A stretch of DNA of 47,148 nucleotides from Sanchytrium tribonematis (lineage: Eukaryota): positions 1 through 47,148 of the forward strand of contig JADGIG010000018.1 in assembly GCA_018985235.1 (NCBI GenBank), written 5' to 3'. Shown here in pieces: positions 1-47,148 of this stretch. The position numbers and the translations under genes were made by a program. Below the pieces are notes generated by a model. It was given only the letters and a program-made list of their open reading frames with translations. It was not told the DNA's origin and did not search any database. Positions within the stretch are counted from its first letter, which is position 1; the number at the start of each line of letters is the position of its first letter.

Positions 1-2
1 GG

Positions 3-83
3 TTGGGCGACACTTCAACGTTAGCAGATTCGTCAATTTTAGAAAAAATTGAAGAACGATTATCAGCGACTGCAAAGAAATAA
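3..83 (+). CDS. Acetyl-CoA synthetase, 3' end only (gene starts before the window)
   Basis: Manual translation LGDTSTLADSSILEKIEERLSATAKK* contains the LGDTSTLAD C-terminal motif of acetate-CoA ligases; TAA at 81-83. Confidence 0.75.
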   Translation: MGDTSTLADSSILEKIEERLSATAKK

Positions 84-98
84 AGTTTTAAATTCAAT

Positions 99-359
99 TT
101 ATTTTCTGCCTTTTTTTGGACTGTATTTATAGTTAGGGTGCATTTGGGAATGCAGATTTCTGGCAATTAGCTGACGCTTATCATACTCTGCTCTTTGAGA
201 GTCTGACAATAATTTCCACATATCTGCTGCTTTTCTGATGAGTTCCATTCTTTTTGTAAATCCTTGAGATTGTAATGCAGGTGTTACATCATGTAGAAAT
301 ATGATCCAGCAATTTGGTGGTCTTTTGACCTTATTTAAACTTGTACTTGAGTGTAACAT
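99..359 (-). CDS. Small MATA/ROX1-type HMG-box transcription factor (86 aa)
   Basis: KRPPNCWIIF...W...HPNYKYSPKK is the signature of sequence-specific MATA/SOX-class HMG boxes. Confidence 0.85.
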   Translation of the reverse strand: MLHSSTSLNKVKRPPNCWIIFLHDVTPALQSQGFTKRMELIRKAADMWKLLSDSQRAEYDKRQLIARNLHSQMHPNYKYSPKKGRK

Positions 360-420
360 TAAACAAGGAGATAAGGGAATTTAGGAATTTATTTTTCTCG
401 CCGATCAATAATATTTAATA

Positions 421-1608
421 TCATAATATCTTTTTTAATAGCAAATCATTGTAAGTTCTCAATCTTTTTAACTTGGCTTTTTTGGTAACTGATTTCCTTT
501 TTAATGCGCTGGAAGCAGCTGCCCCATCTGCCTTGTATCCGGAGACACTGGATTGGGTGCTATTAGTAATTGCATTTGAAATTGTTGCTTTAGAATCTTG
601 TCGTGATATTCCAGGTGATTCATTGTCATTCTCTGATACATTATCACGCATGTGATGTGGAAGTACTGGATTTTGTTTCAGTTTATCTGCATCAATGAGA
701 TCTTGATCTACAGTCAAATGGAAATTATCACGAAGATTTCGATAAGAAAGACTTATAGTTTGTTCAGACACATCTAGGGCATTTGCAATATCTACAAGAG
801 ATACACCCTCTATTCCTAATAATTCTAATGCTAGCATAATAGCGCCGCTAGCAATTGTTCTTGGTTTACGAGCGCTAAGATCAGTAACTTGTCGAGCACG
901 CTTCGAAATGCTCTGTGCGACATGTTCAACTTGAGAGGAAAGATTGAGCTCGTTGCACAAGCGAGTCATCAGAGCAGCAGGATCAGCGTCTGGTCTAAGC
1001 TCTATGCGATCTTTTAAAACTGTTCTTTGCATTTCTTGAACAAATCTACCTAATTCGAATTTGTCTACTCTGACTACGTTTGCAATTTCCGAAAACTCTC
1101 TAGAGACACTTTGAGCCCTACAAGCAAGAAATATACAAGCACCTTTCACTGACTGGGGCTTTCTACCCCGAAACTTCTTTGAATCTATAACTAATTTGTA
1201 ATATTCTTTTGCCATATCAATAATCCTCTGTGGTAGAGCCATTTGGTGACAAATGATTTCTATGTCCATTATTCCATCAATAAGTTGCCTGTCAGAGGTA
1301 GCTGTGGCTCTAGTGTGTATTCTTTTTAAAGAGTTACTAGCATCAGCAGATATAGATGTATCCAATAGTCGGTTATTTAAAATAGGGTCTGATGCCATGC
1401 CAACCCTGCTCGGATTTCCCTTTTCATCGCTAAAATTTCTCCACTCTGACTCGGCACTAATGATGCGGTCTCCGACTACCAGTCCGCAACTTGAACAAAT
1501 TAAATCACCTCGTTTATAGTCTTCGATTAGTTCTGTTTTCTCATTGCAGGTGGTACACTTTAAGTAAATGTTTCTGTCGGGACCATTTTTGAATTGAATT
1601 TCCGGCAT
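421..1608 (-). CDS. SUA7: Transcription initiation factor TFIIB
   Basis: Zn ribbon CTTC...CSSCGLV, B-reader SEWRNFS, two cyclin repeats. Confidence 0.95.
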   Translation of the reverse strand: MPEIQFKNGPDRNIYLKCTTCNEKTELIEDYKRGDLICSSCGLVVGDRIISAESEWRNFSDEKGNPSRVGMASDPILNNRLLDTSISADASNSLKRIHTRATATSDRQLIDGIMDIEIICHQMALPQRIIDMAKEYYKLVIDSKKFRGRKPQSVKGACIFLACRAQSVSREFSEIANVVRVDKFELGRFVQEMQRTVLKDRIELRPDADPAALMTRLCNELNLSSQVEHVAQSISKRARQVTDLSARKPRTIASGAIMLALELLGIEGVSLVDIANALDVSEQTISLSYRNLRDNFHLTVDQDLIDADKLKQNPVLPHHMRDNVSENDNESPGISRQDSKATISNAITNSTQSSVSGYKADGAAASSALKRKSVTKKAKLKRLRTYNDLLLKKIL

Positions 1609-1664
1609 CTAGAAACTTTTGTCGTGTTTCCTCCTTTTTTTGTGCTTTATAAAGTTTTGTAACA

Positions 1665-4160
1665 TTATTTATTTCTCGATGACCAAGAATAAACTTCTTT
1701 GTTCAAAAGATTACGGAGTGAAAGCAGCTTTCCGTCGATTTGGAATCCCAAATTTTTAGCGATTTCAATTCCAAATGAGTTATTACAAATTCCTTCTTTT
1801 AACTTTTGGTCAAAAATCACTTCTCCATCATTAGAAATTGTAGCGTCTACTCGAAAGTGTTCGTTTCTCGCTGATAACTTTTCAACATATGCACAAAGTG
1901 CATGAATATGAGTTGCAAAATAAGTTTTAGCTCCAGAACTTTGAAGAGTTTCAAGTAGTACTTTACCAACGACGTATCCATCAGCATAGCTTGTACCTCT
2001 TCCAAATTCATCGATTAGTATCAAGGATTTCGAATTTGCATGCCTCATAATGTCAATAGCTTCTAATGCCTCAATTTCGAATGTACTTTTTCCCTCAAGA
2101 AAATTATCACTTGTACCAATTCTAGTTAATATGCTTTCAACTGGATAAAATGAAAAGCTTGAACCAGGAACGTCGGCTCCAATTTGTGCTAATATTTGAA
2201 ATACGGCAACTGTTTTTAAAAAAGTCGACTTTCCTGCCATGTTTGGACCTGATATAGTTTGAATCACGTTGCTATTTTTGTTGTCATTGGGAACCAAATC
2301 TTGGAAGCTTTTCTGACAAGATAGAAATAACAAGGGATGTAAAGCGTCCTTCATAATATGTCCTGAGTTAGTCTCGCTCACAAATGGAGTCGTCCACGTA
2401 TAATTTTCAGGAGTGCTCTCGGCTATATTTGACAAGCATATTGCAACGTCGATATCAGAAATAATTTGTTCCAATTCTGCCACTTCTGACCTATTCGCAA
2501 CGATCTTTTCTTTAACTTGATGCATGAGTTCGCTTTTGAAACTATCAATTTTATGTTTGATGTCTAAATATTCATTGTAAAGAGACCTATATTGGTCAAA
2601 TATGATTTTTTTATCGGATTTTGAAATAATCTTATATTTAAATTTCTTTTCTTTGGAAACCATTTCATTCGGAGTTAAATTGGCTTTCAGATATTCTGTA
2701 GGCTCCTCAGAATCGTAGAATGTCACGAACATGCCATCTTTGCCAAGATCGAATATAAAATCATTAATGCTGGAAATGCAGTCGCTATATTTACTGCAAA
2801 AATCTTGAAGAACTTGATTTGTGGTAGATTTTCGAATATTTCCATTCAAATCAAAGTCGTTTAATAATTCTGGAGTAAGATTAATCTTCAGAGCTGAAAT
2901 CGATTTAACCCAATTGTCAACTGTTTCTTTTTCAGTTGTAACATGATTGTTTAAAAGATCTTTTTTGAGATAGTTATTAAGGTTGTTTAAGTTATAATTG
3001 TAATTCACAAAAGTTGTGAGCCATTTTGTTAAATCATGTTTTTTGCCACTGGTGCATATCGATAAAAATCTATTAAGTTTCAAAGAGTTCAAACCAGAAA
3101 GAAAAGTCTGAATAGTAAAAATGGCGCCGTTTTTCCCAGCTTTTATAGATTTAAACACATTGACTTCTTGCTGCTTGCATATTATGTCGTTGTAATCAAC
3201 AAAAGGCTTTGTAATCCTCAATTTCAAGTCTCCGTATCCTTGCCTAGTTTTTGTTGTATCAATAAGTTTTATAATATCGGGTAAATTTAATGCATCCTGT
3301 GAGTAATAGGGAATGTACATACGACCAGCGCTTTTTTTTGAGTGAAAGAAAGATTTCACATCATTTTCAGATGCATTGGGGAGGGTCCACCTTAAATAAT
3401 TTCGAAGACCGTTTTCAGCTGAAAATTCGTTTTGATCTTTAAAATTGTCTGCAGAAATTGGAGTAACGACTGCATTTAATTTGTCTTGAACAAATTTCAC
3501 TACACGCTGAACAACTTTGTCTTCGCTCGAATATTTGAGGATGTTATTCACGGCATTAAAAGGCCCACGGAAGCCTAATTCTTGCTCCACAGTCATTTGA
3601 GAAGAAAGCTCGTCTCCGCATAAACTAATAGCACCGCACAACAACTTGCTATCTACGATTAGTTCGCTTGGCATTTTTTTGGCCAAAAAGTCGATCATAT
3701 CTTTTGGATTTTTGTCAACAATAATTTTCTCAGCAATTTTAGTTTCAAAATCGACCACTAAAAACTCTACCTTTTGGTTTGAGACTACCATAGAACAAAT
3801 CGGGCCAAAATTTAAATCTGTATGTAGAGAAACCAATCCAGGGGAAATAACTTTATCCAATTTTCTAGTCATTAAATTTGTTTTTGAATCAATGCCACAT
3901 TGCGGAATAATAGCAAGACGAAGTCTTCGCTTTAAAATGGACTCAATTGATTGCTCATAGCTCCCTTTGATCGGAAATCCGGCCATCTGTATTTCTGGCA
4001 CCTTTCGTTGTACAATTTTAAAGCCCAAAATATCATTTGCAATTCCAGCATCTTTGCCGACAAATTCATAAAAACTACCCATTTGGATTGCTCGAACACA
4101 CTGTGGGTAGTTTTTAAAAGCTGATCGATAAATGTTATAACTGGATGCAACTTTGGACAT
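1665..4160 (-). CDS. MSH1: MutS-family mismatch repair ATPase, probably mitochondrial Msh1
   Basis: QMGSFYE mismatch-binding motif, MAGFP, Walker A SGPNMAGKST, DEFGRGTS, FATH; first ATG at 4160 (track start at 4166 is TTG). Confidence 0.8.
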   Translation of the reverse strand: MSKVASSYNIYRSAFKNYPQCVRAIQMGSFYEFVGKDAGIANDILGFKIVQRKVPEIQMAGFPIKGSYEQSIESILKRRLRLAIIPQCGIDSKTNLMTRKLDKVISPGLVSLHTDLNFGPICSMVVSNQKVEFLVVDFETKIAEKIIVDKNPKDMIDFLAKKMPSELIVDSKLLCGAISLCGDELSSQMTVEQELGFRGPFNAVNNILKYSSEDKVVQRVVKFVQDKLNAVVTPISADNFKDQNEFSAENGLRNYLRWTLPNASENDVKSFFHSKKSAGRMYIPYYSQDALNLPDIIKLIDTTKTRQGYGDLKLRITKPFVDYNDIICKQQEVNVFKSIKAGKNGAIFTIQTFLSGLNSLKLNRFLSICTSGKKHDLTKWLTTFVNYNYNLNNLNNYLKKDLLNNHVTTEKETVDNWVKSISALKINLTPELLNDFDLNGNIRKSTTNQVLQDFCSKYSDCISSINDFIFDLGKDGMFVTFYDSEEPTEYLKANLTPNEMVSKEKKFKYKIISKSDKKIIFDQYRSLYNEYLDIKHKIDSFKSELMHQVKEKIVANRSEVAELEQIISDIDVAICLSNIAESTPENYTWTTPFVSETNSGHIMKDALHPLLFLSCQKSFQDLVPNDNKNSNVIQTISGPNMAGKSTFLKTVAVFQILAQIGADVPGSSFSFYPVESILTRIGTSDNFLEGKSTFEIEALEAIDIMRHANSKSLILIDEFGRGTSYADGYVVGKVLLETLQSSGAKTYFATHIHALCAYVEKLSARNEHFRVDATISNDGEVIFDQKLKEGICNNSFGIEIAKNLGFQIDGKLLSLRNLLNKEVYSWSSRNK

Positions 4161-4227
4161 CCCCAAAGTTTTAAAACAATTAAATTGAGATCTGTCAAAT
4201 TTATTATTTACACTTTAAATCAAATAA

Positions 4228-4734
4228 TCATAAAAGCTCCATAATCAAGCAATCTCTCCAAGATAATCTAGTGCCTACTTCTTTTAGTAACGGGCTAAAT
4301 TCTTCAATATTAAGAGTTTTAAGCTCACTAATTATTTTTCTTAAACGTGGATAGGATTCATCCACACAGACATAACTTAAAAGATCGACAGCATCATAAA
4401 ACGATCTGCTTTTCATAATCTCTCCAATAACTTGAAGGAAAGACTGATGAAATGGTATAGTGGTAAATATAAGCTCAGCAGTATCTGCGATCGACCAATT
4501 CTCAGTAACAAATGCTATTACCTGCGAGAGCTGAGAATGATCACTTAATGTGTCTAAAGTACGGCATAGGTATAGTCTAATCTCATTCATATTATATGGA
4601 TCGGTAACCCATTCTACAAATTCTGTGCCAAATTGTCGATCCATACTAACAAGTCTCTGTCTCACGTCAGTACCACTGAAATGAGTTTCTATTTTGCTCT
4701 TCATTGTTTGAATTAATAATTGTGGAAGAAACAT
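4228..4734 (-). CDS. Hypothetical helical protein
   Basis: Open frame; first in-frame ATG at 4734 (MFLPQLL); no motif recognised. Confidence 0.6.
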   Translation of the reverse strand: MFLPQLLIQTMKSKIETHFSGTDVRQRLVSMDRQFGTEFVEWVTDPYNMNEIRLYLCRTLDTLSDHSQLSQVIAFVTENWSIADTAELIFTTIPFHQSFLQVIGEIMKSRSFYDAVDLLSYVCVDESYPRLRKIISELKTLNIEEFSPLLKEVGTRLSWRDCLIMELL

Positions 4735-5018
4735 CTTTATAGCACGACTGAGGGCGATTGTGATGTGCGATTGGTGCAATGCCTATCGACGTATCGTAAC
4801 TGTTGGTGAAATTGACTGCTGAAAATCGCCCGGATTACGCAACCGATACAACGCAACTGAGACAATTAAAATGACTTGGCGCAATGGGGCGCCCAAAAAG
4901 CTCGTAGTGATGTTGTTTTGGCAATAAAAGATTGCCGGTTTGGCGTATGCAGGTATACGTGATGTGATTGTCCAGTTTAATTAAACTGAGGCTATGTGAG
5001 ATGCAATTACTAACAAAT

Positions 5019-5180
<162 letters not shown>

Positions 5181-5334
5181 TCAATTTCAAGGAGTAACTT
5201 TGTATCATTGTGCTTTCATCATCTGCAAGTAATGGTTTGATTGTTTACAGGACACAAGTAACCTTTGGTCATGATATTTGTCTTGTGTCATCTTTTTGTT
5301 TGCAAGGTCATGGTGCTTTACCCCTTGAAGATTT

Positions 5335-6324
5335 ATGCCATCCACAGAGCTAGCAGAAATTGCATTACCAGCGAGCTCGCACATAAGAAACGAAGAAACT
5401 CTCCGAAGCGAGACAGATTTGCAAATTTTTAGATCCTATCTGTTATCTAAAACTCTTAGTCATTCAAATATGAAAGTTCCATTGAATTTTTCTTCGGCTC
5501 CTGTTAGTAGACACAGCTCAATAATTGAAGCAGCTGATGCGGATACATTTTCAGAATATAATGCATGGACAGCCCCAGAGAAACCAAGGAGAATGAGCTT
5601 GCCTGGTGGTACTGAAAAATTGAGGCAAATGGTATTTCAAAGAGTCGACGTCAGAAAGCAATTTTCTTATTTAGATTTCGAGAGCCACGTACGACAGTAC
5701 ACTAAGCGTCATCAGAAAACGGTTTGGGAGAAATTCTTCAACAAATCGACTATGAGAGATACAAACGCTAACCTTGTGAAAAAATATGGCATTCTTGAAA
5801 TTTTATCTTCAAAAATAGCAAGCTTATATTTTTTAGCGTTTCTTTTAGAAAGAGGTCTCGAATCAACAGCTTTATTTATTTGGGATTGCTTACGTCCTGA
5901 GTCAGAAGCTCCGATGACAACTCTAGTTCATGACTATTGTTTAAAGGATTCGCCTTTGCTTTTGCCACAAATCGAAAATGTCAATTATGAAAAGATTGCC
6001 AGCCAAAGTCTTAATCGAGATGACTTGATAATTTCTGTTTCTCGTGCCATCTCTCCACTACTAATTGCGGCGTACGATCTTTTTCTTGGAAGCACGCTCT
6101 TTTTAAGTTTTGAGTCTTTAGGGAAACAAGGATCTTACACTAAAAAAGATCAAGACATTGCTGTGAAAACCCTAGCCAGATATTTGGGTGCATATTCAGA
6201 TGGTCAGATAAAAGTTAATGCAAAAATTGAGAAAAGGCTACAAAAGTCTTTAAATAAAGACACGAAAGGACTTTCTAGAGATTCAGGTGTTCCTTCTGTT
6301 CAGAACTTTTTGGTTCAAATTTAG
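5335..6324 (+). CDS. Hypothetical protein, possible RGS-like domain
   Basis: 329-aa ORF; ILSSKIASLYFLAFL...ALFIWD...YCLKDSP weakly resembles RGS helices. Confidence 0.5.
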   Translation: MPSTELAEIALPASSHIRNEETLRSETDLQIFRSYLLSKTLSHSNMKVPLNFSSAPVSRHSSIIEAADADTFSEYNAWTAPEKPRRMSLPGGTEKLRQMVFQRVDVRKQFSYLDFESHVRQYTKRHQKTVWEKFFNKSTMRDTNANLVKKYGILEILSSKIASLYFLAFLLERGLESTALFIWDCLRPESEAPMTTLVHDYCLKDSPLLLPQIENVNYEKIASQSLNRDDLIISVSRAISPLLIAAYDLFLGSTLFLSFESLGKQGSYTKKDQDIAVKTLARYLGAYSDGQIKVNAKIEKRLQKSLNKDTKGLSRDSGVPSVQNFLVQI

Positions 6325-6355
6325 TAAACTAATTATATTTTACTGAATAACTTGT

Positions 6356-7329
6356 TTAATGATAAAACTCTTGATTAAATTCTTGTGGGTCATAAACGTC
6401 AGTTATATTCTGATTCTGGAACTGAGTTCTATGCTGAAAGGAGAAACTTTCACCGTAACTTTCAGGTGGTGGAAACCAGGGCTGATGAGATTCGATGTAT
6501 TGGCCCTTTTCATAAATACAAGGCTCGGGTTGACTTTGCGAAATATATGCCCGAGGAGCACCAGAATATGGAGAATAGGGTATCTGGGGTATTGGATTAA
6601 AATTTAAAAAATCCATATGGAGATGTTCAAAAACTGGGGTGGTGTCTGCAGTGGATGGAGTTGGACACTGAGAATTATACTGAGATGTATTCAAGCTAAT
6701 TGAAGGTATGCGACTTTCGAAATTTTCACGAAAATTTTCGGGATCGTTGCTCTCGATTGGATTAGGTGGTGGAGGTAACATCTTAAACTGAGAAGTTTCA
6801 TTAGAAGCTGGCTTCAGAGAGTAGTTTGATTTTGGATTCGTGTGATGATTTTCTCCATATGGCAAATTTTGCTTAATCTTCTGCGTCATATTCATATGGG
6901 AATATTTTGGTGCGAGATTATGGAATCCAAATTTCAGCAAGAAGTGCGGTAGATCCTAAATTAAAAAAATATAACTTCTTTTGGGATAAAGTCTAATAAA
7001 AAGTCATAATGGTCACTTTTTAATAATGCTGCACTTATATCATTTCGTTGTAAAGTTCTTCTTTTGCCTTCCTGAGCAGAAAGCCAGGCTCTCGAGGTAA
7101 GTTCTTGAACAAATAATTCACAAGCTTTAGAGCAAATTAACGGGGCATCGGTACTTATAACTAAGCCTGAAAATGTTTCTGTAAGAATCGTCATTGCCTT
7201 TTTTACTCTTGCCAAAGGCATCGGATATGCAGTACCTTTTCTTTCAGAGAGCTTCCCAGAGTACGCCTCCTCTCTTTTACGTTTCCAAAATGCATTCGTT
7301 AATGCATTGTAGTGACTGGAGGAATACAT
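6356..7329 (-). CDS. HAP5: NF-YC/Hap5-like CCAAT-binding histone-fold subunit; 2 exons (7329-6976, 6955-6356), 317 aa
   Basis: PLARVKKAM...DAPLICSKACELFVQELTSRAW...KRRTLQRNDI...DFLLDFIP; removing a 20-nt intron joins it in frame to ORF 6356-6940; start 7329 inferred. Confidence 0.8.
6956..6975 (-). other. 20-nt spliceosomal intron
   Basis: GTTATATTTTTTTAATTTAG; phase 0, joins IPKE|DLPHF in frame; the only GTT donor, and exon 2 has no recognised homology. Confidence 0.7.
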
Positions 7330-7605
7330 TGTGGGCTTTCGAACAATGGCTTGATCCAATATATAAAAGACGCCAAAGACCACAAGAGCAAAAGAATTTG
7401 CCCCGAACCAACCGGTTGTCACTAACTCATCGCCAAATAGTTGCCATTTTTGCCCAATTTCAATGAATCACTAAATTCGCGAATTATTTGTGATTTCGAG
7501 CCAATGAATGATAGATAATTATTTTAGGATTAATTATAGGAAAATCTTAACTATTGCTATTCATGCAGAACAATTCTTATCTTGTATCCCCTTGATATTT
7601 TTAAA

Positions 7606-8352
7606 ATGTCGTTTCATGGATATTATAATCGGCAGCACGCAAATTCTCGTAGATATGTACCCAAATATATTTCAGAAGATATATCGGACTCAGATCGTCA
7701 CTATAAACCTAATGCTTATGGAAAACAGAGCGAAAGACATTATTTCGAAGATGTAAATGACTCTGTTCACTCACTAGACCCAAGAAAATCAACTTATTTT
7801 CAAGAAGTATTTATTAAAAATGAATTTCCCAATTTAAAAGTAGTAAACTTGGAGACTCTTGTGCCTATAAATCAAGACAATCTCACGCCAATTTTACATA
7901 AATATCACCCAGACTCATATGTAACTATCAAATACCAATATATTGCTATAATGTTTAAACAAGAACTCATAGAAAGTATTAATTTTAAGATTGATAAAAA
8001 GAGAAACGAAATAATAATCTCTGGTTTTGTTAAATTCCCCAATATTCTTGACCTGGGTAGAAAAAACACAAGGGCAATGAAGCTTCATTCTGATCAAGAA
8101 TGGTTTGGAATAAAGCCAAACTATCCTTTCACAAATCTCGAGACTTCTGTAAGAACAAAATTTTGCAGGGTTCTCAAATTTGAATACAATATCGTCAAAC
8201 CGGCATACCTTTACACCCAAGTCCATGAAGGAGAATTTTTAAGAATCAAGGAGCATCCTCCTTATGGATCCTGGCCTCCAAATAATACTCAATCAAAATT
8301 AAAATATGTAATTTTTGCAAAAGATGAATTTGCCCTAAGAAATAAAAACTAG
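7606..8352 (+). CDS. Hypothetical protein
   Basis: ORF with AAAATG start at 7606; 3' end overlaps the cullin stop codon. Confidence 0.65.
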   Translation: MSFHGYYNRQHANSRRYVPKYISEDISDSDRHYKPNAYGKQSERHYFEDVNDSVHSLDPRKSTYFQEVFIKNEFPNLKVVNLETLVPINQDNLTPILHKYHPDSYVTIKYQYIAIMFKQELIESINFKIDKKRNEIIISGFVKFPNILDLGRKNTRAMKLHSDQEWFGIKPNYPFTNLETSVRTKFCRVLKFEYNIVKPAYLYTQVHEGEFLRIKEHPPYGSWPPNNTQSKLKYVIFAKDEFALRNKN

Positions 8353-10416
8353 CATATTAAAGTCTACCTCATCCCGTTTTATATACTGCCTTTCTATTAA
8401 GGAATCGATGGACTCTTTGATTGAAGTCAAATTCGGCTTAAATTGCTTTAAGGAGGAGCTGATTACTTCAGCTACTAATTTCGAGTGTGGAATAATTTTT
8501 CTTTCTTTCATAATCTTAGCAATCAGAGCCATTAAATAATATTTTCGATCTTGTTTAATTTGGTTTGAAATATCTTCTGCTTCAACATTCGATTCTAAGA
8601 TAAAGGGAATTTTAATTAAAAACTTTTTTGGTTGAAATTTCATGTTCAAAATTATTGAATTACCCTGCTCTAGAACGATACCCAATGCTGCCAGACTTTT
8701 CAAGTACGTTTTGTCGCCTACTTCTTTGAATTGGTTGCATGAAATTGAATCTAAGAGGTAAAAACAAGGAAGGGGGCAGTCAATTTCAAAGCTTGCTTCT
8801 AAAGAACACTTCAAAATTACTCGAGAAAGTTGATGGTGCCATTTAAGACGTCTCCCATTGTGTAAATCATTATAATATTTAGAAAATTCATCAACCTGAG
8901 CCTTGTACAGATTGGGTGGAAGTATCTCTTGAGAAGTTTCCGACACTGGCCACGAACCAGTTGTTAAAATTGTAGATGAAAAATCATTTCCCTTGAAATT
9001 CCGGCTTAAATCTGCAGAAATATCAACATCTTGAAGCATTTTCTGAAGTTTGACAGTATATTCTTGACCGTTTATCTTTTGAAATTCAAGAATTTGGGCG
9101 CTTTCCAATTCCTTTATGCTTACACCGCCATTTAGCAATCTTTTTGAGAGAAGCTTGCTATAATGCAACAAAAATAGATCCTTATCAGTCACATAGCGGA
9201 AAAAATCTACTGCGATTGGCAGATATTCAACATCCTTACGTTTGCGAATAATATAATCAAAGTATTTCGCGAGGTAAGTAGCGATATTCATAGGCATTTG
9301 AGTTGAATTTAAAAAAATAACAAAGCCTTGGTCCACTGCAGCAAAGCAATCGGCATTATTTTGAAAAGCAATCTTAATGTATTCTTCAAATATAGTTTTC
9401 AAACCCTTACAGTCCAAAATAAATTTAGTAGGATCTTGTAGCAAAGTGCTAGAATGTTTACGAATAATTTCTGAACCTTTATAATCAACTTGTTGGCTCA
9501 ATCCACGTTTCAAAAATTCAATTCCATTTTCAAGTCTATTTAACAATAAAAACGCAACTTCAGAGTTTTCATGATCTAACTTTTGAATAAAAGACGGAAG
9601 GCATGCTACTATCTCCTCTCTTATAGGCTCCACCAAAATTGAATTAATTAGTCCTTGATACTTTGGAAACGTAATTTCAATTAAAAGACTTTCTGCCAGT
9701 TTGTCTTCTGCTTTGATCGTCTTCAATACTTGATTCATCTTCAATATGATCTCTATATTATTGAAGGACAACTTCGTATTTCGATAATAAATTTCTGTTT
9801 CTGACAAAAACGATTCCTCGAAATTAATCTCATAATAATAAAATGGACTTCCTGTTTGTAAACCGACGTCATAAAAAGAATGAACAGCAGACTTTAATCT
9901 GTTTAGATTCAAAGAATGAAATGAGTCAACTTGGCCTCTTAAATTTTTAATCTCTTGAATGCAAACTCTTGAGAATTGGTTTCCTACATTCATTTTTTGT
10001 AATAAATTGTATTCCCAAAAATGCAAACCAAGTCCAAATATATTCATCCTTTGATAATTTCCGATTCTAGAGCTCGATTTGTCGTCAAATTCATCTTCAT
10101 GTTCACTTACAAAGTCGTGGCTTCTTGTAATGATTTTATTAAGCCCAACACATACTTTATCAAGAATCAAAATAGCGTGATAATATCTTTCCCAATAATC
10201 GCTGTATTCAAGCAATTCGACATCTGTTTGTTCTAGGGTATACAATGTTTTGTTACAAAAATTTTCCAAGTATTTTGCTAATTCTTGATAAAGAGTTTCA
10301 TGCCTCTCGGCTCTTATGCATTCATAAACTGATTTATATATTTTCATAAAATAAGGCTTTTCTTTTGAATGTAATAAGTTGTGTAAATGGCAAAGCACAA
10401 TTTCAATAAATTCCAT
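8335..10416 (-). CDS. Cullin (Cul1/Cul2-like) E3 ligase scaffold
   Basis: DKDLFLLHYSKLLSKRLL, KLQKMLQD, LTTGSWP, GRRLKW, neddylation motif IAKIMKERK, LIERQYIKR. Confidence 0.93.
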   Translation of the reverse strand: MEFIEIVLCHLHNLLHSKEKPYFMKIYKSVYECIRAERHETLYQELAKYLENFCNKTLYTLEQTDVELLEYSDYWERYYHAILILDKVCVGLNKIITRSHDFVSEHEDEFDDKSSSRIGNYQRMNIFGLGLHFWEYNLLQKMNVGNQFSRVCIQEIKNLRGQVDSFHSLNLNRLKSAVHSFYDVGLQTGSPFYYYEINFEESFLSETEIYYRNTKLSFNNIEIILKMNQVLKTIKAEDKLAESLLIEITFPKYQGLINSILVEPIREEIVACLPSFIQKLDHENSEVAFLLLNRLENGIEFLKRGLSQQVDYKGSEIIRKHSSTLLQDPTKFILDCKGLKTIFEEYIKIAFQNNADCFAAVDQGFVIFLNSTQMPMNIATYLAKYFDYIIRKRKDVEYLPIAVDFFRYVTDKDLFLLHYSKLLSKRLLNGGVSIKELESAQILEFQKINGQEYTVKLQKMLQDVDISADLSRNFKGNDFSSTILTTGSWPVSETSQEILPPNLYKAQVDEFSKYYNDLHNGRRLKWHHQLSRVILKCSLEASFEIDCPLPCFYLLDSISCNQFKEVGDKTYLKSLAALGIVLEQGNSIILNMKFQPKKFLIKIPFILESNVEAEDISNQIKQDRKYYLMALIAKIMKERKIIPHSKLVAEVISSSLKQFKPNLTSIKESIDSLIERQYIKRDEVDFNMLVFIS

Positions 10417-10443
10417 GATATACTTGTTTTAAAAAAGATTTAC

Positions 10444-12094
10444 TCACATTCTAAATAGCCCAAATTTGGTGTCTTTTTTGGATTCTGCAATACAGACATC
10501 GAGCGCTACACTTAGCACTTTTCTTGTATCTTGAGGTCTAATGATTCCATCATCCCACAATCTGGCAGAGGAGTAATAAGGATGTCCTTCTTTTTCGTAT
10601 TTCTCTACGATGGGTTTTTTAAATTGAATCTCATCCTCCGCGGACCAGTTTTCGCCTTTTTTAGTCTTGGTATCTTTGGTAATCTGGCTGAGGACTCCTA
10701 AATAAAATAAAACTACCAGCTGCTTGTTCCCCACCCATTACACTGATTCGAGAATTTGGCCACATGAACAAAAACCTTGGCGAGAATGCTCTGCCACACA
10801 TTCCATAGTTTCCCGCTCCGAATGATCCGCCACATAAAACAGTAATTTTAGGAACATTAGTAGTACTAACAGCTGTTACCATTTTTGCGCCATGTTTAGC
10901 TATTCCCTCCGCCTCGGCCTTAGATCCTACCATAAACCCTGTAATGTTTTGCAGAAAAATTAAAGGAATATTTCTCTGCGCACAAAGTTCAATAAAGTGA
11001 GCCCCTTTCATAGCAGACTCTGCAAATAAAATTCCGTTATTAGCAACTATGCCAATAGGAACTCCATTTAGATGAGCAAATCCTGTTATTAAAGAAGTTC
11101 CATACTTAGCTTTGAATTCGTGTAATTTTGAACCGTCGACAAGTCTAGCAATAATTTCGTACATATCAAATTGTTTACGAAGATTGGAACCCACAATTCC
11201 TGGAATTTCTTCAGCAGAATACAAAGGATCTACTGGAGCTTTCAATAACAATTGAGTTTCTTTCTTCCAATTTAGATGATCAACTATATTACGACCGATA
11301 TCCAATGCATGTTCATCGTTTATAGCATAATGGTCAGTTACACCTGAAACCTTGCAATGCAGATCGGCCCCACCAAGGTCTTCCGCGGATATGATTTCTC
11401 CAGTAGCTGCTTTAACTAATGGTGGGCCTCCAAGAAATACTGTTCCTTGGTTTTTGACAATTACGTTTTCGTCCGACATAGCTGGCACGTAAGCACCACC
11501 AGCTGTACAGCTTCCTAACACAATTGCTATCTGTGGAATATTTTTTGAGCTCATATTTGCTTGATTAAAGAATATTCTTCCAAAGTGCTCACGATCAGGA
11601 AATACTTCTGCCTGATTGGGTAAATTTGCACCACCACTATCAACTAGATAAATACAAGGTAAACGATTTTCCAGAGCTATCTCTTGAGCACGAAGATGTT
11701 TTTTGACAGTTATTGGATAATAAGTTCCTCCCTTGACTGTAGGATCGTTGCATACAATCATGCAATATTTGTTTTTGATTTTGCCTATTCCGGTAATTAT
11801 TCCACCGCAATTGATATCTTCCTTATACAATTTATGACCAGCAAATTGTCCTATTTCTAAAAAAGGGCTATTAAGGTCGAGTAATTTGCTTATTCTTTCT
11901 CTTGGCAAGAGCTTTCCTCTTTTAACATGTCGATCTCTTGCTTCTTTTGAACCCCCTAAAGAAATGGCTGCTGTCTTAATTTGTAGATCTTTTAATATGG
12001 GTTCCATACTTTTCAAATTTTCTTTGAACAGAACTTCCGAAGAATCTATTTTAGTTTGCAAAACATTAAATTTTCTTTGCAAAAATCTACGCAT
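10444..12094 (-). CDS. MCCC2: 3-methylcrotonyl-CoA carboxylase beta subunit; 2 exons (12094-10717, 10697-10444), 543 aa
   Basis: [63 protein letters not shown]; 19-nt intron restores GEQAAG-VL. Confidence 0.95.
10698..10716 (-). other. 19-nt spliceosomal intron
   Basis: GTAGTTTTATTTTATTTAG; removal gives the conserved [10 protein letters not shown]. Confidence 0.92.
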
Positions 12095-12166
12095 GTTACA
12101 AAAATTCAACTTTAACCCAATATTTATTGAACAGCTTCATTTTCTCAAGTAGATTTTGAGAAACAT

Positions 12167-12874
12167 TTAATAAGTTCTTCGAGGTCTGCATTTAAATTTT
12201 GGTGATTGCGATGGTACTCTCTCTGGCAAATTTTGAGAGATTGGGGCAACTCGACGTCTGCATTTCTGCTTGCTTGGGACAGGGTTTGAAATGGTTTTTT
12301 CCTCGTGATTATCAGACTGTGTCTGATCAATCATCTGGTGCAAAGTTTGTGAAGGATCAGAAAATTTTCCCACAACTTTCGATATAGCATTTTGCAATGA
12401 GATTGAAGGAGATGGTGAGCTCGATTTCTGGGAGACATCCTTCTTATTTGTGTATTCGCTGTACCCAAAATCTTGTGTCCAGTACTGCACTCCTGAAGCG
12501 GAAGTTGCGTATCCAAGTCCCACCTGATTGCTATTCTCTGAAATCAAATTTTGAAAGTGACCTGGTGAGGCAATCCAACCTTTAACCACCGATATGACAT
12601 CCGAGTATCCTTCACCTACATTTTCGGCAGTTGCTCTACCTGGGTATCTTGCAGAGTGAATACGATCCTCAAATGTTGTAGAATCTACGCTATGTCCCAT
12701 TGTATTCCTTGAAGCCTGTACTTCAGAGTACTTCTGAGCCGAATCATTTAGTTCCGAACTCAAAGTAAGAGGTTTTCTCCCAAGGCCTTCCCTGAGCTTG
12801 TTTACCATTGAGAGCATAGTGTTGAAGTTCTGCATGTTCAATGCAAATGCTGTGAATAGAGAATGAAGTATCAT
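12167..12874 (-). CDS. Probably secreted CAP/SCP-domain protein with S/P-rich tail
   Basis: Hydrophobic N-terminus; VNKLR, MGH, AENVG, WIASPGHFQNL, VGLGY, YWTQDFG (YkwD-like CAP). Confidence 0.88.
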   Translation of the reverse strand: MILHSLFTAFALNMQNFNTMLSMVNKLREGLGRKPLTLSSELNDSAQKYSEVQASRNTMGHSVDSTTFEDRIHSARYPGRATAENVGEGYSDVISVVKGWIASPGHFQNLISENSNQVGLGYATSASGVQYWTQDFGYSEYTNKKDVSQKSSSPSPSISLQNAISKVVGKFSDPSQTLHQMIDQTQSDNHEEKTISNPVPSKQKCRRRVAPISQNLPERVPSQSPKFKCRPRRTY

Positions 12875-13007
12875 TTGGATTAAGGAATCACTACAACTTT
12901 AAGAATTTTTTTGTTCCTAATATTTTACTTTGATTGGTTTAAGATACTGGTTTCAGAACAATTAGCCCTAGCGCGAATAAATTCGATGAAAGAAATTTGA
13001 AATTCTT

Positions 13008-13913
13008 TTATTTCATAAGATGGACTTTAAAAAAGTCAGACCAGCTCTGGTAGAAATTAGGTTGGAAAGACAATTCGTTGTGAGTTCCCATAGGAAAATA
13101 ATGAAACCAAACGTTTGAGTTTAAAATTGTTTTACCAGACTTATGCCACTTACTTCCATCAAAAACTCCATTTTTCGGGTCTTCAAGTTGCGCTCCACTC
13201 AATTTTTCGTAAAGCATTTTCATGTGGAGAGGAGGAATAATTTCATCCTTTCCAGAACTCATAAACAGAGTTGGTATTGGAGGAAGTTGCTTCACAACAT
13301 TTAAAGAGTTCCAGGACTGGACACAAAGATATTTGAAAGGAGCAAGACGAGGTAAAATATAAGGCACAACATCAGGCATTGATGTAAAAGTATTTTCTAT
13401 TATTAAAGCGTCTATCGATTTAAACTTTGATGCGACATGTATTGCTGCAGCTCCACCTAGAGATTGACCCGCGATGACAATTTTGTAGTTTTTAAATTTT
13501 TCTTTGGCAAACAAATAAACTGCTTCAGCATCTAACTTCAGCCCCGATTCACTAGCACTTCCTTCCGATATACCATATCCACGATAATCAAATATTAAAA
13601 AGTGAACAGGTACAAGTTTCTGAATGTCACTAATCAATGGAAGGCGATGACCCATATTGCCTGCATTACCATGCATCCATATCACAACTATCGGCTCTTG
13701 ACCATATAAATGATATGCACTTATTTTGGTTTTATCTAGGCTAGTAATATAAATCAATCTGCCATTCAAATTAAAATCACTAGGCTTCCATAATTTGTCT
13801 TTGTCTCTGGATCCTTCAGGAATAAATGATGGATAGATCACATACAATTGAATTCTGTAGAATAAATATGCGGCCATAATTGGGATGGCATATTTGAAAG
13901 CAATCCAGAACAT
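13008..13913 (-). CDS. Bem46/ABHD13-family alpha/beta hydrolase
   Basis: N-terminal TM, HGNAGNMGHR, DYRGYGISEG, GQSLGGA, IENTFTS, DEIIP. Confidence 0.9.
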   Translation of the reverse strand: MFWIAFKYAIPIMAAYLFYRIQLYVIYPSFIPEGSRDKDKLWKPSDFNLNGRLIYITSLDKTKISAYHLYGQEPIVVIWMHGNAGNMGHRLPLISDIQKLVPVHFLIFDYRGYGISEGSASESGLKLDAEAVYLFAKEKFKNYKIVIAGQSLGGAAAIHVASKFKSIDALIIENTFTSMPDVVPYILPRLAPFKYLCVQSWNSLNVVKQLPPIPTLFMSSGKDEIIPPLHMKMLYEKLSGAQLEDPKNGVFDGSKWHKSGKTILNSNVWFHYFPMGTHNELSFQPNFYQSWSDFFKVHLMK

Positions 13914-14101
13914 TGAATTTTGGTATTTGTTTTAAAAGGGACAAATTTTAATTTAATGGTTATTAATTGAAGTGCCGTGTATTCATTCACTTCAGGATGG
14001 AGTGGAACTTGAAAAGCTTGTAAATTTACAGAAATGACAGATTGATTTTGCAGATTTTACGATAAAAGGAGATTAGACCAGCTTTTTCTTCAAACAACCA
14101 A

Positions 14102-16388
14102 ATGAGTTCATCTGATCACCCAAATTCTTTAAGTGCAAATCGCCTTAGGACATACTCAATCCGGCATATTAAGACCCCATCCGTTCAACTTCATAGAAAA
14201 GGTAGCCATGATTCGCAAAGAAAGAAATTTTTTGTAGATGTAGAGTCCACTATTCAATTGCTATTAGAGCAGGAGGACACAGATAAGAATTACCAAATCA
14301 ATGTTCAGGATGAGGGTCCGAAAACTTTTAACCTGGTTGGACCTGGGCTAAAAACTCATAGCGTCAAAGGGCACTATGTGCTATCAAATTTGTTACAAGA
14401 ATTGACTTTAGCCAGAGAATATCACCGAAAACATATAATTTTGGATGAAGAGCGTCTCTATGAAAATCCTGTAGAGCGACTTTCAAGAATGATCCGAACT
14501 TTATTTTGGGATGGATTGACAAGAAGAATAGACGGAGAATCTTTGGAAAATATATGCAATGACCCCAAAGATAGACTTGGTGATCACAAGAATAGAATTT
14601 ATGTTCCATTTGATGACATAGATGCTTTGGAATATTTTCAAGGAGTTCAAAACGAGAAACCGCATTTGAAGTTAGAGGTAGAAAGGCTTCCGAAAGATAT
14701 CACACCACAATTTGTTAAAAGCATTAATCTGAAACCCGGTATTCTTGCTTTGAAGCTAGACAAGCTGAGTTTTATTAATGATGAAGGTCAGATCATTTCT
14801 AAAGTTGTGGGGACACCATTTGTTGTTCCTGGTGGTCGCTTTAATGAGATGTATGGTTGGGATTCCTACTTTGAGGCACTAGGACTTTTAGTTGATAACA
14901 AAGTTGACTTAGCCAAGGCTATGGTTGACAACTTTTGCTACGAAATTCAACATTATGGTAAAATTATGAATGCCAATCGCTCTTATTATTTAACTAGAAG
15001 TCAGCCCCCATTTTTAACAGACATGGCAATCCAAGTTTATTATCATTTACCGCAGGCCAATTCTGAAGAAAATAGAAAGTGGCTGAGACATGCGCTATTT
15101 TTTGCAATTAAAGAATATTATACAGTTTGGATGGCAACACCTCGATTCGACCCGGAATCTGGTCTCAGCTGTTATCACCCCACCGGTATAAAGTTGCCAC
15201 CAGAAACAGAAAGTTCTCACTTCAATCACATCTTGGAACCATATGCCAAAAAGCATGGTATAGGTTTACAAGAGTTCACAGAAAAATACATGTCCGACGA
15301 GATTTTAGAACCTGAGCTAGATCAATATTTCACACACGATAGAGCAGTGCGCGAAAGTGGGCACGACACGACGTATAGATTAGAAAAAGTTTGTGCACAT
15401 CTGGCAACTATTGATTTGAATAGCTTACTATTTAGATATGAGGTCGATATTGCGATGATGATTCAGCAGGAATTTAACGGAAAATTTGAGATTCCTATAG
15501 AATGGGTTCAAGCTAGCTGTTTTGCGACAGACAATCTAGATAAACACAAAACATTGATCTCTGAATCGGCACAAACTTGGTTCACCAGAGCAGAAAAACG
15601 TAAAGAAAGAATTGACAAGTATCTTTGGAATGAAGAAAAAGGTCTCTTTTATGATTATAATGTTGTGTTGAAAGCGCCTTCGCAATACAATTCCTGCACA
15701 ACATTTTGGCCTCTGTGGGCTGGTCTTGCGACAGAACAACAAGCAAAAATCATGATAGAAAAAGCTCTGCCTTTATTCGAGGTTACTGGTGGCTTAGTGA
15801 GTGGAACGGAGCAAAGCAGAGGTCTCATTTCACTTTCTAGACCAAATAGACAATGGGATTGGCCTTATGGGTATTTGAAACTAATATAGTTGGGCACCAC
15901 ATCAAATTTTAGCATGGCAAGGACTTGAGAGGTACGGGTATAATGATATTGCTAGAAGATTGGCTTATAGATGGCTTTACACCATTACCAAGAGTTTCGT
16001 CGATTATAGTGGGGTAGTACCTGAAAAGTTTGATATTGTTAATATGACTCATTTGGTGAAAGTAGAGTATGGCAATGTGGGCGTAGATTTTAAATATATG
16101 CCAAAAGAAGGGTTTGGTTGGATGAATGCATCTTATCAAGTTGGGCTGACATATTTAACAAAATTTATGAGGCGAGCTTTAGGTGCATTATCAGAACCAG
16201 ATTATCTTTTTAATGTTATGAACGATTCTTCCAAATGGCAAGAGCAGGATTCTATTGCACAGCAAAAAGGGAGTTTCGATAATTTACAACAATTGTTTGC
16301 ACCATTCGGAAAATCGGTAAGAGTAGTGAGTGAAGAAAGTTTGCTTGATGAGACTTTGTCAACTGAGGGTGCAAAGTTTTTTATCTAA
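14102..16388 (+). CDS. NTH1: Neutral trehalase (GH37); 2 exons (14102-15870, 15890-16388), 755 aa
   Basis: EDTDKNYQI Ca-binding region, VVPGGRFNEMYGWDSYF, RSQPPFL, RESGHD, EGFGWMNASY; intron removal restores QWDWPYGWAPHQ. Confidence 0.95.
15871..15889 (+). other. 19-nt spliceosomal intron
   Basis: GTATTTGAAACTAATATAG with CTAAT branch-like motif; restores PYG-WAPHQ. Confidence 0.93.
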
Positions 16389-16426
16389 GTGTGACTCTAA
16401 GTAAATCGCGTTACATGTTAAATTTA

Positions 16427-17518
16427 TCATTTTTTTACTGAGTGACACTTACGAGGAATAAAAACATTTAATTTATTTTCTGGAATTTTCACTGTTGCAA
16501 GATGGCTGTGTGATTCAGGGAATCGACTTACTTCGTCATTCGTACTTACTCTTGGTCTTAAAATTGATAAACTAGCATGTTTAATAGTTTTTGTATAACT
16601 TTTTTTTCGCAATTGCTTCAAATCTTTACAATTATCAACAGTTGCCTTGTCGAAAAAGGACTTCATAAAATCAATGGTAAAATAAGTAGCTTCGGTGGTG
16701 CCAGCTTTACTGGAACCAGTTATTAATAATTCTACAAACCATCGACAGAGTGCTGATTGGGAATGGTGGTAAATTGTGTCTCCAAACATGGCCATTTCGA
16801 CAAACTCCCCAGATTCACCTAATAATTCATCTGGGGTAATGAGCTGGGCATTTTCATTTTTCATTGTGTAAAATGCTAAAAAGTGCGCGTATTCATGTAA
16901 ACATTTACCAAATAATAGAAAAGTGATTTGGAGAGTACTGTAATGATTTTCGTCATATTCAGATTTTTTAATTAGTGCCGAATTAATAATTATCGCATTT
17001 GGATTAAAACCATCAAATAAACCATAAACCTCTTCATTATCATATTCAACCATCGCTTTTAATACTACTTCAGGAAAATGATTCTCAGAGAGAAATGTGG
17101 AAAGTCTTGATACAATATTTTCCGAATTAAAATTTTTTTGTTCAAGAGCTTGTGCAAATTTTAGAAAACTAATGTCTAGTTCAGAAAGTACATCGTGATC
17201 GACAACTAAAATGGCAAGATGATCTCGTAACGCAGAGTTATGCAACCAATAATACAACGCGTCCAAAGCCATATCAAGGCAAGTATTATTTGGAGAAATG
17301 TCAGGATCTTCAATTCTAACGCAAAATGCGGTGCATGGCCTTTTTGGTATAGTGGAAATTAAAAAATGATGTTGTAGATGCGAGAGTTCAGAAGATTGTA
17401 CAGTGGGTAAAATTTTGTGGTGAATTTCATGAAAACCACAAACACAAATTTCCATTTGTTGTTTCAAAGAATTATTTAATATGACATGCAGCCTTGATCT
17501 TAAAATAATCAAGCTCAT
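16427..17518 (-). CDS. Uncharacterised HEXXH (zincin-like) protein with Cys/His-rich N-terminus
   Basis: LHEYAH followed by TP...GESGEFVE..MFG; N-terminal CVCGFHEIHH. Confidence 0.6.
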   Translation of the reverse strand: MSLIILRSRLHVILNNSLKQQMEICVCGFHEIHHKILPTVQSSELSHLQHHFLISTIPKRPCTAFCVRIEDPDISPNNTCLDMALDALYYWLHNSALRDHLAILVVDHDVLSELDISFLKFAQALEQKNFNSENIVSRLSTFLSENHFPEVVLKAMVEYDNEEVYGLFDGFNPNAIIINSALIKKSEYDENHYSTLQITFLLFGKCLHEYAHFLAFYTMKNENAQLITPDELLGESGEFVEMAMFGDTIYHHSQSALCRWFVELLITGSSKAGTTEATYFTIDFMKSFFDKATVDNCKDLKQLRKKSYTKTIKHASLSILRPRVSTNDEVSRFPESHSHLATVKIPENKLNVFIPRKCHSVKK

Positions 17519-17835
17519 TTAAATAAATTATACTGTCAGTTTGGTCTATATCGTTGATAAATATTAATTGTAAGCGAATAGAATAAGATTCAGTGTTTGA
17601 TTGGGTAAAAATACTGGGCAATGAAGTTGTATCTTATTCATGTCAATGTAAGATACCACGAGAAATAAATGCTCTTAATCACTCTAACTAGATTTAATCC
17701 GTCAAATGTTAAACAAGCGCCGATGCTAAAATCAATCTCTTCAATCTGCCGAAATACATATCACTAGCCAGTTCTCTGTTTACTAAGTAAAAAAATCTCT
17801 CTAAAAGATTATTCTGGACTGAACTGTGTAAACGC

Positions 17836-17898
17836 TGATTGGAATTAAAATTGCTCAGTCAAATTTTGAAACTAATGTTGATTGGCTATGCCACGTGG
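17836..17898 (+). promoter_or_regulatory. Putative RPL10 promoter: two inverted CCAAT boxes and an E-box palindrome
   Basis: TGATTGG at 17836-17842 and 17879-17885; CCACGTGG at 17891-17898, 40 nt before the ATG. Confidence 0.5.
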
Positions 17899-17937
17899 GA
17901 AATTGATTCATAAGTTATCCAATCCCAATTCTTAAAA

Positions 17938-18588
17938 ATGGGTCGTCGTCCTGCAAGATGTTATCGTTATTGCAAAAACAAACCTTATCCTAAATCAAGA
18001 TTTTGTCGTGGTGTACCGGACGCAAAAATCCGAATTTATGATTTGGGTCGTAAGAAAGCAACTGTTGACGAATTCCCTCTTTGTGTTCACTTAGTCTCTT
18101 TTGAAAGAGAACAGTTAAGCAGTGAAGCTTTGGAGGCTGCACGTATTAGTTGCAACAAGTATATCACTAAATATGCTGGAAAAGATGCATTTCATTGCAG
18201 AATTAGAGTACATCCTTATCATGTGTTGAGAATTAACAAGATGTTGAGTTGTGCCGGTGCCGATAGACTTCAAACTGGTATGCGTGGTGCTTTTGGAAAG
18301 CCAAATGGTTTAGTTGCAAGAGTCAAAATTGGTCAAATTCTCATTTCAGTACGTTGCAAAGATGCTCAAAGAGAAATTGTTATTGAGGCGCTTAGACGTG
18401 CTAAATATAAGTTTCCTGGACGACAAAAGATCTTTGTTAGCAACAAATGGGGATTTACTGACGTTCCAAGAGAGAAGTATGCTGAATTAAGACAAGCTGG
18501 AAAGGTAGTACCAGATGGTGTTCATTGCAAAAAAATCACCGGACATGGTCCTTTGTCAGAATATTTCGATAGTTACATTGGTGAATAA
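17938..18588 (+). CDS. RPL10: 60S ribosomal protein L10 (uL16)
   Basis: [46 protein letters not shown]. Confidence 0.99.
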
Positions 18589-18594
18589 ATTAAT

Positions 18595-21027
18595 TTATTT
18601 ACTTTTTAAATTGAATAAAGATAAATTGGATCCTTCGGGATGCTTTGGTTTAATCTCAAAAATAGGATCTTGGTCGTCGCCCAAATTTCTTGAACTTGCA
18701 TAGTTCTTGCTTGCAATATTTGAAAAGATTGAGGTACGTGCCATATTATGATTGCCATTTGATATGGAAGTGTCTTGATTCTTGAATAGTGAAAATCCCG
18801 AGCTCGATTGATTACCAAGAAAGAAACTTGATTGTGGTTGAGAAGTTGGATCGAAAATTGGGCTTTGACGCAAGTCTATGGGACCTGTTTTGAAGGCATC
18901 CGTTTTTTTAAATATTTTCAACGAATTTCGAGAATCAATTGGAGGGCTTAGTTTTGGTGCACTAATTGCGCTATTTTCAAATAAACTCTTGTCAAATAAT
19001 CGATCTTTTTTATCCAAACAAGCAAATGGATTTATATTTGCATCCTTTGATTCTATTTTTTTAAAATGATTCTTTTTTTGGGTGCGAAAAGGTTCATAGT
19101 TTTCACGAGGTTTGTGTCGTTTCAAAGGTTCTTTCACAAAAGTTGATTTGCTGCTACTTGTGAGTAAACTTGGATTTTGGCTTTTGTGCGCAGTATGGTT
19201 ATTAGCCAGATTAGGATCTTGAATGGGCTTTGGACTCTCTGAGAAAATGGATTTTTTTCCATGGAGCACAGGTATGGATTTGAGTGGTACCGAGGTATTG
19301 TTTTTGGGTATAAATTTTACAAACTCTGGTTTTGAAGCCTTTTGATTGCATAAATCAAGAGCAGATGGAAAGAGAGCAGGTAAATCCTCTTCTTCTGTGT
19401 CCGAAGAGCAATTTAAATCCCTATATGTGTCTGTAAACAAAGGCATTCTCTTCATAGGTATTTCATTCCCGCTATTCTTATCCAAGGTAATTTTAGGAAG
19501 TAATGCCTTTTGCTGCGAACTCACATTATTTATAAATAATCTTGGCTCGGAATGTGGTCGTGTTTGATTTATCGAATGAAGTTTTTCAAGCGATTCTTCA
19601 GGCTTGGGTGTTTTTTTTGAAGAAACCAGTATTACATCGGGATCAATAAAAGACGTTTCACTAACTTGGGATCCGGAGGAAATTTCGATATTTTTATATT
19701 TTTCAACAAAATCAGGTGTATGTGGTTCCATATTCAAGGAACCGGAAAGGTTTTTAGAAGAGTCTTTTCTATCATATTTTTTGTTCGTCATGATAGACCG
19801 GTCAATCAGTTTCTTCGGACGGTTGGAAGTAGCCTTCCTCAGTCTCCGAGAAGTCCTCAGATTCTCATTTACCTTTGAAAAATGATCTTTTGGTTTGTAT
19901 GATTTTTCGGGCTTCAAGGAAACTGCTGGCTTCCCTGGTTTCGAGTTATATAATTGCCTGGGTGCTGTTGGTCGACTTTGGATTGGCTCGTATGATAACT
20001 TGACTTCTGGGTTGTACCTAGTCGCTTTAAGAACAGCTACATTGAGCATATCATTAGCCTCAAGCTGATCAAGCTGGTTCTTTTTAAGCTCCATTCTGGA
20101 CGTATCTGATACACCAAGAAAGGGAATGTCTGGCTCAAAGTCCACAATATCCAAAATTGTATTTTCTTTGAGGTCCATATCTCCAACTATTAATTTCGTG
20201 TCGTCTTCCACAGAGGTTAGGTGGTCGCTATCATCTGCATCAAATTTTTCAAAATCTTGATTTAAAATTTGAGGTACAGCGTCAATCATCTGGGTGCTAG
20301 TGACTGCGGCCGATTCGTAGCAACTCAAATTCTCAAAAAAGAATTTGCAGCATTCTCGCGGACACAGATTCATTGCCTTCTGGATGGACCAAATTTCGAC
20401 TTTCACATTTGAATCTTCTTCAATTCTAACAGTGAGTTTACCATGAAGTCCTGCTGCGTATTTTACTCGATTAATTTTCAAGATTTTATATGAGGTTTTC
20501 GAAATTTTGCTGTAACTTGAGTTTGGGAGTCCGCATAAAATCATTTTAATCGAATTTTTCATTTTTTGTGTTCCATCATTACAATTACTAATATAAGAAT
20601 ATATTCTTTCAAGAACCAGTTCTAGTTTCGTCAGTTCAATTTTGCTTTTATCTGTGGCATATTCAAGCGCCTTCTCCGCCAAAAATAAGGATTTTTTTAA
20701 GTTTTGGATATAGTTGTATTTTACATCAGTACTAACGTTGTTATCTAATTCCCATGTATTTTCTTTCTCGTCATATCCCAGCCATTTTATAAGGTATACT
20801 AGCTTGTTTTCTTTTTCATCCAGATAACAATCCATGATTTTATCAACAAAAAATTCATTTTCTCGTAAGTCGGTAATAGGCTCAGGTTGTGGCAAATAAT
20901 CCAAATTTTCATCGCTCTCTGACCCTTCATCGTCTTCACTACTATGGTGTCTACTTCGAAGTGAATAATTGATCACGGAATCTTGCAGCATTTTTTGAAA
21001 TTCAAGAGGAGGATCAAACAATTTCAT
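18595..21027 (-). CDS. Chromodomain protein with possible chromoshadow domain and long low-complexity tail
   Basis: FFVDKIMD...YLIKWLGYDEKENTWE chromodomain; AMNLCPRECCKFFFENL resembles the chromoshadow C-terminal helix. Confidence 0.8.
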   Translation of the reverse strand: MKLFDPPLEFQKMLQDSVINYSLRSRHHSSEDDEGSESDENLDYLPQPEPITDLRENEFFVDKIMDCYLDEKENKLVYLIKWLGYDEKENTWELDNNVSTDVKYNYIQNLKKSLFLAEKALEYATDKSKIELTKLELVLERIYSYISNCNDGTQKMKNSIKMILCGLPNSSYSKISKTSYKILKINRVKYAAGLHGKLTVRIEEDSNVKVEIWSIQKAMNLCPRECCKFFFENLSCYESAAVTSTQMIDAVPQILNQDFEKFDADDSDHLTSVEDDTKLIVGDMDLKENTILDIVDFEPDIPFLGVSDTSRMELKKNQLDQLEANDMLNVAVLKATRYNPEVKLSYEPIQSRPTAPRQLYNSKPGKPAVSLKPEKSYKPKDHFSKVNENLRTSRRLRKATSNRPKKLIDRSIMTNKKYDRKDSSKNLSGSLNMEPHTPDFVEKYKNIEISSGSQVSETSFIDPDVILVSSKKTPKPEESLEKLHSINQTRPHSEPRLFINNVSSQQKALLPKITLDKNSGNEIPMKRMPLFTDTYRDLNCSSDTEEEDLPALFPSALDLCNQKASKPEFVKFIPKNNTSVPLKSIPVLHGKKSIFSESPKPIQDPNLANNHTAHKSQNPSLLTSSSKSTFVKEPLKRHKPRENYEPFRTQKKNHFKKIESKDANINPFACLDKKDRLFDKSLFENSAISAPKLSPPIDSRNSLKIFKKTDAFKTGPIDLRQSPIFDPTSQPQSSFFLGNQSSSGFSLFKNQDTSISNGNHNMARTSIFSNIASKNYASSRNLGDDQDPIFEIKPKHPEGSNLSLFNLKSK

Positions 21028-21108
21028 TTTCGAAACTTAGCACCAACAAGCCAAACTTAAAAAAATTAGAAATAATGAATGTTTACTGAAAGTTTTGACT
21101 GAACGCAC

Positions 21109-21948
21109 TTAATCATCTAAACCCAACTTATCAAAGTCCAATTCTACATCGAGTCGTTTTCGATCTTGGCGAGTTTTTTCTGCTTCTTCCCTCATTTTCT
21201 TGTATTTCTCAAAATCTTTTTTAGATTCGTTGATTTTGTCTATTAAGGATCCAACTTCTCCTTTTAGAGACGATCCACAAGCTGCCACCAATACTTTGTA
21301 AAAATCTTCCAGCATCAATGCCATACTTTGAGCCAAATCCGTAGCGTAACTACCGTGATCCTCATATTCATTTAAATGTGACATAAACTCGTCGTAATCA
21401 GACATCCATAGCAACAATTTGCTAGTATCCATTTCATCAGACTTATTTAAGTACAATACGAAAGGGAGTTGCGACTTGTACATAATCGAACAAGCATAAA
21501 CTAAATTGGACATAAAAGATACCGGGTTATTACATTTGACAGAATCCACGACGTAAACAATAGTGACTTTAAATTGTGATGCCAATGTTTCCATAATGAT
21601 TTGACCACTCGCCGACCATGTAAAAGCTTCAATTTGTCCAGGAGTGTCAACGACAACGTATTTGGGATTTCTTTTTTTAATTAGTTCTATTACATCATGA
21701 AATTTAGTAGCAAATAAATTTAGCGCTGTCATAATAGCACCATTCGGCCCCAAGGAATAATCTTTCATAAGTTGGTCATAGTCAATTGTATCTCTTATGT
21801 CAATATTTGCTGTATATGCGAGATGCAGTACGGCTGGATCCAGATTTACAGTGTACGGGTCCATCTTCTGTAAGGCTTTAATTGTAGCTGATTTACCAGC
21901 TGCTGCCATTCCTATGAGTATAATTACATGAGTGTCTTCAATTGCCAT
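21109..21948 (-). CDS. NPA3: GPN-loop GTPase Npa3/GPN1
   Basis: GMAAAGKS, NLDPAV, IDIRDT, LGPNGAIMTALNLF, DTPGQIEAFTWSASG; ATG at 21948. Confidence 0.92.
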   Translation of the reverse strand: MAIEDTHVIILIGMAAAGKSATIKALQKMDPYTVNLDPAVLHLAYTANIDIRDTIDYDQLMKDYSLGPNGAIMTALNLFATKFHDVIELIKKRNPKYVVVDTPGQIEAFTWSASGQIIMETLASQFKVTIVYVVDSVKCNNPVSFMSNLVYACSIMYKSQLPFVLYLNKSDEMDTSKLLLWMSDYDEFMSHLNEYEDHGSYATDLAQSMALMLEDFYKVLVAACGSSLKGEVGSLIDKINESKKDFEKYKKMREEAEKTRQDRKRLDVELDFDKLGLDD

Positions 21949-21985
21949 CTCAATATTGTGTAACAGGGATAATCCGAAATTCAAA

Positions 21986-22804
21986 ATGCCACAGGATTTT
22001 AAGGTTAACCAAGACATTTTTATTACTCAAAGAGGAGGGAAAATTCAACTAGAACCTATTAAAGCATATGCTAGGGGCTCATTCGAGTATCCCATGCAGC
22101 CAATTTTATTAGATAATAATTTAGCAGCAGTCCAAGACACATTTTTATATGAAATTCAGGACAGACATTTGTTATTGTCGAAAAAATTAGGCGTATTCCA
22201 AGCTGAATTTGAAAAATGGACTGCTGAAAAGCAATTGATGATTAAATTGTACAATGAAGAAAAGGATCGTTATAATTCACACAAGGAAAAGTTTACAAAG
22301 TTTATAGAGGAGAACAGAGTCAAAATGAAGAGGTCACAGAGGAAAGCAGAAGAGGAAATTAAAACGAGGATCGAAACAGAGGCTAAGATTAAGGAACTCC
22401 AAGGAGAAATTCAACATAGTAGCCTAGAAATGGAAAAATTAGTCGCAGATTGCAAAAGTAAGAAAGACCTTGAAATCATTTTGGAAAATACTATTAAACA
22501 CGATACAAAAAGCACATGCTATAGAGTTTCAACTTGGATTAGTCACGCAGAATCTCTGTTGGAACAACATTGTAGTATAAAAAATACTGTCAGCGATTCT
22601 AGATATGATGGTGAAATAGACAAAAATCCAGAAAGCAAACGGCCCAGTGATTCCAAGATTGATATCGGCTTTGAAGAGAATCCTACTTCGAGCCTCGAAA
22701 CAAGTCAAATTAAATTGTGCATAGAAACGTTGTGCAATACTTTACATTGCAAATCAGAGTACCTGCATTATGTTATTAAAGATTTTGCCGATACAGTTCA
22801 ATAA
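21986..22804 (+). CDS. DUF4200 coiled-coil protein (CFAP73/CFAP100/CCDC42-like)
   Basis: KFTKFIEENRVKMKRSQRKAEEE...EAKIKEL matches the DUF4200 pattern; AAAATG start at 21986. Confidence 0.65.
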   Translation: MPQDFKVNQDIFITQRGGKIQLEPIKAYARGSFEYPMQPILLDNNLAAVQDTFLYEIQDRHLLLSKKLGVFQAEFEKWTAEKQLMIKLYNEEKDRYNSHKEKFTKFIEENRVKMKRSQRKAEEEIKTRIETEAKIKELQGEIQHSSLEMEKLVADCKSKKDLEIILENTIKHDTKSTCYRVSTWISHAESLLEQHCSIKNTVSDSRYDGEIDKNPESKRPSDSKIDIGFEENPTSSLETSQIKLCIETLCNTLHCKSEYLHYVIKDFADTVQ

Positions 22805-22809
22805 ATTTA

Positions 22810-23559
22810 TTATTGTTTATTACTCCGAAAAGCCTCTTTATAATCTCCCGGGCTAATAAAATCCTTCAAGCCCCAAACCCCAACTTTTTTATGCTTAGCT
22901 TTATCTTGAAGAGATACAAGCTTATCCTTCAAGCCCCCATATTCTGCACCAGCAGCTGTATAAACCACTGCTAGGCCTTTTTTAATCATTTCCTCTGAAA
23001 TATTTTTATAATATGGAATAAAAGGAATAGGTTGATAAAATACAAAGCAGACTAATCTAGAATACTGATCTCTCTTAAAAGGTTGTATAACAACCTTCCT
23101 GAGGTGTATAAATGACGTTGTTTCTACCTGGAGTAAGTTTTTCAGGTATTCCGTGGCTTCTTTTGACAAGGGCTGAGCAGTCATACCAAAATGGGCGGAT
23201 TCTGGGGCATCCACACCAGCCAGTCGAATCGGTATACTCCCCTCTTTCCGCATTGATTTCATTTCCTCATGTGTTGACTTTTTGAATTTGGCTTGCCTCT
23301 TCCCAGTCAAAAACCAGAAAATTTGAGTAATTTCTGGGGTATGATAAAGTCTAAAATTATCACCATCTTTTACTGTGACAGCATATCCTTTAAGGCAGTG
23401 AGTACCTTTTAAATACCTTGGGTGCAAATCGTCAATAGTGGGGTATCTTCTATAGTAAGCATTCCTCTTTCTGAAAACTACACCTGATACTGCCAGTGCA
23501 GAAAATATGGCGAACGACACGATGCTAGAACTTTGATAATCATTCCACTCAGCCCACAT
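22810..23559 (-). CDS. LCL3: Staphylococcal-nuclease-like endonuclease Lcl3
   Basis: N-terminal TM, VKDGDNFRLYHTP, IRLAGVDAPE.AHFG, RDQYSR, GAEYG, SPGDYK; first ATG at 23559. Confidence 0.9.
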   Translation of the reverse strand: MWAEWNDYQSSSIVSFAIFSALAVSGVVFRKRNAYYRRYPTIDDLHPRYLKGTHCLKGYAVTVKDGDNFRLYHTPEITQIFWFLTGKRQAKFKKSTHEEMKSMRKEGSIPIRLAGVDAPESAHFGMTAQPLSKEATEYLKNLLQVETTSFIHLRKVVIQPFKRDQYSRLVCFVFYQPIPFIPYYKNISEEMIKKGLAVVYTAAGAEYGGLKDKLVSLQDKAKHKKVGVWGLKDFISPGDYKEAFRSNKQ

Positions 23560-23587
23560 ACGTTTCAAAAAATTGATTTATTAGGTT

Positions 23588-25478
23588 TTATTGTGGTCGT
23601 CTATATGGTTGCTGCATACCAGGTTGAGGATAATAATAACCTCCAAGTTGCATATTGGGCATCTGTTGATTCATCTGAGGTGGCATTTGTTGTGGCATAC
23701 CGGGGGACATACTTGGTTGCTGCTGCATTTGCGGCCTAACCTGACCCTGCATTTGTTGTGGTTGCATTTGCTGCATTTGACCTTGTATTTGTTGTTGGGG
23801 TATTTGCTGCATCTGACCTTGCATCGGTTGTTGTATTTGGTTTGGCATCATTTGATATGGTGGCATCATTCCATAGGGAGGCCTAAATTGTCCCATGTTT
23901 GGCCTCTGGGGCATATACATACCAGGCTGATACATGCCCATCATATTTGGCCTAAAATTACCAGTCATTTGTGGTCTTTGAAATTGGTTTGCATATTGAG
24001 GATTTGTACCCCGCATGCTAGGACTCCCCATGGGCTGAGCATACATTAATGGAGAATTCTGTGGCTGTTGTTGTGGAGTATTTGATGGTTGAGAAGGGTT
24101 CATTTGTTGTTGTGATTGAGCTTGATTAGCAATCGCTTGGGGAGGTTGATGTTGAACTTGCGGTTGCTGCTGTTGTGGCTGTTGTTGTTGTTGTTGTTGT
24201 TGTTGTTGCTGCTGTTGCAATGGTGCTTGTGAAGATGCTTGTTGCATTGGCTGCTGTGACATTGGCTGAGGAACTTGACCTGGAGGAGGATTTTGTTGAG
24301 TTTGAGCATAGGATGGACTAGCATAGCCTAGGCATTGTAGAATATCTTGTGGAAATTGAGTTTTTATCATAACTAATCCCAGCAGTCTATTGTTATTCAT
24401 AAATATACAGAATCCGTGAAAATTATCTACATTCTTAACAACCGCTACCTTTCTTTGCTCTTGAAGATTTCGTCTAATATTTTCAAATTGAGGAGTATTT
24501 TGGTGGTCTTCGAAGGAAACTATAGGAATATGATTTGTCTGAACATATCCTTGTAAAGTGTGTATGTTGACTGTAAAAAGACCGAAAATATTAAGACTTG
24601 GAGGCCACTGAGCGCAATTACTAAATTAAAATGAAATACAATTGAGCTGGGTCGTGCTTTGAAATTGGAGTAGCAATGACAGACGATACAATATCATTCA
24701 GTTGGATTTGGCCAGTCCACAATGGGGAAGTAGGAGCAAAAGATGGCTGCATTTCGGGAGACTGATGTTCACTCAAGGCATTGGGTCCAGGATAGTAGTC
24801 TTGTGGTTGCGGTATCATCATACCCGGAGCCATATGCATATTTTGGTGTATAGGCATTCCCATAGCACCCATCATGTTCCCGTTTGCCACATTAAGAGTT
24901 GGGTCGCCATATGTAACAGAAGCGGGAATTCCACCGTTGCCTTGAGATAGTGATGGAATTTCATTTACAAATAATTTGTCCATAATAACAGTATAGTTAG
25001 GATTGCTTAATTTCCAGCCATTTGTACTTAGTTCTTCAATAGGTTTGAGTCCCTTTTTACATAAAATTGATAAACTTATAGTCTCCTCCATCATTTTTTC
25101 CAACAGAGTTTCCATGCTTGTTATATTTTCGTCATTAGTTGGCTTTGAGAAACCATCTGAAAATAATGTATTTGTAATAACAATAATATGTCTCTGTCCG
25201 ACCAAATTTTTTAAACTGTTGTAGGCTAAGAATAGTGCATCCATTAAAGGATTTGCCATCGGACTCAAATGGTCAAATTGAATTTCCGCAATTTCTTTTA
25301 AGGAATCTGCTAGCGAGGCTCTGGACCTGACTTTGGCACTTCCGACGTGGTACGTCACAAGAAGACATGGCAGATTCATATTAATTTCTGCTGTGCTAAG
25401 GATATTATTTAAAATAGGGAGTGTTGTCGTCTTTACATTTCGATTGGCTATTGATTGATCCAAAACGAGGCAGATCAT
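23588..25478 (-). CDS. Med25-like Mediator subunit (VWA + ACID/PTOV-like + Q/P/M-rich tail); 2 exons (25478-24640, 24620-23588), 623 aa
   Basis: A 19-nt intron joins two track ORFs through an open 24620-24401 segment; QRHIIVITN and ISLSILCKK resemble the Med25 VWA; LWTGQI...WPPSLNI resembles the ACID domain. Confidence 0.65.
24164..24217 (-). repeat. CAA/CAG trinucleotide tract encoding poly-Gln
   Basis: (TTG)n/(CTG)n on the + strand, encoding QQQQQQQQQQQQQPQQQQ. Confidence 0.9.
24621..24639 (-). other. 19-nt spliceosomal intron
   Basis: GTATTTCATTTTAATTTAG; removal gives DPAQF-NCAQWPP and an open frame to 23588. Confidence 0.88.
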
Positions 25479-25543
25479 TGTTTCACTGAATCTCCTCAAA
25501 ACTTCTTAAACCCAGATTAAGATTGCAAACAAAAAATTATTTA

Positions 25544-26864
25544 TTAACGGAGCAAACGCGTTGGATTTGTAGATTTTGAATGCTGGAACACTTTCCAGCA
25601 CTTGAGTCTTCCATCTGCAGCGGCTGTGCAAACAGTTTCGTTGTCTGGGCCAAGTGCAGCATAAAGCACTCGACTTGTATGTGCTTGAAACGCAAATAAT
25701 TGCTTCAGAGAAACTGAAGAATGTTCAAATAATCCAAAATTTGACAAAGATTCTGAACTATTGTCAGAGTATTTCCACACATGCATCATATTTTGAGAAT
25801 ATCCATGCGTAGAACATATTTCAGAGGTGCTTTTCGACCATAGAATATTACACACTTGTGAAGATGTGTCTATATTGACAAGCAATGCATTTTGGGCAGT
25901 ATCCCAAATTTTTAAACATTTGTCCGCTGTTCCACCACCTGTAGCCAATATAGACGGCTACGTGAATATAAAATACCTTGTTAGGTGACCATGAAACCGC
26001 CTTGACAGCCGCATTGTGTTCATGAACACCCACGGGCTGACTAGGATGCCTTAAATCCCATACCATAAACACATTGTCATTCCCACCTGATGCCAAATAG
26101 TTGCCTGTACTGTTGAACGCAAGTCCACAAATTTCTTGTTTGTGTTTCTCAAATTTTAGTATAGGGCTTTTATCGTTGCTGTTAATATCATAAACGTAAA
26201 CATTTTTGTCTCTACATCCAGCGGCTAACACGCTTTCTGATTTCCAATCAAGACATCCGATTCGTTGAGACAATTTTGCTATTAAATTACCTCCAGAAGA
26301 AACGCCGCTGGAAAGGTCTTTATATTCTAATTTTCCTTGATGAGTTCCTATACCCATTATTGATCCGGTGGGATTATATCGCATACTAGTTATGTGATCA
26401 TTTTCTAGGGAATAAAACTTGTAATTTAGATCATTTCCAGGATTCAATATATATAAATTACTACTTAGACCAATTCCAATCAGTCCTTGTGGAGACCAAT
26501 CTAGTACATTAAGATAGTAATCATCCATGATGTCTTCTAGTTGGTATTGCTTTATAGGAACTTTTGAGTGCCTCAATCTGTCTATTATAACATCTTTTTT
26601 TATTTCAAGAGTTGGTGGTTGTCTAATAAACTTTTTACTTGTAACTGACTTTGATTTTAAATGATTTCTTGGAAATAAAACGCTAGAATATATAGATTTG
26701 TTTAATCTACTGGGTATCATTCTGTCTTTGGTAGGCGTTACGAAAGAATCCTTTCGGAATTCGTCTTCATCGTCTTCTATTCTTCTTTTCTTCTTGACTG
26801 GGGTTTTAAACACATCTTGATGCTCTGGAGGGCGATTATTTCTCTTTGGGGTTGAAGCAGACAT
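25544..26864 (-). CDS. APC/C activator of the Cdc20/Cdh1 (Fizzy) WD40 family; 2 exons (26864-25977, 25957-25544), 433 aa
   Basis: C-box DRMIPSR, DDYYLNVLDWS, HKQEICGL, LASGGNDN, AAVKAVSWSP, LATGGGTAD, HTSRVLY, LR tail. Confidence 0.93.
25958..25976 (-). other. 19-nt spliceosomal intron
   Basis: GTATTTTATATTCACGTAG; restores WSPNK-PSILATGGG. Confidence 0.92.
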
Positions 26865-26943
26865 TTTTAGAAAAAAATCTTGGTTGAAACCTGCCGGAGT
26901 TTTTCATTAAATTTTTTTAATAAATTTATTGCCATCTAAAAGT

Positions 26944-28176
26944 TTAGCTCACGCCCAGCTGAGATTCGATTAGGTCACTTAGCATCCTAGGACTACTTCT
27001 TTGGTCTTTATCCAACTTATATGTGGATTCAAACAATTTTCCGTCCACACTTTCCATTATAAAGTATCTTACATTATTTTTTACAACGACATGACCTTTG
27101 GCAGGCAATTCAGCTGGTGGATCTTCGTACATGCTTAACAATAATACATAATCCTCAAATGATAGACGAGAATCGTGAGTTGCAAACCCGAATTGCAAAT
27201 CCTTGTCATCAATTACTTTAAGATAATTTTCAGTCTGAGTATAATCGGCATGCATTACTCCTGAACTTAAAATATCAGAACGCTTTTTACACAATTTTGC
27301 TGCAAAAGAATAGAATACACAAGCAATGACAGACGAATAGCATATATTATCTTTCTTGGTTATGAGATCTAAAACAATGCCTCCAAGGCTCAAATCCAAG
27401 GGTTTCTGTTCTTCCACCGGAGAGCTTTTCCTTGCGACTGCAGCCCAAGAAAACTGATTTTCCTTACTACTTTCGAATTCATTAAGATTACTACTGTTGG
27501 TATCAATTGTAGTAGATAAACGCCTATCAAGTTCTTGGTGTATTTTATCTGCAATGTCTTTTACAATTCCATTGATCGAGTTTATAATAGCAATTTCATA
27601 GCTGTGGTACAAATCAATCAGTTTGCTTGAATCCATGATGCCATTCTCACAAATCTCAGCCTGAGGCGTACCATAAAGTGCTCCATCATATTCAAGGTAT
27701 TCGTAATAAGGTAAATGTGCCTTAATACGAACTTTTTTCCCCTTAGTAAAATATATTTGTCTTTCATTTTCTTTCGTCTGGTGAATTTCCACTGGAATTA
27801 GCATTTGTGCCTTGCTATAATTTGAACAAATTGGACAAGCAAAAGATTTGTTGCTTGCTGGAATGCTGCTTTCTGGAGAATTTGTAGAGACTCTCAAAGG
27901 TGCGGTAGATTCAATAATCGATTCGGCAATACTCAATATTATGGGCTTCAAAGTAGAAATAGACAGGTCATCGATTGAATTAATTTTAAGAGAAGGGACT
28001 TCAATGAAAGGAGTATAAATCATTCGAAGGACGCAAGGTAGGCAAAATATATGATTACAGCTGACGATCACTGGAGCAAGAATAACATGATCTAGGCAGA
28101 TAGGACAGATTACCTTCCCGCCGTAGAAAACCTTCAAAGAAGGTTCCCGGCCTACGTAAAAGGTCGATGTTTTCAT
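26944..28176 (-). CDS. C3HC4 RING-finger protein (possibly divergent RNF10/Mag2)
   Basis: CPICL...CNHIFCLPC...CPIC; 5' end uncertain. Confidence 0.65.
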   Translation of the reverse strand: MKTSTFYVGREPSLKVFYGGKVICPICLDHVILAPVIVSCNHIFCLPCVLRMIYTPFIEVPSLKINSIDDLSISTLKPIILSIAESIIESTAPLRVSTNSPESSIPASNKSFACPICSNYSKAQMLIPVEIHQTKENERQIYFTKGKKVRIKAHLPYYEYLEYDGALYGTPQAEICENGIMDSSKLIDLYHSYEIAIINSINGIVKDIADKIHQELDRRLSTTIDTNSSNLNEFESSKENQFSWAAVARKSSPVEEQKPLDLSLGGIVLDLITKKDNICYSSVIACVFYSFAAKLCKKRSDILSSGVMHADYTQTENYLKVIDDKDLQFGFATHDSRLSFEDYVLLLSMYEDPPAELPAKGHVVVKNNVRYFIMESVDGKLFESTYKLDKDQRSSPRMLSDLIESQLGVS

Positions 28177-28340
28177 CAGAAAATCCGACGTTTCAGCTGC
28201 AAAGAATCAAATAGTTGCCTTTTGTGAGATTGCCTATAATTTGAGTCTTTCAATTTTTAACTTGACGAAGCTTAAAATCCATCAATTAGAAAAATCAAAA
28301 TGTTGTAAGGCTTTGGAATTGTTAAAATTAGGAGTGAAAC

Positions 28341-29282
28341 ATGATATCTTCCAAGCGCAAACATGAGGATATTCCCGATGAGTGCGAAACCGTTCAAAAT
28401 GTCAAGCGGATCTTTGCATCTCTAGATTCAATTTTGTTTTTTACGAAGCAAGTTGCAAAATATGATAGAATCCACTCAAGGCTAGAAATGATGAGCAGAG
28501 TAAATGTTGAAAAGCCTAAACTATTCAAGATGATTAACGTTATTAATCAAGAGCAACCATTGTATGAAATTGGCGAAAATTATATTATTCATTTGCCAAC
28601 CGGTCAGAAACAAGTCTCTAATATTTTGCAGCGAAAGGGCGTGATTGAAGAATTACTTCAAAAAAAGTCAATCGTGAAGTCTTTACAGGATGTGTTAAAC
28701 GGGGATTTAGGTGGTTCATTAGTGGAAAATCCTTTGAAGAAATTGAAACTCCCAAAAAAAATTGTTGGTGATGCAAATAACCCATTAGGGATTACGATAA
28801 AAAAGAAAGTTGAGCAAACTCCAAGTCCAAAAACTTCAGACTCAGATGTTCCAATCAAATTAAGTGCTAAAGAAAGACTTCAAGCATTAAAGGAAAGGGT
28901 TTTGCAACGAAAGAAAGAACGAGAAACGGGCGCTAAGGATTGCCCTCTTTTGCAAATTGAGGATGAGGAGCCATTAAGTCCTCAAAAAGATGACTTTTTG
29001 AGTCTCTTATTCGATATAATCTGTGTTAAGTTTATTTCCGAAAAAAGAGTTCAGGCAAATTGTCACGAACTGAGTGAATCAATCGAAAAATCCAACTCTC
29101 ATCCATACCAGGAAGTTAACGATGGTATTATAAAATTATCACAATATTTTTTAAATATTGGAGAATCTAATACCTTCAAATGTTATAAATGGAAAGATGG
29201 AAATAAATATCTAAGATGCGTGCCAGAGAAAGCTGCCAAATTGTTTCATAAGCAGCTTGATGATCGCAAATTGGAGAAATAA
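28341..29282 (+). CDS. Possible divergent Cdt1-like replication licensing factor
   Basis: IFASLDSIL...RLEMMSR and LKERVLQRKKE loosely resemble Cdt1 segments; the ORF is solid, the family call is tentative. Confidence 0.45.
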   Translation: MISSKRKHEDIPDECETVQNVKRIFASLDSILFFTKQVAKYDRIHSRLEMMSRVNVEKPKLFKMINVINQEQPLYEIGENYIIHLPTGQKQVSNILQRKGVIEELLQKKSIVKSLQDVLNGDLGGSLVENPLKKLKLPKKIVGDANNPLGITIKKKVEQTPSPKTSDSDVPIKLSAKERLQALKERVLQRKKERETGAKDCPLLQIEDEEPLSPQKDDFLSLLFDIICVKFISEKRVQANCHELSESIEKSNSHPYQEVNDGIIKLSQYFLNIGESNTFKCYKWKDGNKYLRCVPEKAAKLFHKQLDDRKLEK

Positions 29283-29310
29283 ATCAGAAATTGATATATC
29301 TTAAAACAAA

Positions 29311-29733
29311 ATGAAGTGGTATGACGACTCCGCTGCTCCTCTGGAACCACCAAAAGATAGCGAACCTGCAAGAATTCAACCGCAAACAATATACAGAACA
29401 AATTACGGAAAAAAGATACACGCTGAAGACCTCCGAAACGAGCCGAAAGAGCCAATTGCATTTAAAAATTTTGTCTCCGTCACTACTGACAATCCGGGTT
29501 TTCATTCAAAAAAACGCAAAAAAGACACCGTTCTCAGAGTGGATGATCCTATGTATCATCAATTGAAGAAGCAGTCTAGAATCCCTTCATATTCAGGTGA
29601 ATTCCCAGCTAATAGATTTCTACAATCTCCTGGATATAGATGGGATGGCGTCGACAGATCAAATGGATTTGAAGAAAGATATCTGACTATACAATCAGAC
29701 GAAAAAGTAACAACCTACAAAGATGAATTATAA
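29311..29733 (+). CDS. BUD13: RES complex splicing factor Bud13/Cwc26, very short (140 aa)
   Basis: [29 protein letters not shown]-terminal signature. Confidence 0.88.
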
Positions 29734-29775
29734 ATTGTCTTTTGAAAATCTCCATTTGTAACGAGAATAAATTTC

Positions 29776-30456
29776 ATGAATCAATCTTTGCTTAGATTGA
29801 ATGCCAGTTCTCTTATAACAATAAAATTTTCTTGCGGAGATGATGATTATTACTCAATAGCCTCAAGATCGCAATATTTATCACCATACGCCTATAAAGC
29901 TATGAACTATTTTAACAAATCTAAGTTGGGATGTTTTATTAAAGATAGCGGAATCTCTAGATTTTTGCCATTAAGCATTGTGTTGGATACATACGGTCTC
30001 GGAAATGTCATATCAATTAACCTACAAGCCACGGATAAGATTGAGTATTGTCCAGAAACCCCAGAAGAATTTCAAGATCGCATTTTAAATGGCTGGAAAG
30101 AATCATGCTATTTGATGACTGGCTCAAACTCTGAAATACTAGCGCTTTCAAAGGCTCAAAAGGAAGATTTGTTTCAAAGTACCTACAAATATACTTTTGA
30201 AAATTGGAACTGGCTCAAATACACTGAAGACGACACAGCGCCACTTAAAATGTTTTACTTGGACAATGACACCGTTCGAGTAATTTTCAAAGCTTATTCT
30301 ATGAAAACGACAATTGGAATAATATTGGAGGAGTACACTTTCGAAAAGGCTTTGATATGCGGTATTCAGATCCCCGAATCTGCCACTTTAATATCTGTCA
30401 TGCCTCTTATATGCGCCGATGGTTTCTTGTACTTGTTGGGAATGAAGAAAATTTAG
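29776..30456 (+). CDS. ATG5: Autophagy protein Atg5 (divergent)
   Basis: NGWKESCYLMTGS...ILALSK..KEDLF, GIQIP, C-terminal ADGFLYL. Confidence 0.7.
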   Translation: MNQSLLRLNASSLITIKFSCGDDDYYSIASRSQYLSPYAYKAMNYFNKSKLGCFIKDSGISRFLPLSIVLDTYGLGNVISINLQATDKIEYCPETPEEFQDRILNGWKESCYLMTGSNSEILALSKAQKEDLFQSTYKYTFENWNWLKYTEDDTAPLKMFYLDNDTVRVIFKAYSMKTTIGIILEEYTFEKALICGIQIPESATLISVMPLICADGFLYLLGMKKI

Positions 30457-30473
30457 TTCCCCTGTCAAAACAT

Positions 30474-31385
30474 ATGTACTCCGATATCCTTCAATATCCT
30501 AATGATCCATATTCTGGGGCTGTTTCCTGTGTTGATGGTTCCATCCAATGTTTTGACTATGACTTTTTTGAGGAAAAAGTGATAACGTCAACAGCCTTCA
30601 GGCATTGCTCGCCCACTCGCTCTCTTTGTTTCAACGAAAGCTTATTTTGTTGTACAAAAGATTCTAAAATAATTAACATTCAAGAGCAAGTATATATCTA
30701 TGATTTTCAAATTGGTTCGCCGCTTTATTCTCTTCACATGGAAAGTTCATTTGTTGGGTACGCTGGAGATGAAGAAGGAAATTTAATTATATTTGATATT
30801 CGACAGAGTGAAAAAATTAAAGCCTACAAACTGGGAAACGATTTTGTGTCTTCACTTTGCAGCAGTCCATTTGCTCTTTATGCTTCATTGGGAGATGGCA
30901 GTCTTAATTACATAGACATCAAAGCTAACAAAGTGATTAGTAGCGATTCTTTAGAAACCACTATCAACGGAATATCGGTATTCAAAAAGTCAATTGCAAC
31001 TGTGTCAGATTTAGGTATTCACTATTTTGAAAAAAATGCAATGAAATATTCGAAAGTCGACCAACCATGGATATTCTACGATTACGTGCCAGCAGATAAG
31101 ATAGGGGAGCTTGAAGGCTTATATGAAGATTCTGGAAGTATTTATGTTTATGGTTCGTCTGGCGTTTGGGAGTTAATTTTGAATCCAGAGCAAAAGCAAG
31201 TGTCAGATCAGTCCTTTGAGTATGTTTCTATCAAATCTAAAATACTTTTTGGGACTAACTATGACAAGATTTCAATGCAAGACCTCAATTCCCTAAATAA
31301 AGAAAGCTACAAAGACTCTAAGTGCTTTAATCATGAAAAAGTAGAAACAAAAAAGAGAAAACCCTTATTTATAAATCTCGATTAA
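30474..31385 (+). CDS. WD40-repeat protein (WDR55/Jip5-like)
   Basis: AGDEEGNLIIFDIR, DFVSSL, SLGDGSL..ID; ATG 30474 chosen to avoid overlap with ATG5. Confidence 0.65.
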   Translation: MYSDILQYPNDPYSGAVSCVDGSIQCFDYDFFEEKVITSTAFRHCSPTRSLCFNESLFCCTKDSKIINIQEQVYIYDFQIGSPLYSLHMESSFVGYAGDEEGNLIIFDIRQSEKIKAYKLGNDFVSSLCSSPFALYASLGDGSLNYIDIKANKVISSDSLETTINGISVFKKSIATVSDLGIHYFEKNAMKYSKVDQPWIFYDYVPADKIGELEGLYEDSGSIYVYGSSGVWELILNPEQKQVSDQSFEYVSIKSKILFGTNYDKISMQDLNSLNKESYKDSKCFNHEKVETKKRKPLFINLD

Positions 31386-32348
31386 TTATAAAAAATATTG
31401 TCCAGCAGTCTTCTGCTGTGGTATTTTAGACTGGTCCATTGCGACAGCATTAAATAAACCAAATGAATCATCCTCTACCCTAAGATTTTCACCTACTTTA
31501 AGATATGATGCAACATTTCCACATCTATAACAATAATTTGGTGCAGACCAGACAGTGACGCAATTTCTGTCCAAAAAATGAAACTTGTAGCCGTCCTGTA
31601 CTAATTGGTGCGCTCTGCAAATAACAGTTAGATCATTCACAAAATTAAATTCGTTAGTTACTCGGGATCCAAAGAGGTAGCCAGCACCTCTTGGAGATAT
31701 CGACCAGCCTTCTATATCATCTGGGTCACTCCACATAAGGTCACAAAAAGTACCTAGATGTGGAATTTCATGATGTCTTCTAATTGTCCGTATTTGATCC
31801 AAGGTTCTTACATCAGGACTTAGACCACCATGAACACACATAATCCTTCCATCCACAATAGCTCCTAAGGCCAAATGATCAAAGACTTGGCAACAAAGTC
31901 TCCAAACAACTGCAGACTAAATCAATAAATATGTACTCCATATTTTTGCAAGCATTCATCATAAAATCCATAGACTTCCGTGATCTTTCTGCTTTCATGG
32001 TTTCCTCTTAATAATAAAATATGCTGAGGGTACATGACTTTGTACAACATTAATAATGTGAAAGTTTCTATTGAATGGTAACCTCGATCAACAAAATCTC
32101 CCATGAATACATACTTTGTGGCAGGCAACTCTCCCGATCGCTTAAATAATTCCAGGACATCGTAAAATTGACCATGTACTAAGTAAATTCAATATACCAT
32201 CTCCACAAATTGTGACAGGTGCACTTATCGGTTGAACATTACTTTCTTCAAGTAATATAGATATACATAGCTGTGTTAAATGCTTTATTTCATGTTCTGG
32301 AAGTAATTTGCCTTCTTCAAGGATCGCAACGCTTTTTTTAAAGTCCAT
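31386..32348 (-). CDS. SIT4: PP2A-like Ser/Thr phosphatase catalytic subunit, PP6/Sit4 type; 3 exons (32348-32198, 32178-31937, 31916-31386), 307 aa
   Basis: After splicing: [48 protein letters not shown]-terminal YFL. Confidence 0.85.
31917..31936 (-). other. 20-nt spliceosomal intron
   Basis: GTACATATTTATTGATTTAG; restores [18 protein letters not shown]. Confidence 0.92.
32179..32197 (-). other. 19-nt spliceosomal intron
   Basis: GTATATTGAATTTACTTAG; restores the invariant metal-binding motif GD-VHGQ. Confidence 0.95.
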
Positions 32349-32397
32349 ATGAAATTTTGTTTTACATACTCCGAATTTATTTTATATAAATTAAAAA

Positions 32398-32847
32398 ATG
32401 TCTCATAAAGAAAGTGGAGCGACATCCCTGGTTCAAAAATTTGGAGAAGCATACCCTCAATCCAGATACACAATCACCAACTCCACAATCGATGAAGTAG
32501 TTTATCATCATTACAAATTGGAAGATGTGGATTCGTCAGAAATGTATTTAACAGAGGAAGAAAGTGATGTATCGTATGAGGAATTAGAAAAGCGCAATTT
32601 GCAGCTATTAGATACTGCCCAGGTCAAAACCCCACAAAATTATGTAAAGCCAAGCCTGATTCAATTGGACAGTAAATTGGGATTTTCAACAGCGGAAAAT
32701 TTGAAAGAAACCAATTTTCCTTTTTGGGGTTATATAAAATCTTGGTGGTATACCCACCCAACCCAGAGCAGACCTGAGTTCTCAAGGAAAAAGATGCACC
32801 TAAAGAAGTCTCAAACCATTTCATTCGAATCAAGCATAAATCAATAA
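32398..32847 (+). CDS. Hypothetical protein
   Basis: 149-aa ORF with AAAATG start and AATAAA stop context. Confidence 0.65.
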   Translation: MSHKESGATSLVQKFGEAYPQSRYTITNSTIDEVVYHHYKLEDVDSSEMYLTEEESDVSYEELEKRNLQLLDTAQVKTPQNYVKPSLIQLDSKLGFSTAENLKETNFPFWGYIKSWWYTHPTQSRPEFSRKKMHLKKSQTISFESSINQ

Positions 32848-32880
32848 AATAATGAAAATTTAATCTCCCCTTATTCCAAA

Positions 32881-34515
32881 ATGACTGAAATATCAACATC
32901 TGCAACTGTTGTAGGAGTTCTTGGAGGCGGTCAACTCGGTCGTATGATGCTAGAAGCAGCTAACAGATTAAACATTAAGCTGCTATTTCTAGATAGTGTA
33001 GATTCACCAGTAGCAAAAGTTTCTAAAAATTTGGTAGAAGGGTCATTTAAAAACAAAGACGATGTCAAAAAATTGGCAAGCCAATGTGACTTATTGACCA
33101 TAGAAATCGAACATGTCGAAGTAGAAGCACTCAAGAAATTAAATGTTCAACCGAGGGTTGAAACAATAGAATTGATACAAAACAAGTTTACTCAAAAAAC
33201 ATTCTTTTCGTCTAGAGTTCCTTGTCCCAGATTGATGGAAATTAATGACACAAAAGATCTTGAAAAGGCTTCAAATATGTTTGGTTTACCTTTGATGTTG
33301 AAACGAAAGTATAACTCCTATGATGGAAAAGGTAATTTTGTAGTCAGAAATGCATCAGATTTTGAAAAATCTTTAAAGGATTTGGGCAATGAAGTTTTTG
33401 CTGAAAAATGGTGCGACTTCGAAAGAGAGCTATCGGTTCTAGTCGTCAAATCTGAGAATGAGTTAAAGACTTATCCAGTGGTGCAAACCCACCATCGGGA
33501 CTCAATATGTCATACAGTAATCGTTCCTGCTCCTGTTAGTGGTGATATACAAGAAAGAGCCACTAAGGTTGCCGAGACAGCTGTGGCATTGCTTTCAGGC
33601 TACGGCATTTTCGCGGTAGAATTATTTCAACAAAGGGATGGCAGTATTTTATTGAACGAAATTGCACCAAGACCACACAATTCTGGACATTTAACGATAG
33701 AAGCCTGTGAGACATCCCAATTCGAAAATCACTTGAGAGCCATTTTAAATTTACCACTTGGTTCGACTGCTCTGAAAGTACCAAATGCAGCGATGGTAAA
33801 TATAATTGGGGCGTCTAATAACGTTGACTGTATTATGAGCCCGGTCAAGCAGGCACTCTCCATAGAAGGATCAAGTATTCATCTTTATGGAAAAGCAGAA
33901 TGCAGAAAGGGTCGCAAAATGGGACATATTACTATTACTGCAAACAATAAGCCTCAACTTTTACAAAGACTGCAGCCTCTTTGGGATAGTGTCGGAGGTT
34001 CACCTTTAAAATCAAATAATTCCCCACTAATTGGTGTCATTATGGGCAGTGATTCAGATTTGCCAAAAATGAAAGATTGCTGTGAGATTTTAGAGCAATT
34101 CAATGTTCCTTTCGAAGTGACCATAGTCTCTGCTCATAGGACTCCCGAAAGGCTTAGCCAATATGCTCGAACCGCTTACGAGAGAGGCTTAAAAGTCATA
34201 ATAGCAGCTGCTGGAGGAGCAGCTCATTTGCCAGGAATGGTTGCCAGTATGACGTGTCTTCCTGTAGTTGGAGTGCCAATTGCATTAAAACATTTGGATG
34301 GAGTAGATAGCTTACATTCCATAGTACAAATGCCCCGTGGTGTTCCTGTTGCTACTGTCGCCATTGACAATGCTACCAACGCAGCCCTATTAGCAGTCAG
34401 AATTTTAGGAGGTGATTACTCTTCACAAATGACAGTATATCAAACAAACATGAAAAATGTTGTTTTAGAAAAGGCAAAGCAACTTGAATTGAAAGGATGG
34501 TCTTCATTCTTATAG
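32881..34515 (+). CDS. ADE2: Phosphoribosylaminoimidazole carboxylase (PurK-PurE fusion)
   Basis: [64 protein letters not shown]. Confidence 0.97.
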
Positions 34516-35154
34516 TAAATTTTCGTCCTCCAAGCTGCAAACGAGGTATCTGATCCTTTCCAAGCATTCATTTAATGGTCCTGTATTTTTAATTACAATG
34601 TTAGCCAAATTCTTTTTCTTTTCAATTGACATTTGCACATCGACTCTTTTTAGCATTTCTTCTTCATCTTCCGTTAAGTTCGAAATTTCTGTGACCTTTG
34701 CTTTTCTCATTCTTGATAAAAGTCTCAGCTTTTGAGTTTCTTTATCAACATAAACAACCCAAATTTGATTTGCATATGTATTCAAGTGTGATTCAAATAG
34801 TAGCGGGATGTCAAAGAAAACGTATTTATGCCCCAAAATCGCTAAATAAATGTACTGCCAAAACATAGTCCAAATTACAAACGGATGAGTTATTCGGTTC
34901 AAAGTCTTTCTTTTGGACTCGTTATTAAATACAAGACTTGCTAATTTGCCACGGCTAACCTGGTTCCCGTCAAAAACTTGATTGCCGAAAAAAATCCAAA
35001 CTAAATAGTAAGATAAATGATATTTGTGGAACAGCTTTCTAGCTATTTCGTCTGCGTCAATAATTTTACAGCCCTGCTCTTTGAGATAGTTTGTAACTGT
35101 AGTTTTTCCCGTGGCAATTCCACCAGCAATTGCGATTCTGAAAGGTAATGGCAT
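34510..35154 (-). CDS. CAB5: Dephospho-CoA kinase
   Basis: [32 protein letters not shown]. Confidence 0.93.
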
Positions 35155-35194
35155 TTTTGTTTGAAAAAATTAATTTAAAACAAGTTGAACCACA

Positions 35195-37121
35195 ATGCAG
35201 CAGCCAAGATTATTTCAATCTTTCAACAGAAACAAAAGCAGCACACAAAAGAAACTTTTGACTCCATTATTTCAACCACAACAACTTCCAGATTTTAGTG
35301 AGGATGAAAAACCAGTCAAGCCCCTTAACAATATTACGAACATTGCCAATTCACCTTCACTGAAGGCTAGATTCAAGAATAATATTAATGAATCGAGCCA
35401 GCTGAAGAGAGAATTCAAACCTAGACAAGATTATGACAGTTTCCAACTTAGCGAGAACGACTCGATGTTTAATTTTGAGCATTCAGCCCAAATTAAGCAT
35501 CGCGCTGAAAATGAAATCGCTCGAACTCCTCCAACCAAGGAGAGGAAACCGCAGCCTTATCCTACTCCTGATGAAAACAATTTGTTCGACTTTTTCAACC
35601 ACATGAAGTCTCTGATGGAAAAGAAAACCCAACTAGAATCAGAAAAAAAAGATTTGAAAAATATTGTCGAAACGCAGGGAAATGATTTGGAACAGCTGAG
35701 AAAAATTGAAGCTAAGTCTGTTGAGTTTATTAACGAATTTCAAAATAACAAACAATTTATTGAGACAAGACTTGGAGAGATAGAGAAATTTTCTCAATAT
35801 ATGGCAACTACAGTTAAAAACTTAAAAGTTTCGTCTGACGCAGCGTTATTAAAAAGAAATGAGTTTGAAATTGCTAACAAACAATCGATTGAAAAAATGC
35901 AGAATGATTTGGAAGAAAAGAACATATCACTGTCAAACACAATTCTTATAAACCAAAAATTGATAGAAGAGAAAAATACCTTGTCTATCAAAGTCGCATC
36001 GTTAGAGGACAAAATCAATGCGGAAGCTTTGGTCTTTGTCGACTTTAAAGCTAATTTTTGCGAATTGCAGGATAAGCACCAAAAATTGGAGATAGAATTA
36101 ATCGATAAAAAGTCTAAAGAAAAAAACGTGAGTCAACTTTTGCAACTTCATGAAGATGAAATTGTTAGCCTTAAAGCGGAAAACAAAAAACTGAGACTTT
36201 ATGTTAAAGATTTGGAAACGGCAAACTTAGTAGTGCTTAATGAAAAAGCAAAACTTGAAGATTCTGCCAGAAATTGTGATGCTAGTCTTTTCGAGTTAAA
36301 AGAATCCTTAGGGAAAGCAGAAAATGATCTGGAAATAGCTGGGATTAACTTTAACGAGTTAAATATTAGATATGCTGCTCTCTCCTCAACCAGCAAATCT
36401 TTAGAAAACAAAATTAAAGACTTGGAAATGAATGGCGCAGATGCGAAGAAACTGACTGATAAATTTGAAATATTATACTTGTCTATATTAAAATTGAACG
36501 AGGAAAAGCAATCATTGATGACATGTATTGCATCCATGGAAAAATCTCAAGCCGAAATTTCCACTGAACTGAGAAAAAAAGGCGAATTTAAAACTGGCGA
36601 ATCTATTGAAAAACACTCTCGGTACCTTTTTCTAATGTAGCCAAGAGCAGGATTTAAAAAAATACAAAGATATTTTAAGCTCTATTTGCGTTCTGTTAAA
36701 TACCGATGATGTTGATACAGTAATTCAGTCTGTAAGAAAACTAACAAACGATGTTGTTAATCTAGAAATTTCCTTTGAGCATTTGAAAAGGGAATATGAA
36801 GCAGTTTTAAACTCTGAGCTGAAATGCAAAACGAGAGTTGAAAATTTGCAAAAAGAGAATCAAGAAAAAAATACCTTAGTTTTTGATTTAAATAGCAGAT
36901 TGGAACGATCGCAAATTGAGAATAAGGATCTCTTGAAAGACATCAACAAACAGAAGGAATCGATTCAATTATTACAAATTGAGGCAAGAAATAAACAAGA
37001 ACGAAACAGGAATCAACTTGATACCCCAAAACCTCGAAAAAGAAGTTCAACTGGGCTAAATTCTACCCAAAAGAAAAAACAAAAGTCTGTCAGATTAGAG
37101 TCTGACGTTGTATTTTATTAG
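35195..37121 (+). CDS. Long coiled-coil protein; 2 exons (35195-36621, 36641-37121), 635 aa
   Basis: Heptad-rich E/K/L sequence; a 19-nt intron joins the two track ORFs in frame; basic NLS-like C-terminus. Confidence 0.75.
36622..36640 (+). other. 19-nt spliceosomal intron
   Basis: GTACCTTTTTCTAATGTAG with CTAAT; removal gives HSR-QEQDLKK and an open frame to 37121. Confidence 0.88.
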
Positions 37122-37134
37122 TAAATCAAACATT

Positions 37135-37644
37135 TTATTGAAATTGGGATAAAAATGTATCTGCTACGACTCTGGCACGAGCATTTAAGCTTAATCTCAT
37201 TTCGGACATTTCTTTGTCAATTTCCTCCAAAAAAACACACACAAATTCTACTAACTTCATTCTGATCATTTCCGTACAGTGATAAACTGTAATCAAAAGA
37301 CTCAAATCATACCCTGGAACTGCTTTTCTTCTTAGAACGCTGAACTCCTCAGCTCTGATCATCAAAAATCTGGTAAATTTTTTGTTTAAAATTCTTTCAA
37401 TGTCATCGCTTTGCTTGAGCTTCATGGATATACGGATCGAGTTGATGCTGGTTTCAATTAAAGTGTATTCAGCCTCATTTCTTGCAATCACAATAGGATT
37501 TAAAAGTACTTCTTCCGAATTTCGGGTCTCTACTTCAGGTTTAATATGACGTTCAACTATTTGTGAGGCAAAGTGCTGCAGGCATAAAGACGCATTCAAG
37601 CTACTTCGTAAAGCGGTGATATACGGGCGAAGACTTTGACTCAT
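37135..37644 (-). CDS. ARPC4: Arp2/3 complex subunit 4
   Basis: [52 protein letters not shown]. Confidence 0.97.
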
Positions 37645-37836
37645 TTTTAAGTTTCAAAAATTTATTTTGTCCGCAAATATATCAATTTGACTTGTCAAAT
37701 GGCTCGAAGTTTTGCTCATCGACCAATTTCTCACAGAACTGGGTCGTCTGATTGTTACTTCATCTAATATCGTTTTGCCTGTTAATTGGTCTGATTGGTA
37801 TTAAAAAGTCAGACCCCGTTTTCACAGTTCTCACGT

Positions 37837-38433
37837 ATGGGAAATTCTAGCAGCTCTACCCACCAAAAATCAAACCCGGTAATTGATGAACAGCATATGG
37901 GATATGGCTATTCTATATCTAGCACCTATCTAGATCATTCTCATTACGATACCCAAGTAGTTTGCGACTTAATTCAAAAGAAATATTTATGCCCTTTTTA
38001 CGGTGATCAGTCGAGCTCTAAGAGCGAAGAAGAATGTCCTATTTGCTTTTCAGAGCTTCCCTCCTACAATACCACAACCTGCTGTAAATCGAATATTTGT
38101 ACTGATTGCTTCGTGCAAATGAAACCAATGGACTTAAAAGAGCAAATTGGATGTCCATTTTGTAACTCTAAGCCGCTTTCAGTCAAGTATGAGAAATCTT
38201 CTCTGACTTATACAGACATTAGAGACAAACACATCAAAAATTTACACTTTAAAGAATATAAAAAACAACAGAGAGAGAAACAACTTAATTATCAAATGAA
38301 TATGATTAACCAGATGAATATGTTGCGGGACCTTTCGTTAAGAGCAGAATCGCCTCAGGATTTGGACGACGTGATGTTGAAGATGGCATTAGAAGAGAGT
38401 CTCAAGCCAAAGAGGACAAATAATACTCAGTAA
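37837..38433 (+). CDS. Sip5-like RING protein with N-myristoylation motif and UIM-like end
   Basis: MGNSSS, LCPFY, ECPICF...TTCCKSNICTDCFVQMK, CPFC, MLKMALEESL. Confidence 0.8.
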   Translation: MGNSSSSTHQKSNPVIDEQHMGYGYSISSTYLDHSHYDTQVVCDLIQKKYLCPFYGDQSSSKSEEECPICFSELPSYNTTTCCKSNICTDCFVQMKPMDLKEQIGCPFCNSKPLSVKYEKSSLTYTDIRDKHIKNLHFKEYKKQQREKQLNYQMNMINQMNMLRDLSLRAESPQDLDDVMLKMALEESLKPKRTNNTQ

Positions 38434-38450
38434 TAAATTTTATGGACTAT

Positions 38451-40961
38451 TTATTGGCTGGCTACAACTCTGATTGCGTCGACGAGTCCAATTTCACCAT
38501 TTTCTAGTAATTGTACCTTAACCAATCCTTCTCCAAAATTTGCCAAAACTTTAGCAGAGAAATTTTTGCCTGACCACGCATGGACTTTAACTATTTGGCC
38601 TTTACCGAAAAAGTCGCCACGTTCAAATGCCTTCGAAAATTTTTCGTGTTTAACTTTTAGTTTAGGATATCTTAAAAGCCCTTTGAACTGTGAAAAATAG
38701 CCTGTTTCGTAACATTTAAATGCATCTCGTACCCAAGGCTCATTAAAATCTTTAAGCTTGCTCATTTTTTCGGTATAGGGATCTTCTGGATCGAATTTGA
38801 CAATATCTACTAAAGGCACATCGTTGGTAATTTGTCCGTCGAAGTGGTATATATTTACACTGACTATGTCAGATCTCTTTTTCCAGTGATCAAATGTGCT
38901 GACCACTATTCCAGGCCAAGAAACTGCCTTAAAATCCCCATGCTCCAGCCAAATCAGTTCCCCAATGATATCATCATCAGCCATATTATATTTGATATAA
39001 CCATTTGAGTCTGCAATTGTTCCTCCAAATTCAAAATAGCGATTAAAATTCCAAAATAACGAGTTCCTTTCCCCAACAATCCGATTACTTATTCTTTCTA
39101 ATCCAGTGTATTTTTTGACATTAAACCAAAGCTCTAAGGTCCGGCTGAGGCCACCACAAATATAAATTTTTAAAGCTGAAGAGCAATCTAATTTGACGTC
39201 TCCAAGCATTAGTTCACTTACCACTTGCCAATCTTCATTCTCTATGAAGAATGGCGTATCTGCTACGACCTCTAAATAATCCACAAACTTTTTCATATTT
39301 TTACAGAACTCCGGTCTCAAAGTAGTAAAATTTCTAAAGCTGACAAATGTAGTATCGGTTTTTACAGCCAACTTGTAGTATGGTGATTCATGGTCTTTGT
39401 ACATGTAAAGAACCTCTTCGAAATCAAAACTGTTGAGTTCCTTTTTATGCTTTGTTTTCGCGTGAATCTTTGACTCAGAAACAGAATTTGCTTCCTGCTC
39501 GTTCTCCTTTTCTTGATCGCTAATTTCTTTCTCTTGAATTTTGGTATCACTTAAAATAACACCAAACCGTTTGACAAGCAAATCGTCTTCCTCCTTCACG
39601 TCTGATGATAAAGTCTTTACAGGCCACTGGTTGACAAAAATCTCGTAGTGCTTAAAACATCGACTGCAAAGATGTGGAACAGCATGTAACTCAGTTTTTA
39701 ATAAGGCTTGAATATAAGAATGAGATGAATTCTCAAAATCAAAATCGTAACCACATTGCAAAGTTGAAATTTTGCAATTGCAACATTGAATGTTTTTGCT
39801 AAAATTTAAAAACTCTAGTTTCTGCTTTGGCATACCTGTTTCCAAATAATTTGATTTTCGTACGAGAAATTTAGATGGATTTAATTTTGTGGTTCCCTTT
39901 TTCGTATATGATGAAATATCATCTAAGAAATCTGTGGATATAATTTTGCAAATAAAAGGGTGATTAACGTCGGGTTCCTCAGCATTTTTTTGCATCCATC
40001 CAAACCTCGTATTCTCAACCTTGAGCTGTGGACGAAAAAAGTTCGTCTTACTTTCTTTTGATTGATTGGAAAGTGTTGATTCAGACGACGAAGTTTTAGA
40101 CCTTGAGGAATTTTTGAAAGGAAATTGCTTTGTCAAATTTGCCATCTTGCTTTCGCCATCACTTTTAGCAGCTCTTTTTGATGTGTCATATGGTTTCGTC
40201 TCAGTGAGTCCACTTAAGCAACTATCGCATTTACAATCATTTTTGATTATAATTTCACCATTCATTTCAACTTTATGTTTAAAGTATTCATTGCCATATG
40301 AAGTAAAAATTTCCTCTCCTTTCTTTATGGATCTAACTGCTTTTAAATATACTCGACTCCCATCTCGATGGTATTCTACGTTATTGTTGCAATCATGATT
40401 AATGAATCTTGGAGGCCCTAGAAAAACATTGTAGGTCTTGTATTGCGAGGAGTACATTACACTAAAATCACTGCCATTTTTTTTAAATTCTTCGTTTTCT
40501 TTTTCATTCATAACGCCCCAGCTTCCTTCAACCATCGTCAAAATCTCGTTTTTTTGAACATGACGTGATGCTATGACTGTAACTTCTGGCATATTTTTGT
40601 ACCTGTAAGTATTGACAAGTTCAATAGCAGACGATTGCGAAAATATAGCCAAGTATCTAGTCAAGTGGTCAACGAAATATGTGTGGATGTCGTCTGCAGA
40701 CAAGACATCTAGTAATTCCTTCTTATAAAGACTCACAATAGCTAATGATGCCGGCTTGTAATCTTTAACGTTCTTATAATGACAAGTTTTTCTAATAATA
40801 GCAGCTAATATCTCAGGCTTAAATTTCACCTTATATAAATCATGGCTTTCTTTGTGAACTTTGGAGCATTTGGTGTTAATCAGGACGTTGTCAACCAAAT
40901 TGTTTGTAATGATGTCGTCAATTACAGACAATATTCTGACAGATGCAAATCTCGAGCTCAT
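38451..40961 (-). CDS. SET9: Set9/KMT5-like histone H4K20 methyltransferase with C-terminal PWWP-like and Tudor-like regions
   Basis: DFSVMYS, FLGPPRFINHDC..N, IKKGEEIFTSYGNEYF, CKCDSC post-SET. Confidence 0.85.
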   Translation of the reverse strand: MSSRFASVRILSVIDDIITNNLVDNVLINTKCSKVHKESHDLYKVKFKPEILAAIIRKTCHYKNVKDYKPASLAIVSLYKKELLDVLSADDIHTYFVDHLTRYLAIFSQSSAIELVNTYRYKNMPEVTVIASRHVQKNEILTMVEGSWGVMNEKENEEFKKNGSDFSVMYSSQYKTYNVFLGPPRFINHDCNNNVEYHRDGSRVYLKAVRSIKKGEEIFTSYGNEYFKHKVEMNGEIIIKNDCKCDSCLSGLTETKPYDTSKRAAKSDGESKMANLTKQFPFKNSSRSKTSSSESTLSNQSKESKTNFFRPQLKVENTRFGWMQKNAEEPDVNHPFICKIISTDFLDDISSYTKKGTTKLNPSKFLVRKSNYLETGMPKQKLEFLNFSKNIQCCNCKISTLQCGYDFDFENSSHSYIQALLKTELHAVPHLCSRCFKHYEIFVNQWPVKTLSSDVKEEDDLLVKRFGVILSDTKIQEKEISDQEKENEQEANSVSESKIHAKTKHKKELNSFDFEEVLYMYKDHESPYYKLAVKTDTTFVSFRNFTTLRPEFCKNMKKFVDYLEVVADTPFFIENEDWQVVSELMLGDVKLDCSSALKIYICGGLSRTLELWFNVKKYTGLERISNRIVGERNSLFWNFNRYFEFGGTIADSNGYIKYNMADDDIIGELIWLEHGDFKAVSWPGIVVSTFDHWKKRSDIVSVNIYHFDGQITNDVPLVDIVKFDPEDPYTEKMSKLKDFNEPWVRDAFKCYETGYFSQFKGLLRYPKLKVKHEKFSKAFERGDFFGKGQIVKVHAWSGKNFSAKVLANFGEGLVKVQLLENGEIGLVDAIRVVASQ

Positions 40962-41161
40962 TACAAGGAGAAGTTGGCAAATAACAAGATATGGAATTAG
41001 AAGATATTTCTATTCCCCCAAGAAATATACATGGCTATCGACTCATTAAAATTTTGATCAAAAACTTATTCAAAAAAATCTTAACATTTTGAGAATTTTC
41101 TTTATCTCAGCCATAACTTCTTTGTACTGTAATTCAATTTTGGTAGACTCGGTTTTTTGTG

Positions 41162-41797
41162 ATGTATAAACATTTATTTTCAAATAGGCCTGAAATGTTT
41201 TCACCAAAAGATTCGAAATTTAATATTCATGAAAAAGTCTATAGAAAGAAAACTGTCGTAGTGGGTGAGGGAGAATGTGGAAAAACTTCTCTTCTATCTG
41301 CCTACGTGAATGATAAATTTCCAGAAGAATATGTTCCAACGGTTTTTGAAAACTACTCCAAACAATTAAAGTTCGGGAAAAAGACAGTAGAGTTACATCT
41401 ATGGTAAATCAAGTATTAATTTAGGGACACTGCTGGTCAGGAAGATTTTGACAGATTAAGGCCTTTAAGTTACGCCGATGCAAATTGTGTCTTGGTATGT
41501 TTTAGTGTTAACAGCAAGTTAAGTTACGATTTAATTGCAGACAGATGGATCCCAGAAGTTCAGCATTTCATAGATTGCCCTATATTACTGGTGGGACTCA
41601 AAAGCGATTTGAGAAATGAAGATGTTGATTGTGTTTTGGAGCACGACGCCAGACTTTTAGCCGATAGACTAGGCTTAGCTGGATATATGGAATGTTCTGC
41701 TAAAACGATGGAAAATGTAAATGCAATTTTCAACAATGCCGCATACTTGTGTATGAAAAAGAAAGGCATTATGACTAGAATCTGCAAAACCTTATAA
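41162..41797 (+). CDS. Rho-family GTPase (Rho4-like); 2 exons (41162-41403, 41425-41797); alternative start 41195
   Basis: [58 protein letters not shown]. Confidence 0.93.
41404..41424 (+). other. 21-nt spliceosomal intron containing an in-frame stop
   Basis: GTAAATCAAGTATTAATTTAG; restores the invariant LW-DTAGQE. Confidence 0.95.
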
Positions 41798-41838
41798 TAA
41801 ATTAATTAGTTCTCATTTGCCAAGGGGCACTATTCAAA

Positions 41839-42465
41839 ATGGCGCAAATAAAATTATACTCGTATTGGAGATCCAGTTGCTCTTACCGAGTGAGAATAGT
41901 GCTTGGTTTAAAAGGCATAGACTATGATTATATTCCAATTAATCTTATCAAAGCAGAACAAAATTCAGAGGAAAACTTAAATCGAAATCCTATGGGCCTC
42001 GTTCCTACTCTCGAAGTTGACGGCGTACATATATCTCAGAGTATGGCAATTATGGAATATCTTGAGGAAAATTACAAATCAGTAATGCTTTTCCCTCAAG
42101 ATTCCATCGGGAGAGCAATAGTTAGAGGAATGTGTATGATTATAGTTGCTGACACTCAGCCTTTACAAAATTTGAAAGTTCTCAAGACATTTGAAGATCC
42201 AAAAAGAAAAGAATGGGCAATCAAGGTTATTTCTGATGGATTATTTGCTTTTGAAAAAATGGCCAAAAAATACAGCGGAAAATATTCTTATGGATCTACG
42301 GTAACCATCGCTGATGCTTGTTTAGTTCCACAAGTCTACAATGCGAAACGCTTTGAAATCGAGATGGACAAATTTCCAACAATTTCGATAATAATGGCAC
42401 ATCTTGAGGATTTGGAAGGAGTTCAGAAAGCCCATCCTCAACACATGATTGATGCCGTTCAATAA
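41839..42465 (+). CDS. Maleylacetoacetate isomerase / GST zeta
   Basis: LYSYWRSSCSYRVRI, NPMGLVP, QSMAIMEYL, QPLQNL, ADACLVPQVYNA.RF. Confidence 0.95.
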   Translation: MAQIKLYSYWRSSCSYRVRIVLGLKGIDYDYIPINLIKAEQNSEENLNRNPMGLVPTLEVDGVHISQSMAIMEYLEENYKSVMLFPQDSIGRAIVRGMCMIIVADTQPLQNLKVLKTFEDPKRKEWAIKVISDGLFAFEKMAKKYSGKYSYGSTVTIADACLVPQVYNAKRFEIEMDKFPTISIIMAHLEDLEGVQKAHPQHMIDAVQ

Positions 42466-42509
42466 ACCCAATACAAACTTTTTAAAAATCTTTCACACAA
42501 AGGGAGGTA

Positions 42510-43785
42510 ATGGATAGAACCGGCATTCCGAAGAAGAGACGAAAGGTGACCAAAGCATGTGTTTATTGCCGAAGGAGTCATCTAACATGCGACGATGGGC
42601 GGCCTTGTCAAAGATGTATAAAAAGAGGGATAGCTGGTCTGTGTAAGGATGAGCCAAGTAGTAAAACAAACAACAATAACAATAAGCAACCTCCAAATCA
42701 ATTCTATCCAAGCCTTCAATTCAATGCTATCAACACTCAAAACGAAGCCAACTTTTTTGGGCAACCCGGACAAGTAGATTTTGATGTCCCATTATTTGCG
42801 AAACCACAAACCACCACAATGGCATCCCCGAATATTCCAGACCTGCCCTTGATAAACCCATTTGAGTCACCTATAGCTATGATGCAAAATATCAATCCTT
42901 TCTTACCGCAACAAGTAGAACCTGCCAATTTTTCCCAAAGTGCTAAACAATTAAATCAATCTCAACCTCAACCTCAGCCAAACATTCAAATCAAAGTTCC
43001 AGAGCAAACGAAAGCCATGAGTCCTTTGCAGCAAAGTATCCAGTTGCAAGGAAGTCCTATAGTAATCAAGTCAGTTATCCCAGATCAGACCTTTATTAAT
43101 ACAAATTCCAAAAATGTAAAATCCCCAGAAGAATGTGTTGAGATAAGCGCAGATCCATACAGCGCTCTCCCAACATTAGGTTTAAGACAAATTATTCAGG
43201 CAAAATTTGAGGCTGGCCTTCTAAAGCCTTTTAACTATGCTCAATCCTATCACGAACTGCTCTCACATATGAAAAACTTTTCCGACAAAAATAGATCCAG
43301 AGTCCTGCTCTGCATATCCAAATTTAGGCCTTACTTCAGAGAAATTTCGGGAGCTCAAAATGATGTGGACCTCATTTTAGTAGAGGAAAAATTCGAGAAA
43401 CTACTAATAGAGTACGATAGAGTACTTTCGTGTATGGGGATGCCGGCGGCGTGTTGGTAATTTAAATTTAAGTAGGAGAAGAACTGGAGAGATATATAAA
43501 GCTAACCGACAATTCTGCCACTTGGTTGGTAAGACTAGAAATGAATTATTAAAAATGAAGATATTTGAACTAATGAACGAAGAGAGTTGCGTGAATTATT
43601 GGGAAAGGTATTCCGCAATTGCTTTTGATTCTGGCCAGAAAGCAGTTCTCACTGCTTGTGTCACATCTGGTCCAAACCCTATTAATTGCAGTTTTGGATT
43701 TACAGTAAGAAGGGATCAAAATTTGGTACCTATATTAATTATAGGCAATTTATTGCCTACGGATTCGACATTGATGCAATATTAA
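42510..43785 (+). CDS. Zn(II)2Cys6 transcription factor with PAS-like C-terminus, AcuM/Rds2 type; 2 exons (42510-43456, 43476-43785), 418 aa
   Basis: CVYCRRSHLTCDDGRPCQRCIKR...LC, AGLLKPFNY, W-RRTGEIY, YWE..IAFD.GQKAVLTAC. Confidence 0.9.
43457..43475 (+). other. 19-nt spliceosomal intron
   Basis: GTAATTTAAATTTAAGTAG; restores the conserved CW-RRTGEIYKAN. Confidence 0.92.
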
Positions 43786-43958
43786 TAAACTTTACTTTCT
43801 ACGCTGTTTTTGCATCAAGAATTGATTTTGTTTTTCATCTGCTTCACAAGCCGAACAAACCACATCCTGAATGCTATTCTTAAACTAATCGTCAACATGA
43901 TGACTCCAAGTTTCACTAATCACTACGTTGATTTTTCATTTCTCCCCTACTTAAGAAA

Positions 43959-44273
43959 ATGCTGTGTCGTATTTTGTTTGGTGGAAGAGTGACTAAAATA
44001 AGTTGGAAAATGAATAGCACTAGGCGAGCAAATCACAGAAAGCGCTTATTAGCCGAAGATGCGGTAATTAAAGCTGTTAAGGACTCAGGAGTCGAGTTAA
44101 AATCACTGGACAAAATTAAAGATTGGCCGACCTACTCGCAAATGTCGAGAACCTTGAGGTACTTTATTTTTTCAAAAAAGAGTCCCAATTTCTTAAAGGG
44201 TGTAAATACCGTACCTCATTTCACTAAAGTTTCCTTTCAAAGAGTAATGCCTAAAATTGTCAAGCAAAAATAA
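43959..44273 (+). CDS. MRPL31: Mitochondrial ribosomal protein mL60
   Basis: LFGG..KISWKM.STRRANHRKRL...D.VI, KGV..VPHFTK. Confidence 0.8.
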   Translation: MLCRILFGGRVTKISWKMNSTRRANHRKRLLAEDAVIKAVKDSGVELKSLDKIKDWPTYSQMSRTLRYFIFSKKSPNFLKGVNTVPHFTKVSFQRVMPKIVKQK

Positions 44274-44274
44274 A

Positions 44275-45267
44275 CTATAATTTGTACTTTTGATCAGTGT
44301 ATACTCTTAGTATCTGATATGCATTCATGGAAATCAACCGATCGTACATCTGCCAGATTTGCTTCTCTTTTTCGGGGCTTGATTGTAATAATTGAATGAC
44401 TCTTTCCTTCAAGCCTAAAGAATGAAGAAATTCTGTTTGAGATCCAAATTTGGAAGAAACGCCATAAGTTGTAGCCAATTTAGTAAAAGTTTCGAAATCT
44501 ACGTCCGACGTAAGGTCAGATTCACCAGGATAAGCCAATGGCTCTACGTATTTGTGATCTTTGATAGCCCGAAAAGTGTTTCCAATCTGTCCAAATTTTC
44601 CGTAGTCAATTGTATACATCATTCCTCTAGATTTTTTGATTTTATTAAGGACCAAGGAAAAAATATTTTCACGCTGTCTCGATATTTCAATAACGGGTTC
44701 TTTGTACGTTTTAGGAATAATCTCATCAAAATCTTCATTGTAAACATATTTTAAGCTATTTTCAGAGCTTGCAACATTGCATATATGCCAAATTCCATCG
44801 ATGAATTTAAATTGTTCCATTGGAATTGCATCGAAATATTCGTGAGCAATAAAGATCAATGAATTGCTAGTTTCAATGTCGCCTAGATTTACGCTCCATT
44901 TTAATGGAACGTTAAAAGGTTTTAAAATTTCTCTTTGCTTTGATTTTAAAAGTTCAGACGTTTCGAATAAATTAACTCTAGCTATTGGAAATTTGAGCTT
45001 TTGAAAAGTTCGCAGCATATCACTCATTAATTTGCCTTGTCCTGGGCCCAACTCAACAAGCTCGACGGGCTGATTGCTGTGGCTATAAACTATTCCGATT
45101 GCTAAAAGCTCGCCTATTAGTTGTGTAAATTCGGGAGAAGTGACGAAATCACCCTGAGATCCAAACACCTGCTTTGTCGTATAGTAGCCGTGATTTGGGT
45201 CCGTCAAACAAATATCCATATATCTCCCCAAAGTCATTGGCGTCAATTTTTTCAAAATTTTAAACAT
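44275..45267 (-). CDS. NDUFAF7: Complex I assembly arginine methyltransferase (NDUFAF7/MidA)
   Basis: YMDICLTDP.HGYY, GDFVTSPE, VELGPGQG, AHEYFDAIP, IDYG, PGESDLTSDVDF; ATG at 45267. Confidence 0.92.
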   Translation of the reverse strand: MFKILKKLTPMTLGRYMDICLTDPNHGYYTTKQVFGSQGDFVTSPEFTQLIGELLAIGIVYSHSNQPVELVELGPGQGKLMSDMLRTFQKLKFPIARVNLFETSELLKSKQREILKPFNVPLKWSVNLGDIETSNSLIFIAHEYFDAIPMEQFKFIDGIWHICNVASSENSLKYVYNEDFDEIIPKTYKEPVIEISRQRENIFSLVLNKIKKSRGMMYTIDYGKFGQIGNTFRAIKDHKYVEPLAYPGESDLTSDVDFETFTKLATTYGVSSKFGSQTEFLHSLGLKERVIQLLQSSPEKEKQIWQMYDRLISMNAYQILRVYTDQKYKL

Positions 45268-45378
45268 ATGTATGTAACCTCCTATTACAAAGCCAAAATT
45301 GATAACTTGCAATTAAAACCAACCCAAACTAAATTTTAAGCGCGTTTATAATATCTTGGCGGAATCAACTTAGGCCAA

Positions 45379-46383
45379 ATGAAGATGTGTTTGATAAATT
45401 TTCCAGAGGAAATTTTAGAAAAGATTTTTTGTAACTTGAGAACTAAAGAACTTATACCATTACTACAGATAAAAGTTTTGAATCAAATTGTTAAAAAACG
45501 ACTATTTAGTGTTTTAAGAATTGAAAACGATAATCAAATTATGCCGCCAAGATCAACCTGGGAACACATAAGAAGGTTGGAATGTTTTAATATGCCATTT
45601 TCCAAAATTGACTCCCAACTAAAATATTTTCCAAATTTGCAACAATTGGTACTAGATGACTGCTCTGCAGATTGCAACTTCGAGCTCCCTGCAGTCAAAA
45701 CTCTTGTGCTTGGCAACACCTCGAGTAGCCATTTGAAACTACCACTTAATAGTTATAATATGCTAGCCATAACTTTGACTAATTCAAACAAAGAAACTTT
45801 TAAACACCTTAAAGCGAATATGTTACATATCACCATACAATGCTTTGAATCCTTTATAGAAATTTTGCCACACCTCAATTGTAAGGAACTCTATGTTTAT
45901 GGAGATGAATGTGAAATGCCCAAAAGATCCCAAAATTGGAAGCTTACTCAAAAGTTTGAAAAGCTTTCTTTGTGTGGCATGTTGCCTTTAAATTTTGTTC
46001 ACAATTTACTTCAGCACACTAAATCAAATACTTTGAATCTCGAACTGGTGGAAATGTCAAGCGACTGGAAAGACGTGCTTGCTAGTCATCCCAGATTAAA
46101 TGTTCTTGTTCAGGAGGATTCTGATTCGTGTATAGAAAAGTGGAACTTACCAATGAATATTTTGCAAGTAAATGGAACCTTGTGTGCAGATATTGCCTAT
46201 CTCTGTGGCTACGCAAACTACATTGTGTTTGATAAATGCCTATCAGGAAAATTGAAGACCAACTTAAAGTTGCTACAGCAAAACTATAAAAAGTGCTTAA
46301 AAGGGGTCACCCTTATCAATTACAAGGTGAAGCAAGAAATTTTACAGAAGATGAAGCTTCCTGTGAATGTGAATCTGATTTAG
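45379..46383 (+). CDS. F-box protein with LRR-like region
   Basis: LINFPEEILEKIFCNL F-box start; FPNLQQLVL. Confidence 0.8.
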   Translation: MKMCLINFPEEILEKIFCNLRTKELIPLLQIKVLNQIVKKRLFSVLRIENDNQIMPPRSTWEHIRRLECFNMPFSKIDSQLKYFPNLQQLVLDDCSADCNFELPAVKTLVLGNTSSSHLKLPLNSYNMLAITLTNSNKETFKHLKANMLHITIQCFESFIEILPHLNCKELYVYGDECEMPKRSQNWKLTQKFEKLSLCGMLPLNFVHNLLQHTKSNTLNLELVEMSSDWKDVLASHPRLNVLVQEDSDSCIEKWNLPMNILQVNGTLCADIAYLCGYANYIVFDKCLSGKLKTNLKLLQQNYKKCLKGVTLINYKVKQEILQKMKLPVNVNLI

Positions 46384-46396
46384 ATTGTAAATAAAT

Positions 46397-46534
46397 TTAT
46401 TCCAACAATCTCAAATTCATTTCCATTGTATCCATACAGTCCAACATAATTTGCTGCAATTCTGTGTAAGCTGCACTCAATCTTCCCATTATTTCAATAT
46501 TCTGAGTTTTAGCAAGTGTGATCTTATTATCCAT
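46397..46534 (-). CDS. Small 45-aa helical protein (absent from ORF track)
   Basis: MDNKITLAKTQNIEIMGRLSAAYTELQQIMLDCMDTMEMNLRLLE*; AAAATG start and AATAAA stop context; fills the intergenic gap. Confidence 0.5.
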   Translation of the reverse strand: MDNKITLAKTQNIEIMGRLSAAYTELQQIMLDCMDTMEMNLRLLE

Positions 46535-46566
46535 TTTCACGTTTGAGTTCGAAACAGGAAGATTTT

Positions 46567-47148
46567 ATGCAGCAAATTTGTGAATTTTATGAATACCGAA
46601 AAACTCCAAATAAACTGCCTAACGATTTAGATAGAATATTTAGATCTTTATTGGCAATTGAAAAGTCTAAAGTTTTGTACTATAGATCACTAGGAATTTA
46701 TTTTTTAAATCAAATGGCTAAAACCCAATCGGATTCATCACTAGTTCAAGAAAAAGGGCAAAAACATTTAAAGGAGCATCTTTCTCTACTACACAAACAA
46801 ACTTCAGTTTGGGTCAATTCCTACATCAAATGCGGGTTACAAGACTTTTCAAATAATACACCTGGCCTAAATTTACATGTTATTGGAATTGTACACTTTA
46901 AGAAATTGTATAAGAAAAGCGACTTAGTCTGGATGCTGAATAGTTTTGAAGACGCACTTGGATGTTCTGTACTACTTGGTATAGAAGAATTAGTATTTCG
47001 CCCATTTATTGAAAAATTAAAGAATAGAATCACATTGATTTTAGAAACAAAAAAACATACGGAATTGGTTATTAACGATTCAAAAATTGAGTTGTACGCA
47101 CCCGAATGTTTTCATAACGTTGCTGAATATTCATCATCTTTGACTATC
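46567..47148 (+). CDS. Hypothetical protein, 3'-partial (runs off the window)
   Basis: Manual translation MQQICEFYEYRKTPNKLPNDL... stays open for 194 codons to the window end. Confidence 0.7.
   Translation, partial: MQQICEFYEYRKTPNKLPNDLDRIFRSLLAIEKSKVLYYRSLGIYFLNQMAKTQSDSSLVQEKGQKHLKEHLSLLHKQTSVWVNSYIKCGLQDFSNNTPGLNLHVIGIVHFKKLYKKSDLVWMLNSFEDALGCSVLLGIEELVFRPFIEKLKNRITLILETKKHTELVINDSKIELYAPECFHNVAEYSSSLTI

Follow-up and report, generated by a model that had tools for sequence, protein, structure and literature searches.

Introduction

Introns close to the lower size limit have been described in several unrelated eukaryotes. The introns of the free-living ciliate Stentor coeruleus, thousands in number, are 15-16 nt long within a narrow range, AU-rich and start with GUA; the branch A is base 10 in those of 15 nt and base 11 in those of 16 nt, which puts it at -6 with a 5-nt tail and a loop of 10-11 nt, and a strong branch consensus is lacking (PMC9505925). 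Those of the Bigelowiella natans nucleomorph, a relic algal nucleus with 3.1 introns per gene, are AU-rich, 18-21 nt long and bounded by GU-AG; a "caliper" has been proposed for them, and no motif beyond GU-AG is evident (PMC6009652). Among parasites, the rhizarians Mikrocytos mackini and Paramikrocytos have few introns, of 16-17 nt, with very narrow sizes and conserved sequence, and a Mikrocytos spliceosome of 17-19 proteins (PMC10245619), and myxobolid myxozoans and Dicyema, which are parasitic opisthokonts, combine reduced splice signals with length classes of 20-27 nt (medians 22-27 nt) and a weak A run that recedes from the AG in longer introns (PMC13644364). The microsporidian Encephalitozoon cuniculi, a reduced parasite in or beside Fungi, has few introns, of 22-76 nt, with a relatively strict 5' motif and the branch consensus CTAAYTT, whose A falls at -6 if the AG directly follows, as we read the published table; the set first described is strongly 5'-biased and lies in ribosomal-protein genes (PMC3629993, PMC6349667, PMC2483917). 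The yeast Yarrowia lipolytica has long introns (median 204 nt) with a strict ACTAAC, two bases between this motif and the AG, which places the A at -6, and no pyrimidine tract (PMC2483917). Here we analyse a window of 47,148 nt from a sanchytrid; sanchytrids are small alga-parasitising fungi.

Results

Placement of the window

The window belongs to Sanchytriomycota. Placement used the following gene.

37135..37644, minus strand, ARPC4 gene, intronless

The ARPC4 protein is 89% identical to that of the sanchytrid Amoeboradix gromovi and at most 66% to those of other named fungi, and a tree of this one gene (28 rows) grouped the window with A. gromovi and three environmental proteins on a long branch with 100/100 support. 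A PP6 piece from the window also shares a 90% cluster with the A. gromovi PP6 piece, in agreement with the early-diverging fungus named in the first-pass annotation.

Ten candidate introns of 19-21 nt

Ten GT..AG segments, of 19 nt (seven), 20 nt (two) and 21 nt (one), had been proposed as introns. All were verified on the coding strand, in 9 of the 41 genes of the window; their strand had been left unsaid, and six lie on the minus strand.

6956..6975, minus strand, intron of 20 nt, phase 0, starting GTT, in the NF-YC/HapE gene (6356-7329)
10698..10716, minus strand, intron of 19 nt, phase 1, in the methylcrotonyl-CoA carboxylase beta (MCCB) gene (10444-12094)
15871..15889, plus strand, intron of 19 nt, phase 2, in the neutral trehalase gene (14102-16388)
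24621..24639, minus strand, intron of 19 nt, phase 2, in a VWA-domain, Q-rich (MED25-like) gene (23588-25478); identified by frame and the best motif score
25958..25976, minus strand, intron of 19 nt, phase 0, in the CDC20/CDH1 gene (25544-26864)
31917..31936, minus strand, intron 2, of 20 nt, phase 0, in the PP6/Sit4 phosphatase gene (31386-32348)
32179..32197, minus strand, intron 1, of 19 nt, phase 1, in the PP6/Sit4 gene, splitting the GDxHGQ metal-binding motif
36622..36640, plus strand, intron of 19 nt, phase 2, in a coiled-coil gene of no family (35195-37121); identified by frame and motif
41404..41424, plus strand, intron of 21 nt, phase 2, with an in-frame stop inside, in the Rho GTPase gene (41162-41797)
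43457..43475, plus strand, intron of 19 nt, phase 2, in a Zn2Cys6 + PAS (ERT1/acuK-type) gene (42510-43785)

Nine of the ten segments shift the frame, and unspliced frames run into a stop 1-42 codons past each junction; removal restored the frame as claimed, giving nine stop-free reading frames out of nine (204-755 aa). The density is 0.24 introns per gene, five of the ten introns are in phase 2, and they are spread along the genes (mean relative position 0.56) with no 5' bias. RPL10, also in the window, carries no such intron.

Comparison with homologs gave residue-exact collinearity at six junctions (both in PP6 and those of MCCB, trehalase, CDC20/CDH1 and Rho). Restored family motifs had been claimed for seven; a seventh junction, in the ERT1/acuK-type gene, holds in domain order only, with the Zn cluster lying in exon 1 and the ERT1/acuK PAS profile beginning at its position 7 with exon 2. 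The PP6 junctions are gap-free in 91/91 (intron 1) and 90/91 (intron 2) homologs, and intron 2 is the best among all stop-free GT/GC-AG removals. In trehalase, the last residue of exon 1 corresponds to residue 628 of the yeast enzyme and, after the split codon, exon 2 resumes from 630. CDC20/CDH1 residue 295 corresponds to human FZR1 366 and the third residue of exon 2 to 370, leaving no gap, and its Pfam match runs from 5-189 and then 190-292 across the junction; the Pfam Ras match of the Rho GTPase likewise covers 1-53 and then 54-157. At MCCB the junction is gap-free in 114 of 116 homologs. A 16-nt MCCB alternative, whose donor is the next in-frame GT, 3 nt inside the intron, was rejected by all 116, and the 19-nt version slid by 3 nt scored nearly as well but lacked the motif. 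At several junctions, in-frame donors that would give a longer intron reach the same motif score, and homology rejects these wherever testable; intron length therefore matters, as homology discards both these donors and the 16-nt form. No homology across the junction was found for the NF-YC, MED25-like and coiled-coil genes, where frame and motif define the intron. The NF-YC histone fold extends to the donor, and this intron is the weakest of the ten (leave-one-out score 10.2). The MED25-like name is a weak lead, protein comparison having returned VWA only.

A fixed putative branch motif at -6

The ten introns open with GT(A), continue with an AT-rich filler and YTNAnn, and close with TAG (10/10). 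Positions -3 (T), -6 (A), -8 (T) and -9 (Y) are the same in every case, and the interiors are 88% A+T. The earlier description was right about GT-AG ends and size and missed both the fixed branch point and the absence of G at +5. When the intron interiors were shuffled 200,000 times, an A column shared by all ten appeared 26 times and a set of three invariant columns never; because the A column was not used in picking the segments and is this rare in shuffles, the ten segments go beyond chance. Of 60 possible pairs with U2, 47 are formed, where shuffled sequences gave 31.9 (47 being reached in 2 of 100,000), using the U2 motif in PMC9505925, which may not be the host's own. T occupies +6 in nine introns. 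The typical fungal U2 donor consensus is GTRNGT, and G at +5 occurs in 0/10 (T 6, A 3, C 1). U12-type introns are marked by an RTATCCTT donor and a TCCTTAAC branch, neither of which was seen in any of the ten. These signals suggest that the ten segments are likely U2-type spliceosomal introns. The loose form of the motif is not sufficient, since it also fits five sense-strand coding stretches of 18-22 nt (four start GTT, one ends CAG). Scoring used a weight matrix trained on these ten introns from one window (n=10) and applied leave-one-out.

Other and longer introns in the window

The first-pass annotation had found no longer intron. Any frame-joining GT/GC..AG of up to 700 nt was scored at 29 same-strand ORF neighbours; UTRs and orphan genes may hold further introns. 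The ten known junctions gave best joins of 13.2-20.1, always at the proposed acceptor, and 18 of the 19 other neighbours scored at most 9.7, as that statement would have it; the exception was a 405-nt join at 46168-46572, scoring 13.7. The window is 92.5% coding, with a median intergenic gap of 46 nt. Motif candidates at 35052-35069, 11644-11664 and 12046-12064 were rejected, as they lie inside coding stretches, the two in MCCB aligning to homologs. Further motif candidates are found at 41164-41187, 4992-5010, 16397-16414 and 46363-46383.

Relatives, public proteins and spliceosome genes

As predicted, these genes are split in public data: all nine truncated pieces tested are exact separate EukProt proteins, and so is a tenth. 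In five relatives the PP6 ORFs begin only behind the intron 2 site, and in the relative P0383 PP6 is broken at the same base as intron 1, its 5-residue tail fixing the donor, not the length. Assembly error is disfavoured because the PP6 gene is interrupted in relatives as well. Contigs from run X1, which may be the source of the assembly and so not independent of it, carry 10/10 segments gap-free at depths of 152-190. A search of 7,693 longer proteins showed no full-length sanchytrid PP6, spliced or intronless, in its 120 best matches; for MCCB, the 120 best of 7,999 likewise included none from a sanchytrid. Viral, genome and metagenome scans returned no relative for the DNA around ARPC4 or PP6 (one chance bacterial match); in a scan listing 80 of 564 confirmed loci, all matches listed were at most 68% identical. 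Neither PP6 intron site was seen in 80 other eukaryotic loci, nor site 1 in any of 149 other protein fragments.

One splicing gene lies in the window.

29311..29733, plus strand, short Bud13 gene (RES splicing complex), 140 aa, Pfam Bud13 E 5e-19

In the annotation table of A. gromovi there are rows for Prp8, Brr2, SF3B1, U1-70K, both U2AF subunits and BBP/SF1, and none for Slu7 or Prp18 (PMC8371127); together with Bud13, the lineage thus encodes parts of a major spliceosome. No snRNA gene was seen in the window: the sole Rfam match was below threshold and due to chance, and ARAGORN returned no hit.

Discussion

The sizes cited for nucleomorph and heterotrich introns agree with the literature (PMC6009652, PMC9505925), and Encephalitozoon, Mikrocytos and myxozoans, which offer closer parallels, had been overlooked. 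The window introns have the traits of an ultra-short system (a narrow range under about 22 nt, AU-rich). They share the -6 branch A and 5-nt tail with Stentor, and differ in their fixed YTNA and a predicted loop of 14-16 nt. Compared with E. cuniculi, they are all shorter, lack the +5 G throughout and are spread along genes with none in RPL10. B. natans introns match in length and ends, but occur at a far higher density; Mikrocytos shares parasitism and few introns, but its spliceosome is smaller in that U1, U2AF and BBP genes are retained in A. gromovi (PMC8371127). Unlike in the myxobolids and Dicyema, the distance from the A to the AG is constant.

We consider it very probable that the ten segments are genuine spliceosomal introns with U2-type signals, shrunk near the smallest size that a spliceosome is known to cut. 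Should they instead be retained in mRNA, as broken genes, assembly errors or sites of frameshift or read-through bypass, one would understand why public proteins stop at these sites and why nine of ten shift the frame. We hold this to be highly unlikely, since GT..YTNAnnTAG ten times is not expected from errors or decay, relatives are broken at the same sites, the second assembly, of run X1, has identical letters, and bypass would insert 6-7 extra residues into catalytic motifs that are gap-free in 90-91/91 and 114/116 homologs. Excision by an endonuclease and a ligase, of the Ire1/Hac1 or tRNA type, is scarcely credible: the Hac1-type introns of moulds are similarly about 20 nt long, but introns of these types have hairpins at both junctions and CNG|CNG-type cut sites, and the ten junction regions have neither a common fold nor CNG|CNG junctions; what they show are GT-AG ends and a branch motif that can pair with U2.

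A different concern is that the introns are real and the window unrepresentative, 19-21 nt being the lower mode of a genome with many longer introns. One 47-kb stretch with ten introns, and the 405-nt join at one ORF pair, leave room for this, and E. cuniculi mixes introns of about 25 nt with one of 76 nt (PMC6349667). We nevertheless judge it improbable, as all ten fall within a 3-nt range, 18 of 19 other ORF neighbours offer no good join, and the gap size and coding density leave little room.

If the ten are spliceosomal introns, U2 snRNA would base-pair from -11 to -5, leaving the A at -6 bulged, and the AG five bases past that A would serve as acceptor without scanning or a pyrimidine tract. 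For the donor, which has no +5 G, the main cue would be a GT lying 13-15 bases before the branch A, and the lariat loop would measure 14-16 nt. Introns may thus be defined by a short ruler together with the branch motif, in densely coding sequence. A bolder version, possible but rather doubtful, is that sanchytrids have, genome-wide, the shortest opisthokont introns (mode 19 nt), spliced without a +5 G contact and without Slu7/Prp18, and that many were gained at minimal size at new positions, not shrunk; the PP6 sites not seen in the other loci compared, the phase 2 share, the lack of 5' bias and the missing Slu7/Prp18 rows hint at it.

No report of sanchytrid introns was found in the literature covered. 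If spliced, the window introns are shorter than any fungal intron found in searchable literature, and possibly the shortest in fungi. They would be a new case of already known tiny-intron splicing, and probably an independent one, given the position of the lineage in the tree. A fungal lineage would then join the few eukaryotes whose introns approach the physical limit of splicing, with lengths under both the Encephalitozoon minimum of 22 nt and the recently published 22-nt median that is the animal record. The -6 branch common to ciliate, microsporidian, yeast and sanchytrid suggests a hard lower limit on the branch-to-AG distance, and separates such a limit from one on loop size. The practical cost is that the public protein set holds 9 of the 41 window genes in pieces, and since the group's one genome paper called ORFs without introns, its gene-loss inventories may hold false losses.

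Ten short segments interrupt genes of the window

The window contains 41 genes, with 92.5% coding sequence, 36% G+C and a median gap of 46 nt. The first-pass annotation had proposed ten GT-AG introns of 19 to 21 nt, and all ten segments were found where it had placed them, reading GT..AG on the coding strand (minus in 6/10), with lengths of 19 nt in seven, 20 nt in two and 21 nt in one; excision left 9/9 frames open, in line with its claim that removal restores the frame. In contigs assembled from a sequencing run (X1), from which the window may itself derive, 10/10 segments were present with no gaps; the only substitution lies at +7 in the MCCB intron, outside the fixed positions. The segments are real at the DNA level. 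Between 5000 and 43900, 22 single-base differences and a 10-base insertion at 12112 separate the X1 contigs from the window, which means that there are two haplotypes or strains.

Three pairs of adjacent genes share 6-32 nt (8335-8352, 21986-22017 and 34510-34515), and two further pairs are spaced 0-1 nt apart. Individual genes noted were:

5019-5177, minus strand: TMA7, 52 aa, under the usual ORF cut-off and without the last 14 profile positions
21986-22804, plus strand: DUF4200 coiled-coil gene

The DUF4200 domain occurs in cilia-associated proteins, which is noteworthy given the reduced flagellum of the fungus.

Homology across the junctions

The two segments in the PP6/Sit4 gene are:

32179-32197, minus strand: PP6 site 1
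31917-31936, minus strand: PP6 site 2

After splicing, these junctions were gap-free in 91/91 and 90/91 full-length homologs, counted as the 295-330 aa members among the 120 matches listed, and the proposed cuts outscored all other stop-free GT/GC..AG removals of 10-60 nt. The 19-nt cut in MCCB was gap-free in 114/116 homologs; shifting it by 3 nt gave a near-equal score, and only the splice motif speaks against the shift. An in-frame 16-nt cut in MCCB was rejected, being gap-free in 0/116 homologs. The trehalase exons join at yeast residues 628/630 with a split codon between, the CDC20/CDH1 exons abut without a gap on human FZR1, and the Rho exons match Pfam positions 1-53 and 54-157. Seven junctions had been said to restore conserved motifs: this holds by homology for those named so far, while the Zn-cluster gene junction is supported by domain order only, and the basis for the NF-YC, MED25-like and coiled-coil introns is frame and motif only.

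Splice signals and a proposed mechanism

When the segments were aligned at their 3' ends, positions -3 and -8 were T, -6 was A and -9 was a pyrimidine in 10/10, and -5 was a pyrimidine in 9/10; this 3' signal (-3, -6, -8, -9) is independent of how the segments were chosen. An invariant A column arose in 26 of 200,000 shuffles of the intron interiors, and three invariant columns in none of 200,000. With the -6 A bulged, its flanking bases could form 47/60 possible pairs with the U2 branch-binding motif, taken from PMC9505925 rather than from the organism's own U2, compared to 31.9 in shuffles (reached in 2/100,000). At the 5' end, GTA and T at +6 each occurred in 9/10 segments, and G at +5 in 0/10. 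Leave-one-out matrix scores were 10.2-20.1. A scan for frame-joining candidates covered 29 same-strand ORF neighbours, and at 10/10 known junctions the top candidate made use of the proposed acceptor. A loose form of the motif also fits five 18-22 nt stretches inside coding sequence, none with both GTA and TAG. Overall, the ten segments are very likely spliceosomal introns.

The signals and their spacing are shown by the segments themselves. U2 would pair with the intron at -11 to -5, the A at -6 would attack the donor, and the AG five bases past this branch A would be the acceptor; a pyrimidine tract would not fit. The donor would be the GT 13-15 bases upstream of the branch A, and the loop would therefore be 14-16 nt. 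A nearer GT in MCCB and equally good farther GTs in PP6 are excluded by homology, which suggests a length window. Yeast can dispense with Slu7 and Prp18 if only a short distance separates branch and AG, and a putative loss of Slu7/Prp18 would fit the short branch-AG distance.

Candidate additional introns

The statement that no longer intron was found stood for 18 of the other 19 ORF neighbours, whose best joins scored at most 9.7; the join between the last two ORFs scored higher (first line below).

46168-46572, plus strand: 405 nt, top join, score 13.7, the sole hint of a longer intron
4992-5010, minus strand: 19 nt, GTA..TAG, motif fits, directly after a stop codon on the sense strand
16397-16414, minus strand: 18 nt, GTA..TAG, motif fits, directly after a stop codon on the sense strand
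41164-41187, plus strand: 24 nt, in-frame GTA..TAG with branch motif, immediately 3' of the Rho gene's first ATG

The segments at 4992-5010 and 16397-16414 are possibly 3' UTR introns or chance matches, and 41164-41187 could be an additional intron if Rho starts at the second ATG. At ~5954-5977 (plus strand) of an unrelated GC-rich locus (L019), the PP6 gene contains an in-frame GT..AG segment that is 24 nt long and includes CTGAC, so single very short introns are also found elsewhere.

Annotation and spliceosome genes

In the genome paper on sanchytrids, ORFs were called from contigs by TransDecoder (PMC8371127); 'intron' turns up a single time in the text covered, within the title of a cited work, and 'splic' nowhere, and the supplements examined contain no information on introns. 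The predicted misannotation as split genes was borne out, as 9/9 truncated pieces looked up have an identical protein in EukProt; four more window pieces were checked there, one being present and three absent.

Spliceosome genes were recognised by KEGG numbers. The Amoeboradix gromovi annotation table (3,755 rows; PMC8371127 supplement) includes Prp8, Brr2, Prp22/16-type helicases, SF3B1, U1-70K, U1A/U2B'', Prp40, both U2AF subunits and BBP/SF1, the branch-point protein, which occupies two ORFs of the same contig, like a split gene. Slu7, Prp18, U1C and SNRNP27 have zero rows in this intron-blind, half-annotated set (PMC8371127), which is weak evidence of their absence. In the window, a Bud13 splicing factor lies at 29311-29733 (plus strand; 140 aa only, its profile match spanning the C-terminal half).

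Relatives and other ultra-short introns

The window's ARPC4 is 89% identical to the A. gromovi protein and at most 66% to other named fungi, and in a one-gene ARPC4 tree (28 rows) it formed a 100/100 clade with A. gromovi and three environmental proteins, in agreement with the earlier placement as an early-diverging fungus. The family containing A. gromovi has two named genera, which makes Sanchytrium the likely genus of the window. To judge from their proteins, the same gene, PP6, is interrupted in relatives: five PP6 proteins, including one of A. gromovi, begin only within the last exon, and another (P0383, 80% identical) departs from the family sequence exactly at the first PP6 donor.

With regard to intron gain or shrinkage, phase 2 accounts for 5/10 introns (p ~0.05 at an assumed 22%). 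In PP6 loci and fragments biased to intron-poor loci, representing one gene and no known blastoclad DNA, a split at either PP6 site was found in none of 80 of 564 metagenomic loci and a break at site 1 in 0/149 other fragments; 21 of those 80 loci are broken or carry an insertion at other positions, in some cases a protein insertion, and 32/150 fragments are apparently interrupted four codons past site 1.

As had been claimed, the lengths equal those of the Bigelowiella natans nucleomorph, whose introns however show no motif beyond GU-AG (PMC6009652), and exceed the 15-16 nt of Stentor, where the branch is likewise at -6 (PMC9505925). Introns are 16-17 nt in Mikrocytos (PMC10245619) and have medians down to 22 nt in myxozoans (PMC13644364). 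In Encephalitozoon cuniculi they are 22-76 nt long, and their 3' motif is similar (PMC3629993, PMC6349667, PMC2483917). Intron medians in a set of mostly early-diverging fungi are 29-197 nt (PMC8042348). For Allomyces orthologs, the intron density given is 1.3 per kb (PMC8476143), a measure that differs from the one used for the window, where the ten introns, spread over nine genes, amount to 0.23 per coding kb. Introns are not discussed in the first part of PMC10459994 or at its searched terms, and the full-text literature searched, which omits most subscription journals, held no report on sanchytrid nuclear introns. The window introns are candidates for the shortest in fungi, and they represent a new case among ultra-short introns, probably of independent origin.

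What the first reader, a model, noticed from the sequence alone, without database searches (positions are those of the whole stretch)
10698..43475. Invariant 3' signature T-N-A-N-N-TAG: branch A fixed at -6
Seen: aligned on their 3' ends, all ten introns (including 6956-6975) have T at -8, A at -6 and TAG at the end: TAATTTAG, TTATTTAG, TAATATAG, TAATTTAG, TCACGTAG, TGATTTAG, TTACTTAG, TAATGTAG, TAATTTAG, TAAGTAG preceded by T. Nine of ten start GTA and donor conservation ends after +3. Known: TNA is the core of the U2 branch motif, and Stentor tiny introns also have a conserved A about 6 nt from the 3' end. Inference: branch site and acceptor form one fused element with no polypyrimidine tract, giving a lariat loop of only 14-16 nt. 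This suggests ruler-like recognition and a modified spliceosome, convergent with ciliates.
Basis: partly seen in the sequence, partly recalled or inferred. Interest (0 to 1): 0.82.

Follow-up and report, generated by a model that had tools for sequence, protein, structure and literature searches.

The report
19-base introns in sanchytrid fungi
DNA from a fungus closely related to the algal parasite Amoeboradix holds ten predicted introns only 19-21 bases long, shorter than any fungal intron I found reported, each with an A six bases from its end that is likely the branch point; this layout is known from the ciliate Stentor, and the public gene models miss these introns.

Summary
Confirmed and extended. 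All ten candidates are GT…TAG, 19-21 nt, with T at -8 and A at -6. For the five whose ends homology fixes, shuffling gives P≈0.002. The fuller signal is Y-T-N-A-Y-N-TAG, the ordinary U2 branch motif set directly against the acceptor.

The organism is a sanchytrid-lineage fungus (nearest named relative Amoeboradix gromovi, 81-91% identical). An unnamed relative's unspliced Cdc20 read-through implies a 19-nt intron with A at -6.

The geometry is not new: Stentor (15-16 nt) and Yarrowia (long introns) also put the A at -6. New here: the lineage; a size below Encephalitozoon's 22 nt; public proteomes that hold the genes unspliced; and an A. gromovi annotation with U2AF, SF1, Prp8 and Prp16/17/22 but no Slu7 or Prp18, as in Stentor. 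Yeast does not need those two at this spacing.

No RNA reads or branch mapping were available. The scan noted 25-32-nt Rozella introns before, nothing on sanchytrids.

The parts
6956..6975 (-). 20-nt intron candidate after the histone fold of an NF-YC/Hap5-like gene; predicted branch A at 6961; the only GTT donor; weakest of the ten
   Evidence: ORF joining only; Pfam histone fold in the upstream piece, nothing significant in the downstream piece
10698..10716 (-). 19-nt intron in methylcrotonyl-CoA carboxylase beta; predicted branch A at 10703
   Evidence: spliced protein has no gap at the junction against six homologues; two relative proteins break at the same codon; shifted alternative scores 255 vs 256
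15871..15889 (+). 19-nt intron in neutral trehalase; predicted branch A at 15884
   Evidence: best GT-AG excision, 279.5 vs 246; the intronless A. gromovi orthologue runs straight through the site
24621..24639 (-). 19-nt intron candidate in a Med25-like gene; predicted branch A at 24626
   Evidence: ORF joining; weak Med25_VWA hit in the upstream piece, E=0.04; likeness of the downstream piece to a Med25 ACID domain is recalled, untested
25958..25976 (-). 19-nt intron in Cdc20/Fizzy; predicted branch A at 25963
   Evidence: Pfam PF24807 positions 5-189 and 190-292 abut exactly; a relative has a 19-nt intron at the same site
31917..31936 (-). 20-nt second intron of PP6/Sit4 phosphatase; predicted branch A at 31922
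   Evidence: no gap at the junction against seven homologues; top-scoring excision
32179..32197 (-). 19-nt first intron of PP6/Sit4 phosphatase; predicted branch A at 32184
36622..36640 (+). 19-nt intron candidate in a coiled-coil protein gene; predicted branch A at 36635
   Evidence: ORF joining only; the downstream ORF piece has no Met of its own
41404..41424 (+). 21-nt intron in a Rho GTPase; in-frame stop directly at the donor; predicted branch A at 41419
   Evidence: Pfam Ras positions 1-53 and 54-157 abut
43457..43475 (+). 19-nt intron in an Ert1/AcuK-type Zn2Cys6-PAS factor; predicted branch A at 43470; competing AGs at -3, +3, +6
   Evidence: Zn cluster upstream, PAS_13 starting at profile position 6-7 at the junction; AG list; exact acceptor rests partly on a recalled family motif
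29311..29733 (+). Bud13 (RES complex splicing factor), only 140 aa
   Evidence: Pfam PF09736 E=4.8e-19; length

Best explanation
These are likely genuine major-spliceosome introns of a sanchytrid-lineage fungus, shrunk to 19-21 bases, in which the A at -6 is predicted to be the branch point and the TAG just behind it would be reached without any search. Shown by sequence and homology: lengths, ends, the Y-T-N-A-Y-N-TAG tail, and restored proteins for seven of ten. Inferred: U1 and then U6 read a minimal GTA-N-N-T donor; U2 pairs with the Y-T-N-A-Y block and bulges the -6 A; branching closes a 14-16-nt lariat; the acceptor G lies 5 nt past the branch A, close enough to dock without Slu7 and Prp18, which may therefore have been lost. 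Extra length is taken up between donor and branch site, so the fixed measure is branch-to-AG, with about 14 nt as the minimum donor-to-branch distance. About 0.85 for real introns with a -6 branch A; about 0.45 for the Slu7/Prp18-free second step.
For: Homology alone, with no GT-AG rule, ranks 19- or 20-nt excisions first in 4 of 4 tested junctions; Pfam halves abut for Cdc20 and Rho. Invariant T-8/A-6 beyond composition. The -6 register pairs best or equal-best with the U2 GUAGUA motif among the A positions near the 3' end. A tracks the 3' end in 2 informative longer introns. In the Ert1 intron an AG directly after the A is predicted to be skipped. Relative P0381: read-through implies 19 nt (10 of 11 exon residues recovered) and, at that length, forces C-9, A-7, A-6, Y-5, T-3. 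A. gromovi annotation has U2AF1, U2AF2, SF1, SF3B1, Prp8, Brr2, U1-70K, Luc7, Cwc22, Cwc25, Yju2, Isy1, Bud13, Prp16, Prp17, Prp22 but no Slu7 or Prp18 row. Stentor's table also lists Slu7 and Prp18 as not found. Yeast does not need them at short branch-to-3'SS distances.
Against: No RNA reads, no snRNA and no whole genome were available. Ten introns from one window; three lack homology support. A at -7 in 5 of 10, and in the Ert1 intron an A at -5 pairs about as well. A 21-nt GTT…TAG span with a full branch motif lies in conserved MCCB coding sequence (11644-11664) and cannot be routinely spliced, so the tail alone is not sufficient. The Slu7/Prp18 gap is in a relative's automatic annotation, where only about half the proteins are annotated and intron-split small proteins drop out (U1C, SF3B6, Prp39 and Smu1 are also missing). 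Cyanidioschyzon lacks Slu7/Prp18 although its branch distances are long, so the loss need not follow from spacing.
Confidence: 0.7

Rival explanations
1. Acceptor-first recognition: U2AF1 binds the TAG and, with SF1, places U2 at a fixed distance upstream, so the AG fixes the branch site and not the reverse.
For: U2AF1, U2AF2 and SF1 are annotated in A. gromovi; TAG in 10 of 10; an 18-nt look-alike ending CAG in a conserved CoaE motif is evidently not spliced (35052-35069).
Against: No tract for U2AF2 between branch and AG; TAG is expected in AT-rich introns; the look-alike is also explained by being under the 19-nt minimum.
Confidence: 0.2
2. No ruler at all: the introns have eroded to the physical minimum (14 nt donor-to-branch plus 5 nt branch-to-end), so the A looks fixed only because nothing shorter splices.
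For: 7 of 10 are exactly 19 nt and none is shorter; the erosion-to-threshold model is proposed for mikrocytids (PMC10245619).
Against: In all 3 longer introns the extra bases lie on the donor side (2 informative); Yarrowia keeps the same spacing in long introns.
Confidence: 0.2
3. The -8 T and -6 A are a protein-bound extended acceptor motif (like nematode TTTCAG) or a by-product of selection for stop codons; the true branch A lies elsewhere or varies.
For: The -8..-6 triplet is TAA or TGA in 6 of 10 and is the first in-frame stop on retention in both 20-nt introns; retention ends within 6 codons in 7 of 10.
Against: The triplet is out of frame in 5 of 10 and is a sense codon in both phase-1 introns, yet T-N-A holds (sequence); flanking pyrimidines at -9 and -5 complete the U2 branch consensus.
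Confidence: 0.08
4. Assembly or amplification artefacts, or pseudogene insertions, rather than introns.
For: No transcript evidence was obtained.
Against: Clean GT…TAG ends at homology-defined sites in essential genes; independent relatives break at the same codon in Cdc20 and MCCB.
Confidence: 0.02

Closest known systems
Tiny introns of heterotrich ciliates (Stentor coeruleus; PMC9505925 passages, PMC13685798 passages and section 8)
   Same: GTA donor, AT-rich interior, A at -6, TAG end, narrow length; density 0.24 per gene here against 0.26-0.50; core spliceosome largely kept; Slu7 and Prp18 not detected in Stentor or in the A. gromovi annotation
   Different: 19-21 nt, mostly 3n+1, against 15-16 nt, mostly 3n; clearer Y-T-N-A-Y motif here; lariat loop 14-16 nt against 10-11; a fungus, so independent origin
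Yarrowia lipolytica introns with fixed branch-AG distance (PMC2483917 passages)
   Same: Fungus; branch motif plus 2 nt plus AG, which puts T at -8 and A at -6; no tract
   Different: Long introns (median 204 nt), strong ACTAAC and GTGAGT consensus; here tiny, with degenerate signals (1 of 10 has ACTAA)
Encephalitozoon cuniculi introns (PMC3629993, PMC2483917 passages)
   Same: Fungal relative with short introns and a CTAAYTT-type branch motif
   Different: 22-76 nt, a few dozen per genome, strict extended donor, heavily reduced spliceosome
Fused branch-acceptor introns of Giardia, Trichomonas, Spironucleus (PMC6679479 passages)
   Same: Invariant branch-to-AG spacing; moving the motif abolished splicing in Trichomonas
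   Different: Spacing 2 nt or more longer; strong extended consensus; very few introns
Chlorarachniophyte nucleomorph (18-21 nt) and Mikrocytos (16-17 nt) introns (PMC10245619 section 7; PMC2483917 section 15)
   Same: Same size class, narrow range, GT(A) donor in the nucleomorph
   Different: Nucleomorph introns are reported to show no branch-point signature; Mikrocytos has only 17-19 spliceosomal proteins

Membership tests
U2-type spliceosomal introns | GT-AG ends | tested here: met
   10 of 10
U2-type spliceosomal introns | Removal restores a conserved protein | tested here: met
   7 of 10 by homology; 3 of 10 by ORF joining only
U2-type spliceosomal introns | Branch motif able to pair with U2 GUAGUA | tested here: met
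   Y-T-N-A in 10 of 10, Y-T-N-A-Y in 9 of 10 at -6; U2 motif taken from PMC9505925, the organism's own U2 not seen
U2-type spliceosomal introns | Excision from mRNA through a lariat at the predicted A | not testable with these tools
   no sequencing runs could be obtained
U2-type spliceosomal introns | Major spliceosome encoded in the genome | tested here: inconclusive
   Bud13 in the window; other factors only from the A. gromovi annotation table; no snRNA in the window
Heterotrich-type tiny introns | A fixed at -6 with GTA donor and TAG end | tested here: met
   10 of 10, 9 of 10, 10 of 10
Heterotrich-type tiny introns | Length 15-16 nt | tested here: not met
   19-21 nt; works alike, is a separate lineage
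Heterotrich-type tiny introns | Nearly all introns of the genome in one size class | not testable with these tools
   no genome held; true for 10 of 10 in the window
Fixed branch-AG introns of intron-poor genomes (Yarrowia, Trichomonas, Giardia) | Constant branch-to-AG distance, no tract | tested here: met
Fixed branch-AG introns of intron-poor genomes (Yarrowia, Trichomonas, Giardia) | Strong extended branch (ACTAAC) and donor consensus | tested here: not met
   positions -11, -10, -7 and +4, +5 vary; G at +5 in 0 of 10
U12-type introns | Extended conserved U12 donor (consensus recalled, not from a call) | tested here: not met
   donor columns +4 to +8 vary
Sanchytriomycota (placement of the organism) | Closest named proteins are sanchytrid | tested here: met
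   91% (PP6) and 81% (trehalase) to A. gromovi against 68-70% and 60% to the other named fungi compared; no tree was built

The most novel reading that the evidence does not exclude
Sanchytrids carry the shortest introns in Fungi, some 2,000 or more unannotated 19-21-nt introns per genome, and have converged with heterotrich ciliates on the same minimal design, including loss of the Slu7-Prp18 pair once every acceptor sat 5 nt behind the branch A. Part of the gene loss reported for this phylum would then be an artefact of calling genes without introns.
Probability: 0.4. Interest if true: 0.75.

Novelty: new member of a known kind. Interest (0 to 1): 0.6.

Why it matters
It adds an independent, fungal origin of near-minimal introns in a lineage that seems to keep most of its spliceosome. 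That allows a direct comparative test of what sets the lower size limit and whether short branch-to-AG spacing lets Slu7 and Prp18 go. In practice, the sanchytrid proteomes used in phylogenomics were called as plain ORFs on genomic contigs and hold truncated or split proteins, so presence/absence conclusions need re-checking with a gene finder that allows 19-nt introns.

Tried and rejected
No whole genome and no sequencing runs, so no genome-wide logo, snRNA search or read support. Rfam on the window: 1 chance-level match, no snRNA. Metagenome scan with trehalase: 80 loci, none above 55% identity, no close relative. Viral-contig scan with ARPC4: 5 pattern matches, 0 relatives. ESM Atlas for the Med25-like pieces did not complete. 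PDB search with a Cdc20 piece confirmed the family but gave no junction alignment. A plain ORF-joining scan gave 889 candidates and was too loose to use alone. Two papers were not held; the Yarrowia paper PMC2911113 was seen only in a search listing. Stop-codon selection as the cause of T-N-A was rejected (out of frame in 5 of 10). The MCCB relatives' stop codon falls at -8..-6 only if 19 nt is assumed, so it is consistent but not independent. Two 3'-UTR look-alikes were not counted as introns: about 2 such matches are expected by chance. Multi-word supplement searches ('second step', 'step II') may fail on tab-separated text and carry no weight.
Full report
Setting. The window is compact eukaryotic DNA, about 36% GC, with 41 protein genes by my count and a median gap of 48 bases. 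It holds fungal hallmarks (Zn2Cys6 factor, neutral trehalase, fused Ade2) and a DUF4200 protein. The 90% cluster of PP6 exon 3 contains an Amoeboradix gromovi protein; identities to A. gromovi are 91% (PP6) and 81% (trehalase), against 68-70% and 60% for the other named fungi compared. Bud13 and PP6 are consecutive ORFs on one A. gromovi contig and lie 1.7 kb apart here. I place the organism in the sanchytrid lineage; no tree was built and I did not determine species or record. No genome and no reads were available.

Are they introns? Ten stretches of 19 (7), 20 (2) and 21 (1) nt begin GT and end TAG. Spliced PP6 has no gap at either junction against seven full-length homologues; spliced MCCB and trehalase likewise. 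Trying every excision of 10-45 nt within 24 nt of the site, with no rule on ends, ranks the 19- or 20-nt length first in 4 of 4 junctions, and the proposed ends are the best GT-AG choice; for MCCB a 3-nt-shifted GT…GAG cut is nearly as good (256 vs 255). Pfam halves abut exactly for Cdc20 (189|190) and Rho (53|54). Ert1 is supported by domain continuity, its exact acceptor partly by a recalled motif. Three (6956, 24621, 36622) rest on ORF joining; 6956 is weakest, with the only GTT donor. I saw no other frame break in the Pfam-matched genes, but stop-free 3n introns would escape this check.

The signature. T at -8, A at -6 and TAG are invariant in 10 of 10; -9 is a pyrimidine in 10 of 10 and -5 in 9 of 10. 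The consensus is Y-T-N-A-Y-N-TAG, the usual U2 branch motif set against the acceptor. Shuffling interiors gives a shared T-N-A column in 0 of 100,000 trials for all ten, 5 in 100,000 for seven and P=0.0019 for the five uniquely fixed ones. Without gene models, 8 of 24 GTA…TAG spans of 19 nt carry T-8 and A-6 against a background of 8.7% (P=7e-4); seven are listed introns and one lies in a 3' UTR, about the chance rate. The -9 and -5 pyrimidines alone are weaker (P=0.011 and 0.07). On the donor side, +6 is T in 9 of 9 GTA introns, +5 is never G, and the exon ends in G in 7 of 10.

Independent support. The Cdc20 of an unnamed relative (P0381, 74% identical) was called without splicing and reads through the same site. 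Back-translating its tail, a 19-nt intron recovers 10 of 11 residues of the next exon; the only rival, 10 nt, recovers 7 of 14. At 19 nt the codons force C at -9, A at -7 and -6, a pyrimidine at -5 and T at -3; -8 is undetermined. Two relative MCCB proteins stop four codons after the same site, with a GTA donor implied; only these and the window's own of 121 MCCB proteins break there, one other ends further on. The trehalase intron is absent in A. gromovi and in one unnamed relative, and another relative breaks about 4 nt upstream, so positions are not all shared.

Mechanism. Donor-to-A distance is 14, 15 or 16 nt; A-to-end is always 5. In two of the three longer introns position 14 is not A while -6 is, so extra length sits upstream of the branch site. 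In the Ert1 intron an AG directly after the A and AGs at +3 and +6 are predicted to be passed over. Two look-alikes inside conserved coding motifs, 18 nt GTA…CAG and 21 nt GTT…TAG, cannot be routinely spliced, which suggests a minimum of 19 nt and a need for GTA; the second also counts against the 6956 candidate. Retention stops translation within 1-42 codons in 10 of 10, and the single 3n intron has a stop at its donor, in line with NMD safeguards described for ciliates (PMC13685798 section 8). Stop selection does not explain T-N-A, which is out of frame in 5 of 10. All steps about U1, U2, U6 and lariat formation are inferred from established splicing chemistry.

Spliceosome. The window encodes a 140-aa Bud13. 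The A. gromovi annotation sheet in supplement file 4 of PMC8371127 is held whole; the second species' sheet is mostly cut off and supplement file 2 could not be read. Rows exist for U2AF1, U2AF2, SF1 (as two adjacent ORFs), SF3B1, SF3B2, SF3a subunits, U1-70K, Luc7, Prp8, Brr2, Cwc22, Cwc25, Yju2, Isy1, Bud13, Prp16, Prp17, Prp22 and cactin. No row matches Slu7 or Prp18 by name or by recalled KEGG/KOG id, and none of the 23 'splic' places is either. U1C, SF3B6, Prp39 and Smu1 are also not found, and only about half the proteins are annotated, so this is a lead. Stentor's table gives the same step-2 pattern (PMC9505925). Reviews state that Slu7 is unnecessary at 9 nt or less (PMC10158995) and Slu7, Prp18 and Prp22 below 7 nt (PMC3392075). 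Against a simple rule: Cyanidioschyzon lacks the pair with long distances.

Comparison. Stentor has the A at position 10 of 15 or 11 of 16; Yarrowia has TACTAAC plus 2 nt plus AG; Giardia, Trichomonas and Spironucleus fuse branch and acceptor. The geometry is therefore known. Encephalitozoon introns are 22-76 nt (PMC3629993), myxozoan medians 22-27 nt (PMC13644364 part 1 of 3), nucleomorph 18-21 and Mikrocytos 16-17 nt. Earlier notes of this scan give 25-32 nt for Rozella (unchecked). Irimia and Roy found tiny-intron lineages without branch signatures and intron-poor lineages with strong ones; this case, 0.24 introns per gene and 0.23 per kb, lies between, like heterotrichs (0.26-0.50 per gene).

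Is it in print? The sanchytrid genome paper has no 'splic' in its main text and 'intron' only in a reference; genes were called with TransDecoder on contigs, and 'RNA-seq' does not occur. A. gromovi PP6 is deposited as a 151-aa 'complete' ORF, and 7 of 8 unspliced pieces of the window's intron genes looked up stand in the collection as such. Searches 'tiny introns'+fungi+branch, sanchytri+intron (17), Amoeboradix (32), 'shortest introns'+fungi+chytrid (57), Sanchytrium+splicing (90) and searches showed no report, judged from listings and occurrence counts; PMC10459994 and PMC8476143 were checked by passages. Subscription journals are mostly not covered. The estimate of about 2,200-2,400 introns per genome extrapolates one window to the 10.5-11.2 Mb given for sanchytrids.

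Verdict. A real feature and a new member of a known kind: tiny major-class introns with a fused branch-acceptor, in a fungal phylum where I found none described, with a testable parallel loss of Slu7 and Prp18. Interest 0.6.

Noticed in passing
window 4752-4830 (+) and about 4905-4990 (+): Two GC-richer intergenic stretches with C-box-like and D-box-like motifs, the first closed by a terminal inverted repeat: candidate box C/D snoRNA pair. No Rfam hit; fold z -0.83.
   Followed up: partly
window 15871-15889; proteins P0262, P0263, P0264, P0531: The trehalase intron is absent in A. gromovi and one unnamed relative, and another relative breaks about 4 nt upstream: recent gain, loss or sliding within the lineage.
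   Followed up: partly
window 35052-35069 (-) and 11644-11664 (-): Intron look-alikes (18 nt ending CAG; 21 nt with GTT donor) inside conserved coding motifs of CoaE and MCCB; natural negative controls for the splicing rule.
   Followed up: partly
window 4992-5010 (-) and 16397-16414 (-): Full-pattern spans of 19 and 18 nt just behind stop codons; possible 3'-UTR introns, but at the chance rate.
   Followed up: no
window 29311-29733 (+): Bud13 is only 140 aa with no room for an upstream exon; shorter than yeast and human forms (lengths recalled).
   Followed up: no
PMC8371127 supplement file 4, A. gromovi rows 1135-1136: SF1/BBP is annotated as two adjacent ORFs on one contig, as expected if it holds an unrecognised tiny intron.
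   Followed up: no
proteins P0134, P0263, P0381: Unnamed relatives of MCCB, trehalase and Cdc20 each list a longest contig of 37,994 bases, probably one contig with the same genes as this window.
   Followed up: no
window 8335-8352, 21932-22026, 34510-34515: Neighbouring genes touch or overlap at their ends; median intergenic gap 48 bases.
   Followed up: no
window 21986-22804 (+): DUF4200 coiled-coil protein (a cilia-associated family, recalled), fitting a zoosporic fungus.
   Followed up: no
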